The position numbers and the translations under genes are program-made. Shown piece by piece: positions 1 to 64,000 of a stretch of DNA of 64,000 bases. Below the pieces are notes generated by a model. It saw only the letters and a program-made list of their open reading frames with translations. It did not search any database and was not told where the DNA came from. Position 1 is the stretch's first letter, and each line of letters opens with the position of its first letter. The stretch spans positions 62,001-126,000 of the IMG/VR virus record IMGVR_UViG_3300009703_004110. One strand, 5' to 3'.

Positions 1-265
1 TAATAACCACCATATCAAGGCTATCTAATATTTTCTTTTTTTGCTCAAAAGTATAAACCAGATGGTCATTAGTTCCGCGTATCCAGACATTAGTCTTTCT
101 TCCATAATCGCGTCTAAATTTTTTATTTAACGAAAAATCATTAAATCTTATTATTAGATCATGACTATCTATTTTGTGCCCATGACGTTGACCAATTTCG
201 CACGGGCTATTTCCCACGATACAATAATCTTTACGTTTTGAGAATAATTTCTCTATATTTGACAT
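1..265 (-). CDS. GT29 (eukaryote-type sialyltransferase-like) glycosyltransferase, 3'-truncated by window edge; absent from ORF track
   Basis: Manual translation of the minus strand from ATG at 265 (in-frame ATGs also at 307/313): MSNIEKLFSKRKDYCIVGNSPCEIGQRHGHKIDSHDLIIRFNDFSLNKKFRRDYGRKTNVWIRG..., open to base 1. This matches sialylmotif L (CxxVGNS...G..ID.HD.(V/I)IR.N...DVG.KT). Confidence 0.8.
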   Translation of the reverse strand, partial: MSNIEKLFSKRKDYCIVGNSPCEIGQRHGHKIDSHDLIIRFNDFSLNKKFRRDYGRKTNVWIRGTNDHLVYTFEQKKKILDSLDMVVI

Positions 266-322
266 CCGCGGCCCCCACAAGTATTTTGTACTGCAGACTA
301 TAATCATGCTCATTTCAAATAC

Positions 323-898
323 TTAATTTTTTGGGACGGCCTCTATTCTAAGCTCTCCCTTTTTTGTAGTCTCTATCCGAACGATATTGAAATATTCAGT
401 GATAGCTCTAGTCCACCAATCTAAGTCTTTTACTGTGATATGAGAATTTCTACCATTCGGAAGAATCTTCCTAGAAAGCCTGGTGGATATTGTAAAGTAT
501 GCTGCCATATTAGTTAGATAAGCAATATACTCTAAAGTCGTTTTAACTTTGTCCTCTTCGATATGCTCCATTACATCCATACAAACTACAAGATCTGCTC
601 TGGATGGAAGACTTGAAAATGATTTAATACACGGATCAAAGTTGGATATCTTTAAATTCAATGGCTCATCTAAAATAAAGTCAGCTATTTCAAAGGCAAT
701 AGAGAGGGTCGCCTTTCCGCATCCATAATCTAATAGGCTTTCTACATTATATCTGTCTATAATATCATGAACTGCTTTGAAATGCTTATAAGAGTGCCTG
801 CCGTACGCCAGCCGGTTTATATGAAGGTCTTTATTTAACTGTCGTAACTCATCTGATACTAAAATACCAAGTTCTAGTTTCTGGCCATTTATTATCAC
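323..898 (-). CDS. Class I SAM-dependent methyltransferase
   Basis: LLDYGCGKATL motif I and ADLVVCMDVMEHIEE; GTG start overlapping the gmd stop, with GGAG SD. Confidence 0.8.
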   Translation of the reverse strand: MIINGQKLELGILVSDELRQLNKDLHINRLAYGRHSYKHFKAVHDIIDRYNVESLLDYGCGKATLSIAFEIADFILDEPLNLKISNFDPCIKSFSSLPSRADLVVCMDVMEHIEEDKVKTTLEYIAYLTNMAAYFTISTRLSRKILPNGRNSHITVKDLDWWTRAITEYFNIVRIETTKKGELRIEAVPKN

Positions 899-1884
899 TC
901 TATCTCCGCAAGATCATTTTCATACATCTCTTTTAATAAGTCTTCACAACTATATGAAGGCTCCCAGCCAAGAACTTTCCTCGCCTTTGTCGCGTCACCC
1001 TTTAGAAAGTTAACCTCTGATGGCCTCATAAATCTTTCATCAACCCTGTAAACATCTTCGACCTTTAATCCGGCCAGATCCTCGCAGACGTACTTGAACA
1101 TTTCCCCAATGGACAGTGGGTTTCCTGTGGCAATTACATAATCATCCGGGACTTCTTGCTGTAACATCATCCATTGGGCCTCAACATAGTCCTTTGCGTG
1201 CCCTTCGTCACGGAAGGCTTCAAGGTTGCCCATTCTAACATGCTCCGCTAGACCACTTTTAACTGCCGCAATACCTTTGGTAATTTTTCTTGTTGCAAAG
1301 TCATGACCACGTCTTGGAGAGCTATGATTAAATAAGATGCCATTTGATGCATGTAATCCATACGCTTCTCTATAGTTAACTACAGCATAAAATGCCGCAG
1401 CCTTTGCTATGGCATATGGTGAACGAGGATGGAATCGGCTGTCTTCATTCAATCCCGCCTCTGGACAGTTAATACCACCAAATAACTCAGAGGTGCTAGC
1501 TTGATAGAACTTTGTGTGCGGTGACAACTGCTTAATCAAATCAAGCTGCATAATTACTGCCTCACCATCAACTCGGAAGGTTGTGATAGGCTCTTTGAAT
1601 GATTGACCAACGTGAGACATTGCGGCCAGATTGTAATATTCATCAGGCTGCCATTCGATCAGCAGCTTTCCAATAAAAGATGAATCTGTTATATCGGAAT
1701 AAAGCAGCTTAAAATTTTCATGCTTCAATATCTTCTCTAGATTCTCTAGTCCATTGTTAACAGACTTTCGCCTGGTTATTCCTATAACCGTGTATCCCTT
1801 CTTTAATAAAAATTCCGATAGGTATGAGCCATCCTGCCCTGCGCATCCGGTCACAATAGCCGTAAGGCTTTTACTTCTTTCCAT
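895..1884 (-). CDS. gmd: GDP-mannose 4,6-dehydratase
   Basis: TAIVTGCAGQDGSYL, YNLAAMSHV, FYQASTSELFG, SPYAIAK, NGILFNHSSPRRG..FATRKIT, MGNL.A.RD.GHAKDYV. Start revised to the ATG at 1884 (MERSKS). Confidence 0.95.
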   Translation of the reverse strand: MERSKSLTAIVTGCAGQDGSYLSEFLLKKGYTVIGITRRKSVNNGLENLEKILKHENFKLLYSDITDSSFIGKLLIEWQPDEYYNLAAMSHVGQSFKEPITTFRVDGEAVIMQLDLIKQLSPHTKFYQASTSELFGGINCPEAGLNEDSRFHPRSPYAIAKAAAFYAVVNYREAYGLHASNGILFNHSSPRRGHDFATRKITKGIAAVKSGLAEHVRMGNLEAFRDEGHAKDYVEAQWMMLQQEVPDDYVIATGNPLSIGEMFKYVCEDLAGLKVEDVYRVDERFMRPSEVNFLKGDATKARKVLGWEPSYSCEDLLKEMYENDLAEIE

Positions 1885-2602
1885 TAATAATCTCCAATAA
1901 TAACTTTTTCCAAATCTCTCTATTAAAATTTGTTTTAGCATGGCAACTTCTACATAAAGTAATTAAATTAAGAACATTGTTATTAAACTTATCATAATCT
2001 ATATGATGTACATCATATCCATTGTTTTTACATATTGCACAAGAAAAATTATCTCTTTTTCGAACTGAAGTTCTTAAGTTATCGTTCCACTCTTTTGGTC
2101 TTTCTAAAAATGAAACTCCACCTTTCCAAGAGCCGTTTTTATCTCCCGAAACTTTATCACCATTTTGATACATTGGATTGTTTGAGCCAGAGACATCTGT
2201 ATGATTTTCAGATATAAGCTTTTTTGATTCAAAAGAATGAGATTTTCCATAAAAGCTATTTTTTGTCCCAGATTGAGCCTCTGATAATTTAGCTTTTATT
2301 AAAGAGGCCTTATATTCTCCATGTTTTTTTACATAAGATCCCTTGTTTGATTCTGATAAAATCTTTTTTGTTTCTTCCGAATGCTTTTTCCCATAAAACG
2401 GATTATTTTCTCCACTTACTTTTTTAGATAACGCCTCTTTAAATTCGTCCGTTCTTTTTCTTCCAGTATTTGTAAATTTTGAAGCACAGCTTCTGCTGCA
2501 AAAACGCCTAACTCTCAATCTTGCAGTATCTCGTACTTCAAAATTTAATCCACATTCTTCACAGATTTTTACAATATATTTTTTTATAAGTCGATTACTC
2601 AT
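1871..2602 (-). mobile_element. Free-standing HNH homing endonuclease with N-terminal Zn ribbon and NUMOD3 repeats
   Basis: CEECG...FCSRSC; SGENNPFYGKKHSEETK and SGTKNSFYGKSHSFESK (NUMOD3); CAIC...DVHHIDYDKFNN...NLITLCRSCH. AAGGA SD before ATG 2602. Confidence 0.85.
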
Positions 2603-2667
2603 AATTATCCTTAATGACATTTATATCTGGTATCACTATATTAAGATATTACCAGTTATGATGACCA

Positions 2668-3693
2668 CTAAGTATTTTCTTTTATAGACATTTTCTTCTT
2701 TCTCTTCTCAATTTTTGATGCTTGAGAGCTTTTCCTGATTGCCTTAAATAATCTTTTGTGATTTTTTACCAAGAAATCAAATGCATGACCAGACTCTATT
2801 TCTGTAATTTCAAATTGGCAATAAGCAAGATGATACAATAAAGGCTCTCTATCTGGATAGATAGGATACTCTATATATCTATAGTCATGAACGGCTATAC
2901 CTTGCGCAGGGCTTATTTTTTCTGTAAATATAGGCACACCCTCGATGATCGCCTCTATTGAAGTCGCACTAGCCGGGGCTACACATGCCCAAGCACCCTT
3001 TAAATCAACTTGAATTGGTCTATCAATAGAGCTGCTTAGGACTTCCGCATTAGATATGCCCTTTACGGCTCTGTAGATTGGCCTTATATCCGTTCCTCCT
3101 GGCTTTGGTCTTACTCTGATTGGTCTATCAGTATTCGCTCTGATAATTTTCATAGTATTCTTTAGCCAGTTTGGCTTCATTCCCATTGCTCCAGAAAAAA
3201 ATCCAGTTGGAGGGCAGACTAGGACGTACTCACCTTCGGTTTTCCACGGCTTAAGCTTTATATTGAATTTCTCAAAGCGATCTGCCGGTCTTCTCTCTAT
3301 CTTGGTTGGATGAATCCCATTGGCTACTATTCTAAAGCTTGGAGGATTTCCAGAATGAACACCCTTCCATCTATAACCTCTATCAAAATATGCATGGTCT
3401 ACATAAAGTAAATCACCAGCACCATCTTGTAAGCATGGCTTAACAATCTTGTGAATAGTATCTTTACCAAAAGCTACAGATAGCCCTGGATATATCTGGT
3501 CTACATCTTGAGACGCATATAAATGCCCATACCCTCTGGATGTATCAACTAGTTTAAGCATGACATATCGCGGGAATAATTTATGCCTATCCATATAAAA
3601 GTTGATATTAAAACGAGACTCGTCCCTATCGCTAGTTTCTTTTGCTACTTTAGCGACCCTCTCTATCCAGCCCGGCTCTAATCTCCATTTCAT
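2668..3693 (-). CDS. KpsS/KpsC (Capsule_synth)-like GT-B glycosyltransferase, paralogue 1
   Basis: Shares with the other four paralogues: YV(D/E)xxYF, VLVCPP, RPIRVRPKP, SIEAIIEGVPIF, YPDREPLLYHLAYCQF. Confidence 0.55.
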   Translation of the reverse strand: MKWRLEPGWIERVAKVAKETSDRDESRFNINFYMDRHKLFPRYVMLKLVDTSRGYGHLYASQDVDQIYPGLSVAFGKDTIHKIVKPCLQDGAGDLLYVDHAYFDRGYRWKGVHSGNPPSFRIVANGIHPTKIERRPADRFEKFNIKLKPWKTEGEYVLVCPPTGFFSGAMGMKPNWLKNTMKIIRANTDRPIRVRPKPGGTDIRPIYRAVKGISNAEVLSSSIDRPIQVDLKGAWACVAPASATSIEAIIEGVPIFTEKISPAQGIAVHDYRYIEYPIYPDREPLLYHLAYCQFEITEIESGHAFDFLVKNHKRLFKAIRKSSQASKIEKRKKKMSIKENT

Positions 3694-3694
3694 A

Positions 3695-4684
3695 TTATGC
3701 AGGACCCATTATAAAGTCTTTTCCGGCCCTCTCTAAAACTTTGTAACCGAAGGTTTTAATGATATACTTTTTTGTTTCATTATTTATTCTGCCCTCTAAC
3801 TCTAGTTCAACTATCATGATTGGCTGGCATCTTTTGATTGTCTCTGTAGCACCTTTAATAACTGCATCTTCAAAACCTTGTACATCTATTTTGATAAGAT
3901 CTACATTTTTAAGCTTGAAGCTGTCAAGCGTTCTTACCGCTGTACCAGTTCCTTTGGTTGCGTATGTATTTCCACTATTTCCAGCTTCAATATTTAAAAA
4001 TACCTCGCCCTCTTCGCTTCCTAGGGCGATATTGTGACATATAAGGTCTGGGCAGTTTTTGATGAAGCATTCATAACTCTCGGCTGACGGCTCGAATGCC
4101 ACCACTCTTTCAAAATGCTCAGACATCGCCTTGGAGTAAAACCCAACATGTCCTCCAATATCTACGGACGTGTTTCTGCCCGATAAATATTTTAGAACCT
4201 TTACGTAGGTATGGTATTGATATCTATCCGTATCTCTTGGAAAATGGTCGTCATCTTTTGGAAGTGCCATCTCACTTGGCCTGCGCTTACTTGCTATCAT
4301 AAAGACTCTTTCGCTATTATTTAGAAAGGTATCTATTCTCCAGCGATGCTGAAAGTGTCGCGCAAAGACGCGCTCATTTTTTAAAAACCTGCTGCTTGGC
4401 ACCTTGGAGTCTATAAGAATAGTATCAGCAACCTTTGGAAGATTTTCGATGATCTTTCTTATATCCACATCCCTGTTTCTTTCTAAGAATTTAGAAACAA
4501 TAACTAGGTCAAAAGAGTGAGCGTCCAGACTTAGAGCCTCAGATGGTGACACGAACCTAACAGAAGCTGTCGGGAAAAATTTACGTAGATGCATCATAAG
4601 ATCACCAGTTTTATTTCCATAAACTCCGATTGTCTCAAACCCGTAACCACGTAAAGAGCGTTTAATTTGTTTCAAATTATGCAT
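3695..4684 (-). CDS. FkbM-family methyltransferase with an extra N-terminal Rossmann-like domain
   Basis: SVDIGGHVGFYS...VVAFEP...IALG...LDSFKL.NVDLIKIDVQGFE..VIKGA; N-domain contains SFDLVIVSKFLE. Confidence 0.8.
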   Translation of the reverse strand: MHNLKQIKRSLRGYGFETIGVYGNKTGDLMMHLRKFFPTASVRFVSPSEALSLDAHSFDLVIVSKFLERNRDVDIRKIIENLPKVADTILIDSKVPSSRFLKNERVFARHFQHRWRIDTFLNNSERVFMIASKRRPSEMALPKDDDHFPRDTDRYQYHTYVKVLKYLSGRNTSVDIGGHVGFYSKAMSEHFERVVAFEPSAESYECFIKNCPDLICHNIALGSEEGEVFLNIEAGNSGNTYATKGTGTAVRTLDSFKLKNVDLIKIDVQGFEDAVIKGATETIKRCQPIMIVELELEGRINNETKKYIIKTFGYKVLERAGKDFIMGPA

Positions 4685-5540
4685 CTAATATTCTCCAAAT
4701 CTTTGGTGACTTCATTTCATGAACAGTAAATTGTCCATAGGATAAGTGTCTCATCCACATTTCCCTATTTGGATAAACAGGGTCATTTATTTTTGACAGA
4801 CGCTTTAAGCCCATTGGCCTAGAAGCATTAGGCCCAAGTGTAAATACCGGAATGCCGTGCATTACCGCCTCAATGCCGGCTACGCTATTATATGTTACCA
4901 TAGCAAAAACATCATTGTCAAAATCATCCTGGATTATGTTTTCAGTCAGTCTAAGGGTTCTAACTCTAGGTTTCAACCTTACTCTGATCTCTTTATCAGT
5001 ATTTTTCTTGAGCCTTTTGACGATTTTTTTTGTCCATACTTCAGCATCAATATTAAAATAGTGAGCGGACTTTAAGGATGGGGGACAGATTAAAATTGTT
5101 CCGCCTTTCTTCTTCCACGGAAGAAGAATCTTATTCCAGTCAACGCCTTGGTGCTTATATATAGTCTTTTGTGCCAGTTTATATCTATCATTGGGACGTG
5201 GTATAATCTTGTCAAATTGCACATCATTTTTAACAATTCTATGGAATAGCTTTCCTGTAGTAAGAATCGGCTTACCCTTTGGATCTGTATAATACTTACT
5301 AAGATTCCCAAAGTAACCGGTCTCTACATAATAATAGTCGATACCGTATTCCAAAGCTAAATGCATAACTCTTCTGTCACGAAGCCCTCTAACTAAAATC
5401 TTAGAGCCTCTATATTTTTCAATATTATTCATGAAGTCTTTTTTGACCATGATTTCTGCATCACAAGACTTGGCAAACTCACTAAGAATGCTGTCTCCTG
5501 GCCTAAAATAAAACGATCTATTCTTCATATCATTTTTCAT
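4677..5540 (-). CDS. KpsS/KpsC-like glycosyltransferase, paralogue 2
   Basis: YYYVETGYF, ILICPPS, IRVRLKP, TYNSVAGIEAVMHGIPVF, YPNREMWMRHLSYGQFT. Confidence 0.6.
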   Translation of the reverse strand: MKNDMKNRSFYFRPGDSILSEFAKSCDAEIMVKKDFMNNIEKYRGSKILVRGLRDRRVMHLALEYGIDYYYVETGYFGNLSKYYTDPKGKPILTTGKLFHRIVKNDVQFDKIIPRPNDRYKLAQKTIYKHQGVDWNKILLPWKKKGGTILICPPSLKSAHYFNIDAEVWTKKIVKRLKKNTDKEIRVRLKPRVRTLRLTENIIQDDFDNDVFAMVTYNSVAGIEAVMHGIPVFTLGPNASRPMGLKRLSKINDPVYPNREMWMRHLSYGQFTVHEMKSPKIWRILDA

Positions 5541-6357
5541 TTACAATCCCCAGGCGTTTATGAAGCCCCTTATCGTGTCGGAAGTATTCGGCTAGCATGC
5601 CTCTTTCTATTACATGTGATTGGCTTCTGCGCTTATTCGAATAATTCGATACTAGATCATTACCCGTTATACCTTCTCTCTCTTTCATTTCAAGAACTAC
5701 ATTGCCAAACATGCCGCCGTCGTCCCACATCATGTATCTTCTAAAGACTTTATTTTTATACTTATCGATCCAGCAATTCAGAACTCGTCGACCTGTTCTG
5801 TCCGTCCGAAAGCCTATAAAACCAGACTCCACTCCGAGGCCCTTCTTGGGCCTCTCACTTCCCCAGTGATAGAAAAATGCCTTTCCGCCAAAAGCTTTAT
5901 CCATGAGCCTTGGTGTTAGGTTTTTAGTTACTTTGGCATCCGCATCTAAAAAAACTATGGCATCATATTGATTTCCATAGTGACTCATTGCATAATCTAA
6001 AGTTACAATTTTTCTAAACCATCCTGCCGCTCTAAAGTTCCACGGCAAAAAAGCTTGAGGCACCTTCTTCCTGTCAGCTCTTCCTCCCATTTCTGGCGGA
6101 ATAACATCAGAGTTTTCTTTTAGCCACTTGACCAGAAATGGATTTCTGGTCATATTGTATGCTTTAATTCTGTGTATATGTTTCTCTCGAATTTTTCGAG
6201 ACTCCATATATGCTGGCTTCATTGCATTATATTTAAAACCTTCATAACACAATAGGAGATCGCCCTCAGATTCGCTCTTGAAAAAAGAGTTGATCATATC
6301 TTTCGCGGACGCTTTCCAGATACGATGGTTGAAGGTGGTTACATATAATACATTCAT
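5530..6357 (-). CDS. GT-A fold glycosyltransferase (DxD)
   Basis: FRKIV...IVFLDADA...VESGFIGF...WDDGG...HDKG. Start revised to ATG 6357 (GAGG SD). Confidence 0.65.
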   Translation of the reverse strand: MNVLYVTTFNHRIWKASAKDMINSFFKSESEGDLLLCYEGFKYNAMKPAYMESRKIREKHIHRIKAYNMTRNPFLVKWLKENSDVIPPEMGGRADRKKVPQAFLPWNFRAAGWFRKIVTLDYAMSHYGNQYDAIVFLDADAKVTKNLTPRLMDKAFGGKAFFYHWGSERPKKGLGVESGFIGFRTDRTGRRVLNCWIDKYKNKVFRRYMMWDDGGMFGNVVLEMKEREGITGNDLVSNYSNKRRSQSHVIERGMLAEYFRHDKGLHKRLGIVNEK

Positions 6358-6370
6358 AAATACCTCTTTA

Positions 6371-6378
6371 TATTTATA
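6371..6378 (-). promoter_or_regulatory. Possible T4-late-like promoter TATAAATA in the divergent gap
   Basis: Exact TATAAATA on the minus strand 13 nt before ATG 6357; the genome is AT-rich, so this is weak evidence. Confidence 0.25.
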
Positions 6379-6431
6379 TACTTGCATAGTAATATAGTGA
6401 CAAATGAAAAGTTAGAGATGGGGTTTTCGAA

Positions 6432-7454
6432 ATGAAAGTTGGTATATTTTTGGCGACTACTAGTGGTAAGGCAAAGCAAGATATTATGCGAAGTTTTGCC
6501 GCTGGTGTCAAAGCCTCTGGTGACCTTGCCAAAATATTTGATAAGCGAGAATATCGCAAGTGTGATTTAGCTTTAATATTTGGATTTTATAATGACCAAA
6601 ACATGGGAGCAATACAGTCCTTTAGAAAAAAAGTTTATGAAACCCACGAAAGTCGTGGAAGAAAATGTTTGTTTGTCGATGCAGATTTTTTGAGATTTGC
6701 AGGAAAAATTAGAGCCGAAGCTCCAGATGATCCAACTCAGCACCTTAGAATCTCTCACGGTTCCATCTTTCCAAGTCGCGCTAATTACTTCAATGAGTTT
6801 TCCGACAATAGACGATGGAAAGAATTAAGAAGAAGAAAGCATATAGTTGTAAAAGATTACCGAACCGATGGGGATCATATCCTAATGTTACTCAATAGCA
6901 GTAGCAAATATGGCAGAGGCTGGTCTGCTCGCGGAACAGATAGTATGTACTGGCTGCAGAAAAGTTTATCCGAAATTCGTCAGTACACAGATCGTCCTAT
7001 TCGAGTTAGATTTCATCCTAATGAAAAGAAGGATTTAAGAGAGTCTAGACCAGTCGAGGCCTTACAGAAAATGTATGGAAATATTACCTTTTCTGGTGGC
7101 GTTGTCGGATCTAATAAAGCGATACTTCCACCCAGAACTTTGATAGAGGATTGTGATAACGCATGGGCCGCCGTAGTCCATACGACCTCTGCTTCCGTTA
7201 TACCAATAATAAATGGGATTCCTGTCTTTACAAGTAGTCGAGACTGTATTGCTTTTCCTATCGCAACACATCGTTTATCAAAAATAGAGAAGCCGAGCCT
7301 GCCAAAACGAGAGCAATGGTTTTATGATCTATCCTATAGTCTATGGAACGTAGAAGAATTGAGGGATGGAGTTGCGTGGAAAAGAATTAAAAGCAGAATA
7401 AACTCTAGCGGAGACTATTCTAAAGCAAAAGCTAAAAAGCTTGGGATTATTTGA
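6432..7454 (+). CDS. KpsS/KpsC-like glycosyltransferase, paralogue 3 (only substantial plus-strand gene)
   Basis: 340 aa; DRPIRVRFHP, SASVIPIINGIPVF, PKREQWFYDLSYSLW..EELRDG.AW match the minus-strand paralogues; 8-nt convergent stop overlap at 7447-7454. Confidence 0.7.
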   Translation: MKVGIFLATTSGKAKQDIMRSFAAGVKASGDLAKIFDKREYRKCDLALIFGFYNDQNMGAIQSFRKKVYETHESRGRKCLFVDADFLRFAGKIRAEAPDDPTQHLRISHGSIFPSRANYFNEFSDNRRWKELRRRKHIVVKDYRTDGDHILMLLNSSSKYGRGWSARGTDSMYWLQKSLSEIRQYTDRPIRVRFHPNEKKDLRESRPVEALQKMYGNITFSGGVVGSNKAILPPRTLIEDCDNAWAAVVHTTSASVIPIINGIPVFTSSRDCIAFPIATHRLSKIEKPSLPKREQWFYDLSYSLWNVEELRDGVAWKRIKSRINSSGDYSKAKAKKLGII

Positions 7455-8085
7455 TATTCTGATTTACAAAGACCCATCCGTTTCTATTTAAGAATGAATC
7501 ATTTATCTTTTTAACAATCACATCGTCACCTTTAAAGATATAATTAAATCCGCCGAGACCTTTCTTCACTCTCATAGTCGAGTTCGCTCTGACTCCCTGT
7601 GTTAATATTCCAGACACTTTAAAGTTATTTTCTGAAAAGATGCTATTCCAATAATTAAAGTGTCTTTCATTAACATGATGGTATCCGCCCTGCCCTGGTC
7701 TTGCGTGCGTCACCACTAGATACTTGCAAGCCGAAAACGTTGCCATGAAGTTGCCTATATATTTCTCTTCGACATGTTCCAGAAACTCAACTGACCATCC
7801 TATATCAAAGTATCCCGATCTTGGTAAACTTGGTATATTTTTGGCCCTAAGCGGCCCAACAGCGTAGTCATGTATATGCACTTCAGGCTTATCTCTGAAG
7901 GTTGGGTCTCCATCCACACCCTGAACTATGAGTCCTAATTTCTTGGCCATTTCAATTTGCCCACCCGGACCACAGCCTATGTCCAAAAAGGTCTTGGCTC
8001 CGACTTCATTCTTTAGGTACTCTAGTGCCCCGTAGTCACTCCATGTTTTATTGTTATGTCCACCTAGATGTTCAGCTCGTCCCAT
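7447..8085 (-). CDS. Class I SAM-dependent methyltransferase
   Basis: FLDIGCGPGG; FDIGWSVEFLEHVEE; PGQGGYHHVNE. Confidence 0.8.
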   Translation of the reverse strand: MGRAEHLGGHNNKTWSDYGALEYLKNEVGAKTFLDIGCGPGGQIEMAKKLGLIVQGVDGDPTFRDKPEVHIHDYAVGPLRAKNIPSLPRSGYFDIGWSVEFLEHVEEKYIGNFMATFSACKYLVVTHARPGQGGYHHVNERHFNYWNSIFSENNFKVSGILTQGVRANSTMRVKKGLGGFNYIFKGDDVIVKKINDSFLNRNGWVFVNQNIK

Positions 8086-8965
8086 TTAAATGCTCCCAGA
8101 ACAGCCCTTGGCTGAGTTCTTCTAATGTCCACTGCTTGTATGCTAGATCGTAAAGCCATTGCGTTCTATCTGGCGTAATAGGGTCATTAATTTTTGTTAA
8201 GTCTGTGTTTGCTATAGGATACGCCATTGAGCCTATATCGCAAGCAAACACAGGAATTCCTTGTATTGCCGCCTCTACGGCTGTATTTGAATTAAATACC
8301 ACAACAGCTTTAGCTCTTTTTAAATCCATTGCAAGCGAGTTCTGAGACCATTCTAGCCACTTTGGTGTAGCAACCTCATACCACTCCTTTCTTCTTCTAA
8401 AAGAGGGGTGTGGTCTAAATACAAGCTTCCTATGCGTATTTTCAGACACTGTCTTAATAGTGTTGCTAAGCCAGTCCATATAGCCCTGCACGGATGCTGG
8501 ACGCTTTTTATATCCAGTGTTCAAATGCTGAACATTGCTATCCCACGGCACTTGTCCGCAGATTAAAATATTCTTTCCTTTGACCTTCCAATCTCGCACA
8601 TCAACATCCAGTTTTTCAAATCTATCTTTAGGACAATTTTTAACGACAAAGTCTGCACGACCATTAATTCCATTCCATCCAACAGAGTGATAAATACTTC
8701 TATTTATAAAGCCTCTTTCGAAGGTCAAAACTTTGTGCCCTAGCGAGTTTTGCGTATCATACATTTCTTTTCTGAAGCTTCCTACTTTAGACATTCTTTT
8801 GTGAAATCCGTATAGTGCGGCAATTTCTGATGGACGATATTCATCCTCATATAATACCTGATAATCTTCACCAACAGCATCTAACCCGGCTATTCCGGCC
8901 TCTAAAGTCGCTCTGACAATTCTATTTGTTCCTCTTCTAATATAGACGATGATTTTGGTTTCCAT
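8072..8965 (-). CDS. KpsS/KpsC-like (GT107/GT99-type, candidate beta-Kdo) transferase, paralogue 4
   Basis: GQVPWDSN (QxxxD), VFRPHP (HP motif), FNSNTAVEAAIQGIPVF. Start revised to ATG 8965 (METKII). Confidence 0.65.
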   Translation of the reverse strand: METKIIVYIRRGTNRIVRATLEAGIAGLDAVGEDYQVLYEDEYRPSEIAALYGFHKRMSKVGSFRKEMYDTQNSLGHKVLTFERGFINRSIYHSVGWNGINGRADFVVKNCPKDRFEKLDVDVRDWKVKGKNILICGQVPWDSNVQHLNTGYKKRPASVQGYMDWLSNTIKTVSENTHRKLVFRPHPSFRRRKEWYEVATPKWLEWSQNSLAMDLKRAKAVVVFNSNTAVEAAIQGIPVFACDIGSMAYPIANTDLTKINDPITPDRTQWLYDLAYKQWTLEELSQGLFWEHLNGTS

Positions 8966-8975
8966 TTTTAAATCC

Positions 8976-9710
8976 CTAAGTACTTTGACGGTCAAAAAAT
9001 TCTCTCAAATAGGTCTTCTGAATCTTTCTAAACTCTTTTCTTTTCTTGCTTCGTCCTTTGCCAGCCCAAATTTTACTTTCTGCGCTGTAGTTCCAGTCAA
9101 TGTATTTTTTAGATAGATTAAAAAAGACTATATCCTCTCTAAGCTTAAAATATTCATAAGTCTTATTAAGAGCCTTCTGATCTGAGTACCAATTTAAAAT
9201 ATTTTCCTCTCTGATTCTTTTACAGTATTCATCCAAGAATTCTAAAGTAACCGGCCTGTTATTTAAGAAGATTATTCCGCTCAAAATATTTCCTATATCT
9301 CTCTCTTTTGGTCTGAAATGAAACATAATATGACATTTATCTTGCAGATCGAATGCACCATCTATATTATCTATTAGAACGGAATCTGCATCTATATATA
9401 CCAGATTATCGAGCTTATCTACAGTCAATAACTCTCGTATGACCTCTCCTCTAATATTTGCACTATAACAGATTACCTCACTTTTTCCCGCCCACTTAAC
9501 CGGGTCTGTGCTGAGGCTCCAGTCGTTCCTCTCTCTTACCACTACCGGCATATTTCCTACTTGCAAGGTTATCTCGTCTATAAATTCTTTTGAAGCATTA
9601 ATTAAATACAAATATATATTGACATCGGCTTGATGCTTTAAAAGTGAAGCTATAAGCGCCCTTCCGTAATTACCATAAGACTCTGTAATTATAATTAAAA
9701 TATTCTTCAC
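8976..9710 (-). CDS. GT-A fold glycosyltransferase (GT8/GT77-like)
   Basis: LVYIDADS, LSGIIF, WYSDQKAL, YIDW...IWAGKG. Confidence 0.7.
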   Translation of the reverse strand: MKNILIIITESYGNYGRALIASLLKHQADVNIYLYLINASKEFIDEITLQVGNMPVVVRERNDWSLSTDPVKWAGKSEVICYSANIRGEVIRELLTVDKLDNLVYIDADSVLIDNIDGAFDLQDKCHIMFHFRPKERDIGNILSGIIFLNNRPVTLEFLDEYCKRIREENILNWYSDQKALNKTYEYFKLREDIVFFNLSKKYIDWNYSAESKIWAGKGRSKKRKEFRKIQKTYLREFFDRQST

Positions 9711-11374
9711 AGCACTTCCGCTAAATGCCTCCAGGCACGTCCTCGACTAATCTCCTTCAAAGTCCATTGCGAATAGGCCATGCCGGCCGTCCACTTCTTT
9801 AAATTCGGATATGCTGGATAATTAATGCTTCGAATATTATGAACTGATGCAGAGTATGCTATACTTTTATTGCTAATCATGAATACTGGGACACCAGCAA
9901 CTAAAGAATCTACGGCTATTTCGGAGCCGTAAGTTACGACGGCATAAGCATTTTCTAAGTCTTTTGTAAGACTGTGATATGACCATCTCATATTATGCGG
10001 AATTGTATCTTTAAATAATTCTTTATCAGAAAAGCCTGGGGCTGGCCTGAATACTATCTCCATTCTAGTATTCTTTTTTAGAATACGTATAGTTGCTTTA
10101 AGCCAAGATAAATAATTATTTATGGCCACATTTTGATCTTCTATATTTTCGTGAAGATCTGTCATATTATAATCCCATGGAATATCACCACATAATAAAA
10201 TATATTTTCCACTTTTACACCATGGTTCTAGTCTTACATTTAATTGTATACGCCTATCTCCAGCTGGTTTTCTAATATTAAAATTATCTACTCCGTTTGG
10301 GTTATACCAACCAGCAGAATGATAAGAATTATTTTTATGAAAGCCTTTATCAAAGATAAGTGTTTTTCCATTATAAAGCTGTTGAGAGTCGCAAATAAAT
10401 TTCTTTGATCTTCCTGCCTTGGTTGTTATATTTGGATGACCATATATAACGGCTATTTTAGATGGGCGATATTCTGACTCGCTCGCTATTGCGACCTCTT
10501 GTCCGTGCCTTTCTATACCACTTTTTGCCGCATTTAAAACATCTATTGATGATGCCGTTCTTTTGCGTTTTGCCACAGCAGTACTTTCGTGATACACGAT
10601 TATTTTAGATGTTAATAATTTGTTTTTCTCTGGGCTGATAAATAACATATCGAATGCGTTTCGATAACTTTCTTGAGCGATTACAAAAGGACCCTTTTTC
10701 TTGCTTCTGCCTTTGCCAACCCATAAGCATGACTTATGGCTGTACTTCCAGTCTATATATGTTTTACTTATATTTCCATAACTTTCTGGATAGTTATGAT
10801 ATAAATAAGATAGAGACATTTGATCTGCAAACCAAGTTAATATTCCATTGTCATTAACTTTGTCATTATATAAGTTTACAAAATCTCTTGCTTCTTGATT
10901 ATTAACATAAAACATTATGCCGCTTAAAACCTTGATTAGACCATCTTTAGGCCTAGCGTGAAATGACACATTGTACTTTTTATATCTTTCAAATAGGCCT
11001 TCTATGCTTTTTGTTATTATAGAATCTGCGTCTATATACAATAAAGAGTCAATATCTTCTGTCTCAAGCAGCTCTTTGATTATGCTAACTCGAACATTCG
11101 CACTAAAGGCCATAAGCTCGCTATATATCAAGCCACCAGCTCTTTTATCTAGTTCGTCACTTAACTCTGGACGATCTATGTTTCTGATGTTAATGGGGTA
11201 TCCAGAAGTTTTATATTTCAACTCTTCTGTAACATCTTTAGGTGTGTTAATAAGATATAAATATATATTAAGTCCCTTTTCATGAATGAAAAAAGAAGCT
11301 AATAATGCCTTAGTGTAGTCTAAATAAGATTCTGATGAAACAATTAGAATGTTTTTTTTTATCTCACTCTCCAT
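9707..11374 (-). CDS. Fusion of GT-A glycosyltransferase and KpsS/KpsC-like domain (paralogue 5)
   Basis: N-half aligns by eye with 8976-9710 (NIYLYLIN, SAN.R, YIDADS, YIDW, GKGRSKK); C-half aligns with 8072-8965 (EYRPS.IA..YG, GK.IL.CG..PWD, FRP.P, G(I/V)PVF). Start revised to ATG 11374. Confidence 0.7.
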   Translation of the reverse strand: MESEIKKNILIVSSESYLDYTKALLASFFIHEKGLNIYLYLINTPKDVTEELKYKTSGYPINIRNIDRPELSDELDKRAGGLIYSELMAFSANVRVSIIKELLETEDIDSLLYIDADSIITKSIEGLFERYKKYNVSFHARPKDGLIKVLSGIMFYVNNQEARDFVNLYNDKVNDNGILTWFADQMSLSYLYHNYPESYGNISKTYIDWKYSHKSCLWVGKGRSKKKGPFVIAQESYRNAFDMLFISPEKNKLLTSKIIVYHESTAVAKRKRTASSIDVLNAAKSGIERHGQEVAIASESEYRPSKIAVIYGHPNITTKAGRSKKFICDSQQLYNGKTLIFDKGFHKNNSYHSAGWYNPNGVDNFNIRKPAGDRRIQLNVRLEPWCKSGKYILLCGDIPWDYNMTDLHENIEDQNVAINNYLSWLKATIRILKKNTRMEIVFRPAPGFSDKELFKDTIPHNMRWSYHSLTKDLENAYAVVTYGSEIAVDSLVAGVPVFMISNKSIAYSASVHNIRSINYPAYPNLKKWTAGMAYSQWTLKEISRGRAWRHLAEVL

Positions 11375-12167
11375 AGCCAAACTCACGCAGTCTGAGCCAT
11401 TCATCACCGTACTTCCAGTCTATTCCTCGTTTTGGTTCCCATATATCAAACCAAGGACCACCATTAGTGAAGTGAACGTTCTTAGCTTCTAAGCTTTCGG
11501 GAGAATGGCCTGGTAACCAATTCCACTCCTCTGGCAATTCACCTATATCTTTATCCTCTAGCCACTTCAGATTATGTAACCAAGTTCCTGGCTTAGTGCT
11601 AACATCAGCCGCTGTTAAATTGTGATGAGCCTGATGGCCGCAATTCCAGAGCATAACACTGGACCAGTTTTTTCTACTATAAAATGTTTGTGGGCATCCG
11701 TAGAGCTTGACAGCAACTTTGCCACCATCCTCAAACTGATGCTTAACACACTGTAAAGCTGGCGCGTCTGCAGTAGCGTAGCGATCAAATATCTCACACG
11801 GGTCGCTGCGAAAATACATATCGTTATCCATAAACAAAGCAAACCCTTCGTGCTGGTTTAAAAAAGGAACTAAAAATCTTGAAAAACTGAACTCTGTCGA
11901 ATACGGCTTACCATCGAACCTGTCTACCATATGGTCTACTTTATTTTGCCCCCATACAGTGGATTCTACATGCGGAACCCTAAAATATAATCCACTTCTT
12001 CTTAAGCTTGTCTGATTTAAGGTCACAATATTAAGCGGCCTAGAGGCGTGTCTTAGGATTGAGTCTGTTAAAACTTCAGAGGCATGATGATCTCTTGGGT
12101 CATAACCGATGTATATTGTATCTAGCTTTCTAACTTCTTTATCATTCTGATTAATGACTTTTCTCAT
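11364..12167 (-). CDS. GT8-like glycosyltransferase
   Basis: IYIGYDPRD, STEFSFSRFLVP, ALFMDNDMYF, RKNWSSVMLWNCGH, WNWL, HFTNGGPW. Confidence 0.75.
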   Translation of the reverse strand: MRKVINQNDKEVRKLDTIYIGYDPRDHHASEVLTDSILRHASRPLNIVTLNQTSLRRSGLYFRVPHVESTVWGQNKVDHMVDRFDGKPYSTEFSFSRFLVPFLNQHEGFALFMDNDMYFRSDPCEIFDRYATADAPALQCVKHQFEDGGKVAVKLYGCPQTFYSRKNWSSVMLWNCGHQAHHNLTAADVSTKPGTWLHNLKWLEDKDIGELPEEWNWLPGHSPESLEAKNVHFTNGGPWFDIWEPKRGIDWKYGDEWLRLREFGYGE

Positions 12168-12954
12168 CAGCAATTCTCCTTACTATAGACTCTATAATTT
12201 CGAGTGTTTGCGCGGGATCACGAGTTTTATATGCAAAGCCCGTAGGTTTAATAGCGTCATATAAAGCAGCATCATTACCAAATTCTTCGCATCTATCACC
12301 TACGAACCATATTTTTTCATAGTCATCGAAATGCTTTAGAACATATGTTTTATCCCAGCCTGACGGATAAATATCAAACGAGGTATTTCCACCTAGTACC
12401 GCCGTTACTCTGCTATCTATCCTTTTAAGCCTTCTATTTAACCTTCCCAAAAAACGAACTCTAAGGCCGGTCTCTTGATCTAATTCTCTAAACTGTTCTC
12501 GTTGATCTGTATTAGCATTTCTACCGATCGGGCACCAATTTATCATTGAGCCTCTAAGCTCTAAAAAATTACCCGTTAAGGGGATTAAAAGCCCTTTCTC
12601 TTTGACAAGACATTTTTGTAAGTCAAAAATAATGGCCATTATTCCGGCCATTACTTCAGCACCTAAATGCTCTTCCATATTATTGAAATAAATCTCTTCA
12701 TAGTCGTCGATCTTATCTTTATGCTTATAAACCTTTGTGCCATTACATGGTAAAATTATAATTCTATTTAAAAGCATATCTTCAAATACTTGCGGCATTT
12801 GCTCTTGCAAGTAATTATAATCGCTTCCTGAAACTACTCCCACTTCTGCGACCCAAAGCAACTCCATTAATGCTTTAGCTATTTCATCTCCCATTTGGCC
12901 GCGCGCAGGTGTTAATGTGCCGTCCATGTCGAACAGCACCAGATGATCGGACAT
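12151..12954 (-). CDS. Phosphomannomutase, eukaryote-type HAD family (PMM2/Sec53-like)
   Basis: LFDMDGTLTPAR, VSGSD, ELRGSMINWCPIGRNA, GGNTSFDIYP.GWDKTY.L, FVGD....GND..LY. GGAG SD before ATG 12954. Confidence 0.9.
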   Translation of the reverse strand: MSDHLVLFDMDGTLTPARGQMGDEIAKALMELLWVAEVGVVSGSDYNYLQEQMPQVFEDMLLNRIIILPCNGTKVYKHKDKIDDYEEIYFNNMEEHLGAEVMAGIMAIIFDLQKCLVKEKGLLIPLTGNFLELRGSMINWCPIGRNANTDQREQFRELDQETGLRVRFLGRLNRRLKRIDSRVTAVLGGNTSFDIYPSGWDKTYVLKHFDDYEKIWFVGDRCEEFGNDAALYDAIKPTGFAYKTRDPAQTLEIIESIVRRIADEKSH

Positions 12955-12955
12955 C

Positions 12956-13426
12956 TTAACTCCTAGATTTAGCAACCAGTTCACTACTGCTCTGAACCTT
13001 TCCACCGCCAACATTCCACAACATGTAGATGCCAAGTTCATTACAGACCTTTACTTCTGGTACGTTATCAGATTTTCTGTCGCCACCATTGGCAAAGAAA
13101 TCTGGACATAGTCTTCTTAGTGCTTCACAAACTGAACCATCCGAGTCATCCACATGGCTCACATGCACTACGCCTCTTATCGCAGATAATATTTCTGCTC
13201 TCTCCTCAAAAGACATAAATACATAACCTTTCTTTCTCATTAGCCACTCATCACTGTTGGCCACAACAATAACTTCCTTGCCACCCTTAGCGGCATCTAA
13301 AATCATTTGAACGTGGCCAACGTGTATTGGGTCAAATCCACCGGAAACAACTACCGAACTCTGTTCGTACCCGTCATAAGTCTTTTTGGTTTCCCAACTT
13401 CCATCATCATTTAACGGCATCATCAT
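12956..13426 (-). CDS. HxGH-family cytidylyl/adenylyltransferase (TagD / RfaE domain II-like)
   Basis: VVVSGGFDPIHVGH, VVANSDEWL.RKKG, FANGGDR, GGGKVQSSS. Confidence 0.8.
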   Translation of the reverse strand: MMMPLNDDGSWETKKTYDGYEQSSVVVSGGFDPIHVGHVQMILDAAKGGKEVIVVANSDEWLMRKKGYVFMSFEERAEILSAIRGVVHVSHVDDSDGSVCEALRRLCPDFFANGGDRKSDNVPEVKVCNELGIYMLWNVGGGKVQSSSELVAKSRS

Positions 13427-14000
13427 CTCCTCTGGCTACTTGCCCTAAGTATCCACCATGATGTCTCTTAGCGTACTCCTCTTTCGTAAATTTTTTCTTT
13501 TCCATCACGACCATAGCTAGTACGTCGCCAATAACTAACATCACTGTTGTTGAGCATGTTGGGGCCATGCCTAGTGGGCATACCTCCGGGTATCCTCCGG
13601 TTTCAATCACTACATCAGATTGTACTGCCAGCGGCGCATCTTTATTAGCAGTGACTGTGATTAGCTTTAAATCACACAGTTGCTTTGCCAAATAAGTAGA
13701 CTCAATAATCTCTCGTGTCTTGCCAGAGTTAGAAAAAGCAATCATTAGATCGCCCTCTGCTACCATTCCAAGATCACCATGTTGAGCTTCGCACGGATGA
13801 AGATAAAAGGCAGGCGTCCCTGTTGACGCGAAAGTAGCGGACACTTTTCTAGCTATTAGCCCCGCCTTCCCCATTCCTATAAAGACAAGCTTGCCTTTAC
13901 ACTTTAGTATCTCCTCTACTGCTTCATCAATTCCGGTCAAAGGAATGGCTTTAATTGCATTAACCTCTTCCTTCAGCACCTCTTTAGCTGTTCTTCGCAT
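13407..14000 (-). CDS. kdsD: Arabinose-5-phosphate isomerase, SIS domain only (no CBS pair)
   Basis: FIGMGKAGLIARKVSATFASTGTPAFYLHPCEAQHGDLG; SNSGKT.E; APT.STT; HHGGYLG; ends at 197 aa. Confidence 0.85.
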   Translation of the reverse strand: MRRTAKEVLKEEVNAIKAIPLTGIDEAVEEILKCKGKLVFIGMGKAGLIARKVSATFASTGTPAFYLHPCEAQHGDLGMVAEGDLMIAFSNSGKTREIIESTYLAKQLCDLKLITVTANKDAPLAVQSDVVIETGGYPEVCPLGMAPTCSTTVMLVIGDVLAMVVMEKKKFTKEEYAKRHHGGYLGQVARGDDDAVK

Positions 14001-14748
14001 CTATCATACCTCGCATTATTGCTCTTGCTTTATCTAAGTCTTTCTGTGTGTCAACTGAAAATTTCTCAGAATCATTACAGTTGGTTGTTCTTATAGTAAT
14101 CTTATTAAATAGCCAAGTAAGCTGCTCTAATTTTTCAGTTTCTTCTAGATATGACATTGGTAAATTTTTAATGATATCTAAAGTAGGACGTGTAAAGCCA
14201 TATGTGCCTACATGTTGGGCATACGGATTATATAGTACCCGATCTCGGCAATGCGGTATTGGACTTCTGCTAAAATATATTGCATCATTATTCTTATCTA
14301 GAACTACTTTAGCTATAGTATCATCGTTTATAGCGTTTTCTGATAGCTCTGTTACAAGAGTAGTGACGGCTATTTCTTTTGGGTCTAAAGATCGCAAGAA
14401 GTCTACTGAATCTTGTACAATTTTTAATGATATTAGAGGCTGGTCTCCTTGGATGTTCAAAAAGTAATCATATCCTGGGTATAATTCCGCCACTTCTGCG
14501 ACCCGTAAAGTGCCGGATATATGATCATGACTTGTCATTACTACAGTTCCACCAAATCCCTCTACTGCTTTAAAAATTCTGATATCATCGGTTGCAACCA
14601 TAGTCGTTGGCAGAATTTTAATTACTCGCTCATAAACCCATTGTATCATAGGCCTGCCACAAATATCCGCCAGAGGCTTCCCTGGCAGCCTGCTAGAATC
14701 ATATCTAGCAGGAATTACTCCAAGCACATTTGCTGACATATTACTCAT
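13984..14748 (-). CDS. kdsB: CMP-Kdo synthetase (3-deoxy-manno-octulosonate cytidylyltransferase)
   Basis: IPARYDSSRLPGKPLADI.G.PMIQWV, SGT.RVAEV, NIQGDQP, YFSRSPIP, H.G.Y, E.LEQL.WL, SVDT..DL. Confidence 0.92.
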   Translation of the reverse strand: MSNMSANVLGVIPARYDSSRLPGKPLADICGRPMIQWVYERVIKILPTTMVATDDIRIFKAVEGFGGTVVMTSHDHISGTLRVAEVAELYPGYDYFLNIQGDQPLISLKIVQDSVDFLRSLDPKEIAVTTLVTELSENAINDDTIAKVVLDKNNDAIYFSRSPIPHCRDRVLYNPYAQHVGTYGFTRPTLDIIKNLPMSYLEETEKLEQLTWLFNKITIRTTNCNDSEKFSVDTQKDLDKARAIMRGMIDAKNS

Positions 14749-15706
14749 CTTCTTCACACATCCAAAATGGGTTCATTCTAAATAGCCCGGTCATTGCGTC
14801 TCTGACAGTTCCGTCCTTCGCAATACCTCTGGCATGGAAGCCCCTTGTGTTAACAATAACCAAAGAATTCCCATCAATAGCCTCTGCGGTTATGGAATTT
14901 CTATAGCCCATTGCCTTGATTTCTTTAGCAGAAGCTCTAAAAGACCCCTCTCTAGTTCCCTTGTTTGATGATTTATATGCATCAATAATTAATTTCTGAG
15001 ACCACGCCAATCTTCCTGGAATACTTCTATGAGATCCTTTAACGTATCTTGTTGGTCCTTGCTCTAAAGTCATTGGGGCTAAATAAAACCAAAATTTAAT
15101 AGTTGGATGGAAAGTATCTTCGTGTATTTGCTTTTGTATATCATTATCTCTATGAACTAAGCGCTCTACTCGCTTGTCATGGAATACGAAGTCGTCTCGT
15201 CCATTGGCCATTCTAACTAGATCAATTAACTCTGGATTATTAAAGAAGCTGAAAAGCTCTTCGTGATGTTTATTTAATCGCAAATATGAGTGCTTCCAGT
15301 TATCAAATCTATCCCTTGGTTGCTCCGCTATTAATCTATAAAATTTCTTTCTAATTCTCTTAAGCTCTTTGCCTTTAATAAAGTCAGGAATTATAACCAT
15401 CCCATCTTCATAAAAGGACCTGATGTAATCATTATGTAGATTGTATGTCATCTCTCGATCATATATAGCTTCCGCCAGGACTACTCTGAAAATATAGAGC
15501 CCCTTTCTATTAAGCTCTTCATCTTTTAAAACTGGAAAGCGTCGAAATTTTTTCTCCTTACTGAAAATCACACTTCTCTCCGCTTCCGGCAGTGAATATA
15601 TAATATCTAGTATTCCAGAGAAATCTTTTTCTCCAAATACTGAGCAAACCTCCTCTTCGTCATATTCATATTCACTAAGAACTCTTTCTATATATTCTCT
15701 CCTCAT
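14741..15706 (-). CDS. Fe(II)/2-oxoglutarate dioxygenase, PhyH-like
   Basis: IHEDTF (HxD), FWFYL, GPTRYVKGSH, distal NTRGFHARG. Confidence 0.75.
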   Translation of the reverse strand: MRREYIERVLSEYEYDEEEVCSVFGEKDFSGILDIIYSLPEAERSVIFSKEKKFRRFPVLKDEELNRKGLYIFRVVLAEAIYDREMTYNLHNDYIRSFYEDGMVIIPDFIKGKELKRIRKKFYRLIAEQPRDRFDNWKHSYLRLNKHHEELFSFFNNPELIDLVRMANGRDDFVFHDKRVERLVHRDNDIQKQIHEDTFHPTIKFWFYLAPMTLEQGPTRYVKGSHRSIPGRLAWSQKLIIDAYKSSNKGTREGSFRASAKEIKAMGYRNSITAEAIDGNSLVIVNTRGFHARGIAKDGTVRDAMTGLFRMNPFWMCEEDE

Positions 15707-15712
15707 AAAACC

Positions 15713-16501
15713 TCACAAAATTTCTATATTTTTATTACATTCAGACAGCCACCACGCCACTTCTGTAAAGGTGCTCATATACGTACCTAATATAGTCTTG
15801 CCCTTTGCCAATAAGTATAGGTCAATAATGTCATCTTCAATAGTTCTATCTTCTGAGTTGGAGTAGACTATTATTCTATCTCCAAAAACTTCTTCTAGTC
15901 GCCTTATATGACTTAATGAATCTGAGGCCACAAAGAATGTAACGCTCGAATCAAACTGCTTCATTCTTGAAATAAATTTATTGATATCAAAGTTTTTTCT
16001 TCTTGAGCTTCCGGCTATATCATACCACGTTCTCATATGTACTGAGATGGTCTCTTTATCAAAGCGCCGCTTATAGAATTTGATTATCTTTCTTTGATAT
16101 CTTCTTTTTAATTTTATTTGTTTAAAAATATCAATATAGACATCTTGAACTGATTTCGGTATCCTGTTGTATTCTAGATCAATATTTCTTCCGCTCTTAT
16201 TTCCTTTTTTATCTGAGAACTTTGAAAATCCGACTGGCAAATCATCATCATCCATAATAGCCAGCCTCCATGAGTCATAAAATTTAGATCTCTTCGGAAA
16301 CGGCTCTGTAACCTCAATGTCATTTTCAAAAAAGTCTGAAAATCTACTTTCTGGCCTATGAGGTGTTCTGCCGTTCTTGTCAATATAGATATTGATGATT
16401 GGTCTCCAAAAAATACCATGACTTTTCGGCTCCAATCTCATACATGAAGCTAGGGCCTTTAATCTGTTCGCAATACCTGCATCTTCTGACGCTATTATCA
16501 T
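15713..16501 (-). CDS. NodZ/GT23/O-fucosyltransferase-like glycosyltransferase
   Basis: GIANRL, SVHMRT, FFVASDS, IDLYLLAK...GTYMSTF. Start revised to ATG 16501. Confidence 0.65.
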   Translation of the reverse strand: MIIASEDAGIANRLKALASCMRLEPKSHGIFWRPIINIYIDKNGRTPHRPESRFSDFFENDIEVTEPFPKRSKFYDSWRLAIMDDDDLPVGFSKFSDKKGNKSGRNIDLEYNRIPKSVQDVYIDIFKQIKLKRRYQRKIIKFYKRRFDKETISVHMRTWYDIAGSSRRKNFDINKFISRMKQFDSSVTFFVASDSLSHIRRLEEVFGDRIIVYSNSEDRTIEDDIIDLYLLAKGKTILGTYMSTFTEVAWWLSECNKNIEIL

Positions 16502-16502
16502 T

Positions 16503-17162
16503 TTACACCTGAAAAATTTTATAACTTGAGATATCTTTATACTTGTATGAACCACCACAGTCCTCGTTAACCTCTGGTAACGAATCCAAAAGAACGATGC
16601 CTCGTGCGGCCTGCTCTGGCGGCATATACATGTTCCAACCGAGGACTGTTAGCTCTTCCATACTATCATGCGGTATTCTTTCGTCTCTTCCTTCGTATCT
16701 GGCTTGTTTGAACCACTTCACAGCATCAGCATCATCGGTCAAAATCATCCCGCCCTTTGTTATTGGTAGAATTTTCTTAATATGAAAAGATAGGCATTGA
16801 TATGTGCCTGGGATGTACATTCCTTTAGTAAACCTTGTTGCCGAATCAATAATTGGATATGGGTTTAGTTGATATAAGCCCCACCATTCTAAATCTGTAA
16901 ACTTTGGCTTGCAGCCGGTATGAATGATTACCCCTGGAACAGAAACGTATGTCTTACCCGGCACCTCTATTTCTCCAGATGCACCAAGATATTTCATTGA
17001 TAAAAATAGGGCGTTAGTGCAACTATCGACTGATACTGCATATTTGCTTCCGGCATATGCCGCTACTTTCTGTTCAAAGATATCAACTATATCCCAAGGA
17101 TCATTAACTTCATAGCCTTCTTTGAGCAAAATTTCTTTTGCTACTTCTAAATCAGAATACAT
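16503..17162 (-). CDS. Short (219 aa) DegT/DnrJ/EryC1/StrS-family PLP enzyme
   Basis: FEQKVAAYAGSKYAVSVDSCTNALFL, IIDSA, SFHIKKILPITKGGMIL, GWNMYM; lacks the usual C-terminal domain. Confidence 0.75.
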   Translation of the reverse strand: MYSDLEVAKEILLKEGYEVNDPWDIVDIFEQKVAAYAGSKYAVSVDSCTNALFLSMKYLGASGEIEVPGKTYVSVPGVIIHTGCKPKFTDLEWWGLYQLNPYPIIDSATRFTKGMYIPGTYQCLSFHIKKILPITKGGMILTDDADAVKWFKQARYEGRDERIPHDSMEELTVLGWNMYMPPEQAARGIVLLDSLPEVNEDCGGSYKYKDISSYKIFQV

Positions 17163-17725
17163 TATAACTTCTCCGAAAACATATGACCTTCAATCGTGGT
17201 AAATTCTAATATATCGAGTGGAAATACTTTAGGATCCAAATCCTTAAAGAGTGTATTTTTGAAGCCCATACTTTTCATATAATCCTCTGATTTAAATTTT
17301 GCTCTATTGAAATTATTTCTGCTCAACATGACGCCGCCCTTGATCATATTTCTAGCTGCCCACTTTTGTACATGTATTTTTAAGTCAGGAGTTGTTGGAA
17401 AACTTCCCATATCGTTGTGACAAAACGCAATAGGAAGGTCGTCTTCATCACTCAGTAGGTTACAGTCTTTTGTAATTACTCGGTCGTGCTCCATTGGATT
17501 AAATAAGTCGTATCCTATGCACCTTTCTCTTCCATACATTTCGCATAAAAGGTCTAATGACACGCATCTATTGCTTCCAAGCAAAACTATATACCCGGCA
17601 TCTGGTATTTCCAATTTCGAGACCAGCCTGTCTATTATCTTATAACCGTAATATTCTTTGCCATAATTACCTACTACGGCATGCTCCTCTGGAGAATCAA
17701 ACCAATACTTATATTCTTTATTCAT
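17162..17725 (-). CDS. Hypothetical protein, possibly methyltransferase-like
   Basis: IVLLGSNR...CIGYDL weakly resembles SAM motif I/II; the coupled ORF boundaries support a real gene. Confidence 0.4.
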   Translation of the reverse strand: MNKEYKYWFDSPEEHAVVGNYGKEYYGYKIIDRLVSKLEIPDAGYIVLLGSNRCVSLDLLCEMYGRERCIGYDLFNPMEHDRVITKDCNLLSDEDDLPIAFCHNDMGSFPTTPDLKIHVQKWAARNMIKGGVMLSRNNFNRAKFKSEDYMKSMGFKNTLFKDLDPKVFPLDILEFTTIEGHMFSEKL

Positions 17726-18383
17726 TTAAATCTCCTAATAAACTGTAATATTCTCCGATTATAAATCTATTTTTCTTTGTAGCTGTAACGGCCGAATATG
17801 TTGGGTCATATTTACTTAATGGTAAGATTCTAAAATCGAAACTAATTCTAGTTGCCCCTGTTTCATTAACTTTATTTCCATGATTACATTTATTTCCATC
17901 AAAGATTAGGCAGTCACCATACTTCATATTAACAGGGCCGAAATCACCAAGACCAGGTGCGCTTTCTACCCACACTGTATTGGTATCAAACGCATTTGTT
18001 ATTGGTATAATAAAATTGATTTCTCCATCTGGATGTAAATGAAGCGCGTCACTATCATGATGCCAAGTTGAAACAGCCTTGTTATTTGGGAATTGTATTC
18101 TATAAGATGGGAACGATTGATATAGAAAGGACTTCTCTGCTGATAAATTAATTATTACTTCTGATACAAACCTTTCATAAGCTTCTCTAATCTCGTTCCA
18201 TCCGGAATTTAATTTCTCATAGAACTTATTATGTAGAATAGAGTGCGTATCATGTCCAATGCCTTTTACGCCATTCTCCTCCGTGAGCTGAGTATGCAAT
18301 GTAGATAAGTCTGAAACTTGATACAAATCAAGAAGAAGTTCTTGAAACTTGTAAATGTTTGTATCGTATTTTATTATCCTCAT
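17718..18383 (-). CDS. Fe(II)/2OG-type oxygenase, StrG-like
   Basis: WHHDSD, HPDGEINFIIPIT, TNTVWVES, FDGNKCNHGNKVN.TG.TRISFDFR. Confidence 0.65.
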   Translation of the reverse strand: MRIIKYDTNIYKFQELLLDLYQVSDLSTLHTQLTEENGVKGIGHDTHSILHNKFYEKLNSGWNEIREAYERFVSEVIINLSAEKSFLYQSFPSYRIQFPNNKAVSTWHHDSDALHLHPDGEINFIIPITNAFDTNTVWVESAPGLGDFGPVNMKYGDCLIFDGNKCNHGNKVNETGATRISFDFRILPLSKYDPTYSAVTATKKNRFIIGEYYSLLGDLNE

Positions 18384-18391
18384 CTTTCTTC

Positions 18392-19339
18392 CTATATTTG
18401 AAACTCGTGATTCGTTTCTTTTATAAATTCTTTTATTGTATGAAAAGCTAAATCATCAGGGTCTGTAAAGTGCTTTACTTTCTCATAATTCATATGAGCA
18501 TATCTAAGCATTTTATTGTATTTTGCTGGAGATAGTTTTAACAGAATATCTTTGAGCTCATCTATTGTATCAAATATTAAGACTCCTCCTATATCGAAGA
18601 AATCTCCTATACTTGGACATCCTTTGTAAATTGGAATAGTTCCTGTTGCAAAACAATCGAATATTTTCTCAGTCATATTGTAATCTATAAATCCATTCTC
18701 AACCACAAGAGAAAACATATACGGATTAATAGTCGGACCTTTTTCTGGCAAATACGGGCCTACTCCAGAGCCATAATAATCAACAAAATCAATACTTGGT
18801 TCTTTTATAAGCGCATTGTATATAATCCGTCTCTCTTTATGCCCCGGAGCATATTTTTTATTCGAAAACATATAAGATACAAGCTTATTTTTATCATGCA
18901 TAGCTATATTTGAATAGCCAAGGGCAGGGCATGAAGGCATAAAAAATCTAGTATTCTTTGGAAATTTTTCAAGCAGCTCTCTATCGTGTGTTAGGATTAA
19001 ATCGAAACGATGATGTATTCTTTCTATCTCTTCATGCACATGATTAATTAGATACTTAGGCTCTCCTAGCATGGCGACTCTAAATCCGGCCCCATATCCG
19101 TCGATCATCTTATTGTTTATATATTTATCAGTATGGACGGTTATTCCGTCCCAATCCGTCTTGAAAAAAAGATACTGTACATACTTCGGTTTTCTTATTT
19201 CCTTCCCGCCACTATAGCACTCTGACTCAACAATGCTCGCACCTTTGAATCCAGTGTCTATCATATTTATAACATATCTATCTTTGGTACAATACCTTTT
19301 GGTCCATTGCTTTAAAGACCTTAGTTGAACTCGATCCAC
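18392..19339 (-). CDS. GT10 (alpha-1,3-fucosyltransferase-like) glycosyltransferase
   Basis: KLVSYMFSNK; YMFSLVVENG..DYNMTEKIFDCFATGTIPIYKG. Confidence 0.75.
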   Translation of the reverse strand: MDRVQLRSLKQWTKRYCTKDRYVINMIDTGFKGASIVESECYSGGKEIRKPKYVQYLFFKTDWDGITVHTDKYINNKMIDGYGAGFRVAMLGEPKYLINHVHEEIERIHHRFDLILTHDRELLEKFPKNTRFFMPSCPALGYSNIAMHDKNKLVSYMFSNKKYAPGHKERRIIYNALIKEPSIDFVDYYGSGVGPYLPEKGPTINPYMFSLVVENGFIDYNMTEKIFDCFATGTIPIYKGCPSIGDFFDIGGVLIFDTIDELKDILLKLSPAKYNKMLRYAHMNYEKVKHFTDPDDLAFHTIKEFIKETNHEFQI

Positions 19340-20253
19340 TATACGCCCCTAACATTTGGATAGCTTTCTTTAAACCACTTACATGTTTCGGCCAGACCTT
19401 CACTTAGTTTAGTATATTTAAAGTCAGGATATAACTCCAAGAACTTCGTATTATTAGACGGCTTTCTGTGTTGACCTTTCGGCATAGAAATATCCCATTT
19501 GATTTTTCCATCAAATTCCATCTCCTTCATAATATATCCGGCCACCTCTTTGATGCTGTATTCTTTGGTAAATCCAATGTTTACTGGATTTGAGTCTTCG
19601 TAATTATCTAGCAACCATAGCAGGGACCTTGCCGTGTCTTTAGCATAGGTAAATTCTCTGAGTGGCGTTCCATCGCCCCAAAGGATTATCTCGTCCCTTC
19701 CTTCTAATTTTGCCTCATGAATCTTTCTAATCATAGATGGGATTACGTGACTACATACTTTGTCAAAATTATCATTAGCGCCATATAAGTTATTCGGTAT
19801 TGCAACTGTAAAGTTACACCCCCATTCTTTTCTATATGCTAAAGACTGAATATGCAGCATTCTTTTCGCATAGGCATATCCAAAGTTTGACTCATGTGGA
19901 GGTCCCTCATGAACACTAGTTTCTGTTAAAGGATACGATGCAGCATCCGGATAAATACAGGTGCTCAGAAGTGACAAAACCTTCTCTACTTTTGTTATTC
20001 TAGCTGCTTCCAAAAGATTTGTGTTCATCAAAATGTTATCTCGAAAGAAGGTTCCGACATAATCCATGTTGCCTTTAACGCCACCAACTCTAGCTGCTAA
20101 GTGAATTATTCTTTCGACTTGATTTTCTTCAATCATGGCTACACATTGCTCGAAGCTTGTTAGGTCATAGTCAGATGACCCTACCCTTAAAACATCATAA
20201 TCACCAAAAGCGTATCCCACCATTCCTGTTCCGCCAGTAATAAGAGTTGTCAT
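19339..20253 (-). CDS. fcl: GDP-4-keto-6-deoxymannose epimerase/reductase (Fcl/WcaG; could be ColC)
   Basis: ITGGTGMVG, HLAARVGG, LSTCIYP, YAYAKR, PNNLYG.NDNF, HVIP.MIRK, WGDG.PLREF. Confidence 0.85.
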   Translation of the reverse strand: MTTLITGGTGMVGYAFGDYDVLRVGSSDYDLTSFEQCVAMIEENQVERIIHLAARVGGVKGNMDYVGTFFRDNILMNTNLLEAARITKVEKVLSLLSTCIYPDAASYPLTETSVHEGPPHESNFGYAYAKRMLHIQSLAYRKEWGCNFTVAIPNNLYGANDNFDKVCSHVIPSMIRKIHEAKLEGRDEIILWGDGTPLREFTYAKDTARSLLWLLDNYEDSNPVNIGFTKEYSIKEVAGYIMKEMEFDGKIKWDISMPKGQHRKPSNNTKFLELYPDFKYTKLSEGLAETCKWFKESYPNVRGV

Positions 20254-20254
20254 T

Positions 20255-21418
20255 TTATTCTCCCAAGGTAACTTGGTTTATGATTTCAGACACCATAAAT
20301 ACATCCGCATCAGTTAATGCGTGATGATTTGGAATATAAAATCCATAATCATTTATCAAGTCACAGTTTTTAAGTTCGTTAATTCCGTATTTTTTAATCC
20401 AAAATGGACTTCTACCTATTGAACCAGCAATTAATGGCCTTACTTCTATATTATTGCTTCTTAAGGCAGAAACAATTTTATTTCTCTTTTTAGAGACAAC
20501 CGGATATGCAAAATTAGATACAAAATCACCTGGACGCTCTAACGTCGATAAAAGATTTCCTTTTATTAATCTATTATAAACATAAAAATTACGCCTTCTT
20601 TGTGATTTATATTCAAAAATTTTATCTAGCTGTCTAAGCCCAAGAAAAGCCTGAAGATCTGTTGGTCTCAGATTAAATCCTGGGTAATAAAAAGTATATA
20701 GGCAGTCAAAATCATTAATGCCCCATTCTCCCCTTAGCCTCTGCTGAGTCTCAGTTGATAAATTTCTATCCCATCCATGACTTCTTAGGGAGACCAATAT
20801 TTCATACAGCTCTTCATCATCCGTAGAGATCATCCCGCCTTCAATTGTGCTTATGTGATGGCCATAAAATAATGAGAAAATTGACACCTTTCCGTACGTT
20901 CCCAACTGTACTCCCTGATACTCTGCACCAGTACTCTCTGCCACATCTTCTATCAGGACAACATCATACTCTTTACAAAGCGCCTGGATCTTTTCCATTT
21001 CCGGTACAAGACCTAATACAGAAACCAATATCATTCCTGCCGGCTCATGCTCTATAAATAATTGCTCAAGATGCTCTAAATCTACAGATAGATCTGATAA
21101 ATTGCAATCACATAATATCGGCTCTAATCCTATTTGCATACAACTACTGACATCCGTAACCCATCCAAGACCAGGTACAACTATCTTTTTATTTTTAAAG
21201 TATCCGCCCTCTAGTAGTCCATATAAGCTAAGAAGTATAGCAGAAGAGCCTGAGTTTACAAATACACTATGCTTTACACCTAGTAGTTCAGACCACTTGG
21301 CCTCAAACTCTTCAGTTAACTTATGCATAGTCAAACGAGGAACGGGATCTTGCAATAGCCATGCAGCAAGAGCGTTCGTATCTTCTCGGCTTATTGTATC
21401 GCTTGCAAGTTTAATCAT
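20255..21418 (-). CDS. colD: GDP-4-keto-6-deoxy-D-mannose 3-dehydratase-like PLP enzyme (ColD type)
   Basis: 387 aa; His replaces the Schiff-base Lys in FSLFYGHHISTIEGG; also EDVAESTGA, TDDEELYEILVSLRSHGWDRNL, PGFNLRP, as I recall the ColD/WbdK pattern. Confidence 0.75.
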   Translation of the reverse strand: MIKLASDTISREDTNALAAWLLQDPVPRLTMHKLTEEFEAKWSELLGVKHSVFVNSGSSAILLSLYGLLEGGYFKNKKIVVPGLGWVTDVSSCMQIGLEPILCDCNLSDLSVDLEHLEQLFIEHEPAGMILVSVLGLVPEMEKIQALCKEYDVVLIEDVAESTGAEYQGVQLGTYGKVSIFSLFYGHHISTIEGGMISTDDEELYEILVSLRSHGWDRNLSTETQQRLRGEWGINDFDCLYTFYYPGFNLRPTDLQAFLGLRQLDKIFEYKSQRRRNFYVYNRLIKGNLLSTLERPGDFVSNFAYPVVSKKRNKIVSALRSNNIEVRPLIAGSIGRSPFWIKKYGINELKNCDLINDYGFYIPNHHALTDADVFMVSEIINQVTLGE

Positions 21419-21428
21419 TCAAACTCCT

Positions 21429-22136
21429 TTAAATCCATTTAAAAACATAGTCAAACTCTACGTTTCCAACACATGTTGCGCCCAAATTCTCCAGAAATTT
21501 TCCAGAAGCAAAAGGCTCTTGCTTTATTTTACGCGCCCTTAACTTTTCTTCTGGCAATTGTTCTATCACAATTACTGGCTTACTTATTTTAATAGTTTTT
21601 ATTGCTCCATGTAATACGTCAAGCTCATATCCATCTACATCGATTTTTATATAATCAACATTTCTAAGCTTAAAATGATCTAGTGGCAGAATCGGCATTC
21701 TTCCCTCTAAAATATCTCCACTGTACTTGATTGTTTTGGTAATAGAGTTACCTTGCATTGAGCCTATAAAACCATAATGTGCGCCTAAGCCACATGGATA
21801 TATTGTCACATTCGAAGTATCTACATTTTTTGCCAATAATGGCAGCCACTTCCATCTTGGTTCAAATGCAAAGACATGATCAAATTCTTGTCCAAGGTGT
21901 CTGCACCACTCTCCAAATCTGGCTCCAATGTCCAGCGCTATTCCTCTGCCTTCACAATGATCCAGACTAAGCTGCCTTTGCTTTATTTGACCGGGACCCC
22001 TACAGACGTCTGCCTTAATATTCGTCTTTTTAAGATAGGCCGATTGCTTGTAAAGATCTTGCTTGGTGATGATCTGATCTCTCATATAAGTATAAGATCC
22101 GAGATCTTCTATCGTATAGGGATTCACATTAAACAT
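21429..22136 (-). CDS. FkbM-family methyltransferase
   Basis: ALDIGARFGEW, VFAFEP, LDHFKL.NVDYIKIDVDGYE..VLHGA. Confidence 0.8.
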   Translation of the reverse strand: MFNVNPYTIEDLGSYTYMRDQIITKQDLYKQSAYLKKTNIKADVCRGPGQIKQRQLSLDHCEGRGIALDIGARFGEWCRHLGQEFDHVFAFEPRWKWLPLLAKNVDTSNVTIYPCGLGAHYGFIGSMQGNSITKTIKYSGDILEGRMPILPLDHFKLRNVDYIKIDVDGYELDVLHGAIKTIKISKPVIVIEQLPEEKLRARKIKQEPFASGKFLENLGATCVGNVEFDYVFKWI

Positions 22137-22909
22137 TATTGTAATTGACCTCTTATCTTGAGAGCTTGTACCAAGATACCTTCTAGTCTATCAAGCTGCA
22201 ATTGTGTTGCTGAATCACTGCCTGCTGAAGCCGGATCTGGATGTGTTTCGATAAACAATCCATCAACTCCAACTGCTACTGCCGCATTAACCATTGTGCC
22301 TATCATAGTCGGATCACCACCAGTTACGCCATGCGTCTGATTAGGCATCTGAAGGCAATGAGTGCAATCCATAATTACTGGAGCAAACTTTTGCATCCTT
22401 GGGATAGAAGTAAAGTCTACGATTAAATTGCTATACCCAAATGTCGTTCCTCGTTCAGTCAAGAAGACTTGTTCATTTCCAGTAGAACGTACCTTTTCTG
22501 CTGCAAATCCCATCATTTCTGGAGAGACAAATTGACCCTTCTTTACGTTGACCGGAAGGCCCGTCTCTCCTGCCGCAATTAACAGGGCGGTCTGCCTACA
22601 TAGAAAGGCCGGGATTTGAAGGTGGGTCACGTACGGAGCTACTAGGGCTGCTTCATGACTCTCGTGTATGTCTGTGATTACAGGCACATCATATGTATCA
22701 CGAATTTCTTTCAAAATGCCCAGCGCCTCTTGTTGATCGATTCCCGTAAATGAAGTTAGTCGCGTACGATTCGCCTTCGCCCATGATGCCTTAAAGATAT
22801 AATCTATCCCAAGCCTATCCGTCATCTCCTTAACTGCCTCAACAACTTGAAACGGTGTTTTTCTGTTTTCAATTGCGCAAGGTCCGGCCATCAATATTAA
22901 CTTCTTCAT
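22136..22909 (-). CDS. kdsA: Kdo-8-phosphate synthase
   Basis: AGPCAIE, FKASWAKANRT, TDIHE, QIPAFLCRQT, VNVKKGQF, ERGTTFGY, DCTH, FIETHPDP..A.SD. Confidence 0.95.
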   Translation of the reverse strand: MKKLILMAGPCAIENRKTPFQVVEAVKEMTDRLGIDYIFKASWAKANRTRLTSFTGIDQQEALGILKEIRDTYDVPVITDIHESHEAALVAPYVTHLQIPAFLCRQTALLIAAGETGLPVNVKKGQFVSPEMMGFAAEKVRSTGNEQVFLTERGTTFGYSNLIVDFTSIPRMQKFAPVIMDCTHCLQMPNQTHGVTGGDPTMIGTMVNAAVAVGVDGLFIETHPDPASAGSDSATQLQLDRLEGILVQALKIRGQLQ

Positions 22910-23574
22910 TTGTCTCTCCTGGCAAGTAATGCCTCAATTATTATTAGGTCATCTGGCACATCAACTTGAAAGCTTTCGGATGGGTACATTTCATAAACCC
23001 CTACTTTTCCAGATACGCGAACTTTATTTTTAAGCAATAGCTCTTTGGATGTAATATAGAATGCGCCATTTTCTTGGCAGCTTAAAGAAACTATTACATC
23101 TTGTCGTCTCGGCCTGTTATCTAGGGTCCATCCGTCCGGAGCCCATCCGTCCTCACTTATTTCCCATTGCGCAGGCCAATGCATTTTTGTGCCAGAGAAT
23201 ATAGAGTCTAACTTTGCATCTTTTAAAACTCTGAGTCCTTCGTTAATATCTTTTGAACGTAAAAGCGGAGATGTAGGTTGTATAAAAACTAGCTTATCAA
23301 AATCTATATTCTCTGCAAAATGAAGTAATGCACTTTCTGATGTAGACGTATCTTTTGCTAATTTTGGTGGCCTCATCAATACCATGGCCCCCCATGCTTC
23401 TGCCACCATAGCTATCTCTTCATCATCAGTACTTACCCAAGTTTCATCTACGTTTGACATAATTGCCGCTTCAATAGTGTAAGCTAACATGGGCTTGCCT
23501 CTAAGCTTCATTATATTTTTTCCAGGGATGCCTTTGCTCCCTCCTCTTGCCAAAATTACTGCTACAGTTTTCAT
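22906..23574 (-). CDS. neuA: CMP-N-acylneuraminate (nonulosonate) cytidylyltransferase
   Basis: ILARGGSKGIPGKNI, VSTDD, RP..LA.D, QPTSPL, RPRRQD, ENGAFY, VD.PDD. Confidence 0.9.
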   Translation of the reverse strand: MKTVAVILARGGSKGIPGKNIMKLRGKPMLAYTIEAAIMSNVDETWVSTDDEEIAMVAEAWGAMVLMRPPKLAKDTSTSESALLHFAENIDFDKLVFIQPTSPLLRSKDINEGLRVLKDAKLDSIFSGTKMHWPAQWEISEDGWAPDGWTLDNRPRRQDVIVSLSCQENGAFYITSKELLLKNKVRVSGKVGVYEMYPSESFQVDVPDDLIIIEALLARRDK

Positions 23575-24428
23575 ACACCACCTCTAAATTTAATTCGTTG
23601 CTCTATCTCTACGTCTAAGATTTCTTTATCTTTATATCTCAAGGCCTGCTCCATTCCTTTGACGTCGCGAACCAACTTTCGTAGGCCATCAGGCTCTAGA
23701 GATGCCGCATGATCTGTACCTTTCCACGTTCTATCCATAGTAAAGTGCCTTTCTATATATTCCGCTCCGAGAGCAACAGCCCCCATATCCATTGCGATTC
23801 CAAGATGATGACCAGAGAACCCAACGCCCTTTACTGTCTTACCCCAAATGTCTTTTAGCCTCTTAATTTCTAGCAGGCATAAGTCGCCATGAGATACTGG
23901 GTATCCAGAGGTGCAACTGTAAATAACCAAATCCTTGGCCCTGTCTTCATCTACAAATAATTTTAGCAGGGTCTTCTCTTCCGCCTTTGTTGTCATTCCA
24001 AGAGACAAATGAATCTCTCCTTCGTAATTTTCAATAAGCCAGCTTATCATGTCATACTTATTATTCATTGGCGATGGAATTTTAATCTTTTTAGGCTTTA
24101 GTGAGGCAATCTCCTGCGCAGAGGTCATATCCCATACTGAACAAGAATATTCAATATTGTGCTTCTCGCAGTAGGCCAGAAGCTCCTTATGGTCTTCAAG
24201 GCTTAGCTCTAAGAAATCTCTATGTGCGCCGTATGACGGACCATACGAATTCCACGGAGAAGGGTGTGGAGCGTGATATTCTTCATCTGTAAGCAGCTCC
24301 TTGACTGTTCTCTTTTGAAGCTTAACTACGTTTACTCCGGCATAATATTTTGCTTGATAAATAAGCTTCTTGGCTATTTCAAGTTGACCTTTATGGTTAC
24401 AACCTATTTCTGCTATAACTTGAACCAT
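23571..24428 (-). CDS. neuB: NeuB-family nonulosonate synthase lacking the C-terminal antifreeze/SAF domain
   Basis: IAEIGCNHKG, VKLQKR, KIPS, SLGMT, CTSGYP, GFSGHH, IERHFT.DR...GTDH.ASLEP; 285 aa. Confidence 0.9.
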   Translation of the reverse strand: MVQVIAEIGCNHKGQLEIAKKLIYQAKYYAGVNVVKLQKRTVKELLTDEEYHAPHPSPWNSYGPSYGAHRDFLELSLEDHKELLAYCEKHNIEYSCSVWDMTSAQEIASLKPKKIKIPSPMNNKYDMISWLIENYEGEIHLSLGMTTKAEEKTLLKLFVDEDRAKDLVIYSCTSGYPVSHGDLCLLEIKRLKDIWGKTVKGVGFSGHHLGIAMDMGAVALGAEYIERHFTMDRTWKGTDHAASLEPDGLRKLVRDVKGMEQALRYKDKEILDVEIEQRIKFRGGV

Positions 24429-24751
24429 TAGTCCTCCATTTTCTCAATACGCTTAAGAAGATCGTCTTCTCGTCCATCTGTCCAATGAAATCCACGATCG
24501 TCTACAAATAGATGTACAGATATCTTGTTTAAAACAAGGCCATGATATTTCGCTCCTGCTTCTTCCAACACTTCAGTCGTGTACTTAAAGTGCTTAAAAT
24601 GTCTCGCAGAGAAGAAGTAAATCTCATGCCCCTCGTCATAAAGCTTATTAACTAGCTCAATCATATGAGGCTTTGGAAAGGAATCTCTATAGTCATTGGC
24701 AGGATTACCTTGGGTAAATACAGTGTCATCTAAATCAAATGCTATCTTCAT
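24428..24751 (-). CDS. Small HAD-superfamily phosphatase
   Basis: FDLDDTV (DxDxT), FSAR, K, VDD motifs in 107 aa. Confidence 0.75.
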   Translation of the reverse strand: MKIAFDLDDTVFTQGNPANDYRDSFPKPHMIELVNKLYDEGHEIYFFSARHFKHFKYTTEVLEEAGAKYHGLVLNKISVHLFVDDRGFHWTDGREDDLLKRIEKMED

Positions 24752-25767
24752 GAGTTGCCCCTAATGTGAGCCAGTATAGCTTTACTAGCTGTAGTTTTTT
24801 CAGTGTACCTTTTGAGATTCTGACCTAAAAATCTATGATATGTAGGATCTTCTTTTAAGTACCTCTCAAGGCTTTGTACCTTACCTTTAAATATAAATAT
24901 ATCCTCACGGTATCGGTGAGAATAAACTTTTGCTGCGGCACTAAAATGATTGCCGTAAGTGCCGACAATTTTTTTGTCAAGGAGCGCTGGAAGTAACATG
25001 GCTGAGGACGGTAGGGTAAATAAAAAGATTTCAGATTTTGCGGCTATCTCCGCCTCGCTCCATGAATTAACTAAGGTATATTCTCCAAGTTTATGTTTTT
25101 TAAAAGCCTTTCGTATTAATTTTGGAGATCGCGAATGCTCTCTTAAATAGACCTTTACTCCGGTTTTGTCTGCCAAATCTTTAGATAATATTGCAGTCAT
25201 TTCTGCAACCTTTTCATCTTCCATTCTATGGCTAGTATCAAAAATAACTATATTCTTCTCAGGCTTGTGAATATTTACCTGCTCTAACATGTCTTCTATT
25301 CTTGGAGAACCAATGGCTGTCATCTTTTCTCCGCATCCAACTTTAGACATTATAGAGAGAGTTTCCTTACCGTATGCAAAAAAGGCTTTGGCGCCCATTA
25401 GGTTTGCCCTGTATAAATGGCTTTTCTTTCCGTTTGACTCAGTATATCTAAACATCGGCGGCGCATGATCCACGATATAGAATGGAATTTTTTTATTTAC
25501 CGCATGTTGGGCTGCCAGTCTATCTCCGTACCACCAAGGCTGCACTAGGATAACCGCATCAGGTTTTAATTTGTTAGTCAGGAAATCTCGCATCGGCGTA
25601 TCTGACAGACTCGTGTAGGGTGACTCTTTGAATTTTTTTGGATTATCCGTCATTTCATAAGAAAAGGAGCCGTACACTTCGTCGCCAGACTCCATAGCCT
25701 CTCTAACTAATGGTCTTAAATTATCTGCATAATAATCATATGGAGAGCTATAAAACAGTAATTTCAT
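24748..25767 (-). CDS. GT-B fold transferase (CDP-glycerophosphotransferase / epimerase-like fold); candidate acidic-sugar transferase
   Basis: AIGSPRI, REHSRS, SSAMLLPALLDK; directly upstream of the HAD-neuB-neuA-kdsA run. Confidence 0.4.
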   Translation of the reverse strand: MKLLFYSSPYDYYADNLRPLVREAMESGDEVYGSFSYEMTDNPKKFKESPYTSLSDTPMRDFLTNKLKPDAVILVQPWWYGDRLAAQHAVNKKIPFYIVDHAPPMFRYTESNGKKSHLYRANLMGAKAFFAYGKETLSIMSKVGCGEKMTAIGSPRIEDMLEQVNIHKPEKNIVIFDTSHRMEDEKVAEMTAILSKDLADKTGVKVYLREHSRSPKLIRKAFKKHKLGEYTLVNSWSEAEIAAKSEIFLFTLPSSAMLLPALLDKKIVGTYGNHFSAAAKVYSHRYREDIFIFKGKVQSLERYLKEDPTYHRFLGQNLKRYTEKTTASKAILAHIRGNS

Positions 25768-26774
25768 ATATATCTCCTAATTAATCCAGTGAATTCTTTT
25801 GCCCTTCTATCATGATTATGCTTTGCCATGACATACTTATGTGCTGTATGTATCTTATCTCTTAGTAAATCCGGATTTCTGACGTGATAATATATCTCTC
25901 GATGCATACGCTTTAAATCACCACGATCCTTGCTGTATGGAATAAAGGTCCCCTCTGGCAAGATTTCTGAGCCATTGGTTGGGACTCCTACCAACATTGA
26001 ATAGCTAGCCGGTATTTGAAAGTATTTTGCCGTCATGAAGTTGCAAGTTCCGCCACAAGCTAATCCGAACTGATTGGCCGTATAAAACCTTACAAATTTT
26101 TCTCCGGTTAATATCTCCCTTCTAAATTTTCTTCTATTTGTAATCTTGGAAACTTGAAGCATCTTTCTTTTTTCCAGAAAATCCATCGCCGCAATACGAT
26201 GCGCATACAACTCCTTAGATGAGTTATGAGCTGCACCAAGAAATCCAACCTTAAAGTTCTTAGCCTTAACATCCTTTATTATGTTATTTTTATACAGCTT
26301 GCGATCTATAGAGAACGGCAGCCAATGGCCATCTATTTCTAATGGATTCTCTAATGCAATTTTGTGTCTGAAAAATGCTGCGGTATATCCCAAATCTTTA
26401 AACCAGTCTGCTTGACTCTGCCTAAATCCGGAGCGGCAATAATCTGTTGTTACATGAAACTTCGGAATGCTAGTTTTTGATAAAAAATCCTCGACCCACT
26501 GATATCTATGTACATTATCTAAGCCTATTTCGTAACTAGAGCCATTGCAGTTATATGTCAATATAATATCTGGCTTCATTCTGGACGCTATATGGTCAAG
26601 TTCCTTCGTAACTGCCGCCCTATTTGGATTTGTTGACTTCGGAAGATATTTATGCATATATCTGCCATAGCCCATAATGCGATGTATATTGTTCTTGTGC
26701 ATATGAGATATAAAATCTATATGCAAATCGGCATTATGTCCGTAATCCCTGTTGTCAATATACAGTATCTTCAT
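25764..26774 (-). CDS. CgeB / Glyco_trans_1_2-like glycosyltransferase
   Basis: WLPFSID..LY, VGFLG..H..Y..R, AKYFQIPASYSMLV, NHD.RAKE. Confidence 0.6.
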   Translation of the reverse strand: MKILYIDNRDYGHNADLHIDFISHMHKNNIHRIMGYGRYMHKYLPKSTNPNRAAVTKELDHIASRMKPDIILTYNCNGSSYEIGLDNVHRYQWVEDFLSKTSIPKFHVTTDYCRSGFRQSQADWFKDLGYTAAFFRHKIALENPLEIDGHWLPFSIDRKLYKNNIIKDVKAKNFKVGFLGAAHNSSKELYAHRIAAMDFLEKRKMLQVSKITNRRKFRREILTGEKFVRFYTANQFGLACGGTCNFMTAKYFQIPASYSMLVGVPTNGSEILPEGTFIPYSKDRGDLKRMHREIYYHVRNPDLLRDKIHTAHKYVMAKHNHDRRAKEFTGLIRRYI

Positions 26775-27634
26775 AAGTATTTTCTTATTAGATTAAAACA
26801 GTTTTCTTTATATAACTTCTGACTAAGAAGCCTGGTATCTCTATTCCCATATCTCAATATATAGTTACCTCTATCACAACGAATAGTTCCTTTAAATAAA
26901 TTTAAGTGCTCTTTTATACTTTTTAAAAAGTTATTAGAATTTGAATATATTGAAATATTTTTATATTTTCCATTAGAATAGAGAGAGCCGTCACCTTCAT
27001 AAAAACCTTTTATGAAGTAGTCTATATATTGATCCTCAATGTTTGGAAAAATTAAATTATTAGACTTAGGAGAATGTATATTAAAATCTCTGACAATTTC
27101 TGAACATATTTTTTTATTTGACAAGACCCATTTGGCATATTTATCGTTCACTATATAAATTTTTGAAATTGGATACATTTTCTTAAAATATTCTAATACT
27201 TCTATATCATTTTTAGATATTTTAATTTCAATCTTTTGATTTGTAATATATCCATCCGCAAATATCCATCCTAAAAGATAAAAGAATTTATAGTCTCTTT
27301 TACGCAAAAAATTACGTTTGCTTAACCCAAGTCTTTTAAGCTTTGCGCTTATAGCCCCAGAAGTATATGGAAGATATTTCGACATTTCATTGGAGGACAT
27401 TTCTAAGTAGTTATCTTTCAAAAAAGATTCGTCGCTTTCTGTCCATTTTTTATTCTGCCTCTTCAGACATCCGCATGATTTAGTTATATTTTGAACCAAA
27501 CTACTTGATGCAATAATTTTTGTATTTCCACATTCACATTTACATATCCAGGTAAATCGCCCATTATTATCTATACTACCTGCTTTAATAATCGTTAATT
27601 TTCCTATTTTTTTATTCGTCAGGTCTTTCATCAT
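26771..27634 (-). mobile_element. Free-standing LAGLIDADG homing endonuclease with N-terminal accessory domains
   Basis: Two LAGLIDADG helices (YLLGWIFADG, FIKGFYEGDG); DLT.KKIGKLT..WICKCECG..KSCGC module; KKW..LKD.Y HTH-like module. Confidence 0.8.
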
Positions 27635-27641
27635 CCTCTCT

Positions 27642-28565
27642 TTATAATAATGAAAATATATTATTCCACTTGCTTGTGAAGTCTCTAATGTGAAAATGTT
27701 TTATAGCGGCCTCTCTTCCATTTGCCGACATCTCTATTCTTAAATCATCATTTTTAAGTAACAATTTTATATACTTTGTTAATTCTTTTGGGTCATTTGA
27801 TAAATATCCGCTCTTTTTATGTTTAATATATCTTCTTATATCAAAATTATTAGTAGAAACTATTGGACACCCGCTCATCATTGCTTCCGCCCTACTACGT
27901 GGCATCGCAGAATTTGTTGTCGGATTAAAAAACAAACTATATTGACTGTGATAATTGACAAGGTCCTCGAAGGTATCTGCGTCTCCAATACTCATTTTAA
28001 GCCCTGGGTTTCCATGACCTAATACATCACATATGCTGCCAGTCTTGTCATTCACCTTGTTCCACAAGTCCCAGCCTAAAAATCTGGCCCTCTTCTCAAA
28101 AACATTCAGGATGCACAACACACGTCCATTCTTCTCTACGCCTTTCATTGGCTTAAACTCTTTTGGATCAAATCCGTGCACTATATAATGATGTTTCATC
28201 TTACGATGATAGTGTCCCTTATATTTATTCATAACATCGAGAGAATTCCAGACCATATGTTTTACTTGTGGAATTACACCATATGGACTCGTTGTCTGCC
28301 CCACCGCTATCGGTATCGCTCCATTTTTAACAAACGGCATATACCTTTGTGGATTTAATGGTGAGCGAACAATCACTACGTCGTACTTTAGCTCGTGAGC
28401 CCTTCTCTCATCTATTAGCAGGACATTGTCATTTAGCGGCCTGTGCGCCTTATTCCAATTCGGCTTAACTGAATTAAGTCCAGTAAGGTGAAACTCATGC
28501 CCTGTTTTAAAAAACTCATACTGATGGCCTTGATGGCAGTAGTAATCAAGAACTCTTAATTTCAT
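27642..28565 (-). CDS. GT4-like glycosyltransferase
   Basis: IVHGFD..EF, FFNPT..SAMPRSRAEAMMSGCPIVS, GREAA..HF. Confidence 0.75.
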   Translation of the reverse strand: MKLRVLDYYCHQGHQYEFFKTGHEFHLTGLNSVKPNWNKAHRPLNDNVLLIDERRAHELKYDVVIVRSPLNPQRYMPFVKNGAIPIAVGQTTSPYGVIPQVKHMVWNSLDVMNKYKGHYHRKMKHHYIVHGFDPKEFKPMKGVEKNGRVLCILNVFEKRARFLGWDLWNKVNDKTGSICDVLGHGNPGLKMSIGDADTFEDLVNYHSQYSLFFNPTTNSAMPRSRAEAMMSGCPIVSTNNFDIRRYIKHKKSGYLSNDPKELTKYIKLLLKNDDLRIEMSANGREAAIKHFHIRDFTSKWNNIFSLL

Positions 28566-29671
28566 TTCAATCTCCTAATTGCAAATTCCTTATTTATAAT
28601 GTTTTTGACCGCTTCTGTTGTCATTTTATTGGCTATATTCTTAGCTCTAACGATTTTTTCAGAGTAACTCTCTGGATTGGTGTATATTCTTCTCATCTGA
28701 ACTGATAACGATCGAATACTGGGGTATGCCCAACTTTGATAGTTGTTATATAAAACAGACCAATCCATCCCAGCAACAGGACCGAGCTTGTGCTCAATTA
28801 TATTTGCGCTATTCTCATCCAAGTGTTCTGTAATTCCACCGTACTTTGTTACTATTAGATGATTTCCAGATAGCATTGCATCATGGATTGGAACACCCCA
28901 ACCTTCTCCGTGATGAGGTGAGACATAGCAGTCACAAGTATTGTGTAAAGCCTGGATATAATATTCATCTATAACATCTCGGCACATATATATTCTAGGG
29001 TAATACTTCAGGTTCAGCCTTCGTTTTACCTCAAGTATATCTCTTTTAATCTTATCTTTGGTGTAATTACCAACACCAAGCGAGTTAACTTTCAGAATTA
29101 GAATAACATTGTCATTTTCATTAAAGGTCTTGTAATAGGCATGCAACAACTCCTTAAACCCTTTTCTTTCATGCCATTGGAATACTGAGTAAAATTTAAA
29201 AACATCATCAGATATTCTATGTGTTTTTGAGAAATCTGATGGAAAAAATAGCCTATCCTCATTGTCCCAGTAATCTATCGGAGTTGGGACTATTTTAATT
29301 GGACCCTTAAATTTTGCTTTGCGACATGCATCCTCAACTAATTTGCACGGTAACCATAACTCATCCACTTGATTAATCATGCGCTCCCAACTTATTGGAA
29401 GCCTATCAGCCTCCCAATAAAAGTACCCTATCTTATATGCCTGACTACGATGCTTACTCCACGGTGGTCCATGCAAATAGAAGTCTACATTTGTCTGCCC
29501 AGTATAGTCATTCAGAGTCATAAAAAAGTCGTAATTCTTCTCTTCTGCTTTCTGACCAAAATGAAATTTGGTCGGTATGTCAGAGTTTGAAAATGCCCTT
29601 GCAAATCCCTTCACGGCATTACCATATCCAGAGGTTCCGCCAAGTGGGCCAAAAAGTCTAATTTTATTCAT
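28562..29671 (-). CDS. GT4-like glycosyltransferase (paralogue of 31200-32303)
   Basis: YFYWEADRLP..W, FYSVFQWHERKG, YVSPHHGEGWGVPIHDAM. Confidence 0.75.
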   Translation of the reverse strand: MNKIRLFGPLGGTSGYGNAVKGFARAFSNSDIPTKFHFGQKAEEKNYDFFMTLNDYTGQTNVDFYLHGPPWSKHRSQAYKIGYFYWEADRLPISWERMINQVDELWLPCKLVEDACRKAKFKGPIKIVPTPIDYWDNEDRLFFPSDFSKTHRISDDVFKFYSVFQWHERKGFKELLHAYYKTFNENDNVILILKVNSLGVGNYTKDKIKRDILEVKRRLNLKYYPRIYMCRDVIDEYYIQALHNTCDCYVSPHHGEGWGVPIHDAMLSGNHLIVTKYGGITEHLDENSANIIEHKLGPVAGMDWSVLYNNYQSWAYPSIRSLSVQMRRIYTNPESYSEKIVRAKNIANKMTTEAVKNIINKEFAIRRLK

Positions 29672-31203
29672 CAGATATATTCTCCCGGAAACTTGACAAG
29701 TCCCTCACTCTTTGATATTTCAATATAAAAATTATCCATGCATAAAATGGATTCATAAAATAATTTTGAATTGTCTTCAATATTATGATTTAATTCTATA
29801 TACTCTCGTGCGTTTTCTATGAGGTCTTTATTGTCAACTATCCTTCGTATAATCTTTGAATCTTTTTTTGGATTCATAGTTAAAAACCTTCCATTATAAC
29901 CATCTTTTAGTATATCAGGTATGGCCCCTACTTTAGATGCACATACCGGAGTACCAGAGGACATAGCTTCTAATATCGATATTGGCGTACCTTCCATTTT
30001 TGATGGTAAAACAAAGACGTCAAAAACATTATAAAACTTTTCCACTTCTGGCTTAAATCCCATCATACGAACATTTTCTGTCTTCTGACTATTTATAGCT
30101 TTGGAACGCGGGCCATCACCTACAATGAGAAATACCGCATCCGGCATAGTCTTGGCTAACTCCAAAATGTATTCATGATTCTTTTCTGGAGATAGCCTCG
30201 CAACAGTTCCAACTATTATAGAGTCGTGGGGCAGGCCGAGCATGGTCTTTATGTTCTTTTTATTTCTTACATTAAAGCGCTCCAAGTCTACGCCTACTGG
30301 AACGACTGTTCTGGCGTCACCACGTATACCATCTATATTTTTAGCTAAGCTATCAGCTATAGTGATTATATGCTCTACATAGTCTCGTCTTGGTAGTTTA
30401 GACACAGCGTCTGGCCAGCTAAAATCGCTGTGGTATATTTCCACTAACTTTGCCGAAAGCTCTCCATCCTTCTTCATATTAGATAATATCTTATAGACTG
30501 ATGCACTATTGTAGTAAACCACATAATTAAAGTTTTCCGCCTTAAGCATTCCCATCAGATGTGCCGAACTTTTAACATCTTTATGATTAACCGCCCCATC
30601 AATCTTAAACTTGACAGGGTTAGGCTTCATATAGATCATAGTTATGTTCATCGACTTGTTTTGTATTCGATTCACTATTTCTTGCAAGTAGATCTCACCA
30701 CCGCCATATATTCCGTATGGCACTACGAATGCAATCTTCTTTTTGGAGACCTTTTTGAGTTCGTCAGGATATATAACCTTTCCTTTCTTTCTCTTGTACT
30801 TTGGAACGGTTTTGGGCTGAGATGCCTCTTTCTTTTCTGATTTCTTGTCTATCATAAGTCGCGCTATTTCCACACTTCCAAATGTGGTGCCGGAACGTGA
30901 CAGTATAAGGCTCGCACTACCCGACTTTTTGACTCTGAACGGAAAGGCATATTCTGACCAAGATGATGTAGAAAAGGTAATTCTCTTATTTATATAGTTG
31001 ACCGAGTCTCCGTCTTCCACTCTGAAATCCATAACGCCATTACCACTTCTTTTTTTGCCTATTATTTTGATATTGTATTCGCCAGGAGATAACAAAAGCT
31101 TATGCTCGAAATTTGCAGATTTTAGGACTACAAGATTCGTTCCGTCAATCTTGACGCCGCGCCCATTCCAGTTCTTTGCCCTAGCTGAGTCGAAAATTAT
31201 CAT
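29671..31203 (-). CDS. GT4 glycosyltransferase with an N-terminal beta-sandwich-like domain
   Basis: C-terminal GGGEIY, GTVARLSPEK, IVGDG, FVLPSKMEGTPISILEAM; about 120 aa beta-rich N-domain plus a Lys-rich linker. Confidence 0.8.
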   Translation of the reverse strand: MIIFDSARAKNWNGRGVKIDGTNLVVLKSANFEHKLLLSPGEYNIKIIGKKRSGNGVMDFRVEDGDSVNYINKRITFSTSSWSEYAFPFRVKKSGSASLILSRSGTTFGSVEIARLMIDKKSEKKEASQPKTVPKYKRKKGKVIYPDELKKVSKKKIAFVVPYGIYGGGEIYLQEIVNRIQNKSMNITMIYMKPNPVKFKIDGAVNHKDVKSSAHLMGMLKAENFNYVVYYNSASVYKILSNMKKDGELSAKLVEIYHSDFSWPDAVSKLPRRDYVEHIITIADSLAKNIDGIRGDARTVVPVGVDLERFNVRNKKNIKTMLGLPHDSIIVGTVARLSPEKNHEYILELAKTMPDAVFLIVGDGPRSKAINSQKTENVRMMGFKPEVEKFYNVFDVFVLPSKMEGTPISILEAMSSGTPVCASKVGAIPDILKDGYNGRFLTMNPKKDSKIIRRIVDNKDLIENAREYIELNHNIEDNSKLFYESILCMDNFYIEISKSEGLVKFPGEYI

Positions 31204-32303
31204 AACAATCCTAAAATCTGATTAGCGGCATTTTCCCAAGTAAACCTTCTTAACGTTTCTTGCCTTCCTAACTCAAACTTATTCATTAAGGTTTGGTGGT
31301 TGTTAAATGCCAGCAACATTGCCTCAGCTAAATCATCTTTATGCGGCATAAATGTTGTTGCGCCAGGTGTCGGTCTCCAATATTGGTAGTGCCCCGGCGC
31401 CTCAACCTCTTTTACATCATACAAGATCGAATTTTCATTATTTAGAAAATCTAGTTGACCAGTACACTTTGGCGAAATAACCAGCATATTAGCCGCTAGA
31501 CCTTCCAGCAGTGGTAGGCCAAATCCTTCCGATGATGCTGCACTAACTAGGCAATTACATGAGTTATATAATGGGACCATGCTTGGAAACTTTGTTTGTA
31601 TAATCTCTACCTGAGGAAGTCGTTTACCTTTATTCTTATAATATCCCTGAACTGTCAGAAACTGTTTCATGATATCAACTTCAAAACTAAACCTCTTTCT
31701 ACTTTTAGGAGGGTTTAAATCTGTCTTTATTACGAGACATACGTCATCGTCCTGATCAAAAGCCGTGTAATATGCCTCAAGTACGACATTCATATTCTTT
31801 CTATAATGAGGAATTGATACATTAAGAAATCTGAAGCTCTTTTTGTTTCCAAGGTTAACAGTGCTCTTGTTATCAAAATCTTCTGGATGAATACCGTGCG
31901 GGACTACTACGCATTTATCTGGGTTTACACCGCTATTAACAAAAACCTCTTTTGAGAAATTACTTGATGGTAAAGCCACATCCAAATGATCAAACTTCTT
32001 TGCCCACTCTGGCGGCATTAAACTAGTCTCATAATTATAAATTGCCATTTTCATTCGAGACTTCTTAGCGAATCTTGCCGGGAAGTTACGTGGCAATGTA
32101 TAACATATGTCAAGATCCGGACTATGATAATCCCTCTCTTTATGAGGATCCCAGGATGGCGGAACATTATTATAGTTATTGGTAGTCGTTATATAGCAGT
32201 CATGCTCTTGTTTTATAAATTCACCAAGAAGGGCCCGCATTGTGACAGCCCATGAATGGTGAGTACCTATTATCCCCCTGCTTCTGATTTTGAGCTTACT
32301 CAT
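31200..32303 (-). CDS. GT4-like glycosyltransferase (first gene of the island)
   Basis: YNYETSLMP.EW, VVPHGI, HYRKN, LYNSCNCLVS.ASSEGFGLPLLE. Confidence 0.78.
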   Translation of the reverse strand: MSKLKIRSRGIIGTHHSWAVTMRALLGEFIKQEHDCYITTTNNYNNVPPSWDPHKERDYHSPDLDICYTLPRNFPARFAKKSRMKMAIYNYETSLMPPEWAKKFDHLDVALPSSNFSKEVFVNSGVNPDKCVVVPHGIHPEDFDNKSTVNLGNKKSFRFLNVSIPHYRKNMNVVLEAYYTAFDQDDDVCLVIKTDLNPPKSRKRFSFEVDIMKQFLTVQGYYKNKGKRLPQVEIIQTKFPSMVPLYNSCNCLVSAASSEGFGLPLLEGLAANMLVISPKCTGQLDFLNNENSILYDVKEVEAPGHYQYWRPTPGATTFMPHKDDLAEAMLLAFNNHQTLMNKFELGRQETLRRFTWENAANQILGLL

Positions 32304-32715
32304 CTAGTTTCTCCAGCAAATCATTGTACTTTCTTCGTCTTAAGCTTTGGCAGCTCCTACATATATTATCATGTCCATCTATAGATGCGCTTCTTTTATT
32401 GAAGTCATCTATATCACGAATATTCTCACAGAAATAGCATCGTTTCTCATCTCTAGAGATATAGACTTTTGCATCCGTTATCTCTTTGTCACGCTGCTGC
32501 CTATATTCACGCTTCTCTTCACGATGATCTTCATAATATGTCTTTGATGCCTGAATTCTTGCACTTTTGTGCTTTTCGTAACTTTCGCGATTACGCTTTC
32601 TGGAGCAATATTTACATATTCGGCTTAAGCCGCTTTTTCGAGATTTATCTTTAGTAAACTCGTCTGGCGCCCTAAACTCATCACACTCTGGGCAAATTTT
32701 AGTATCTAGATGCAT
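32296..32715 (-). CDS. Tandem zinc-finger protein (HNH/EndoVII-associated type), no nuclease domain
   Basis: Two CxxC..F.K..s..dG....CxxC units (CPEC...CKYC; CYFC...CRSC). Confidence 0.55.
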   Translation of the reverse strand: MHLDTKICPECDEFRAPDEFTKDKSRKSGLSRICKYCSRKRNRESYEKHKSARIQASKTYYEDHREEKREYRQQRDKEITDAKVYISRDEKRCYFCENIRDIDDFNKRSASIDGHDNICRSCQSLRRRKYNDLLEKLDE

Positions 32716-32789
32716 ATTATTATGTTACTGTATGAAAAAATGAAATTTAGTTAAAAATGAAGTTAACAGCAGGAAACTTTTTTCGAGTG

Positions 32790-32921
32790 AGTATAGTATA
32801 TGCCCAATTAATTCGACAAAACTCTCGCGCGCGAATAGTTGTAGTATATACCCCTATGGAGATTCATGGAGGAGTATATACGCTAACAGGGAAGTCCTTT
32901 GATCCGCTGCTCCATAGTATA
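32790..32921. repeat. Cluster of AGTATA repeats and short palindromes in the module-boundary intergenic region
   Basis: AGTATA at 32790, 32795, 32843, 32873, 32916; GTATATAC palindromes at 32844-32851 and 32874-32881; TCGCGCGCGA palindrome at 32825-32834. Confidence 0.6.
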
Positions 32922-32953
32922 GAGCTATAGTGTACTGGGCCAAGCATTGTCGA

Positions 32954-33184
32954 TCAAGAATTTGTATGATCTTTTTCTAGTCGGTCTAAATAATCCTTTA
33001 ACTCTTCTGTGCCGGTGACGAGTGCTTCGTCTCGTTGTGCTTCAAGTTCAGCCCATGAAGTACCCATTTTTGCATCAAAGTCAATCATCCACTGGTCGAT
33101 TTCATTTATAAATTCTTCTGTGGTTTGATTTGGATCACGCGTAGGTGATCCATTGTTCTTCTTTATTTTAATTGGTCTGGTCAT
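32954..33184 (-). CDS. Small hypothetical protein
   Basis: 76 aa; GGGA SD; starts 1 nt after the HNH stop. Confidence 0.55.
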   Translation of the reverse strand: MTRPIKIKKNNGSPTRDPNQTTEEFINEIDQWMIDFDAKMGTSWAELEAQRDEALVTGTEELKDYLDRLEKDHTNS

Positions 33185-33185
33185 T

Positions 33186-33590
33186 TTATTCCCTGTGTAT
33201 TGTTTTATGGCAGTCTTGGCATAGGGTTATTCCGTTCCAAAGTTTAAGCGCCAGCTCAGGGTGCTTCGCTTTCTCTCGAATATGATGCGCTTCAATATTT
33301 TCTATTGCATCACATTCGATGCATTTATTATTGTCTCTTTTCTTAACGGCATTTGCCCATTTGTATAAGTCCCATCCGGACAGTTGAGCCTTTTCTCTAA
33401 ACTTCTTTTTAGATAGTCGAGATGGATACGGGTTACGCTTTTGATAGTCGATAGAACGCTGAATTTCTTTTTCGCGATTATTGTTATATACACAAGGGGA
33501 GGCAAAATTTACTAGGGAAGTGCGAACTGGCAGGGAAACGGTCCTTGAACAAATGTTCCTGTTGCTGTTGTTCCAGCTATGAAGAAGCAC
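33186..33590 (-). mobile_element. HNH endonuclease (134 aa), start overlapping the upstream structural gene
   Basis: W.NAVKKRDNNKCIEC...IEAHHI...P.LAL...NGITLC..CH..IH; GTG 33590 with GAGGA 6 nt upstream. Confidence 0.65.
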
Positions 33591-36500
33591 TCGTCATCCT
33601 CATCAAGCACCTCTTCGTCAGCACATGTGCCAAGACCTATTCTGTTTAGATCGTTGATCGGTATGTACAGATCGTCGTTGATAAAGCCTGCCTTCTTGAG
33701 GTAAACTCCAAAGCTTATGACGGTTCTTGATTCCTCGATAGAAGAATCGTAAAGAATGTTTCTTGTATTAAATGTGGCGATACCAGTTTCGTTATCTATT
33801 GAGACACCTACTTTAAAGATCACACCAGTGGTGGTATCTTCATATCCAATAACCAAAGTTACATTTGGATCGATCTCGAATTCAGCGTCAGCTGTTATAT
33901 CAGGTTCAATAGTGAACCCTTTAAGAAACCCAGGAAGATGTCCGGTATTAGCTAGCATAGCTATAACAGTTGAAGTTACATCGATTGAAATCTCGCCGCC
34001 ATCAACTATGGTGCCGGGTGAGAATGGTATAATCTGTGACACATCTTGAACAATAGGATAGTCGAAATATTTACTCAGGTTATCTGCGTCTACAATATCA
34101 AGTGGTAGCACATTATATGTACTAGATATAGTGTCGCTTGTTTTTGAAGTTAAAATTAGATCGGCAGATACTACGCTAGTTTTGCTAGTTAGGTTAACAG
34201 GGAATGTGTATGTCGCCCTTCGAATTTCTCTGGTATCCTTATCTCTTCCGATGATAACGTTAGTAGGTTCATCATCAGATATGTAATCGTATCGAACTAC
34301 AGCCTCATGAAGCTTCGAGAAGAAAGACAGAGCCTCGGTAGGGCTTCCGGTTTGCATAATCTCAAAGCTAGTTGATACGGTTCCCTCACCTGGCTGAACA
34401 TCTGGGTTGGTTCCAATACGAACATACTGACCAAAGGGACTTTCTGTTTCGGATATAGTACCTGGAACAACATAGTGTGCGGTTATAACATCATTTAGTC
34501 TTCTAAATCTAAATAACACTTCGTCACCAACGGCATCGGGTGCATCAATAGTATGTTCAAAAGTAGAGATCGTTGTCGCAAGAGTATTCTTAATATCTCC
34601 AAAGAAGAACAGTGATGTTTTTCCATCATTTTTGACAACCCATCCCATCTTATATATCGCAGATGAGCCATCAGTATTAGTGACGGTTATTGTCATAAAA
34701 GAGGATACCTCTCCGGCCGCCATACTTGAATCAGGCCAGGTAGATCTTGAAGCTGTCCAGTCAAGAACGAAGTCTCCAGTGAAATCATCAGCGGCCGACT
34801 CTATATTAAGTCTTCCGAATCTATCTCCAGAATCACCAGTAGTTGTGAGTTCAAAGTTTGCCGGAGTATTGGATCCGGCTGCATTTGTAATATCAGTTAT
34901 AGTGGTATTGTTAGATGGGTCTGCAGACCAGTCTTCAAAGGAATCGTAACTATAATCTGTAAACAGTTCTGTGACAAGCTGCTCATCAGTAATTGTTAAG
35001 GTAGCATCAGCATATCCGTCTGTTGCGTAGCCATCGACTAATGCATCAACGTGCAAACTGGCAATAGCATGGGAGATCTTAACCTTTCCATTTGCAATAT
35101 CTGTGTCATCACCGCTATCATTGCATCCAACATAAGTACCGTCGGAGTATTTCATCGCCGGGAATCCAGACTCAGTCTTGCAAGCGCTGATATCTGATGC
35201 TTTAATAAAGTTTGTATATAGGTTTACAGAGCAGTCACTTATTGTGCCAGGAGGAAGTGGGATATCTACTTTGGTAAATTCTATATCACCATGATATGGA
35301 ACTCCAGGCTCAGATAGTATGCTTCCACCGATGTACATGTCATCCGGTACATATGTTTGGTTCTTATATATAGGCGTGCAATCTGGTGTAGGCAGACATT
35401 CATCTTCGTCGCAAAGACAATCTTCCTCTTCTTCCTCTAAAAAGCTGACGCCAACGAATCTTCTTAGGTCGCAAACCTCTAGGAACCTTGCCTCAAATGG
35501 CGCTTCAATAAATGAAATTTCATAGTTGGTGGAAGCGAATGGAACATCTGTTAATTCATTATTATCTGCAAAGGTATTAACTTCAGTTGCACTTACAACC
35601 GTAACATTAAATCCTGTATCTCCAGAAAAAGATGCTGCATCTCCTGCGCTATCATTAACTTCGACGGTAACTGTGATATTATCATCAGCAATTTGCTTAG
35701 AAGTTATAGTATAGACTCCTGCATCAGAAGAGCTTGACTCTATCTCTACAGTATCACCAATCCTCATAGAGAGTCCCAAGTTATCGGTTGTTACTTCAAA
35801 TGTAATTTCGTTAGTATCGGCAGTGGTTAAACCAGAGTCTGCAGCGTCTGTAAATATAGTTGGATTATCGCTTGAGGATAATATATTTTCAAGTCTCAGT
35901 GTTAAGAACTGTATTTCTTCGGCTACAGTAAAATTAAAGTAACCATCTATTGCGTCTTCCAAAAGCTCAATATCAAACCCGTCTACTGTCTCATTCAGAT
36001 CAAGATCTGATAGAATGAAGTCTGCTAAGTCTAAGTCGCCAGTCAGAATTTCTCTTTCTGTCTTTTCAGAGTTAATAGTATGACCAACCACATCAAGCAA
36101 AAGCCCCATATCAGCTTCTGTAACTTCTCCATCTCTTCCAAGATCTCCAGCTCTTACTGTATCACACTCTACCTTGGCTATGCGATAACTTGCTGTACAC
36201 TGACAATCTGTATCAGGAACTATAATTCTTCCAACAAGGTTCTCTTGGATCAGTTCCGAGGACGGGCTGCTAATAACAACTCTGTCTGGCAAAACCATTC
36301 CTGGCTTTGAAAAACTGCCGGTGATGCTCTGTGCATCTCTAACATTCTTATCGATAATCTTTGCTAGTAGAAGCGGAGTCGTATCTTCGAGCAATTCTGT
36401 CAGCCCATCTGCATCTACGATCGAGATAGCACCAGTGTCCTTGATCCTTGTGAATACATAATTTCCGGTTCTCGGATGAACGTTTGGAGTTACAAACTCT

Positions 36501-38062
36501 TCAATATGAGATAGAACAACATAATTTTTTGCGTCCGCAGACACGTCGGCTAGAGCTGTATTTCTATGGTATTTTGATATCTCTGCTCCGCCAACATAGT
36601 CCTCTGTCTTTTCTAAAGTAACAGCAAATCCATCATCAGAATAAGCTGTACCATTAACTACCTCAATGCCATCAGAGTGCACTACATACCATAATGAATG
36701 CTCAGAGTCATCAACATATCTTTGCGTATTTGGATCAAACTCAGTAAACTTGCTTTCTTGCTTTGCAAATTTCTCTAATGTAGTAAGAGGCACACCTTCT
36801 TCGTTCTTTTTAATAACCTTATCAAAGCCCTTTTCCATTAAGACTTTACCCGTTCTATTGTCACCTCGGCGACTTACTAAAAAGGCGTAGTACTTATCAG
36901 GCTCTACTGAAGGGTCTATATTTGGATCTGCTAGCAGCGTGCCAGAGAAGTTGAAGCTAACAACTCTCGGAGTATCGTCCAGAACATATCCCAGGTCTTC
37001 CAAGTCAGACTGATTAAAAGACATCTCTATAATTGGAGATCCCTCTGGATCGAAATCTATTAGATCGTCTGGAACTGCATCGGTAGGGCACTTTGGTTCT
37101 AAAGCTAGTTCATGCAGGGCAATAACTAAGTCACCAGACCAGTCAAATTCTTCATCTGCATTTGCCGTATCATCTTCTTCTACAGATAGAAGAATATCTA
37201 TTCTCTGTATATTATTAGAATGAGATAAGAACTTCTGGCCATAAGATATGGTGGTGTCTGCATCAACATCGAAGGCAATTTGCCCGTTACCCACCAATTC
37301 TATATACATATCTGATATACTAATCGCAGAACCAAGAGCGTCCTCTATTTCCTCTTCGATATCTTTGTCAATATCTGAAGTAACAAAGTCTCTTAGGCTA
37401 ATATTTGGAGATTCTACCTGGCTTGACATCAATGGATATGGATATACTCTAAGTGGCTCTGCCTTCTTGACAATCATATATCCGCTATTTAAGGCAATTA
37501 AATCTTCACTTTCTACGGAGGCATCAAGCTCGGTCCTGCCGGTTCCTCCAGAGAAATTATTAAACATGATGGCTACAACTTCTCTATAATAATACTTGGT
37601 AAGCCTCTGTCCGTTCTGTTTGAACTCTATGACTTCGCCAACCAACTGGCCCTTGGCATCGATTCCGTCAAAAGCCCAGCCAATAAGAAGGACTCTAACT
37701 GATTTTCTTCCGATCACATCTGCGTCAACTAATTCTAATACTAATCTTTCACCTCTGACACTATCAGTAGGCTGCCTGTCAAAGAATATGCCTTTTCCGT
37801 CATATTCTCCGCCCTCTATATCTTCTTTAGATTCGTTCTCGTCGTCGTCATCTATAACATATTTACCAGGGAACCTTGTATCTAAAAGAATCTCCTCTTC
37901 GAACGGGTTACTGTTTACCACACCACTACCATGATAATCAATAACTAAATCTGACAAGACAGAAGTTTTATGAATCTGCTCGGTATCTAAATCTGATTCC
38001 GTAACTCTCTGCCCGTCAAAGAAGTTTACTCTTTTCGGGATCTGGCGTTCTCGTCTTGCCAT
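33512..38062 (-). CDS. 1516-aa acidic virion (baseplate/fibre-attachment) protein with dockerin-like loop pair
   Basis: N-terminal RVNFFDGQRVTESDLDTEQ resembles contractile-tail baseplate-associated proteins; position after the wedge genes; AGGAG SD. Confidence 0.6.
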   Translation of the reverse strand: MARRERQIPKRVNFFDGQRVTESDLDTEQIHKTSVLSDLVIDYHGSGVVNSNPFEEEILLDTRFPGKYVIDDDDENESKEDIEGGEYDGKGIFFDRQPTDSVRGERLVLELVDADVIGRKSVRVLLIGWAFDGIDAKGQLVGEVIEFKQNGQRLTKYYYREVVAIMFNNFSGGTGRTELDASVESEDLIALNSGYMIVKKAEPLRVYPYPLMSSQVESPNISLRDFVTSDIDKDIEEEIEDALGSAISISDMYIELVGNGQIAFDVDADTTISYGQKFLSHSNNIQRIDILLSVEEDDTANADEEFDWSGDLVIALHELALEPKCPTDAVPDDLIDFDPEGSPIIEMSFNQSDLEDLGYVLDDTPRVVSFNFSGTLLADPNIDPSVEPDKYYAFLVSRRGDNRTGKVLMEKGFDKVIKKNEEGVPLTTLEKFAKQESKFTEFDPNTQRYVDDSEHSLWYVVHSDGIEVVNGTAYSDDGFAVTLEKTEDYVGGAEISKYHRNTALADVSADAKNYVVLSHIEEFVTPNVHPRTGNYVFTRIKDTGAISIVDADGLTELLEDTTPLLLAKIIDKNVRDAQSITGSFSKPGMVLPDRVVISSPSSELIQENLVGRIIVPDTDCQCTASYRIAKVECDTVRAGDLGRDGEVTEADMGLLLDVVGHTINSEKTEREILTGDLDLADFILSDLDLNETVDGFDIELLEDAIDGYFNFTVAEEIQFLTLRLENILSSSDNPTIFTDAADSGLTTADTNEITFEVTTDNLGLSMRIGDTVEIESSSSDAGVYTITSKQIADDNITVTVEVNDSAGDAASFSGDTGFNVTVVSATEVNTFADNNELTDVPFASTNYEISFIEAPFEARFLEVCDLRRFVGVSFLEEEEEDCLCDEDECLPTPDCTPIYKNQTYVPDDMYIGGSILSEPGVPYHGDIEFTKVDIPLPPGTISDCSVNLYTNFIKASDISACKTESGFPAMKYSDGTYVGCNDSGDDTDIANGKVKISHAIASLHVDALVDGYATDGYADATLTITDEQLVTELFTDYSYDSFEDWSADPSNNTTITDITNAAGSNTPANFELTTTGDSGDRFGRLNIESAADDFTGDFVLDWTASRSTWPDSSMAAGEVSSFMTITVTNTDGSSAIYKMGWVVKNDGKTSLFFFGDIKNTLATTISTFEHTIDAPDAVGDEVLFRFRRLNDVITAHYVVPGTISETESPFGQYVRIGTNPDVQPGEGTVSTSFEIMQTGSPTEALSFFSKLHEAVVRYDYISDDEPTNVIIGRDKDTREIRRATYTFPVNLTSKTSVVSADLILTSKTSDTISSTYNVLPLDIVDADNLSKYFDYPIVQDVSQIIPFSPGTIVDGGEISIDVTSTVIAMLANTGHLPGFLKGFTIEPDITADAEFEIDPNVTLVIGYEDTTTGVIFKVGVSIDNETGIATFNTRNILYDSSIEESRTVISFGVYLKKAGFINDDLYIPINDLNRIGLGTCADEEVLDEDDECFFIAGTTATGTFVQGPFPCQFALP

Positions 38063-38118
38063 TAAATTAACTCCTAAGTACTGCGGTCCTCGTAAAAAAC
38101 CATATAATTAATAGAGGT

Positions 38119-38853
38119 CTATGTATCTAAAAATCTATTATACTTTCTTTCTAGATATAGTTCTGCATCATTATATATCCACTTACCAAACTTTATAGTG
38201 TCTTTTTTGCTCATTCTAAAGTGATAGCAATTATTATAATTATATACACAACCACCAGATACTTCAGATTCACTTCTTATAACATTAATAAGTTCATTTA
38301 AAAAAGCTTCAGATGCGGACAAGATAGTACTATGGTATGACTTACTTGCCTTATGAAAATAAATTGTTCCATCACCATCAAAAAAGCCTCTTATATAGTG
38401 ACTTAAAAACCTATTAGGAATGTTAGGAAACTTCATATTAAATGTTTTTCTCGGCCTAATGCCAAGATCAGATATCTCCCTATGAAGGTTCTTGTTAACA
38501 ATAGAAAATGTAACAGTTGGACTCCGTCCCTCATAGTTATAATAATAAATAGAGCCGAATCCTAGTTTTTGCTTTAAAGACTCAAGTAATAATTTATCTT
38601 TTTGATGCAAAGTTATAGTCACATTATATCTTTTTGATGATAAATTACCATCAGCAGATAATAATCCTAAGAAGTAATAAAACTCTTTATTTTCATTTAT
38701 TCTAATATCAATAAATTTACTTAAGCCGAGATATCTAACTTTTTTATTTATAGAACCAAGACTTCGTCCTAGACTTTTGGCTATTTCTTTAGCAGTTTTA
38801 TACTTGTAAAAATCTTTAAGATACTTCGTTTCTTCATCTGACCATTTTTTCAT
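38119..38853 (-). mobile_element. Free-standing LAGLIDADG homing endonuclease
   Basis: YFLGLLSADG and YIRGFFDGDG helices; N-terminal KKWSDEE..LKD.Y HTH-like module. Confidence 0.82.
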
Positions 38854-38854
38854 C

Positions 38855-41800
38855 TTAACATTCCGATTTTACAAATTTAACTAACGCATTAGAATGTGCC
38901 GGTTTAAGTCTGTCTACTAAGTCAATAATTAAGTCCTCTACTTCTCCGTCATTTTTACCCACAACCTTGTCAAAATTGTCAATTATTAGTATATCAAAAT
39001 CAAATATACCATTTTTAGGATCGATTATAGTTGCAAATTTATCCAGCTTTTCTCCATCGGCATCGAAATCTAAAATAAATGATGTCGCATCGTCCTCCAC
39101 AACGGGGAAGATGGTGTCGGTATTACTCGAATAATTAGTATCTACGAAGTTTCCTAATGAGTCTCTGGTTGTATTTCTCATTATTCTACTGAATCTCATA
39201 TTGTCTAATCGTGATCGCGCAGTGTTATCTCCGTATACATCAGAGCCTATTGATATGATTCTAAACTCAGAACCTAAATCAATTCTATAATCCTTTGATT
39301 TTGCTTGACCTGAATTTTGAATGTACTGACCATAAATATATCCTGTACCATAAATTAGACCAGTACCGTATCTGATTATACCACCTTCAACTCCGTCTAC
39401 AAATATTCTCATAGTATCACTAGACTTGGTGCCAGTTTTATAAACGCACATTACTCTGTGCCAAGTATTCTTCTTCCAGTTGACATCAGAAGTTACCACA
39501 TTGTCTACTCCATCAGCAGTTATGCCAAAGACAATTTGGCTATATTCATTCTTAAATATGGAGACTCTATCACCAGAGGAATCTAGTGGAATATATGTAA
39601 CTACTACATCTATAACTTGGCCAGGAAGAGCATCAGATAGATGAATAGTTTTGCCATCGGCAGATAGCTTGCTTCCGATCGAGAAGTCTTTATCGACCCC
39701 TGTGCCGCCCTCAAGTCTACCACTTATCTCACGCCTTGAAATCTCATCAAAAAGTATAGAATTGATTTCACTATCGCTATACATAGATTCAAATCTTGCA
39801 GCGGCGGTTAGCAGTTTAACGCTTACAACTTCGCTGGCCGGATTAGGCAATTCAATTATAGTAGAAGACTCAGACTTTATTCTTTCTCTTTTAATATCAG
39901 CAATGTCAACGTAATACCTTCTATCCTGGTCTATCTTTGTATCCAGAACAGGGCTCACCCAAAACTCTATAGTTCCCTCTGATGCTCTGAAATGTGCCAA
40001 GTCATTATCAAATAGAAGCCCAGAACCAGATTTGAAATATCCAGATTTTCCAAATGAATCATTGACACTCTCACTACCAATTTGAGTTTCGCTAAAGTTG
40101 TTATAATAAAAGGCTTTATTCATGATTGGACCATCACCAGCATAAAGAGCTTCATAATAAGTTTTCTCAGCCATATCCTGATCAAATCCCATGTGAATCA
40201 TGGCCGATACAAATTCATCTGAACTACCAATTAAAGTAAGAAGCTCTTCGCGTTGACTTACTGTTAATTTAAACTTCACATTGTTATCTTCATCTAGATA
40301 TTCTTTTGTTCTTAACTTTCTATTCTGTTGCTCTATTGGGTTATTAAAATGTATCAAAGCAAGGGTTTGCTCATCAGCACAGAATGGATTAGTAGTATTA
40401 AAATCCTTAGTTATGCTTCTAGTTCCAGCGGTCTCAGTTTCATAACTTCTAGTGTCACTTGAAAGTTCAGATATGATTCTAAACTCATCTATCACACCAT
40501 CCCAACTATGCTCTCCATGGTTGTCAGAACCAATATATAATCTACTTCCAATCTGCGGAACAGAGACTCTTAAGTATGATGGATAATCTATACGATACTT
40601 ACCCTGATGTAATTCAAATGGGAATAAGCCATTTGAACCCTGGGTTGTTATAGTGTATGTTCCGTTTTGATAATCAAAAATCTCTGCATAGTCGCCACTA
40701 TTATCGGATACAGTTATTGGGTTTACTTCCTCTATAGATACAACTCCAAGCTCGAAGTAATCTGGGTCAGCTATGATAACAGAGCCTTCTATTCTATCAA
40801 CATCTGTAAAGAACAGTTCACCAGAAAAATATCCATTTCTAGATATAATAAATGTTTCTTCATCAGCGTTATCTGTTGTCTCTCCATAAACTGTTATCAG
40901 ATTTTGGCCGCCAGTTACATACCCATCAGTATATCCGTCAGTATCACAGAAGACAATATTATCTGAATCAAACCAAAGATTAAGAAGCCTTCCAAGGTCC
41001 TGCTTATTAACTCTTCCAGGATTAGAAGAGACGTTGTTTGTTTCCTTATCTAAAGATATGCTGAACGTTGCTAGATAATTTCCATCAGCCCTAAGCTCTG
41101 TACCGCCTATATCAATAACCGTACGATCCATTATAATCCTGGTTAACTTAACATCTGCTAGAGACAATGGTTCGGTACCATAAACTCTGGCCACGCTTTT
41201 ACCACTATGAGGTGAGTCGTCTGTCAAATATGATGACGCAGATAGATCTAGGATCTGCTTGCAGCGCTGCAAGTTTAGTCCGAAAGTTTCTAGATGAATG
41301 TCTATATCGCTCAACAAGACGGTGGCAACTGTATCACAATTTCCATCTTCACCGACAAATTCAACAACACGAGTATCTAGATTTGCTCTGAATTGAGGCT
41401 TCTCTATATTGGTACCACTAATGATATCAATCTCACCATCAGACACTTCATATAGAATGCCTCCAAGCTCTTCGATTGAACTATCGGACAAGGTTCTGTA
41501 TATTGTAAACTTAGAATTTCTAAGATCAGTTAATACAGGTGATAATAGCCCAGCAGTTGGAGGAAATTTAAACTCAATATCTGATGCAGAAACAGAAAAT
41601 GTTATAGTTTCAAAACTACTTCCAGAGCCAAGAATTGCGGCCCCACCTACCACGCTTTTAATTATATATTCTCCATTGATCAAATTAGAACCAATGGTAC
41701 TTCCGGTAATCAGAATACTTCTTCCGACCATGTCATCCGTAAATGTTAGTTTACTAGATGAGAAGCTGGTACCGCCCGCAGAAACTGTTCCTTCTGTATA

Positions 41801-44800
41801 TGTATCACAAAACTCTATGTCATCTACTAGGAAGTTATGTAGAGTTTCTTTACTTACATCAGAGAACTTTGCATTTACTTTTAATGGCACTGTTCCACCA
41901 AACTTGTAAATATTTGGAGCCTCAATTCCGTCAACAAATAGATGCATCTCATCTTGCTCGTCGATAGAATTCAACTTCCAACTAGCAGCAATGTGATGAA
42001 GTTCGCCAGCAACCCAGTGCTTAATATTGGTACCTAGATTATACATACCAACTTCTTGACCAAGAGAAAGTGATTCATCATATATTCTGAAGTTCAAGAA
42101 CCCTTTTCCGTCTTTGAAAATAGATATTCTTCCATGATGGTCATCCATAGCAGAGTCTATAAAGTATTTTGCCGAATCTGCTGACATCAAAATTTCATCT
42201 ACGCCAACAACTGGGACTATATAACCATCACTACTTCCGTATGCATCGAAATATCCGTCCAAACTATCAATATTAAATTCAAATCTAATGTTTGAATCAG
42301 TATTTACAAAGATATCTGTACTTTCTAATTGATCAGTTCCATCAAAGTTATTTCCAGAATATTCAATTAAATCAACATCTATTATATTTGATTCATTTGC
42401 AGCATTAAATTCTGCAACAGATAGAATGTCACCGTCAAGTACATGTACCGCAAGTTTTGGATCCTCCATGCTTTCTGGAGTATCAAATTCTGATATTGAC
42501 ACCTGGCTTAACAATAGTTCATCAACATAGAGTTGAAAAATCTGGGTAGATTCTGTAATCACTACTTTGTATTCGTGATATGCATTATCATTCCAATCAT
42601 AAGAAATATAATCCACAATCATTCCAAGTGAATTGTCATAAATGATAACCAATGGTTCTGCAGTAGATGTAACACCAAGTACGATTTTAATATCGGCATA
42701 TGTATTAGCTATATGTATTGGAACAATGCCTGTGATAACACCGGATACTGCTCCAGAGAAAGTACCAACCCCGCTATCTTGTATGTCCGTATCAACCTGT
42801 GCTACCCTCATAGAATTAATAAATTCTATATTTCCACCGCCACATGGAATCCTTGTGTAAAGAAAATTTCCATTTTCATCTTTACATTCATCTGGATCTG
42901 CTGAAGACATACGATAAATACCATCACTGACTGTAGTTAAGAAATCACCAACCTTAATCCATGGCTCATAGAAGGTCTCACGACCACCTAGAATAACGTT
43001 GATCAAATCAGAATCTACTTCCTCAAGGTTGACCCACCCTATGTTTTCAAGAAGCTCTTCGCTGCAATATCTGAAGGATGCACTGCATTCTCCAGCATCT
43101 GTACAGCCGTCAATCTCATCTCTAGAGGCTCTAACTACAGAAGAAAATGCACCATCAGTGTCAATCTCGCCAGAGAATTTATGATCTACCTCGAAGGTAG
43201 TAAAGATTGAAGTATATGTTCCATCATCATGAAAGACCACACCGTCTGGTATGTCGAGACCCCTAGTAGATCTTGCTCTAAAGATCCATTGGCCTGCTAT
43301 ATCAGATAGTGGAGACACGCATAGTTCGTCATATCCGATAAAGATTCCATCGTCTGTATCAATATTTTTAGGCAGCCCAATAGATGTTTTAGGAGAATCT
43401 TCTCGGTTGATTGTGAATGGAGATGTAGTTGGGTTGTATCCATCACGTCCAATATACACATCTGATAAACTATAGCGATTTTCAACAGTGATTCTGTTTC
43501 TAAATATCTGTACCTCGGCATATAGATTGTTCACAGGCACAGATAGAATTCCTCCAAATGGCTGCGTAACAAGCTTCATAGTTGTCAATGGAAGAGTTAC
43601 TGCATCTTCAAGATCGCTATAAAAGAACTTGAATATTGCTCCATCTATTCTAATATCAACAATATTATCTTTCAATATCTTGACTAGTTTTATATTCTTA
43701 TATTCACTCCAATTAATCATGCTATATTCTAAATTAGAAAATGCTCTTAAGGAGGATGAGTTACTGGTGCTTGAGACTCTGAATGCCTTTGCATATATAT
43801 TTAGTAATCCGCTTGGCAAGTTTGCGTTAATCGCATCACGACCCTGCTGAGACATATGCTGACCATTAATTGGGAACCTTTCTACCAGGACTTTCCTTGC
43901 ACTGCTTGGAATTACATCATTAACAATGTCTCCATTGTCTAGTTCAAAGCCTATAACCTGCCAGTGCGTACCAGTTGTATCAATAACAACTAGCGATTCC
44001 GGAACAAAGTCAATTAAAGTTAGCTTGTCTGTATGTGTTTTAAAATCAATAGAGACGCCAAGATCAATTTCTATTATTTCACTATTGAATTTTTCTAATA
44101 GAGCGACGTTGTCTGTTATAGAGCAGCTGCACGACCTTAGATAATGTGGCCTGTCATACTGGGGAAGATTTGTAGAACTAATATCATATTCGCTTGTGTT
44201 GAAAGAGGTACCCTCAAACAACTCTTTTAAGACCAGCTCTCCACCGATAAGTTTTGTTCCATCTAGCATTCCAAATTTAGTGAATGTATAGGAAGATTCA
44301 AGTTCATAAGTCTCAACCTGAGAGTGATGTCTAATTGCCGCATAAGGCAATTTAATTCTAACCTCATGAATTGAATCTGTTGCTTCATTATAGTGATTAA
44401 TCTGGTTGACCAAAGCGAAGTACCCTTGTGCCAGTCCGGTCGCAACGCTATCATCAGATCTATAATTAAAGAATCTAAATCCAAGACCAGTATCATCTAT
44501 CCCGCCTTGCAGATCGTCCGCCTCTGGAATGTCCCATCCGGATGCAAAAAGCTTATCCTTAGGGTCTGTGAAAAACTTCTGCTTTCCGAGATTATCAATT
44601 GAGAAAGTTAAGTCTGCGTCGTTGTCAATTCCGGACCAGTTTGGTCGAACCCATCCCTCAACCGTACCTTCTTCCAGGGCAAGGCTTGATATTGCTGGTA
44701 TGTCAACGGTGGTATCTTCTTGAAATAGAAGGCCATCTTCGAACTTTCCGTCTTGGAATTCTAAATCTCCAGAGAATTGTGGCTTATCAATATGCAGATG

Positions 44801-47800
44801 ATCTCTTCCGAGAATCCAGTTACCAAATATCATCTCGTCGATGGCCGGATTTATTTTAGTAAATGATTTAACCAAGTCTTCAAAGGCGGGGATTGTTGGT
44901 CCTTTCGGAAATGCCTGTAAAGTTCCGGAGATGGCATCACGATATAGTTCCCTGTCTATGTTAAGAGGGAAGGTTCCAAAGAATGGAATGTCTGTAAGAG
45001 ATCCGAAATTGGCTCTTAGGGCTTCACGCCCAGCACCGTACCTGTAAGAAACATAGTAGCTATCACCTTCTAGTCGGGCGTCGCTAATGCTCCAGTCTAT
45101 CTGATTGTCACCGTACTCATAGGATATTGACAGCTTGTCTTTGACGTAATTATAATCTACATATACAAAGCCGTATCTAAAGTCAATGGCCAGGGCCTCT
45201 CCTACATCTGGAATTAATGTTGTTAGATAAATAACCCTAAGGACGTCTCCAGAGTTAATAGGGGCATCAGATGGGATGGTGATAGTCAGCACGCCACCAG
45301 ATATATCAACCGTTGGCTTAACCACTATGGCCGTACCTTCTCCTGAAGAATCCAGCTCCGGCAGATCTGCATTAGAGTTATTTATTGCTGGTGATACCAA
45401 AGTAAGTGTAGATAGGGTTGTATCTGCTGCGGTAATTTCAAATCTGTTGCCATCAGAATCTAGCAGGAAGTCTCCTGACGCATCTATATCATCAAGATCG
45501 TCTGTTGAAATAAAGGCTGTTGCTGCCCCAGATCCTGCAGATTCGGCTGCAACAACTTTAATGCCGGAGAACTTAGTAATATTCAATTTATCATCAAACA
45601 AGTCTAGTTCAGTTTTTACTTCGACCACTTTATGCAGAGAGGAGACATTGCTATCGTATATAGTTATAACAAAATCACCGTCACTATTTGCATAAGCACG
45701 TCTTTCTTTTATAGTCTTTAAGTCTATTACATTTTTCTCGAATGTAACAATGGAATTGTCATATAGATTCTTACCGCCATCTGCTGCTATCTTTAGAAGA
45801 TCGGATGCAGATGATTCGGCAACTCTATTTTCAATATCGTTACGATCAAGACCAGTTCCGGTCAAGTCAGTTACTTTGTTAATTGATAAAATAGACTGAA
45901 CATCATGTGGCACTACTATAGTGTAGTCTTCTAATACTTCATAAATAGTTTGGAACTCACCATCTAAATCAGCAGCCTCAACATCTTCTTCCCAGATAGC
46001 AGTAGACTGTTCTATATCCAGGATCTTAATTATCTCTGTGTCATTACTTAGAAGATCATAAATTATTCTAGCATCTTCCAGAAGGTCAGGACTGTTAGAT
46101 TTCTTGGCTGCACCGGCCGCATCAAGAACATTACCATTGCGAGCCTTAACTCCAAAATAATTATAAGATGTATTTCCAATTGTAATATTCTGGGTATTAG
46201 ATGTTGCTAAATAAACAATTCCATTCTCATAATCAATAGCATAGTCACCAATTTTACGTAGTCTAGATAGATTTTCATAGAAATCTGTAGTCTTATCAAT
46301 AGTTAAAGCCTTACTTATTCCACCATCTGTAGTGTCATCAATACCTCCAGTTGAAGATACAGGAGAGAAGTATTTTTCATCCAAGAAGAGCGTCTTCTCT
46401 GAAAAACTAATAGAAGAATTAACCAAGCTTCCAAGTGCGTCGAGATTATTATTCATAATCCCTTCTTGATCAAGGTAAATCTGATAAGTATTTAATCCGA
46501 TAATTACGGTAGAGCCCGAGGATGGAGGAGTGGCCGCTGAATTCATAGCAAAAGATGTAATTAGATTATTGCTATCTGGGTCTCCAAAGAATTTGATTTG
46601 AGTATCCTCAATAACCACATCATCATTTGTTGTTGTGCCTCTTACAAAATAGCTATCTGAAGTAAATGTAATTAGCTCTGCAGGTATGCCTGGTGTAAAC
46701 TGAGTAGAATTAATGGACGCAGTAGAAGTAATCTCCACAGTAAAGGCCGGAGATACAAATGCTCCAATGACTTCAAGCTCCTCATTAATTACACGTTCAA
46801 ATCTTGCGACTTCAGAATTTACTTCGATTATCTCTGGCGATCTATTTCCGGAAAAGAAAATTTCTGTATCTGAATGATAAAGCGGATTATAAATTTCTCC
46901 AGTAGTTTGATTCAAAATTCTGAAGACGTCTGTTACGGGAGCATTTTGCGGAAGTACGCTGAATGAACCGGATAGATTATTTTCAACTTGCTCGTTTATA
47001 ACCTCTATATGGGAAGAGACCTTGTAGTCTGTACCCTCTGCAAAAACTTTGTCATAATTGATTTCTATTTCAGCTTCTTCACTTATGATGCTTCGATCAG
47101 GATGGCCAACAAGATCCTGGCCATCTATAGAATAGTCCACATCCTGAGAGAATTCTTTGCGATAGTTATAATCCATTACATAATTGTTGCGGGCAGTACC
47201 CTCACCAATCTCTACGCCAAGAACGAATACCTCTCCGGTCTCATAATTAACAGAGTACTCTCCAGACAATAATGGCATCCTAGAAGATCCGAATAGAACT
47301 TCCGTTGCAAACTCTGGAGGTGTTTCATCGGACTTTTCAGTTAACTTAAAAGTAACTCCACCTTTAGAACTGAACACATCATTGCTGCTATCTACAACTG
47401 GCGCATTATCCAAAAAGAAGCTAACCGCATTTGAAGGCACAGGCTCGTTTACTACACTCTTTATTTTAGATACAGAAACCGAGTTTTCCAAAATATATCT
47501 GCCGAGATCTTTATACAGGTAAGAAACCTTAATAGTATCTAGAGAACCAGGTCTACTGATATTTCCAAATTCAGATAGGAGCACCTGGTTACTTTTCAAC
47601 TTACTGAAAGAAAAGGCGTTTAGTTGATCATACCTATTGCTAAGTATTGTATACTTATGTTTATCAAGATCATATTCATCACCAAGGTTTCCATCACAAT
47701 CCTCTATTTCTCCATTTCGTATATGAAGAACAGATAGAATTCGAATTACATTATTCTTAGCTAGGCTTAAAAGATACCCATCAAAACTATTTCCTTCTGA

Positions 47801-48502
47801 GTCTGGAGAAATCTCCTCCTCTTTGACCAGTGCCTGCTGAAGAGCAACTGGAAAGAACGGCATGGCCTGAAGATTCTCAAAATCATTATCAGAAGTATAC
47901 TCTAGTTTATCATACTTAGATAGAGATGTGGACGGATCTTCAGAAATTCTTGTAACTTCGTATGCATTTTCATTTGCCATACGGTCACTTGCGCCAGGAC
48001 CACGAACTCGTACTTCGTCTTCGACCTCTATAGAGATATAGTTATTGCTCAAATTCCTACTTATCGCAATTTGCGCCTTTAGCATTTCATCTGCTTGTAC
48101 AGAGATAATCTCTCTCAGGGTTGTGTTCTCTACGTCAAATAATTGCGGTACATTGTCAAGCAGCCTATCTCGAATAGGGTTTACTTTGTCTATACCAACG
48201 AAGAATAGTTCGCGTGAAATAGAGTCATCAAGCAGCCTTTCGCCCTTTTCGGAAGCAAAAATTATATCTGTCGTGTCAAGAAATTTAAGTAGGTAATAGT
48301 TGCCAGAGACATGTGGGCGTGTTTTGACTAAAGCTACCTTTCCATCAAGGGTGACTCCAGTAACTTCAAGATCAGATACAGCCCCGCCCAGTGATTCAAC
48401 TTCAAAATTCTCTTTTGAAATCTTCTCAGAAAGGCTATCGCTGAATGTGATCTTTAGTTCTGTAGTTGATGGAATGGAAAAAGCAATTGGTCTTAAAGCC
48501 AT
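38855..48502 (-). CDS. 3215-aa giant baseplate wedge-like virion protein with LamG/ConA-like segments
   Basis: Follows baseplate J; C-terminal ..LKPAHS motif typical of P2 gpI/T4 gp7-like wedge proteins; LamG strands EGT(V/I)E.W, HHIAASW, LFVDG, DG.IDEFRI; Ig-like N-terminus. Confidence 0.6.
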   Translation of the reverse strand: MALRPIAFSIPSTTELKITFSDSLSEKISKENFEVESLGGAVSDLEVTGVTLDGKVALVKTRPHVSGNYYLLKFLDTTDIIFASEKGERLLDDSISRELFFVGIDKVNPIRDRLLDNVPQLFDVENTTLREIISVQADEMLKAQIAISRNLSNNYISIEVEDEVRVRGPGASDRMANENAYEVTRISEDPSTSLSKYDKLEYTSDNDFENLQAMPFFPVALQQALVKEEEISPDSEGNSFDGYLLSLAKNNVIRILSVLHIRNGEIEDCDGNLGDEYDLDKHKYTILSNRYDQLNAFSFSKLKSNQVLLSEFGNISRPGSLDTIKVSYLYKDLGRYILENSVSVSKIKSVVNEPVPSNAVSFFLDNAPVVDSSNDVFSSKGGVTFKLTEKSDETPPEFATEVLFGSSRMPLLSGEYSVNYETGEVFVLGVEIGEGTARNNYVMDYNYRKEFSQDVDYSIDGQDLVGHPDRSIISEEAEIEINYDKVFAEGTDYKVSSHIEVINEQVENNLSGSFSVLPQNAPVTDVFRILNQTTGEIYNPLYHSDTEIFFSGNRSPEIIEVNSEVARFERVINEELEVIGAFVSPAFTVEITSTASINSTQFTPGIPAELITFTSDSYFVRGTTTNDDVVIEDTQIKFFGDPDSNNLITSFAMNSAATPPSSGSTVIIGLNTYQIYLDQEGIMNNNLDALGSLVNSSISFSEKTLFLDEKYFSPVSSTGGIDDTTDGGISKALTIDKTTDFYENLSRLRKIGDYAIDYENGIVYLATSNTQNITIGNTSYNYFGVKARNGNVLDAAGAAKKSNSPDLLEDARIIYDLLSNDTEIIKILDIEQSTAIWEEDVEAADLDGEFQTIYEVLEDYTIVVPHDVQSILSINKVTDLTGTGLDRNDIENRVAESSASDLLKIAADGGKNLYDNSIVTFEKNVIDLKTIKERRAYANSDGDFVITIYDSNVSSLHKVVEVKTELDLFDDKLNITKFSGIKVVAAESAGSGAATAFISTDDLDDIDASGDFLLDSDGNRFEITAADTTLSTLTLVSPAINNSNADLPELDSSGEGTAIVVKPTVDISGGVLTITIPSDAPINSGDVLRVIYLTTLIPDVGEALAIDFRYGFVYVDYNYVKDKLSISYEYGDNQIDWSISDARLEGDSYYVSYRYGAGREALRANFGSLTDIPFFGTFPLNIDRELYRDAISGTLQAFPKGPTIPAFEDLVKSFTKINPAIDEMIFGNWILGRDHLHIDKPQFSGDLEFQDGKFEDGLLFQEDTTVDIPAISSLALEEGTVEGWVRPNWSGIDNDADLTFSIDNLGKQKFFTDPKDKLFASGWDIPEADDLQGGIDDTGLGFRFFNYRSDDSVATGLAQGYFALVNQINHYNEATDSIHEVRIKLPYAAIRHHSQVETYELESSYTFTKFGMLDGTKLIGGELVLKELFEGTSFNTSEYDISSTNLPQYDRPHYLRSCSCSITDNVALLEKFNSEIIEIDLGVSIDFKTHTDKLTLIDFVPESLVVIDTTGTHWQVIGFELDNGDIVNDVIPSSARKVLVERFPINGQHMSQQGRDAINANLPSGLLNIYAKAFRVSSTSNSSSLRAFSNLEYSMINWSEYKNIKLVKILKDNIVDIRIDGAIFKFFYSDLEDAVTLPLTTMKLVTQPFGGILSVPVNNLYAEVQIFRNRITVENRYSLSDVYIGRDGYNPTTSPFTINREDSPKTSIGLPKNIDTDDGIFIGYDELCVSPLSDIAGQWIFRARSTRGLDIPDGVVFHDDGTYTSIFTTFEVDHKFSGEIDTDGAFSSVVRASRDEIDGCTDAGECSASFRYCSEELLENIGWVNLEEVDSDLINVILGGRETFYEPWIKVGDFLTTVSDGIYRMSSADPDECKDENGNFLYTRIPCGGGNIEFINSMRVAQVDTDIQDSGVGTFSGAVSGVITGIVPIHIANTYADIKIVLGVTSTAEPLVIIYDNSLGMIVDYISYDWNDNAYHEYKVVITESTQIFQLYVDELLLSQVSISEFDTPESMEDPKLAVHVLDGDILSVAEFNAANESNIIDVDLIEYSGNNFDGTDQLESTDIFVNTDSNIRFEFNIDSLDGYFDAYGSSDGYIVPVVGVDEILMSADSAKYFIDSAMDDHHGRISIFKDGKGFLNFRIYDESLSLGQEVGMYNLGTNIKHWVAGELHHIAASWKLNSIDEQDEMHLFVDGIEAPNIYKFGGTVPLKVNAKFSDVSKETLHNFLVDDIEFCDTYTEGTVSAGGTSFSSSKLTFTDDMVGRSILITGSTIGSNLINGEYIIKSVVGGAAILGSGSSFETITFSVSASDIEFKFPPTAGLLSPVLTDLRNSKFTIYRTLSDSSIEELGGILYEVSDGEIDIISGTNIEKPQFRANLDTRVVEFVGEDGNCDTVATVLLSDIDIHLETFGLNLQRCKQILDLSASSYLTDDSPHSGKSVARVYGTEPLSLADVKLTRIIMDRTVIDIGGTELRADGNYLATFSISLDKETNNVSSNPGRVNKQDLGRLLNLWFDSDNIVFCDTDGYTDGYVTGGQNLITVYGETTDNADEETFIISRNGYFSGELFFTDVDRIEGSVIIADPDYFELGVVSIEEVNPITVSDNSGDYAEIFDYQNGTYTITTQGSNGLFPFELHQGKYRIDYPSYLRVSVPQIGSRLYIGSDNHGEHSWDGVIDEFRIISELSSDTRSYETETAGTRSITKDFNTTNPFCADEQTLALIHFNNPIEQQNRKLRTKEYLDEDNNVKFKLTVSQREELLTLIGSSDEFVSAMIHMGFDQDMAEKTYYEALYAGDGPIMNKAFYYNNFSETQIGSESVNDSFGKSGYFKSGSGLLFDNDLAHFRASEGTIEFWVSPVLDTKIDQDRRYYVDIADIKRERIKSESSTIIELPNPASEVVSVKLLTAAARFESMYSDSEINSILFDEISRREISGRLEGGTGVDKDFSIGSKLSADGKTIHLSDALPGQVIDVVVTYIPLDSSGDRVSIFKNEYSQIVFGITADGVDNVVTSDVNWKKNTWHRVMCVYKTGTKSSDTMRIFVDGVEGGIIRYGTGLIYGTGYIYGQYIQNSGQAKSKDYRIDLGSEFRIISIGSDVYGDNTARSRLDNMRFSRIMRNTTRDSLGNFVDTNYSSNTDTIFPVVEDDATSFILDFDADGEKLDKFATIIDPKNGIFDFDILIIDNFDKVVGKNDGEVEDLIIDLVDRLKPAHSNALVKFVKSEC

Positions 48503-51500
48503 TATGTAATCCTAAAGTCTCTCCTGGTTACCACTTCAAATGAGACGCTATTAGCAGTGATGGTCTGATTGTCTAGCGCCGTTATGAAGGATTTTCTACC
48601 AGTCTGGTCTGCTTCGTTAAAGAGAGATACGTTTACAGAGTCTACGCCCGTGATCGATGTCGCAACTGATATAATGTCTGAATAATCTACTGTACTTCCT
48701 AATGCTGAAGTATTCATAAGGTTTACTACCGCGTTCTCAACATTTTCTCTAATCGTGTCTGATGCACTTTCGGCATCTTCATTAATTAGTAGTTCACCAG
48801 CAACGTCAACAGGTAGTTCAAACGCTTCTTTAACTAAAACATCAGCAGTAATTGATCTAACATCTTCTAATCCTGATGTTACATCAATTATTAGTCTATT
48901 TAGATTATACCTAATTGTTAACCTTTCTCCTTCTTTTGGCGCTGTAAAATTATAATCGCTAGAATAAGTTCCGCCGTTTTCTGGCTGCTGCTTAATATCA
49001 ACTGAAACAGAACCGACCAGAGAACCAATAGAGTTTCTAAATCCAGAAGATGCAGAGATTGTTTCTATACGTCCAAACACTTTATCTGTATATACTGTTC
49101 CATCTCCACTGAAATAAAGATCTTCAAAGTCTCCATTATTAAATAATAAGAGAGATATCTTAAGCTGCTCTCCACTAGATGGACTTATATCAGAATTATC
49201 GTCAGTAGAAACTAGAGTAAACTCAGAGTTAGAAAGGCTGGCATCTAGATATGCTGAACGAGGATCGTATACATTAGTGGCTAGAGAGTATCCGGAAACA
49301 TCGTATACCTCTCCAGTGTCTATAACTTCAACTCTATCAACTCTCGCTATACCGAGTCCAGCAGTGACCTCAGATACATCAAAATGTTTTTTTAATTCAG
49401 ATTTAAGATCTACTGTTGAGCCGCTCAAAGCAGTGCCGGCAAAGACTGTAAACTCTTTTCGTGTTAAAGTTTCGCCAGTCACTTTTATTTTTCCGTCGGT
49501 AGTTGAGCCTGTGACGTTCACAGCGAGTCTTCCAATACCAAATCTAGATAGACCATTTATAACGTTACTAGAATCAAATGTATAAAAGATTGGCTGGTTG
49601 CTACTATCAATCAAGGAAAGACTTGAGTCAACTATAATATTTGATGTTGCTAATCCTGATGCAGGGAGATCTGAAAGAGATTGGGATGGAAGAATCGTAG
49701 TTATATTTGCAATGTAATCAATATAGATATCATCTTCTGTTAAGAATAGATCATCTACAGTTTCGAGAACCTCCCCTCCTTCCAGGATGTCTGATGATGG
49801 CATAATAATTATATTGTTTGAGAATGAACCATCGGAATCATCAATGTTATACAGCTCCACTTTATTATAAAGTACGGTATAAGTATCTCCGCTCACACCA
49901 GAACTATCAGATGGGAAAAAGATAGTTTTGCCACTAAAAGTTCCATCTGCTGCATTTGTATTATAAACTTCAACGCCAGTTTCGCTAATAATAGACTCTA
50001 CATTTAGTATATTATCATCTTCATCAGAAATTATAACCCCAACTGTAGTTGTGTCTAACGTTAGCTCAATAGTCTCAGCTTCAACTTCTACGGAGGTAGC
50101 TGAAAAGATTGAGATAACCCTGGAAATATCGTATTCCGTAGTTACTTTAAATTCTATTTCATCATCAGTCTTTTCCATAAGACCAATCTCTCGTGTAATA
50201 CCGTTACCAACACCCCAGTCTATTGAATCAGTGACGTCTTCATCCAAGAAGATAGACGGACTTGCTTCTCCATTATAGTCAACATACCTGTCATATACAA
50301 GTCGCCAAACATAATCTATGCTCAAAATATCAGCAGAAGTAGGAAGCGTTTTTCCGGATATTTCAATTTGGCCAGTGTCATTAAGGCCAGTGTCCTCATC
50401 GAGATTTTGATCTTCAATGGTATATACTTCGCCAGTCGTACTATTTGTAACGCTCGTTACGGAAATAATTGGTTTATGTGATAATTGAATTATACTTCTA
50501 TCAACTGATGAGACTGTTGAGTTTTCTCCAGTTACTTGTATATCCTCATAAACATCATCGAGATCATCAATATCAGAGAATCTTAAAGCGTCGATACTAT
50601 TGGTATCCTGCTTTATAATGGTTTCACCAATAACATCTTTAGTGTTCGAGATAAAGATAATTTCATCAAATCCAAATGGGCTTCCACCGGTTTCTACATT
50701 CTCATCTTTAACCAGTTTATAATTACCCGTAGTTACACCATCATCATCTGTAGATGATTCCGCTAATATTCCTGAGGCGCTACCAATTACAGAGACTATA
50801 GAATCAATTGGCTGCAAAGGAACGGCCCCGGCCTTGAAAGCCTCAACTCGTCTTTCTTCTGATGTTAGAGAGTCATCAAGTCCTTGTAGTCCTGGGGTTA
50901 CATTATTACGTTCATCAGTAGCATCACCAATTCCAGATAAATCTGTGAAAATTGAAGACTCTACAACCTCTTCCAGTTTTGATCCAAGAATATATAAGTC
51001 TACTTTTCCGCCGGTACCAGAATTTAAAATTCTAAATGAGCCATCATTAACTTCTATAGTTTCGGTTCCGTCTCTTTCCATCAGAGTATTGCCAGGCTCT
51101 ACAACCAAGACGTCTAGCACGCCGTCAATGGCTAGTGCAGCGTTTCTGTAGCCTGCAGCAGTACCTGTGTTGGCGCCGCTAAAGACGGCAAAAATTCTGC
51201 TTCTAAAGGCATTATCACTTTCTGTATTGGAGCCGCCATTAAAAGCTCTAATATTGGTAACCTTGGCAGAGTCATCTAGATTCGAACTTATAATTTGAAA
51301 CGTAGAAATATTCCCAGAGGTGCCAGATCTGGTCGCCTCAACAGGAACTTCTATAGCATAAGAATCATTAATACCCGCAAGGTTTAGTGATTTTTTAAGC
51401 CTATTGGCCGTAGCAGAATGCTTATTCTTCTCAACGGCAGACAGTAGAAAGTTTCCAATTGTTTTAAATGTTGTACCATTACGAGCAGTCACAACTGTTC

Positions 51501-51816
51501 CGCTCGGAATAGAAGTATCTGCAGTCAAGTCATCAATAGTGAAAGCAATAATTCCGGACGCTGGGACGCCAGACTTACGAACAATTCCGAAGTTACGAGC
51601 CCATCGATCTAAGTCGCGTCCAACAGCTTTCTCTGGAGATTGTTTTTCTGAAACAAGCATCAGGGATTTATGAAGCCTCTCAATTTGCTCAGCTTGAATG
51701 TCTATAAACAAATCTCTAGCCACAGTGCCAGGCTTGGTATCTAGGTTTGGCTGAGTCAATCTTAGCCTGTCAGTCATAGAGTTGACGATTTCACTATATG
51801 ATCTAAATAAAGCCAC
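48502..51816 (-). CDS. Baseplate J-like (T4 gp6 / P2 gpJ) protein, enlarged to 1104 aa
   Basis: DTKPGTVARDL, GRDLDRWARNFG..RKSG..ASG, IPSGTVV, VPVEA..SG..GNI, GG...ESD..FRSRI, GKVDLYI; C-terminal D...G..VDYSDI....GVD.V. Confidence 0.85.
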   Translation of the reverse strand: MALFRSYSEIVNSMTDRLRLTQPNLDTKPGTVARDLFIDIQAEQIERLHKSLMLVSEKQSPEKAVGRDLDRWARNFGIVRKSGVPASGIIAFTIDDLTADTSIPSGTVVTARNGTTFKTIGNFLLSAVEKNKHSATANRLKKSLNLAGINDSYAIEVPVEATRSGTSGNISTFQIISSNLDDSAKVTNIRAFNGGSNTESDNAFRSRIFAVFSGANTGTAAGYRNAALAIDGVLDVLVVEPGNTLMERDGTETIEVNDGSFRILNSGTGGKVDLYILGSKLEEVVESSIFTDLSGIGDATDERNNVTPGLQGLDDSLTSEERRVEAFKAGAVPLQPIDSIVSVIGSASGILAESSTDDDGVTTGNYKLVKDENVETGGSPFGFDEIIFISNTKDVIGETIIKQDTNSIDALRFSDIDDLDDVYEDIQVTGENSTVSSVDRSIIQLSHKPIISVTSVTNSTTGEVYTIEDQNLDEDTGLNDTGQIEISGKTLPTSADILSIDYVWRLVYDRYVDYNGEASPSIFLDEDVTDSIDWGVGNGITREIGLMEKTDDEIEFKVTTEYDISRVISIFSATSVEVEAETIELTLDTTTVGVIISDEDDNILNVESIISETGVEVYNTNAADGTFSGKTIFFPSDSSGVSGDTYTVLYNKVELYNIDDSDGSFSNNIIIMPSSDILEGGEVLETVDDLFLTEDDIYIDYIANITTILPSQSLSDLPASGLATSNIIVDSSLSLIDSSNQPIFYTFDSSNVINGLSRFGIGRLAVNVTGSTTDGKIKVTGETLTRKEFTVFAGTALSGSTVDLKSELKKHFDVSEVTAGLGIARVDRVEVIDTGEVYDVSGYSLATNVYDPRSAYLDASLSNSEFTLVSTDDNSDISPSSGEQLKISLLLFNNGDFEDLYFSGDGTVYTDKVFGRIETISASSGFRNSIGSLVGSVSVDIKQQPENGGTYSSDYNFTAPKEGERLTIRYNLNRLIIDVTSGLEDVRSITADVLVKEAFELPVDVAGELLINEDAESASDTIRENVENAVVNLMNTSALGSTVDYSDIISVATSITGVDSVNVSLFNEADQTGRKSFITALDNQTITANSVSFEVVTRRDFRIT

Positions 51817-51825
51817 ATTAACTCC

Positions 51826-52257
51826 TTAAGAAATTCTAACAGTCACGTTCTCTGTGATGTTATCCAGCTTCTCTGTTAAAACAGATATAAATATATTATA
51901 CAACCTTGGGTCTATCTGGTCCCTCTCAACAGATACTCCAACCACATTTAAAATAACTTCCGATGGAGATAGGAACTGCCTTCTAGCTTGTGATCTTTGA
52001 AGAGACATAATCTTTCTAACCGCTTGTTCTGCAGACGATGACATGTCAAGCTCCATCATCTCTGCGTCCAAAACAGAACCTATCTGTAAGGCACCTGTCT
52101 GGCTTCCATAAGATGGATGATATTTATTCTCACCCAATTCGGTTAACATTATTTTTATGATATCTTGCTTCAATTTGCTATTGCCAATTACAATATCAAC
52201 ACTTCCATCTTTACTTATAGAAATGTCACCTTTGACAATTTTAAGATCAAAAGACAT
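51826..52257 (-). CDS. gp25/gpW-like baseplate wedge subunit
   Basis: 143 aa; FDLKI..GDI, KL.QDI.KI.LT.LG.N.YHP.YGS; immediately upstream of J. Confidence 0.78.
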   Translation of the reverse strand: MSFDLKIVKGDISISKDGSVDIVIGNSKLKQDIIKIMLTELGENKYHPSYGSQTGALQIGSVLDAEMMELDMSSSAEQAVRKIMSLQRSQARRQFLSPSEVILNVVGVSVERDQIDPRLYNIFISVLTEKLDNITENVTVRIS

Positions 52258-52324
52258 AGATACCCCTCATTATAGTATACTGTTTCTCGTAAGTATCCTA
52301 TGAAAATAATAGAAAGAAAGGGCA

Positions 52325-54055
52325 TTAAGTATCAAGTATCTGATCGTCACTATCAAATGCTTTTTGAAACTCCTGATAACCAGCTAGTACCAAACTAGTA
52401 AACTCGTTAACTGAATCAACCATATCACTCTTCGTAACTACTGAAGCTGGCAGATCAGCATATTCATTGTTCAGAAGATTTTCATAATCCTCTGAAGATA
52501 ATAATCCTATCAGGCCCTCTTCTGACATGGTAAATAGAGCTAAGCAGAATACTGCTACATCAATAGTTCCCACGCCCATTGCCACGCCAAGATCCCTGTT
52601 AATGCCCTTAACAGGATCTGAGCCAGGCCCATCCATCTGTTGCTCTAGAGTCTCGGCCTTTTCAGCAATCTCTCTCTGTATCCTCTTACGAGGGATATCT
52701 ACAATACCAAGAAGGCTGCTCATTAAATGTGCATCATGAATCGAAGAGTTCCTTTGACTTTGAATTTGAAGATCTAGGACTTCACTATTATCTCCAACGA
52801 GAGACATGATTGCGTCCTCTATCACAAGTTGATTTTCTAATAATTTAAGGCTTCGACAAACATCATCATCTTCTGCGCACGGCTCATTTTTACTCGACAC
52901 ATTTTCATTAGCACCATCGTCTCGTTCAACAATGGGATTCAGCCCCTCTACCTCCTGAGGTCCTACATTTTTTGGTATCAATCTAACCTTCTCAGAGACT
53001 TCGATAAAGTCATCAATATCATCTTGAAGTCTCTTTCCTAGACCGCCAATTGCTGCACGCAGCCTCAAGATAAATAGCGATTCTAACATACCATATGAAT
53101 TAGAATTGACAGGGGCAGCTTCATCTTCGCCAAAATCTACACCAACTTCAATGCCGCCCGTTTCTTCCGGAACTTCAAAGAAGCTATCAGTACCAGATAA
53201 ACGGTCTAGTCTAATTCTAATTACACTCTCCAACAATGTGGGATGTATCTTCGAGCTATTAACTACACGCCCACCAACTAGAGAAAATGGAGCTGCTACA
53301 ATCTTTTCAGTTTCACTAATGCAATCAGAGACTCTACTATCTTGTATGGCTGGTAATAGAAGATAAGAGAACTTAAAGATGTCATCTCCAAGTTCAGTAA
53401 TTCTGGCCTCTATCTTTTGAGCTTCTTCATCACCAGTAGATAGGTCTCCAGATATTACACCACTTAAAGATAAATCTAAAGCCTCGGACCCTTCTTCTAT
53501 AATGCTTATATACTCTGGAGTTAAATTATTTATATTATAGATAGAGTTATTTATAATAACATCTCTTTTGTCTCTTGTTTTATTTCGTTGATCAAGAATA
53601 GCTTCTTCAACTACTGAGAATTTCTGATCATACTGTGGCTCTCCGCTCTCATTTATATAGATTAGATCTGCAGCAGATGCTAATCGAGTGTTGGAAGAGG
53701 ATGGCATACCTAGCATCCTCATAAATGCATTCTCATATGACTCTTGTTCGGAGACTTGATCTGCTATAGATGATTCAAAAGTTCCAGTTTCATTTCTGAA
53801 GAAATCAATCGGTAAATAGCTGGAGCGCACTCTTTTTATACTTAAAGCTATATCAGAGAAGTTTTCAACTACTACATTAGTATCCTTAGTTTCATTTCTA
53901 TATGCAGTTATTAAAGAATCTAAGCTAAGAAATCGAAATGGGCCATTTCCAGACAAGGCTGCGCCCTCTCCGAACGCATCATTAAGAGCCTGCTGAGCAT
54001 TATTTATAGCATTAGCTAGCTGTGTTTCTCCAGCTGTATTAATATCATCAGCCAT
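52325..54055 (-). CDS. Hypothetical acidic virion protein (576 aa)
   Basis: Long intact ORF inside the baseplate module; no recognised motif. Confidence 0.55.
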   Translation of the reverse strand: MADDINTAGETQLANAINNAQQALNDAFGEGAALSGNGPFRFLSLDSLITAYRNETKDTNVVVENFSDIALSIKRVRSSYLPIDFFRNETGTFESSIADQVSEQESYENAFMRMLGMPSSSNTRLASAADLIYINESGEPQYDQKFSVVEEAILDQRNKTRDKRDVIINNSIYNINNLTPEYISIIEEGSEALDLSLSGVISGDLSTGDEEAQKIEARITELGDDIFKFSYLLLPAIQDSRVSDCISETEKIVAAPFSLVGGRVVNSSKIHPTLLESVIRIRLDRLSGTDSFFEVPEETGGIEVGVDFGEDEAAPVNSNSYGMLESLFILRLRAAIGGLGKRLQDDIDDFIEVSEKVRLIPKNVGPQEVEGLNPIVERDDGANENVSSKNEPCAEDDDVCRSLKLLENQLVIEDAIMSLVGDNSEVLDLQIQSQRNSSIHDAHLMSSLLGIVDIPRKRIQREIAEKAETLEQQMDGPGSDPVKGINRDLGVAMGVGTIDVAVFCLALFTMSEEGLIGLLSSEDYENLLNNEYADLPASVVTKSDMVDSVNEFTSLVLAGYQEFQKAFDSDDQILDT

Positions 54056-54057
54056 TT

Positions 54058-57000
54058 TTAGTTCTCCAATTTAGTTCCGAAGGCTTGTGGATCGGTGTGG
54101 GCAACTGTACCTGGGTCATCTCCGCTACCTAGCTTAACAGTGCTCTTCTTGATAAAGAAGACAGAAATGATTCTATCGACCTTAGTAAGCGCGCCAAGTG
54201 ACGGAGAACTTTCCGTTTCTTCTGTTCCAACATCCTCAATACAATCTACTTCCGAATCAGAAGATCCATCAGTTCCTTCTAGTCCAGCAAAGGTCACCGC
54301 TTGAATAGTTCTATCACAAACTTTAGCTCTTAATCTAACTTCTCCTACTGAGTTGGCCGTCACAAATGCTATATAGTCATCCCCGTCTTGCTCAAAGAAG
54401 GTTCCGTTTTCATTTTCAATAATTTCAGCATCGCCTGTATCATCAGATACAATCTCTAAGATTATTCTCTCAGTAAAATCTCCGCCTAGTGGAAGGTCTG
54501 ATGAATCTCGTGGAGTCACAATGATGGTGGCCTTTTCTCCAAGACCTAGGATCGCACTATCTCCATCACCTTCTGCATACTCGTTTGATCCAGTTATGTC
54601 TCTCGGATCTTCCTCAAAGCCAAGCTCCTCTAATTCATCTGAATCTACCTCAACTACAACAAACTCATCAAGAGGAGTATCGTCATCGTCTTCTGCTACC
54701 TTAAATGATGTATTCAAAGTATTAAGTGCGAATCTACACATTTTATCCACACCATCATTTAAACATTCTTCCATAGTAGCTACGGCCGTATCAAACAATG
54801 ATGAGTCTATTAGGTCGGGGATTTCTCCAGCATTTAATGATGCCCTCATTGTGTCTGCAAATCCGCGTACTGTATTTTGGAACTCCTCAAGACAGTCCTG
54901 GGTTTCCTCAACAATATCTATAATCTCTTCCGTATTATCTTCTTCTAGCAGGAAGCTATTCATGGAGGCGTTGTAACATGCCTGTTGTATTTCTTCGTGG
55001 CATTCTCTCATATCTAAGAAGTAAAGCTGAGGGAAGTCATAAACTCTTATCTCTACATCGTCTTCATTGATATCACCATCATCAGGATCTATATCCAAAG
55101 GCTGAGACTCTTTGGAGAACTTAAGCTTAGGTGCCGAAATATTATTAATCATTAAGGCCCTTATCTTAGATACTTTATCATCACTATCAAACTCTATGCC
55201 ACCCTTCTCTATAAAGTAAACATTAAACTCTTCATCTAAGATAACCATCTTTGGAATTTCATCAAATGTTCTTAGCTTAGATTCCATACCAACTACTTCC
55301 ACGTCTCCTGTTTCGTCATTGACTTCATATATTGGCACCTCCAGTCTTAGCTCGAGAGGCTTAACGGTTCCAAAGTCTCCATCTTTTGTGATGAATGTTG
55401 AGCCATCTATTGGACTTACGAAGTTACCTTTGCCTGATGCTATCTCAATATTTCCACTTCCATCTTCATCCATTAATGATAACGGAGAATCAGCAGATTG
55501 ATCTGGATCGATAATTTTACTTGGTATGAAGAAAGTAATCGGATCATATTTTTCACTGAATAAGAACTCAACGGCATTTGGAGTCTTAAAGGCCTTTCTT
55601 GACTTAGTAAATGAAATACCGAACTGAGCTAAGAAGCCAAGATCAACATCATTAGTAGCCCTTAAAGTGTCCTCATTAAGTTTCATAGACTCAATGTATC
55701 CACCTGGAGATTCTTCGTCGTCACTATTTTCTGCGCTTATAAATTGAGCAACAATCTGTCCTGAAACTGGTTGGGTTATAGTAGAGCCACCAGAAGCTGC
55801 CGCTGTCTCAATCGAGTCTTTGGTGTATGCCTGTCCAACTGGAATCATAGCACCGGCAGTAAAGGCGTTGCCATCATCCACCGCCTTGCCAGAAATAATA
55901 CCTGCCAACAATGTTCCGTCAAGTCCACAAGCAGCCTCTGCCTCTCCCGGGGTTACTTGACATGGGAATCTAAATACTAGTTGCAAAAGCTGCAAGAAAA
56001 TAGCCAGGATCGCAATCACCGGCGCTAGTATATCTAGATCGACATTTAGATCAAACAAGTACTCGGAGAGAACCTCCTCCAAGGCCTTTAGTGAGGCCCA
56101 ATCCTTGTTTTCTAATGCGGCCTTCATGGCAGGAACAATCGCATTAATAGCCAGGATGATTCCAAGAATCTTGTTAATGATACATTCTAGCAGGTTGAGT
56201 AAGTGAAGTATTAACTTCAAGTACATAACAGGGACAGATATCTGTGGTATCAATAAGACTAAATCAAAGACGCATTCAAACAACCTAATCATCGCCTTAG
56301 CTGTTTTAATCGGATTTAATAGTGCACAAAGAACATCAATAATACAGAAGATAACCTGAATAGGGATCATCAATACTTGGAATCCATTAAGTGCTAGTTT
56401 AAGATCGGCCATCAAATGCCAAGAAAGATCACAGAAGCTGTTTATAAGTTCCAGTGGAACCATTGATGTGTCCAATTCTACACTCAAAAACTTCAATGGG
56501 AATCTGGCTAGAATATCTTTAAGGTCTTGTACATCAGGAATTTTACCATTAAACTTTCCAAACAGACGCTCTTTCATCTTCTCTTCAATATCTATTACGA
56601 AGCTACTTCCAAGAATCTTCTTGGCCTTCAGCCTATCTGAATTTGTGCCAGATGCACAGAGAACCAGGCAGTCGTCAGTTGGAATAAACCCAGATAAAGT
56701 TGATGGAATTGTTGCCTGTACATCATACGTAGCAGTCTTACTTGCAACCTTAACTGGTGCAACAGCTTTGACTACAGAAGAACCAAGTTTAATTGAGAAG
56801 TTTTTCTTTACATTTTCAACTCTAAAGAATATAGTATCTCCGGCGTTTGCTGCAATCTGGTCTGGAAGAGTTGGCGGCTCAAGTCCTGCCATGCTTGTCG
56901 CTATTCCAACAATTCTAGGTATGTTAAAACCTAGTGATACAGGATTAACTATGCCCGCTCTACCAAATACCAAGGCCTTGGTGGCGCTAGCAATGTCACC

Positions 57001-60000
57001 ACCCTTGGCAACGTCTGTAATATATTCACCACTTGCATATATAGAGCCACTGGGAAGACTTAGATCAAGTCTTGATATTTCAATGACATCTGACTCAGTT
57101 GAGTTCGCAATGATCTTGGTATTGGAAAAACTTGATGAGCCCACAGTTCTGAGAGTTAGATTAAAATCGCCCTGCTTAGATATGATTGATGCAGGATTAT
57201 ATAGAGTATAGTTTGCAGTATCACTAGGATCAACAACTATAGCTCCAGACCCTGCAACTTTAAAGAGGCTGTTTAAAACTTCGGCACCACTAGTCTCATT
57301 AACAATCGAACTAGTTTCGCCAGGTATCTCAGTAGAAAGGGTTAACTCTTGAGTCTTACTGTCTATATCAAAAGAATCAGATGTTACTTCTCCGGTTACA
57401 GTTCCGTATGCTATACCAGAATCGTAAGTAACATTATATCTTTTATCATTTCTTTCGACTTTAAAGTCTAAAAAGCCTTCGTCATTGCTGTTTACATTTC
57501 TAAAGACAGCGGTTACTTCTTTTCCGTTTTCTCGCACCTCTATTGGAGCGTGAAGCTTACTCTTAATACTCTTGTCTCCGAGAAAGAAATCGTGTCTCTT
57601 TCTCATAAATGGCATATCAGATCCTGCAAAGACTACTGCCAGTTTTGGTATAGTTTTAAAGACACTTATGTTTCCAGGGTCGGGCTTTTTACCGAATATA
57701 TCTATCAGGTCCGTATCGCTTGCACCAATCTCTGCCATAGATATAACTTTACCACCAGGCACCTCTGCGATAACCTGAGTAATAGATGCCGGATTTATAA
57801 AAGTCGGAGGAGAGCTTTTGTCAGGATCTGTTGAGGTGTTCCCGCCAAGAGTAAGGATGTTGTGTTGTGTTGAATCTAGAGTCAGTTCTGTTGCAGAACC
57901 AGCTATATCTTTAATAGTGCTATTTGTAAATAGAATATGCGCTTCTTTTACTTCAGTCAGTCTTGAAAAATTATATCCCTTGTAGCCCTTCCCTGGAAAA
58001 CGAATGGCGGCCTTTCGCTTTGTCAACTTATAAAAATCTTCAACCGGTGATTCACTAAATTCAAACTCAACGCCCGCTGCCACTATAAGATCTCCGAAGG
58101 TTCTTATGTCGAATTCAAACTCTTTCATGATTTCTTCGTCATCTTTGCCTAACGCTAGATAAGCAAAGAGAGGATAATTTCCTGAAAACAGTTTGGACTT
58201 TGATCTTATTTTTATTTCAGCATTTAAACCGTCACTCAATAATGGAATTCCGTCCGGATTCTCAGAGAAAGACGCGGAACTAAATTCTGTATCAGATTCA
58301 AATTCGATGATCAGATCTGGATGAGGCGGAGCCAAAGCAGGTGTTCCAATGTATATTGGAAGCTTGTTACTCTTACCGCCCGAAACGTTCAAAACTTGAA
58401 GATCATACGTAGCTTCAAACTCTGCAGACAAATCGCTATAAGCATCGGGGCCGAGTTTGAATTGTATAATAGAGGAAGATGCTGAGATTTCAAAGTCCTC
58501 ATAGTCTACTGAATTCACACTCACAACATTGCCACTTCCAGAAGTAAAAATGAGTTCAAAGACTCCATTTAAATCTTCGCCACCAATTCGAATTGAATCT
58601 TCTGCGGTGATAATACTACTACCCGCAAAACCATTAGGTGAGATTGACTCAATTGATGGCGATGGTGCTCCAAGGACTATATTTGATCCAGGGACTCTAG
58701 CGATCTGAGTACCATTTCCGACATACAGAGCGAAGTCTGTGCTGCCTGCATCTGCACTTTGCTTTATCTTAGCCATATCACCTGCGGTGAAAGTTATAAT
58801 TGTACCGTCGCTACTAGGCGTACCTTTAACCCAAGACTCTGGAACATCCTCATAAAACCTTGGACGAGTCTGAGCGAATAATTCTCTGGCCATAGTCATT
58901 TTTGGGTTGCCGTACTTACGATTATTTCGCCTATTGGATTTATCTTTAGTACGATTTGCCAAAAGTATCTCTGGCCTATTCTGCTCTCCGTATATAGATG
59001 CCAAATCTGTTTCTGAATCTAACGAGATCTTGCCATACTTACCATCAAAACCGTCGATTGCTAAAATCGCTTCGTTTTCAGTTAGATGATTAGAAAGTGT
59101 GGCGGCATCAAAATCTTCTATACTTTCATAGTTAAATACACCGAAAGGAGAATTGGAATTCAGTTTACTTGATACAGGTTTCGTTAGCATCGGAATAGTA
59201 GTTAGCTCTATACCATTATTAAATACCTTAACCCCTCTAACACTAGGCTTTGACTTGGCAACTATTAAGGATAGATATGCAGAACTAATATCAGACTCAG
59301 TATCTAATTCAATCTCTATAGTCCCTGTAACTGGAAATACTGCATCGTATCCTGCCACTGTTGCTGCTGGTGGAGTAGATATATCAGAAACAGTAATTCT
59401 TGTTAAAGTAGCACCATTCAAAATTTCAAAATATAGGGAGCGTTCTTCGTCTTCACTATAGAGATCAGAATCAAATCCAGCAGAGTCCCTTCCGGTTAGA
59501 TCAGGTACCTTGAGGTACGCCGTATCGTCAACTATCGTATAATATCCGCCGACGGAAGGCTTGCCCCTCTTTTTAACAATCTCATTTTCGCTAATATTAT
59601 AAAACGGTAGGAGGTCTATAGCGGCACTAATTGCCAGATCATCACTACTTAGATCTGCAAAATCTCCAAACTTCAAGCCCGAGGCTCCAAAGATTGGTGC
59701 ATCAGAAGTACCAAATGCATCAGAGTTTTCTAAGTTAAAAAAGTGTAGACCAATCGCCTCTAAAACCTCAACAGGTATAAACTTTAATTGACAGATCTTA
59801 TTCACAGCTGCATTGGCAGTATTAGATTTCAGCGAACTATCATCACCAATAAAGGTTGAGATAAATACTTCCGGGAAATCATCAAGAGATGCGTGCTTAC
59901 CGACATCAAAGATTATAGAATTCACTAAAATTCTAGCCTGAGTTAGACCTTCTATATTTGAATCAAAAGAGCTTGAGCTAAGTTCGTCAGCTAGCTTTGT

Positions 60001-60228
60001 TAGTAGAGCTATAGCTTGATCGTCTACTGTAGTAGGAAGAGAAGAGAAGTCTATAGTAACAACGGCGCCACCAGCTATAGGAAGTGTTGCTCCGGAGCCA
60101 ACTGGAAACACAACGCTATATGATTCAGAAGCAGAATTACTACCTACCTCTTCATCACAATTTATTTGAACCTCTTCACCGCATTGTTCGGGCAGTTGAG
60201 GGGTAATACTTCCGTCTAAAACACCCAT
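54058..60228 (-). CDS. 2056-aa virion protein with IPT/Ig-like segments and a hydrophobic Cys-containing helical region
   Basis: PSIESISP..G (IPT/TIG-like); hydrophobic tract at 55958-56385; follows the spike gene. Confidence 0.55.
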   Translation of the reverse strand: MGVLDGSITPQLPEQCGEEVQINCDEEVGSNSASESYSVVFPVGSGATLPIAGGAVVTIDFSSLPTTVDDQAIALLTKLADELSSSSFDSNIEGLTQARILVNSIIFDVGKHASLDDFPEVFISTFIGDDSSLKSNTANAAVNKICQLKFIPVEVLEAIGLHFFNLENSDAFGTSDAPIFGASGLKFGDFADLSSDDLAISAAIDLLPFYNISENEIVKKRGKPSVGGYYTIVDDTAYLKVPDLTGRDSAGFDSDLYSEDEERSLYFEILNGATLTRITVSDISTPPAATVAGYDAVFPVTGTIEIELDTESDISSAYLSLIVAKSKPSVRGVKVFNNGIELTTIPMLTKPVSSKLNSNSPFGVFNYESIEDFDAATLSNHLTENEAILAIDGFDGKYGKISLDSETDLASIYGEQNRPEILLANRTKDKSNRRNNRKYGNPKMTMARELFAQTRPRFYEDVPESWVKGTPSSDGTIITFTAGDMAKIKQSADAGSTDFALYVGNGTQIARVPGSNIVLGAPSPSIESISPNGFAGSSIITAEDSIRIGGEDLNGVFELIFTSGSGNVVSVNSVDYEDFEISASSSIIQFKLGPDAYSDLSAEFEATYDLQVLNVSGGKSNKLPIYIGTPALAPPHPDLIIEFESDTEFSSASFSENPDGIPLLSDGLNAEIKIRSKSKLFSGNYPLFAYLALGKDDEEIMKEFEFDIRTFGDLIVAAGVEFEFSESPVEDFYKLTKRKAAIRFPGKGYKGYNFSRLTEVKEAHILFTNSTIKDIAGSATELTLDSTQHNILTLGGNTSTDPDKSSPPTFINPASITQVIAEVPGGKVISMAEIGASDTDLIDIFGKKPDPGNISVFKTIPKLAVVFAGSDMPFMRKRHDFFLGDKSIKSKLHAPIEVRENGKEVTAVFRNVNSNDEGFLDFKVERNDKRYNVTYDSGIAYGTVTGEVTSDSFDIDSKTQELTLSTEIPGETSSIVNETSGAEVLNSLFKVAGSGAIVVDPSDTANYTLYNPASIISKQGDFNLTLRTVGSSSFSNTKIIANSTESDVIEISRLDLSLPSGSIYASGEYITDVAKGGDIASATKALVFGRAGIVNPVSLGFNIPRIVGIATSMAGLEPPTLPDQIAANAGDTIFFRVENVKKNFSIKLGSSVVKAVAPVKVASKTATYDVQATIPSTLSGFIPTDDCLVLCASGTNSDRLKAKKILGSSFVIDIEEKMKERLFGKFNGKIPDVQDLKDILARFPLKFLSVELDTSMVPLELINSFCDLSWHLMADLKLALNGFQVLMIPIQVIFCIIDVLCALLNPIKTAKAMIRLFECVFDLVLLIPQISVPVMYLKLILHLLNLLECIINKILGIILAINAIVPAMKAALENKDWASLKALEEVLSEYLFDLNVDLDILAPVIAILAIFLQLLQLVFRFPCQVTPGEAEAACGLDGTLLAGIISGKAVDDGNAFTAGAMIPVGQAYTKDSIETAAASGGSTITQPVSGQIVAQFISAENSDDEESPGGYIESMKLNEDTLRATNDVDLGFLAQFGISFTKSRKAFKTPNAVEFLFSEKYDPITFFIPSKIIDPDQSADSPLSLMDEDGSGNIEIASGKGNFVSPIDGSTFITKDGDFGTVKPLELRLEVPIYEVNDETGDVEVVGMESKLRTFDEIPKMVILDEEFNVYFIEKGGIEFDSDDKVSKIRALMINNISAPKLKFSKESQPLDIDPDDGDINEDDVEIRVYDFPQLYFLDMRECHEEIQQACYNASMNSFLLEEDNTEEIIDIVEETQDCLEEFQNTVRGFADTMRASLNAGEIPDLIDSSLFDTAVATMEECLNDGVDKMCRFALNTLNTSFKVAEDDDDTPLDEFVVVEVDSDELEELGFEEDPRDITGSNEYAEGDGDSAILGLGEKATIIVTPRDSSDLPLGGDFTERIILEIVSDDTGDAEIIENENGTFFEQDGDDYIAFVTANSVGEVRLRAKVCDRTIQAVTFAGLEGTDGSSDSEVDCIEDVGTEETESSPSLGALTKVDRIISVFFIKKSTVKLGSGDDPGTVAHTDPQAFGTKLEN

Positions 60229-62580
60229 TTACCTTCCTTCTGACTTAAGAGTTTTCATCCTTCCGGACGCATCTACCATCTTGACATCTTGGCCTTTTAA
60301 TATTACATCTGATCCAGCGCTCTCTATTAGTATTTTATCTTGATTCCTAATAACCATCGGCAAGCCTGGCTTCATTCCTGCAATTACTATACCGTTTTCA
60401 CTAAGAGAAATCATGATGTCTGAAGCCCCAAGTGGATTAGAACCTGACTCAGTATTGTCACTATCTTCAGAATTAAACTCTGAATTAACAAATTGTTTAT
60501 CTGTTATATTAACTCTTAATTCAAATCGACCAATGTTCATTACTTTGTCTTCCGGATTTGGTCCGCTACCAGAATACGATCCTCCTATGTTTAATAGAAC
60601 ATCTCCGTCCGTTTGGGTCACCATGCTTCTGCCGGCCTTATCAGCACCAAACCATGAGATTACGCTGCCCTCTGTATCCATCATTAGGCTTTTGCCATCA
60701 ACATCATCTCTACCGATAGAACTATAGATAGCTCCACCAAAGTTGAGATTTGCGCTGACGCCGCCTACAGATATTAATTCTTTACCACTAGCGTCTGTGG
60801 TTGTTGCTGAAAACCCGGTACCTTCTTGCTCCAGTTTAAAAGAATTAGAGCATGGTGTAATCTTCTTGTCATAATACACACCACTAACCAGCACATCACC
60901 ACCGGTATATATCGCTGATGTTGCTGGAGCAACAGCAACAACTGACATAAAAATTGGAAATGGATCGTCTGACCCTCCGAGCAATGTGCCGACCGATTGG
61001 TCTTCATCCTCTTCATAGAATGCTTCTGGATATAAAATTTCAAATGGTTTACCAGATGCATTGCCACCGGGAAGTCCATTGTCATCAACAAATAGCGCTG
61101 GAATATTTACAAGGTCAACTGTATTAGCTATAAGCCTTTCTGCTGCAGAATACATGTTGTGATACTTTGTTGGGTTTATTCTTACAATCTGCTTAATACT
61201 TCCATCGTCCGTTCCGGATGGAAAATAAGGATTGTCATCTGTATTACTGAATCTAATTCCAGTACTTCTACTTTCTATACCCTGAGATAGGGCGTTCGGC
61301 AAAACAATCTCACCAAGATCGTCTCTAAGCATTACAGGTATAGGCTCTTCTTCGCTAGGCAGAGCATAAGATACTGTTGGAAAGCCGCCACCAAAACTTG
61401 CTTTTGACGCAAAAGGATAGTTGCCTGTACTGGACGACCTTGGCACATTTACTTTAAGCACGCCCTCTTTGTCAATATCAAATACAAAGTTCGATCCAAA
61501 ACTATTACTCTCTGTACTAGAGCTGGCAGTGGATAACTGAAAGTGATAACCTATACCTCGTCTGCTGATACGTTTTGCATTTTCAATTTTCTTCGCAGTA
61601 AGAGCTAAAGGTATTTTATTTCCAGGTCTTCCATAAGAAAGCTGATTATAATTAAGATCTAATATTTTTCCTGTAACACTTACAACGTTACCGCCGATAA
61701 TTTCAATTAATTCTCCTGGTGATATATCAAGAGTATTCCCTCGTTCAAAAAATTTACTATCCAATCCCGTTGCTGAATATGGGCCTGCTAAACCTGAATT
61801 CTTTTTGCTTTCGAAGTCGAATCCAGAAAAATTAGAGTCTACGGAAAATTCTGTAATAACAGTTCGGTGCTCCGCCAGCGCCATATTCCTCTTCTTTCTT
61901 CCATAATTTCGGCGGAACACCTTAGTTCCAGAGAAAAAGCCAAGCTCTACTGCCCTCTTGTGGTATTCAACATCGGAACGAATTGGAGCTTCACCAACGT
62001 CTTTAGTTGGAAAAACATTGCTCTGAACTGCAGTAGTACGAAGAACTGCACCAGAGATTCCTTTTCCAGAATTAGAATATATAGTCTGGTCTTCTGCCAC
62101 CAGATAATGCGCCATCTTAAGTCTATTGCCCTTAAAAAAGCTACCATGATTGCTAATCGTTGAGACGTGAATATCTCCGGTTTCAAACATGGAGACACCA
62201 TTGCCTCGACCACCTCTTATAACAATGCGCCCATTTTGCATCTTAGGATAAGGAAGAGTTCCGCCAGGAATGTTTTTCATTCTTCCTGCGCCTCTAAAGT
62301 TATCACCTATTCGTCTCTTGCTAGGTATGGTTCCAACAATTACTGTATATTCCGGACCAGATCCAGACGTATCTGCTGCAATAACTCGTGAACCACGTTC
62401 GAGACCATGAAAGATACCAGCGTTTCCGCTTCCCGCATGATATGGCAACGGTACATCTGGAATCATATCTTCCAGCCCAAATGATAACGGGCTTAAAGTA
62501 CAGGTACCATTTTCGTAGTCGACCTTCTCGACGATGGCTTCATAAATAAATTCTGAAAATGGTGTACGTAATTGACTCAT
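60229..62580 (-). CDS. gp5/VgrG-like central spike protein
   Basis: N-terminal OB-fold-like segment (AIVEKVDYENGTCT...DVPLP...G..HGLERGSRV); beta-strand-rich C-terminus; located after the hub gene. Confidence 0.55.
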   Translation of the reverse strand: MSQLRTPFSEFIYEAIVEKVDYENGTCTLSPLSFGLEDMIPDVPLPYHAGSGNAGIFHGLERGSRVIAADTSGSGPEYTVIVGTIPSKRRIGDNFRGAGRMKNIPGGTLPYPKMQNGRIVIRGGRGNGVSMFETGDIHVSTISNHGSFFKGNRLKMAHYLVAEDQTIYSNSGKGISGAVLRTTAVQSNVFPTKDVGEAPIRSDVEYHKRAVELGFFSGTKVFRRNYGRKKRNMALAEHRTVITEFSVDSNFSGFDFESKKNSGLAGPYSATGLDSKFFERGNTLDISPGELIEIIGGNVVSVTGKILDLNYNQLSYGRPGNKIPLALTAKKIENAKRISRRGIGYHFQLSTASSSTESNSFGSNFVFDIDKEGVLKVNVPRSSSTGNYPFASKASFGGGFPTVSYALPSEEEPIPVMLRDDLGEIVLPNALSQGIESRSTGIRFSNTDDNPYFPSGTDDGSIKQIVRINPTKYHNMYSAAERLIANTVDLVNIPALFVDDNGLPGGNASGKPFEILYPEAFYEEDEDQSVGTLLGGSDDPFPIFMSVVAVAPATSAIYTGGDVLVSGVYYDKKITPCSNSFKLEQEGTGFSATTTDASGKELISVGGVSANLNFGGAIYSSIGRDDVDGKSLMMDTEGSVISWFGADKAGRSMVTQTDGDVLLNIGGSYSGSGPNPEDKVMNIGRFELRVNITDKQFVNSEFNSEDSDNTESGSNPLGASDIMISLSENGIVIAGMKPGLPMVIRNQDKILIESAGSDVILKGQDVKMVDASGRMKTLKSEGR

Positions 62581-62589
62581 TTATCACCT

Positions 62590-64000
62590 TTAATTGCCTA
62601 GACCGCTAGCACTAATTTCTCCGCCGCCGATGGCAATCCCACCTTCTCCAGGATCTTCTTCAAGCCCTCTAGTTAAATCAATTATACCAACTTCTACAAC
62701 TTTAAAAAGCTTGGTAAAATCATCTCTAAAGTCTAACCAAGTTTTTTGTTTTGGTCCGCCTTTTGGATATGCCGGAGAATCGACCGACGCTAAGATTTCT
62801 TTATCCAAACACTTTATTTCAAATTCAGCCGAGCCTTCTAGTATGGACACCTGCTGCACAATGGCGTCAGCGGGCACAGGAGCTGCCTGGAGGCCGTTTG
62901 GCAATACCAGGCTGGTGAGGCCCTTCTCGGAGCCTGTATCCAGCCCTAGCAGGTTGGAGGCCGACAAATCGATACTATCGGATAGGCCGGTCGTTTCAAA
63001 TTGCGTAATCATCTGAGGGTTCTGCAACAACTCCTTTATTATGTTCATATTATTTTCGACTTCTGAACGGTGTATGTCATCTCTCTGCTTAACAAAGCCA
63101 CGTATTAATACCTTCTTATTACCAAGCAACAAAGTATTTAGCTCAATCATCATATTTGCAAAGCGAACCATATTGTCTTGATGATCCAAGAGGACATCTA
63201 TATTGTCTGTAGTAATCTCTTTATTATTCGGGAATAGAATAGCGCAATCTGGACGCAGCTCTCTGTATTTATCGTCTCCATCTGAATTTCTATACGTTGT
63301 AATCTGTCTATCAAATGGGTCCTTTGTTAGTTGCTGACCTATAACATCCAATGGGCTTGGCAGATACACACCTGGAGGATGACCATTGTTTAAAGTTAAC
63401 TGTGTAGTAAAGCTTTGGCCGGCAAAATCAAAAGAGTGATTGACTGAAGTTACATAATACAGGAGGCCTTTTCCTCGAACAAAGACTACGTCTCCAGGTT
63501 CATAATACTCATTACCAACTACGGTTATACTGGCTTGTTGAATCTTTGTTCTCTGTATTTGAAGTTCCATTATGGCAAACGGTCTAGACTGAAGATCTGC
63601 ATTGCTTGCAAACGGAAGATCAATCTTACTTGGTTTATAGCCATACTGTCTCCACATATCAAAGTCTGTTGCACCGGCCCAATAATATGTATTTTCAAAA
63701 CTCTGCTGAAGATTTTCTAGTAGCGGAGCATTACCAACTACATCAACTCTAGTAAATTCTGGAGGCATTTCATTAAATGTGCAGGTTATAATATCATGGT
63801 CTTCAATAACAAAGCGCCTTCCTGAGCCAGGACCTTTAAGATTCTTAGAGTCATCGGAAACTAAGTGGTCTAAGAGATTGCCTTTAGTGGAGTCACCTGT
63901 AATAATATCCTTTGCGGTTGATATGGTGTTACTTGCATTTGTCAAGAATTCTTCAGCGCCAGCCAGTGGGCCTGTAGCTTCTGTATCTTCTGCTGTAAAT
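62590..64000 (-). CDS. Baseplate hub (T4 gp27 / Mu gp44 / P2 gpD-like), 5'-truncated by window edge
   Basis: ASITVVGN.YYEPGD.V....LLYYVTSV.HSFD....FTT.L.L..G; the frame stays open from the track's TTG (63945) to the window end. Confidence 0.65.
   Translation of the reverse strand, partial: FTAEDTEATGPLAGAEEFLTNASNTISTAKDIITGDSTKGNLLDHLVSDDSKNLKGPGSGRRFVIEDHDIITCTFNEMPPEFTRVDVVGNAPLLENLQQSFENTYYWAGATDFDMWRQYGYKPSKIDLPFASNADLQSRPFAIMELQIQRTKIQQASITVVGNEYYEPGDVVFVRGKGLLYYVTSVNHSFDFAGQSFTTQLTLNNGHPPGVYLPSPLDVIGQQLTKDPFDRQITTYRNSDGDDKYRELRPDCAILFPNNKEITTDNIDVLLDHQDNMVRFANMMIELNTLLLGNKKVLIRGFVKQRDDIHRSEVENNMNIIKELLQNPQMITQFETTGLSDSIDLSASNLLGLDTGSEKGLTSLVLPNGLQAAPVPADAIVQQVSILEGSAEFEIKCLDKEILASVDSPAYPKGGPKQKTWLDFRDDFTKLFKVVEVGIIDLTRGLEEDPGEGGIAIGGGEISASGLGN

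What the first reader, a model, noticed from the sequence alone, without database searches (positions are those of the whole stretch)
8072..11374. Tandem duplication of a two-domain GT cassette: one fused copy, one split copy
Seen: 9707-11374 encodes [GT-A]-[KpsS-like] in one chain. The next two genes encode the same two domains separately and in the same order (KNILI..ESY..Y..AL.AS..H...NIYLYLIN; YIDADS; YIDW.YS..S..W.GKGRSKK; then KIIVY...EYRPS.IA..YG; GK.IL.CG..PWD). The fused copy lost the Gln and His of the putative catalytic motifs. Inference: the GT-A and GT-B enzymes act as a pair (e.g. an alternating polymerase like bifunctional capsule polymerases), and the duplicate diverged in specificity.
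Basis: partly seen in the sequence, partly recalled or inferred. Interest (0 to 1): 0.62.

Follow-up and report, generated by a model that had tools for sequence, protein, structure and literature searches.

The report
Duplicated phage glycosyltransferase pair, one fused
A 332-kb ocean phage carries two adjacent copies of a two-enzyme sugar-adding module, a GT8-like transferase plus a Kdo-transferase-like enzyme, once as two genes and once fused; in the fused copy the Kdo-transferase half has lost key catalytic residues and is probably no longer an enzyme.

Summary
The 555-aa gene at 9707-11374 (-) has two domains. They match the next two genes in the same order: 41% identity to 8976-9710 and 36% to 8072-8965.

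The N domain is a GT8-like retaining GT-A with a DXD motif. The C domain has the modified GT-B fold of retaining beta-Kdo transferases (KpsC and WbbB, Z 14-15). The split copy carries their QXXXD and HP motifs.

The window is part of an uncultured jumbo myovirus. Its glycan island also encodes KdsA, KdsB-like and KdsD-like enzymes.

Trees place the fused and split copies in one phage-specific clade (100/98), so this is a real, old duplication. The split state is conserved in four independent assemblies. It is ancestral and not an artefact.

The polymerase inference is only partly supported. The fused Kdo-transferase-like domain evolves about 7-10 times faster than the split one. It keeps 33 of 50 family-conserved positions. 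It lacks Gln and His here, and the Asp nucleophile in the orthologue, while its GT8-like half stays intact.

The fused copy is therefore most likely an active GT-A joined to a non-catalytic Kdo-transferase-like module. Biochemistry is untested.

The parts
9707..11374 (-). Fused gene (555 aa). GT8-like GT-A domain is about residues 1-248 (nt 10631-11374), linker about residues 243-253, beta-Kdo-transferase-like domain about residues 254-555 (nt 9710-10615).
11024..11032 (-). DXD motif (D115-A-D117) of the fused GT-A domain, intact.
10172..10186 (-). Degenerate QXXXD motif in the fused copy: D397-I-P-W-D401. The Gln is replaced by Asp; the Asp nucleophile is kept.
   Evidence: motif roles from PMC10148158 and PMC12887879
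10040..10042 (-). Ala445 in place of the His of the HP (CMP-binding, general-acid) motif in the fused copy.
8976..9710 (-). Stand-alone GT8-like GT-A gene (244 aa, GTG start overlapping the fused gene's stop as GTGA). DXD is at nt 9384-9392.
8072..8965 (-). Stand-alone beta-Kdo-transferase-like gene (297 aa). Intact QXXXD (Q138-D142, nt 8540-8554) and HP (H186-P187, nt 8405-8410).
8966..8978 (-). A/B junction: TAG stop of the GT-A gene (8976-8978) plus a 10-nt spacer before the ATG at 8965. The two genes are in different frames.
6432..7454 (+). Third paralogue of the B family (340 aa, opposite strand). HP is kept; there is no QXXXD.
5530..6387 (-). Distant DXD-containing GT-A-like gene directly upstream of a B paralogue. 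Probably an older copy of the A-then-B module.
   Evidence: E 3e-4; L009 orthologue, E 1e-6; hhalign prob 70%, E 4e-5
4677..5540 (-). Fourth B-family paralogue (287 aa). Borderline Pfam Capsule_synth hit. Lacks QXXXD; has KP instead of HP.
2668..3693 (-). Fifth B-family paralogue (341 aa). Lacks QXXXD; has KP instead of HP.
22136..22909 (-). KdsA (Kdo-8-phosphate synthase), which supplies the presumed donor pathway.
   Evidence: NF003543 338.6 bits > 242; TIGR01362 328.6 > 314
13984..14757 (-). CMP-sugar synthetase of the KdsB/NeuA type (CTP_transf_3).
13407..14000 (-). KdsD/KpsF-like arabinose-5-phosphate isomerase (SIS domain only; below the equivalog cut-offs).

Best explanation
An uncultured marine jumbo myovirus carries a glycan-biosynthesis island of about 33 kb. 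Within it a two-gene module has been duplicated in tandem. The module is a GT8-like retaining GT-A glycosyltransferase followed by a retaining beta-Kdo-transferase-like enzyme with a modified GT-B fold.

The split pair (8976-9710 and 8072-8965) is the ancestral form, and both of its enzymes look catalytically competent. The GT-A most likely adds an alpha-linked sugar from a UDP-sugar. The second enzyme most likely adds beta-Kdo from CMP-Kdo by double displacement through Asp142. The phage's own KdsA, KdsB-like and KdsD-like enzymes would supply the CMP-Kdo. Together the pair would build a Hex-Kdo unit of a phage-specified glycan.

In the second copy the stop and spacer were lost, giving one 555-aa chain. 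Its GT-A half stayed under constraint. Its Kdo-transferase-like half lost catalytic residues and now evolves fast, yet stays open and foldable. It most likely serves as a non-catalytic module fused to an active GT-A, for acceptor or glycan binding or as a scaffold.

Shown: the folds, motifs, duplication, conservation of the split, and rate asymmetry. Inferred: the donor sugars, the acceptor, and the non-catalytic role.
For: Pairwise identity is 41% and 36%.

B domain. The AF2 model has pLDDT 95.5. The top Foldseek hits are all beta-Kdo GTs (KpsC, WbbB, KrkA; E 7e-9 to 3e-6). VIA gives Z 14-15 for KpsC and WbbB against at most 9.9 for generic GT-B folds. A family profile hits KpsC 6mgd with QXXXD and HP aligned. 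The roles of Asp, Gln and His come from PMC10148158 and PMC12887879.

A domain. The family profile hits GT8 structures at E 1e-6 to 1e-4. The AF2 model has pLDDT 96.4 and its top fold hits are XXYLT1, glycogenin, GlyE, LARGE1 and 3tzt. The DXD is invariant.

Kdo pathway in the locus.

Phylogeny. The fused C domains and the split B genes form one clade (100/98), with fused end branches of 1.77 and 1.45 against 0.21 and 0.14. The A clade has 91/83 support, and AU tests do not reject congruence with the B tree.

The same fused + split order occurs in L009. Only split pairs occur in L011 and L015.

Window vs L009 identity: fused N 52%, fused C 34%, A 64%, B 79%. The whole fused gene is the least conserved of 22 syntenic genes.

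The fused C domains keep 33 of 50 family-conserved positions, against 44-46 for the split B genes. The losses differ between lineages: Q138D and H186A here, D142G in L009.

The A family is also fused to true Capsule_synth domains in P0220, P0232 and P0263.
Against: No enzyme assay exists. The donor could be another CMP-ulosonic acid, since NeuB and a second CMP-sugar synthetase are also in the locus.

Three other B paralogues lack QXXXD, and two of them lack HP, yet they are about 70% conserved between phages. Motif loss alone therefore does not prove loss of function in this family.

The window's fused copy still has the Asp nucleophile and an acidic residue at the putative base position.

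PMM (45%) and one methyltransferase (51%) are nearly as divergent as the fused gene.

The complex prediction for the split pair gave no verdict.

The acceptor (host envelope or virion protein) is unknown.
Confidence: 0.6

Rival explanations
1. One reading: both copies are fully active GT-A + GT-B pairs. Each acts as an alternating two-activity polymerase like the bifunctional capsule polymerases, and the fused copy has simply diverged in donor or linkage specificity.
For: A fused dual-module polymerase with a beta-Kdo GT module is a known kind (KrkA, PMC12887879). The A family is fused to Capsule_synth domains elsewhere. The window's fused copy keeps Asp401 and the fold-defining residues. Other paralogues lacking these motifs are still conserved.
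Against: Gln and His are lost here and the Asp nucleophile is lost in the L009 orthologue. These are non-overlapping losses of residues whose mutation inactivates or cripples KpsC, WbbB and KrkA. Seventeen of 50 conserved positions are lost in each lineage. The branch is 7-10 times longer. A natural variant carries a 46-bp frameshifting deletion in this domain.
Confidence: 0.2
2. The fused C domain is decaying sequence with no function, on its way to deletion. Only the GT-A half of the fused gene matters.
For: Fast evolution and loss of catalytic residues. L011 and L015 have no fused copy. L014 has the domain broken by a 46-bp deletion.
Against: About 300 codons remain open in two lineages that have diverged to 34% identity. 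Thirty-three of 50 conserved positions, including core Gly, Pro and Trp residues and the C-terminal YxQWT..E..G..W.HL block, are kept in both. That argues for purifying selection on the fold. L014 is a single 2.2-kb scaffold and could be an assembly error or a rare variant.
Confidence: 0.15
3. There was no duplication. The similarity reflects independent acquisition of family members, or the split is an assembly or frameshift artefact.
For: Raw identity of the fused C domain to the split copy (36%) is no higher than that of many free-standing homologues (38-45%). The two open frames at the A/B junction overlap by 26 nt, so a single indel could fuse them.
Against: Clade support is 100/98 for B and 91/83 for A. 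The order is colinear and the domain boundary coincides with the gene boundary. The split is conserved with different spacers in L009, L011 and L015. Stand-alone proteins are the rule in both families.
Confidence: 0.03

Closest known systems
KpsC / KpsS (GT107, Pfam Capsule_synth) and WbbB (GT99): retaining beta-Kdo glycosyltransferases
   Same: Best structural matches to the 297-aa protein (Z 14-15). QXXXD and HP motifs align. An acidic residue sits in an E-x-G-F-x-x-R block in the N-terminal half. CMP-Kdo supply genes are nearby. KpsC is itself a tandem duplication of the module within one chain.
   Different: Sequence similarity is at noise level (profile E 0.06; 10-17% identity). There is no Pfam Capsule_synth hit for the finding's proteins. 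The proteins are smaller (about 295 aa), have no membrane anchor region, and are phage-encoded. The acceptor is unknown.
KrkA (GT140), the E. coli K13 capsule polymerase
   Same: One chain joins a retaining beta-Kdo GT module to a second glycosyltransferase module and builds an alternating Kdo-containing repeat (PMC12887879). It is also 'deeply divergent' in sequence with the same fold and motifs. It appears among the fold hits (Z 11.8).
   Different: Domain order is reversed: the Kdo GT is N-terminal in KrkA. Its partner is a ribosyltransferase, not a GT8-like GT-A. Both KrkA modules are active, whereas the fused copy here lacks key Kdo-GT residues.
GT8 retaining GT-A enzymes (glycogenin, XXYLT1, GlyE, LARGE1 xylosyltransferase domain, WbbM C-terminal domain)
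   Same: Top fold matches for the 244-aa protein. Profile hits to GT8 structures. Invariant DXD.
   Different: Below Pfam GT8 gathering score (16.7 and 10.5 bits against 24.3). The family has its own C-terminal signature, Y.DW ... W.GKG.(R/S)K.
Non-catalytic GT-B-like partners of active glycosyltransferases (GtfB with GtfA; Asp1 of the accessory Sec system). Named from my own knowledge; Asp1 structures 5vaf and 6lnw do appear among weaker fold hits.
   Same: A GT-B-like module that has lost catalytic residues yet is retained next to an active transferase, presumably for substrate binding.
   Different: Here the module derives from a Kdo-transferase-like enzyme and is covalently fused. Binding has not been shown.
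Glycan and LPS gene islands of large marine phages (P-SSM2, S-SCSM1, S-SCSM2R with kdsA/kdsB and 13 GTs; PMC12801897) and virion glycosylation in mycobacteriophages (Freeman et al. 2023, as cited in PMC12619734)
   Same: Phage-encoded sugar-nucleotide pathways together with many glycosyltransferases.
   Different: This phage is not a cyanophage (no psbA) and has no close cultured relative. No Kdo-transferase-like enzymes were reported in the passages of those papers that I read.

Membership tests
Retaining beta-Kdo glycosyltransferases (GT99 / GT107 / GT140 fold group) | Modified GT-B fold resembling KpsC and WbbB more than generic GT-B enzymes | tested here: met
   Split copy model pLDDT 95.5. 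Foldseek ranks 1-25 are all KpsC, WbbB or KrkA. VIA Z 13.6-14.9, against at most 9.9 for the next folds.
Retaining beta-Kdo glycosyltransferases (GT99 / GT107 / GT140 fold group) | QXXXD motif (Gln binds the Kdo carboxylate; Asp is the nucleophile) | tested here: met
   Split copy has Q138-VPW-D142, 100% conserved in 113 homologues and aligned to the KpsC motif. It is NOT met in the fused copies: DIPWD here and QRPLG in L009.
Retaining beta-Kdo glycosyltransferases (GT99 / GT107 / GT140 fold group) | HP motif (CMP binding; general-acid His) | tested here: met
   Split copy has H186-P187, 100% conserved. Not met in the window's fused copy (A445-P446). Met in the L009 fused copy.
Retaining beta-Kdo glycosyltransferases (GT99 / GT107 / GT140 fold group) | General-base Glu in the N-terminal half | tested here: inconclusive
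   An acidic residue is conserved in the (E/D)-x-G-F block in all paralogues. Its structural equivalence to KpsC Glu66 was not checked on coordinates.
Retaining beta-Kdo glycosyltransferases (GT99 / GT107 / GT140 fold group) | Transfer of Kdo from CMP-beta-Kdo with retention | not testable with these tools
   Only context is available: KdsA, KdsB-like and KdsD-like genes in the same island.
Pfam Capsule_synth (PF05159; KpsS/KpsC) by sequence | Score at or above the gathering threshold (20 bits) | tested here: not met
   No hit for the fused or split proteins. Only the paralogue at 4677-5540 reaches 20.8 bits, and 19.2 bits in the genome search.
GT8 (retaining GT-A) | GT-A fold with GT8 enzymes as nearest structures | tested here: met
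   Model pLDDT 96.4. XXYLT1, glycogenin, GlyE, 3tzt and LARGE1 at E 2e-10 to 2e-9. Profile hits 6mw5, 3tzt and 5gvv.
GT8 (retaining GT-A) | DXD metal and nucleotide-sugar binding motif | tested here: met
   D107-A-D109 is invariant in 69 family members. It is present in both fused orthologues.
GT8 (retaining GT-A) | Pfam PF01501 at or above the gathering score | tested here: not met
   16.7 bits (fused) and 10.5 bits (split) against a cut-off of 24.3.
Bifunctional alternating polysaccharide polymerases (KrkA, WbbM, K4CP type) | Two catalytically competent transferase modules in one chain | tested here: not met
   The fused copy's second module lacks Gln and His here and Asp in the orthologue. 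Seventeen of 50 conserved positions are lost.
Bifunctional alternating polysaccharide polymerases (KrkA, WbbM, K4CP type) | Iterative alternating addition in vitro | not testable with these tools
   Needs enzyme assays.

The most novel reading that the evidence does not exclude
The 297-aa protein represents a large, unannotated new family of retaining Kdo (or other ulosonic-acid) transferases that is mainly phage-borne. Its homologues sit inside head-morphogenesis modules of small phages (L016, L017), and here the island sits next to giant baseplate and fibre genes. The family may therefore glycosylate virion proteins rather than host envelope. In the jumbo phage the fused paralogue would have turned a dead Kdo-transferase domain into a glycan-reading module that directs its GT8-like partner to a Kdo-bearing acceptor.
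Probability: 0.2. Interest if true: 0.75.

Novelty: new variant of a known kind. Interest (0 to 1): 0.5.

Why it matters
Retaining beta-Kdo transferases are few and mechanistically unusual, and until now they have been described in bacterial capsule and O-antigen systems. Each newly characterised member has founded a CAZy family: GT99, GT107, and GT140 in 2026.

Here a sequence-unrecognisable family has the same fold and motifs and more than 200 homologues, all labelled hypothetical. It appears in phages, is expanded to five paralogues in one jumbo phage, and sits beside a phage-encoded CMP-Kdo pathway.

The fused and split pair is a natural experiment. It gives a testable case of an enzyme module turning into a non-catalytic partner after gene fusion. 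It also supplies Rosetta-stone evidence that this GT8-like family works with Kdo transferases. If the target is the virion, it would extend phage virion glycosylation to acidic ulosonic sugars.

Tried and rejected
Complex prediction on the split pair (alignments A2 + A1) gave ipSAE 0.00 and 'no answer'. It is not evidence either way.

No read-level check of the 8966-8978 junction was made and read laying was not used. I did not try another route.

Folding the whole fused protein was abandoned. The combined alignment A3 placed the first 85 or so residues of the B homologues onto the A domain.

PHROGs gave nothing for the four proteins. NCBIfam gave only a sub-threshold LIC12162 hit.

Megablast against phages found no match. 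tblastn found only distant C-domain hits in Caulobacter and Pelagibacter phages.

The search for homologous proteins with the fused protein found only one partial relative. Scans of IMG/VR with A5 and A6 found nothing. The metagenome scan found only the source contig and a 67-aa fragment.

dN/dS was not attempted, because at 34-79% protein identity synonymous sites are saturated.

The A-domain tree groups L011's A with the fused N domains (88/74). AU tests do not reject the alternatives (p 0.15 and 0.39), so I draw no conclusion from that grouping.

I considered a cyanophage origin and rejected it (no psbA).

Full report
**Where the window lies.** The window is bases 62001-126000 of a 332,270-bp IMG/VR virus record (CheckV 99% complete, labelled provirus). 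That record is cut from a 391-kb metagenome contig. The genes are tightly packed on the minus strand. No tRNA or Rfam hits were found. Giant ORFs of 1104-3215 aa include a gp6-like baseplate wedge protein. There is no psbA and no close cultured relative. It is an uncultured marine jumbo myovirus.

**The observation.**
- 9707-11374 (-), 555 aa, the fused gene.
- 8976-9710 (-), 244 aa.
- 8072-8965 (-), 297 aa.

BLASTP gives 41% identity (E 3e-56) between fused residues 7-242 and the 244-aa protein, and 36% identity (E 2e-65) between fused residues 254-551 and the 297-aa protein. The domain boundary of the fusion coincides with the gene boundary of the split pair. At DNA level only one 28-nt remnant survives. 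The junctions are compact:
- The fused gene's ATG overlaps the upstream gene by 11 nt.
- Its TGA overlaps the GTG of the next gene.
- The two split genes are separated by TAG plus 10 nt and lie in different frames.

**What the domains are.** Pfam is nearly silent: GT8 at 16.7 bits and DUF6716 at 17.8 bits, both below threshold.

For the N domain:
- A 7-sequence profile hits GT8 crystal structures at E 1e-6 to 1e-4.
- An AF2 model of the 244-aa protein has pLDDT 96.4. Its best matches are XXYLT1, glycogenin, Gat1/AgtA-type, WbbM, LARGE1, GlyE and 3tzt.
- The DXD (YIDADS) is invariant across 69 family members.

For the C domain:
- The AF2 model of the 297-aa protein has pLDDT 95.5.
- It matches only retaining beta-Kdo transferases at the top: KpsC, WbbB and KrkA, with Foldseek E 7e-9 to 3e-6.
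- VIA Z is 13.6-14.9 for KpsC and WbbB and 11.8 for KrkA. Generic GT-B folds and epimerases reach 9.9 or less.
- The family profile finds KpsC 6mgd (E 0.06) and aligns G-Q-V-x-x-D-A-S and R-P-H-P to the KpsC QXXXD and HP motifs.

According to PMC10148158 and PMC12887879, the Asp of QXXXD is the covalent nucleophile, the Gln binds the Kdo carboxylate, and the His of HP protonates the leaving CMP. Asp-to-Ala variants are inactive and His variants are severely compromised.

By sequence, however, neither protein is a member of the Pfam families.

**Context.** The island spans roughly 300-32700 and encodes:
- KdsA, above the equivalog cut-offs.
- A KdsB/NeuA-type cytidylyltransferase and a KdsD/KpsF-like SIS isomerase.
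- NeuB plus a second cytidylyltransferase.
- GDP-mannose dehydratase, phosphomannomutase and DegT aminotransferases.
- GT10- and GT4-type transferases.
- Several FkbM and other methyltransferases.

The donor for a Kdo transferase is thus made by the phage itself. The phage genome has no initiating phosphoglycosyltransferase and no ABC-2 exporter, so the acceptor is open.

**The family is expanded.** The own-genome search finds five B-family copies, all in the window: the split gene, the fused domain, 6432-7454 (+), 4677-5540 (-) and 2668-3693 (-). It finds only two clear A copies. The gene at 5530-6387, directly upstream of the 4677-5540 paralogue, is a distant DXD GT-A (E 3e-4; its L009 orthologue E 1e-6; hhalign prob 70%, E 4e-5). 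A-then-B adjacency therefore probably occurs three times in the window. The three outlying B paralogues lack QXXXD and two have KP in place of HP. Even so, they are 70-73% conserved against L009.

**Relatives and history.**
- L009 (TARA scaffold, 122 kb) has the same order: a 552-aa fusion, then A, B, a methyltransferase, and a reversed paralogue.
- L011 (JGI, 212 kb) has only the split A and B. The gene before them is the orthologue of 2668-3693, not a fusion.
- L015 (Logan, 12.7 kb) has the split A and B, plus a second pair made of an A-family gene and a 4677-type B gene.

The split is conserved in four independent assemblies with different spacers. Both families are overwhelmingly stand-alone: more than 200 B homologues of about 270-300 aa, and 1459 A-family representatives, mostly 230-270 aa. 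The split is therefore ancestral and real, and the fusion is derived.

In a careful ML tree with the other paralogues as outgroup, the two fused C domains (94/85) are sister to the split B genes of P0008/L015, L011, the window and L009 (99/87). Together they form a clade with 100/98 support. The seven phage A sequences form a clade with 91/83 support. Its internal order is unresolved, and AU tests do not reject congruence with the B tree.

The tree shows that this reflects a rate effect.

**Asymmetric decay of the fusion.**
- Between the window and L009 the identities are: split B 79%, split A 64%, fused N domain 52%, fused C domain 34%.
- The whole fused gene is the least conserved of 22 syntenic genes, at 41% against a range up to 89%.
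- End branches are 1.77 and 1.45 for the fused C domains against 0.21 and 0.14 for split B.
- The fused N domains (0.46 and 0.36) are close to split A (0.33 and 0.25).
- Of 50 positions conserved in at least 93% of 113 free-standing B homologues, the split genes keep 44-46 and each fused domain keeps 33.
- The window copy has Q138D, H186A, K56N, R89N and R267L.
- The L009 copy has D142G (the nucleophile), R89S, N101G and others.

So the catalytic losses differ between the lineages. The fused N domains keep the DXD and the other family invariants.

A near-identical TARA variant of L009 (L014) carries a 46-bp deletion after codon 280 that breaks the fused gene into 295-aa and at least 193-aa ORFs. 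Against pure decay, about 300 codons stay open in both lineages and the core and C-terminal blocks are kept.

**Coupling of the two enzyme types.** Three lines support it: the conserved adjacency, the fusion itself, and the independent fusion of the A family to genuine Capsule_synth domains. The last is seen in P0220 (677 aa) and in P0232 and P0263 (about 1200 aa, which also carry a GT29-like segment). The A family is also fused to GT2 or pyruvyltransferase domains, so it is a general-purpose module. In small phages the B family occurs without an A neighbour. The complex prediction gave no verdict.

**Conclusion.** This is an ancient tandem duplication of a GT8-like + Kdo-transferase-like module. 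One copy became fused, and in that copy the Kdo-transferase half became non-catalytic or at least strongly altered. The split pair is the candidate for making a Hex-Kdo linkage, or possibly a repeat. Whether it polymerises, and on what acceptor, is not known.

Noticed in passing
window 300-32700: A glycan island of about 33 kb on one strand. It encodes KdsA, a KdsB-like enzyme, a KdsD-like enzyme, NeuB plus a second cytidylyltransferase, GDP-mannose dehydratase, PMM, two DegT aminotransferases, PhyH-type dioxygenases, GT10- and GT4-type transferases, and at least five methyltransferases (FkbM and other types). The phage has no initiating phosphoglycosyltransferase or ABC-2 exporter.
   Followed up: partly
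L016:6001-6909 and L017:6001-6822: Homologues of the 297-aa Kdo-transferase-like protein lie inside head modules of small phages. In L016 the gene sits among terminase, portal, scaffold and capsid-region genes. In L017 it sits between an SU10-type major capsid gene and the adaptor gene. Methyltransferase genes are adjacent in both, and sugar-modifying genes (epimerase, DegT aminotransferase) in L017. This hints at virion glycosylation.
   Followed up: partly
L014:679-2153 (TARA scaffold_87296), compared with L009:7606-9264: A variant 99.9% identical to L009 has a 46-bp deletion, with 8-bp microhomology, after codon 280 of the fused gene. It splits the gene into 295-aa and at least 193-aa ORFs. 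The scaffold is reported in two samples. It could be a real population variant or an assembly error.
   Followed up: partly
window 11352-11360 (-): A run of nine A residues in codons 5-8 of the fused gene, not conserved in L009. It is a possible slippage or sequencing-error hotspot.
   Followed up: no
window 2668-3693, 4677-5540 (-) and 6432-7454 (+): Three further paralogues of the Kdo-transferase-like fold lack QXXXD, and two have KP instead of HP. They are still about 70-73% conserved against L009. They presumably use other chemistry or other donors.
   Followed up: partly
proteins P0232 (1210 aa), P0263 (1238 aa), P0220 (677 aa): Large metagenomic multi-domain proteins combine the same GT8-like family with Capsule_synth domains. 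P0232 and P0263 have two or three Capsule_synth stretches plus a GT29 sialyltransferase-like segment; P0220 has one Capsule_synth domain. They look like candidate multi-activity polymerases.
   Followed up: no
window 1871-2620, 26771-27634, 33186-33590, 38119-38853 (all -); L009:18475-20367: Homing-endonuclease-type genes (NUMOD3/HNH, LAGLIDADG, HNH) are scattered through the glycan and structural regions. In L009 the UDP-glucose dehydrogenase carries an intein with a LAGLIDADG domain.
   Followed up: no
window 16503-17162 (-): A 219-aa ORF matches only the first 100 or so positions of the DegT aminotransferase profile. It has no counterpart between the orthologous flanking genes in L009. It looks like a gene fragment or an insertion.
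   Followed up: no
window 11364-12173 (-): The 269-aa gene just upstream of the fusion (phrog_28018) is 74-77% conserved in L009 and L011 and has no Pfam hit. By eye it carries a D-N-D motif and may be another GT-A. This was not tested.
   Followed up: no
window 33512-62580 (-): A run of giant ORFs (1516, 3215, 1104, 576, 2056 and 783 aa) follows the glycan island on the same strand. Only the 1104-aa protein (baseplate wedge) and a 143-aa baseplate protein have family hits.
   Followed up: partly

What the first reader, a model, noticed from the sequence alone, without database searches (positions are those of the whole stretch)
13407..24751. Near-complete viral CMP-Kdo pathway without lipid A genes
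Seen: kdsD (SIS-only), kdsB and kdsA, with no canonical KdsC; a 107-aa HAD phosphatase lies two genes upstream of kdsA. No waaA/lpx genes are in the window. Known: Ru5P -> A5P -> Kdo8P -> Kdo -> CMP-Kdo, and CMP-Kdo is short-lived, so it is made near its transferase. Inference: the virus makes its own CMP-Kdo for the KpsS-like and/or GT29 enzymes, and the mini-HAD may replace KdsC.
Basis: partly seen in the sequence, partly recalled or inferred. Interest (0 to 1): 0.65.

Follow-up and report, generated by a model that had tools for sequence, protein, structure and literature searches.

The report
Huge-phage CMP-Kdo cassette with mini-phosphatase
A 332-kb uncultured tailed phage carries intact genes for making the bacterial sugar Kdo in activated form, next to a second acidic-sugar pathway, a tiny phosphatase that probably fills the missing Kdo step, and a sialyltransferase-like enzyme, so the phage probably builds its own acidic glycan rather than lipopolysaccharide.

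Summary
On the minus strand lie a SIS-only arabinose-5-phosphate isomerase (13407-14000), KdsB (13984-14757) and a metal-type KdsA (22136-22909). The whole 332-kb phage genome has no match to the KdsC, WaaA, LpxC or LpxB models.

The 107-aa HAD (24428-24751) is real. It sits three genes upstream of kdsA, behind a NeuB-like synthase and a second cytidylyltransferase.

The gene order GT-B protein, mini-HAD, NeuB, CMP-synthetase, KdsA, KdsB, KdsD recurs in eight related huge-phage contigs. A second lineage has HAD-KdsA-SIS-cytidylyltransferase and no NeuB, which supports the HAD as a Kdo-8-P phosphatase.

The HAD is not KdsC-like. Its nearest solved relatives are BT0820 and phage HY126 AfhF, an arabinose-1,5-diphosphate phosphatase.

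A 212-228-aa GT29-like enzyme with all four sialylmotifs lies at the window's left edge. It recurs in this clade and in a NeuB-less phage that has KdsA, KdsB and KdsD. The "KpsS-like" call is only borderline here.

KdsA and KdsD look Bacteroidota-derived. No island protein is predicted to span a membrane, and the island abuts the tail module.

Viral Kdo pathways were already predicted (CroV, Fadolivirus, cyanophage S-SCSM2R), so this is a new variant, shown in silico only.

The parts
1..313 (-). 5' part of the GT29-like (sialyltransferase-family) gene. The full gene is genome 61627-62313 (228 aa from the first ATG, 212 aa as called in public assemblies).
   Evidence: PF00777: 42.4 bits against a cut-off of 23 and 35.6 bits in the genome scan. 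Motifs L (VGNS..G..ID..R.N), S (PSTG...YGF), III (HYY) and VS (H....E) are seen in the sequence and conserved in 21 homologues. The only PDB sequence hits at E <= 0.01 are vertebrate GT29 sialyltransferases.
4677..5540 (-). Weak Capsule_synth (KpsS/KpsC)-like protein. Family membership is unresolved.
   Evidence: PF05159 at 20.8 bits against 20, on residues 207-238 only. None of the 147 homologues carries a precomputed Pfam domain. hhalign against the solid Capsule_synth protein of LR756500.1 is not significant. The Atlas places it nearest viral clusters, one of which is 18% PF05159.
11364..12173 (-). Conserved neighbour of kdsD, GT8-like glycosyltransferase.
   Evidence: 73% identical to the gene that follows KdsD in L002. 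The homologue in L088 carries PF01501.
12151..13426 (-). Phosphomannomutase-type HAD-IIB (12151-13041) and a small nucleotidyltransferase (12956-13426). These are accessories specific to this subclade.
   Evidence: PF03332 at 129.2 bits; PF01467 at 43.5 bits; rfaE domain II model at 60 bits, below its cut-off. No homologue of either gene in the close relative L002/L008; the corresponding stretches of L086 and L088 list no PMM or CTP_transf_like gene after KdsD. Only a 28% PMM match in L038.
13407..14000 (-). kdsD-type arabinose-5-phosphate isomerase: a single SIS domain, no CBS pair.
   Evidence: NF008141 at 176.6 bits over model positions 15-200 of 328; TIGR00393 at 172.6 bits. 3ETN, the single-domain isomerase of B. 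fragilis, at 209.8 bits.
13984..14757 (-). kdsB, CMP-Kdo synthetase.
   Evidence: NF003952 at 256.7 bits against 193; TIGR00466 at 175 bits against 155.2.
14741..22136 (-). Insert between kdsB and kdsA that is absent from the more distant relatives. It holds a PhyH dioxygenase, an O-FucT-like protein, a truncated DegT, a GT10, an NDP-sugar epimerase/dehydratase, a DegT aminotransferase and an FkbM methyltransferase.
   Evidence: Pfam scans. The relatives L002, L086, L088 and L093 have KdsA directly followed by KdsB. L084 shares the insert.
22136..22909 (-). kdsA, Kdo-8-phosphate synthase of the metal-dependent type.
   Evidence: NF003543 at 338.6 bits against 242; TIGR01362 at 328.6 bits against 314. 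C11, H184, E221 and D232 are invariant in 9 phage sequences. From memory, they match the Cys/His/Glu/Asp metal ligands of the Aquifex aeolicus enzyme.
22906..23574 (-). Second CTP_transf_3 cytidylyltransferase (CMP-nonulosonate synthetase-like).
   Evidence: PF02348 at 97.7 bits. The best NCBIfam model is PseF, at 122 bits, below its cut-off of 205.7.
23571..24428 (-). NeuB-family synthase without the C-terminal SAF domain.
   Evidence: PF03102 at 210.7 bits; TIGR03569 at 186.3 bits, below its cut-off of 399.65, covering model positions 2-273 of 329. PDB relatives are PseI and NeuB at about 1e-20.
24428..24751 (-). Capless mini-HAD phosphatase (107 aa), proposed Kdo-8-P (and possibly nonulosonate-9-P) phosphatase.
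   Evidence: D6, D8, T10, S/T48-A49-R50, K76 and D84-D85 are conserved in 32 homologues of 105-116 aa. A profile of the family hits 9IQW (AfhF) at E 1.2e-12 and 1XPJ at 1.8e-05. The AF2 model has pLDDT 93.6. Z is 11.3 to BT0820 (2OBB) and 10.2 to AfhF. Synteny with KdsA.
24748..25767 (-). Conserved GT-B-fold protein 'X', translationally coupled to the HAD. Candidate CMP/CDP-donor transferase or a divergent 2-epimerase.
   Evidence: No Pfam, NCBIfam or PDB sequence hit. AF2 model pLDDT 91.6. Z about 20 to UDP-GlcNAc 2-epimerases and 19.6 to TarL. Only 44 representatives in 1.84 billion proteins. Its distant relatives hit Glyphos_transf, Epimerase_2 and Capsule_synth weakly.
25764..32303 (-). 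Conserved glycosyltransferase block: a GT-B (25764-26774) and four GT4 genes (27642-32303), interrupted by a LAGLIDADG endonuclease gene (26771-27634).
   Evidence: Pfam scans. The same block precedes the HAD in L002, L084, L086, L088, L090, L091, L092 and L093.
33512..62580 (-). Adjacent tail module: 1516-aa and 3215-aa giant proteins, baseplate wedge (48502-51816), gp25-like baseplate protein (51826-52257) and a tape-measure-like 2056-aa protein (54058-60228).
   Evidence: phrog_6 at 148.4 bits and phrog_2669 at 44.3 bits. A cluster of hydrophobic segments at residues 1278-1391 of the 2056-aa protein. In L086 and L088 a 1510-1717-aa protein directly precedes the GT4 block.

Best explanation
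The window lies in an uncultured 332-kb tailed phage with baseplate and tape-measure genes. Its glycan island, at least 33 kb long and continuing beyond the window's left edge, holds a conserved twin cassette for two CMP-activated ulosonic acids.

The Kdo branch most likely runs in the infected cell's cytoplasm as follows:
1. Ribulose-5-P is converted to arabinose-5-P by the single-domain SIS isomerase.
2. Arabinose-5-P plus PEP gives Kdo-8-P, made by the metal-type KdsA.
3. Kdo-8-P is dephosphorylated to Kdo by the 107-aa capless HAD. This is a non-orthologous stand-in for KdsC, drawn from the AfhF/BT0820 mini-HAD group.
4. Kdo is activated to CMP-Kdo by KdsB.

The neighbouring NeuB-like synthase and second cytidylyltransferase make a CMP-nonulosonate in parallel. 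The phage's own CMP-sugar transferases then use these labile donors. The 212-228-aa GT29-like enzyme is the best-typed candidate; the GT-B protein X and the weak Capsule_synth-like protein are further candidates.

Together with about ten further glycosyltransferases, methyltransferases and amino-sugar enzymes, they build an acidic glycan independent of lipid A. No island protein is predicted to span the membrane and the island follows the tail-fibre and baseplate genes, so the acceptor is most likely a soluble one, probably virion proteins.

Shown: gene identities, conservation and synteny. Inferred: every enzymatic step, the HAD's substrate, which transferase takes which donor, and the acceptor.
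For: - Family-level scores for KdsA, KdsB and the KdsD SIS domain, with KdsA's metal ligands invariant.
- Cassette X-HAD-NeuB-CMP synthetase-KdsA-KdsB-KdsD in L002/L008, L086, L088/L089, L090, L091 and L093, and, with the same insert as the window, in L084.
- A second architecture, HAD-KdsA-SIS-cytidylyltransferase, in L003 and a coupled HAD-KdsA pair in L178-L180. No NeuB in the 136 kb held for L003's record.
- HAD catalytic motifs invariant in 32 homologues. Its closest characterised relative is AfhF, a phage phosphatase that, as reported for HY126, removes a terminal phosphate from an arabinose-5-P-derived sugar (PMC13326640).
- No KdsC, WaaA, LpxC or LpxB match in the genome.
- GT29-like enzyme with four conserved sialylmotifs in the clade. 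A GT29-like gene and a solid Capsule_synth gene also lie in the NeuB-less Kdo cluster of LR756500.1.
- No predicted membrane-spanning protein in the island, and the baseplate and tape-measure genes are adjacent.
- Protein sequences are conserved (dN 0.10-0.58) while NG86 dS was undefined in 18 of 19 comparisons, read as saturation.
Against: - No biochemical or expression data. The one public run that holds the stretch is DNA.
- In this window and its closest relatives the HAD adjoins NeuB, not KdsA, so it may serve the nonulosonate branch.
- LR756500.1 has KdsA, KdsB and KdsD but no such HAD in the 31-kb stretch examined and no HAD domain in the ten cluster proteins scanned. From memory, kdsC is dispensable in E. 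coli. A dedicated phosphatase may therefore not be needed.
- BT0820-like bacterial homologues of the HAD are not near Kdo genes within the 1.5 kb examined.
- The GT29-like enzyme's donor could be the nonulosonate rather than Kdo.
- The acceptor rests only on the lack of membrane proteins and on gene position. Peripheral GT4 and KpsS-type enzymes can act on lipid acceptors without membrane helices.
Confidence: 0.6

Rival explanations
1. The mini-HAD belongs to the NeuB branch. The SAF-less NeuB-like synthase would condense PEP with a phosphorylated hexose (Man-6-P or ManNAc-6-P), and the HAD would remove the 9-phosphate, as in the KDN route of Bacteroides thetaiotaomicron or the animal Neu5Ac route. 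Host KdsC or an unspecific phosphatase would dephosphorylate Kdo-8-P. This does not exclude dual use.
For: In eight of ten contexts the HAD is immediately upstream of NeuB, often overlapping it. A phosphomannomutase and a GDP-mannose dehydratase in the window point to a mannose-phosphate supply. The Kdo cluster of LR756500.1 works without this HAD. From memory, KdsC is dispensable in E. coli, and KdsC-family enzymes accept both Kdo-8-P and KDN-9-P.
Against: L003 and L178-L180 have the HAD coupled directly to KdsA, and no NeuB in the 136 kb held for L003's record. Nothing in the sequence shows that this NeuB uses a phosphorylated substrate: its PDB relatives are PseI and NeuB types that use free sugars. 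No sugar kinase was found beside it.
Confidence: 0.25
2. The Kdo genes are auxiliary metabolic genes that top up the host's own CMP-Kdo pool. The host's WaaA and lipopolysaccharide or capsule machinery would use it, either to keep the outer membrane intact or to alter the surface against superinfection. No phage-specific glycan would be involved.
For: This is the usual reading of LPS genes in marine phages (PMC5332604, PMC12801897). KdsA and KdsD look Bacteroidota-derived, so the host probably has a Kdo-containing LPS. The phage has no exporter of its own.
Against: The Kdo genes are embedded in a conserved block with a dozen or so phage glycosyltransferases, a GT29-like enzyme and a second CMP-sugar route. 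That is far more than a precursor boost needs. The block keeps its position beside the tail genes in distant relatives.
Confidence: 0.12
3. The SIS isomerase and the AfhF-like HAD are parts of an arabinose-nucleotide route for DNA hypermodification (arabinosyl-5-hydroxycytosine), as in phages RB69, DLP3 and HY126.
For: A SIS-only arabinose-5-P isomerase plus an AfhF/1XPJ-type mini-HAD is exactly the pair used there (PMC13326640).
Against: No thymidylate-synthase-family gene (the 5-hydroxy-dCMP synthase type) anywhere in the genome. No AfhE-like kinase/pyrophosphorylase domain appeared in the Pfam and NCBIfam scans of the island ORFs, though no dedicated search for AfhE was run. KdsA and KdsB are intact and conserved between the two genes.
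Confidence: 0.03
4. The island is bacterial DNA, either a prophage flank or a chimeric assembly, and not part of a virus.
For: IMG/VR labels the record 'provirus'. The identical HAD also sits on a 420,521-bp contig. The enzymes are of bacterial type.
Against: The same island lies next to the same giant tail-associated genes in independent assemblies from other samples. Baseplate and tape-measure genes follow on the same strand. Base composition is even across the window. The homologue families of the GT-B protein X and of the 4677-5540 protein sit nearest Atlas clusters labelled viral. CheckV completeness is 99%.
Confidence: 0.02

Closest known systems
Predicted Kdo pathway of the giant viruses CroV (crov265-267) and Fadolivirus
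   Same: A virus-encoded route to CMP-Kdo inside a large glycan-gene cluster of bacterial type. It has glycosyltransferases and sugar methyltransferases, and no experimental proof (PMC9614988).
   Different: Those are eukaryote-infecting Nucleocytoviricota with fused bifunctional proteins. In CroV the phosphatase is a domain fused to the isomerase, and the activation step is assigned to a NeuA-like protein. Here the virus is a tailed phage, the genes are separate, KdsB is canonical, the phosphatase candidate is an AfhF-type mini-HAD, and a NeuB branch is linked.
kdsA/kdsB in cyanomyovirus S-SCSM2R and KdsA/NeuA in a Tara environmental viral genome
   Same: Phage-borne Kdo genes among cell-surface glycan genes (PMC12801897, PMC5332604). 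S-SCSM2R's KdsA is 40% identical to the window's.
   Different: Only kdsA and kdsB are reported there, with no isomerase or phosphatase, and they are read as host-surface modification genes. Here three canonical steps plus a phosphatase candidate form a cassette conserved across a huge-phage clade.
AfhF of phage HY126 (PDB 9IQW), RB69 gp51 and DLP3 gp81
   Same: The same mini-HAD group (profile E 1.2e-12; Z 10.2). It is phage-encoded, paired with a SIS-only arabinose-5-P isomerase, and acts on a terminal phosphate of an arabinose-5-P-derived sugar (PMC13326640).
   Different: AfhF feeds UDP-arabinose for DNA modification and works with a kinase/pyrophosphorylase and a ThyA-like hydroxylase. 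No ThyA-family gene is in this genome, and no AfhE-like domain appeared in the island scans. This HAD is 27% identical to AfhF and shorter (107 against 134 aa), and it is linked to KdsA and NeuB.
KdsC / BT1713 (the 8KDOP subfamily of capless HAD phosphatases)
   Same: The proposed job is the same (Kdo-8-P or KDN-9-P phosphatase), as is the general capless HAD design.
   Different: No match to TIGR01670. KdsC structures are absent from the top 50 structural matches. The protein is about 60 residues shorter. This is an analogue by displacement, not a member.
GT29 sialyltransferases of animals and the GT29-like proteins of plants proposed as Kdo/Dha transferases
   Same: The Pfam GT29 match and all four sialylmotifs are present, including the VS-motif His. 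It co-occurs with a Kdo pathway in a phage without NeuB, which fits the plant proposal (the plant proposal is from memory).
   Different: Only 212-228 aa, with no membrane anchor or stem, encoded by a phage and presumably cytoplasmic. Donor and acceptor are unknown.
Group 2 capsule kps/neu loci of E. coli K1 and Neisseria (KpsF, KpsU, KpsS/KpsC, NeuB, NeuA)
   Same: Dedicated paralogues of the isomerase and the CMP-Kdo synthetase are co-located with a nonulosonate route and with Kdo transferases that do not act on lipid A.
   Different: No KpsMT/KpsDE export genes and no predicted membrane-spanning protein. The KpsS/KpsC-type enzyme is only borderline in this window. KdsA itself is included.

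Membership tests
Kdo-8-phosphate synthase (KdsA; NF003543 / TIGR01362) | Whole-protein score above the curated equivalog cut-off | tested here: met
   338.6 bits against 242, and 328.6 bits against 314.
Kdo-8-phosphate synthase (KdsA; NF003543 / TIGR01362) | Active-site signature (KANRS, KKGQF) and the Cys/His/Glu/Asp ligands of the metal-dependent class | tested here: met
   K45-A-N-R-T49, K123-K-G-Q-F127, C11, H184, E221 and D232 are invariant in 9 phage sequences. The assignment to metal ligands follows the A. aeolicus enzyme, from memory.
Kdo-8-phosphate synthase (KdsA; NF003543 / TIGR01362) | Condenses arabinose-5-P with PEP | not testable with these tools
   Needs an enzyme assay.
CMP-Kdo synthetase (KdsB) | Score above the curated cut-off of the KdsB models, and higher than for the PseF/NeuA models | tested here: met
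   NF003952 at 256.7 bits against 193; TIGR00466 at 175 bits against 155.2; PseF only 28.6 bits.
Arabinose-5-phosphate isomerase (KdsD/KpsF/GutQ) | SIS domain of the KpsF/GutQ type | tested here: met
   TIGR00393 at 172.6 bits over model positions 1-151; NF008141 positions 15-200. 3ETN at 209.8 bits.
Arabinose-5-phosphate isomerase (KdsD/KpsF/GutQ) | C-terminal CBS pair of the E. coli-type enzymes | tested here: not met
   The protein ends at 197 aa and scores below the full-length cut-offs. It fits the single-domain class of B. fragilis (3ETN), as do the RB69 and DLP3 isomerases (PMC13326640).
KdsC (8KDOP subfamily, TIGR01670) | Match to the KdsC profile or structure | tested here: not met
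   No match in the genome at E <= 1. KdsC structures are not among the top 50 matches of the HAD model.
AfhF / 1XPJ / BT0820 capless mini-HAD phosphatases | HAD motifs I-IV (DxDxT, S/T, K, DD) in a capless core of about 105-135 aa | tested here: met
   D6, D8, T10, S/T48, K76 and D84-D85 are conserved in 32 sequences of 105-116 aa. The AF2 model has pLDDT 93.6 and no cap.
AfhF / 1XPJ / BT0820 capless mini-HAD phosphatases | Sequence and fold similarity to the solved members | tested here: met
   9IQW at E 1.2e-12 and 1XPJ at 1.8e-05. Z 11.3 to 2OBB, 10.2 to 9IQW and 9.3 to 1XPJ.
AfhF / 1XPJ / BT0820 capless mini-HAD phosphatases | Substrate (Kdo-8-P, nonulosonate-9-P or arabinose-1,5-P2) | not testable with these tools
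   Only synteny bears on it: KdsA is nearby in 10 of 10 contexts and NeuB in 8 of 10.
GT29 sialyltransferase family (PF00777) | Score above the Pfam gathering threshold | tested here: met
   42.4 bits against 23. All 24 homologues carry PF00777.
GT29 sialyltransferase family (PF00777) | Sialylmotifs L, S, III and VS | tested here: met
   VGNS/G..ID/R.N, PS.G...GF, HYY and H....E are invariant or nearly so in 21 sequences. The Pfam alignment itself covers only motif L (model positions 52-110).
GT29 sialyltransferase family (PF00777) | Uses a CMP-activated ulosonic acid donor | not testable with these tools
   Inferred from the family and from co-occurrence with two CMP-sugar routes.
GT107 KpsS/KpsC beta-Kdo transferases (PF05159 Capsule_synth), for the protein at 4677-5540 | Score above the gathering threshold over most of the domain | tested here: inconclusive
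   20.8 bits against 20, on 32 residues, and 19.2 bits in the genome scan. 147 homologues have no Pfam domain. hhalign against a solid member is not significant.
GT107 KpsS/KpsC beta-Kdo transferases (PF05159 Capsule_synth), for the protein at 4677-5540 | HP motif of CMP-donor GT-B enzymes | tested here: inconclusive
   In a weak BLAST alignment (E 0.49), 'KPHP' of the LR756500.1 protein lies opposite 'KPRV' here. The alignment is too weak to decide.
NeuB-type nonulosonate synthase | NeuB catalytic (TIM barrel) domain | tested here: met
   PF03102 at 210.7 bits.
NeuB-type nonulosonate synthase | C-terminal SAF/antifreeze-like domain and an equivalog-level score | tested here: not met
   285 aa, covering model positions 2-273 of 329, at 186.3 bits against 399.65.
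Lipid A / inner-core route (WaaA, LpxC, LpxB) | Presence of any of these genes in the virus | tested here: not met
   No match in 332 kb.

The most novel reading that the evidence does not exclude
A clade of uncultured huge phages, whose Kdo genes look Bacteroidota-derived, decorates its own virions (tail fibres or baseplate) with an acidic glycan containing Kdo and a nonulosonic acid. The glycan would be built wholly by phage enzymes in the cytoplasm. An AfhF-type mini-HAD would have displaced KdsC, and a minimal, soluble GT29-family enzyme would act as a Kdo or nonulosonate transferase. That would be, as far as I found, the first prokaryote-virus GT29 and a bacterial-world counterpart of the proposed plant GT29 Kdo transferases.
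Probability: 0.25. Interest if true: 0.8.

Novelty: new variant of a known kind. Interest (0 to 1): 0.6.

Why it matters
Kdo is regarded as a hallmark of Gram-negative lipopolysaccharide and plant pectin. A conserved, lipid A-independent CMP-Kdo route in huge phages, coupled to a second CMP-sugar route and to the phage's own transferases, would point to three things.

- **Complex acidic glycans made by phages themselves.** These could serve as a virion coat, a receptor mimic or a shield, as giant viruses do.
- **A new solution to the Kdo-8-P phosphatase step.** This step is still unassigned in plants (PMC9614988).
- **A minimal, soluble GT29-family enzyme of about 212 aa.** It would be useful both for understanding the origin of sialyltransferases and as a glyco-engineering tool.

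All of this can be tested with four or five recombinant proteins.

Tried and rejected
- **Known phages.** A megablast of the region against 50,697 phage records found nothing. A baseplate protein search found only distant relatives, the best being Bacillus phage G at 29%. The phage could not be placed in a cultured family.
- **Protein X (24748-25767).** No Pfam, NCBIfam or PDB sequence hit. Fold searches could not separate a 2-epimerase from a TagF-type transferase: Z is about 20 against 19.6. The profile search found only 44 relatives. The distant ones hit Glyphos_transf, Epimerase_2 and Capsule_synth, in most cases near or below the Pfam thresholds. X remains unresolved. It is also unrelated to the 372-aa gene that precedes the HAD in L003.
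- **Protein at 4677-5540.** I could not confirm it as KpsS/KpsC-like.
- **Afh-type DNA arabinosylation.** Considered because of the AfhF match. Rejected for lack of any ThyA-family gene.
- **Heptose (GmhA/GmhB) reading of the SIS and HAD genes.** Rejected: the window's SIS protein matched no gmhA model at E <= 0.001.
- **Bacterial homologues of the HAD.** Found in 19 of 301 Bacteroidota genomes. None has Kdo or NeuB genes within the 1.5 kb examined, so no bacterial precedent for the HAD-KdsA pair was found in that sample.
- **dN/dS.** It could not be quantified for most gene pairs: NG86 returned no dS value in 18 of 19 comparisons, which I read as saturated synonymous sites.
- **Donor of the NeuB-like gene.** Only one weak match (29% identity) in five Bacteroidota genomes. 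Not pursued.
- **Expression.** Only one public run, a DNA run, holds the stretch.
- **Literature.** No listed paper held both a jumbo/huge-phage term and a Kdo term. No paper found with the terms GT29, bacteriophage and sialyltransferase reports a phage-encoded GT29 in its title or abstract.

Full report
**What the window is.** The window is bases 62,001-126,000 of a 332,270-bp IMG/VR virus record. CheckV estimates it 99% complete, and IMG/VR labels it 'provirus'. The genome is 39.7% G+C and about 95% coding, nearly all on one strand, with 25 tRNA genes.

Downstream of the finding, on the same strand, lie a baseplate wedge protein (phrog_6, 148.4 bits) and a gp25-like baseplate protein. A 2056-aa protein there has a tape-measure-like cluster of hydrophobic segments, and there are 1516-aa and 3215-aa giants. 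It is therefore a huge tailed phage. It has no close cultured relative: the best match is Bacillus phage G at 29% identity.

**Checking the observation.** Pfam and NCBIfam scans confirm the three Kdo genes.
- 13407-14000 is a 197-aa SIS-only arabinose-5-phosphate isomerase. It matches KdsD model positions 15-200 of 328 and has no CBS pair. Its best solved relative is the single-domain enzyme of Bacteroides fragilis, 3ETN, at 209.8 bits.
- 13984-14757 is KdsB (256.7 bits against a cut-off of 193).
- 22136-22909 is KdsA (338.6 bits against 242).

KdsA has C11, H184, E221 and D232 invariant across nine phage homologues. From memory, these are the metal ligands of the Aquifex-type, metal-dependent Kdo-8-P synthases.

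The whole genome gives no match to the KdsC model, even at E <= 1. It also gives none to WaaA, LpxC or LpxB.

The 107-aa ORF at 24428-24751 carries all four HAD motifs: DLDDT, SAR, K76 and VDDR. It lies three genes upstream of kdsA, not two. Between them are a NeuB-family synthase without a SAF domain (23571-24428) and a second CTP_transf_3 cytidylyltransferase (22906-23574).

**The surroundings.** The Kdo genes sit in a glycan island that fills window 323-32715. It continues leftwards to about genome position 50.4 kb, interrupted by a 1385-aa protein and a DUF7487 protein.

The island holds the following:
- a GDP-mannose dehydratase, a phosphomannomutase, a UDP-glucose dehydrogenase-like gene and NDP-sugar epimerases;
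- DegT aminotransferases, FkbM and other methyltransferases, and two PhyH-type dioxygenases;
- GT2, GT4 (several), GT8-like and GT10 enzymes;
- a GT29-like gene at the window's left edge.

None of these island proteins has a predicted membrane-spanning segment by a simple hydropathy scan. There is thus no sign of a flippase, polymerase, ABC exporter or polyprenyl-phosphate transferase.

**Related loci.** The HAD family has 32 members at 90% clustering. All are 105-116 aa, all come from metagenomes, and several sit on contigs of 100-420 kb. The catalytic residues are invariant.

Gene maps of eight distinct relatives show one conserved order: four GT4 genes, a GT-B, protein X, the HAD, NeuB, a cytidylyltransferase, KdsA, KdsB, the SIS isomerase, then a GT8-like gene. 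This block usually comes directly after a 1500-1700-aa protein. The relatives are L002/L008, L084, L086, L088/L089, L090, L091 and L093, with L085 partial.

In the window and in L084, a roughly 7.4-kb amino/deoxy-sugar module is inserted between KdsA and KdsB.

A second lineage has a different, compact order: HAD-KdsA-SIS-cytidylyltransferase.
- L003 (a 136-kb record): HAD 60% and KdsA 57% identical to the window's.
- Three Tara or marine contigs, L178-L180: HAD 80% and KdsA about 70% identical to L003's. These short contigs end inside KdsA, so they show only the coupled HAD-KdsA pair.

In these the HAD and KdsA are adjacent, with overlapping stop and start codons in L178-L180. No NeuB is present in the 136 kb held for L003's record.

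Overall, the HAD has KdsA within four genes in 10 of 10 contexts where the contig reaches far enough, and NeuB in 8 of 10.

A third huge phage, LR756500.1 (462 kb), has no NeuB anywhere. It has one same-strand cluster: GT29-like, a GT4 fusion, a solid Capsule_synth (55.7 bits), methyltransferase, sulfotransferase, GT2, pyruvyl transferase, methyltransferase, KdsA, KdsB and a SIS protein with an N-terminal extension.

Between the window and its relatives, nonsynonymous distances are 0.10-0.58. NG86 returned no dS value in 18 of 19 comparisons, which I read as saturated synonymous sites. That pattern indicates long-term purifying selection on all cassette genes.

**What the mini-HAD is.**
- A profile of the family matches PDB 9IQW (E 1.2e-12) and 1XPJ (E 1.8e-05).
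- 9IQW is AfhF of phage HY126, a D-arabinose-1,5-diphosphate phosphatase.
- The AlphaFold model (pLDDT 93.6) is a capless Rossmann-like core.
- Its best structural matches are BT0820 (2OBB; Z 11.3, rmsd 2.7 Å, 99 residues aligned), AfhF (Z 10.2) and 1XPJ (Z 9.3).
- KdsC structures do not appear among the top 50.

So it is a member of the AfhF/BT0820 mini-HAD group, not of the KdsC subfamily.

According to PMC13326640, AfhF-type enzymes in RB69-like phages work with a SIS-only arabinose-5-P isomerase, and AfhF removes a terminal phosphate from an arabinose-5-P-derived sugar. The phosphate-bearing end of Kdo-8-P is the arabinose-5-P moiety itself. Recruiting such an enzyme to Kdo-8-P is therefore chemically plausible. 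This last step is inference.

The DNA-arabinosylation pathway itself is not supported here. The genome has no thymidylate-synthase-family gene, and no AfhE-like kinase/pyrophosphorylase domain appeared in the island scans. No dedicated search for AfhE was run.

**Consumers of CMP-Kdo.**

*The GT29-like protein* (genome 61627-62313; 228 aa from the first ATG, 212 aa as called elsewhere) passes the Pfam threshold (42.4 bits against 23). It shows sialylmotifs L, S, III and VS. These are invariant or nearly so in 21 homologues, all on huge-phage-sized or metagenomic contigs. Its only PDB sequence relatives at E <= 0.01 are vertebrate sialyltransferases.

Its homologue in the NeuB-less LR756500.1 cluster suggests that this enzyme type can use CMP-Kdo, since CMP-Kdo is the only CMP-ulosonate that phage encodes. 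That is an inference.

It belongs to a large viral family without Pfam domains. I could not link it to a solid Capsule_synth member.

*Protein X* (24748-25767) is co-conserved with the HAD, and its stop overlaps the HAD's start. It is a GT-B fold with Z about 20 to UDP-GlcNAc 2-epimerases and 19.6 to the CDP-ribitol polymerase TarL. It has no sequence match to the NeuC or WecB models. Its few distant relatives hit Glyphos_transf, Epimerase_2 and Capsule_synth weakly. It may be a CMP/CDP-donor transferase or a divergent epimerase that feeds NeuB. I could not decide which.

**Origin.** Among the best 80 bacterial KdsA matches from one genome per species, all those at 54% identity or more are Bacteroidota, apart from one MAG labelled Heliobacteriaceae.

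In a quick maximum-likelihood tree, the phage sequences cluster next to the Bacteroidota KdsA sequences. The phage set includes LR756500.1, L003 and the window clade. Both lie inside one clade of 60 sequences with 99% SH-aLRT support.

Two caveats apply: the bacterial sample was chosen by similarity and capped, and the tree is midpoint-rooted.

The single-domain isomerase also matches the Bacteroides type best. A Bacteroidota donor, and perhaps a Bacteroidota host, is therefore likely but not shown.

**How it most likely works.** The chain is ribulose-5-P, arabinose-5-P, Kdo-8-P, Kdo, CMP-Kdo. The enzymes are the SIS isomerase, KdsA, the mini-HAD and KdsB. In parallel, the NeuB-like synthase and the second cytidylyltransferase make a CMP-nonulosonate.

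The GT29-like enzyme, and perhaps X and the 4677-5540 protein, transfer these sugars. The other glycosyltransferases and tailoring enzymes then assemble the glycan.

The acceptor is most likely soluble, plausibly a virion protein, for three reasons. WaaA and lipid A genes are absent. The phage encodes no exporter. And the island keeps its place beside the tail genes in distant relatives. I hold this last part with low confidence.

The main rivals are:
- the HAD serves the NeuB branch (not exclusive with the Kdo role);
- the Kdo genes merely boost the host's LPS precursor pool;
- an Afh-like DNA-modification route;
- a non-viral origin.

**Comparison with what is known.** Viral Kdo pathways have been predicted for CroV and Fadolivirus (PMC9614988). 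kdsA and kdsB were reported in cyanophage S-SCSM2R (PMC12801897). KdsA and NeuA were reported in a Tara viral genome (PMC5332604). None has been tested.

As far as my searches went, three things are new here:
1. a conserved six-gene twin-ulosonate cassette in a clade of huge phages;
2. an AfhF-type mini-HAD in the place of KdsC;
3. a minimal GT29-family enzyme in phages.

I therefore rate it a new variant of a known kind. It is of moderate to good interest and rests entirely on in-silico evidence.

**Limits.** There is no biochemical or expression evidence. Only one public DNA run, described as a subsurface metagenome, holds the stretch.

Noticed in passing
window 1871-2620, 26771-27634, 33186-33590, 38119-38853 (all -): Four homing-endonuclease-type genes lie between glycan and tail genes: NUMOD3+HNH, LAGLIDADG, HNH and LAGLIDADG. 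The one at 26771-27634 splits the otherwise conserved glycosyltransferase block, and relatives lack it there.
   Followed up: partly
genome 258,605-331,451 (outside the window); tRNA at genome 303576-303651: 25 tRNA genes, including one with anticodon CTA (a TAG suppressor, which ARAGORN labels 'Pyl'). In the 395-kb relative, the GT29-like match contains one in-frame TAG. Together these could hint at TAG read-through in this clade. All window genes read normally in code 11.
   Followed up: no
window 16503-17162 (-) and L084 11328-12498: A DegT-family ORF of 219 aa whose best Pfam stretch covers only about the first third of the aminotransferase model lies beside a full-length DegT (20255-21418). 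In relative L084 a DegT is split into 206-aa and 134-aa ORFs. These look like decaying or split paralogues.
   Followed up: no
window 14741-15706 (-) and 17718-18383 (-): PhyH-type Fe(II)/2-oxoglutarate dioxygenases lie inside the sugar module. The first overlaps the start of kdsB by 17 nt. It could be a sugar hydroxylase, by analogy with Kdo hydroxylation to Ko. Untested.
   Followed up: no
window 38855-48502 (-) and 33512-38062 (-): Giant ORFs of 3215 aa and 1516 aa have no PHROG hit and sit between the baseplate genes and the glycan island. The counterpart in relative L088 shows a weak Dockerin_1 hit. They are candidate fibres and possible glycan acceptors.
   Followed up: partly
L001 (LR756500.1) 7528-17966: The Kdo cluster of this 462-kb huge phage also carries a sulfotransferase, a polysaccharide pyruvyl transferase and a solid Capsule_synth protein. 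Its SIS isomerase has an unexplained N-terminal extension of about 210 aa.
   Followed up: partly
window 12151-13426 (-): The ORFs for a eukaryote-type phosphomannomutase and an rfaE-domain-II-like nucleotidyltransferase overlap by 86 nt next to kdsD. No homologue of either was found in the close relative L002/L008. The sugar nucleotide they would make is unknown.
   Followed up: no
whole record: IMG/VR calls the 332-kb record a provirus, and the identical HAD protein is on a 420,521-bp contig elsewhere. The one public run holding the stretch is labelled a subsurface metagenome, while several relatives come from Tara Oceans and other marine metagenomes. Integration status and habitat are unclear.
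   Followed up: no
L182-L193 (Bacteroidota genomes): BT0820-like homologues of the mini-HAD (open frames of 123-207 aa) occur in 19 of 301 sampled Bacteroidota genomes. The 12 loci fetched show no Kdo or NeuB genes within 1.5 kb. Their role is unknown.
   Followed up: partly
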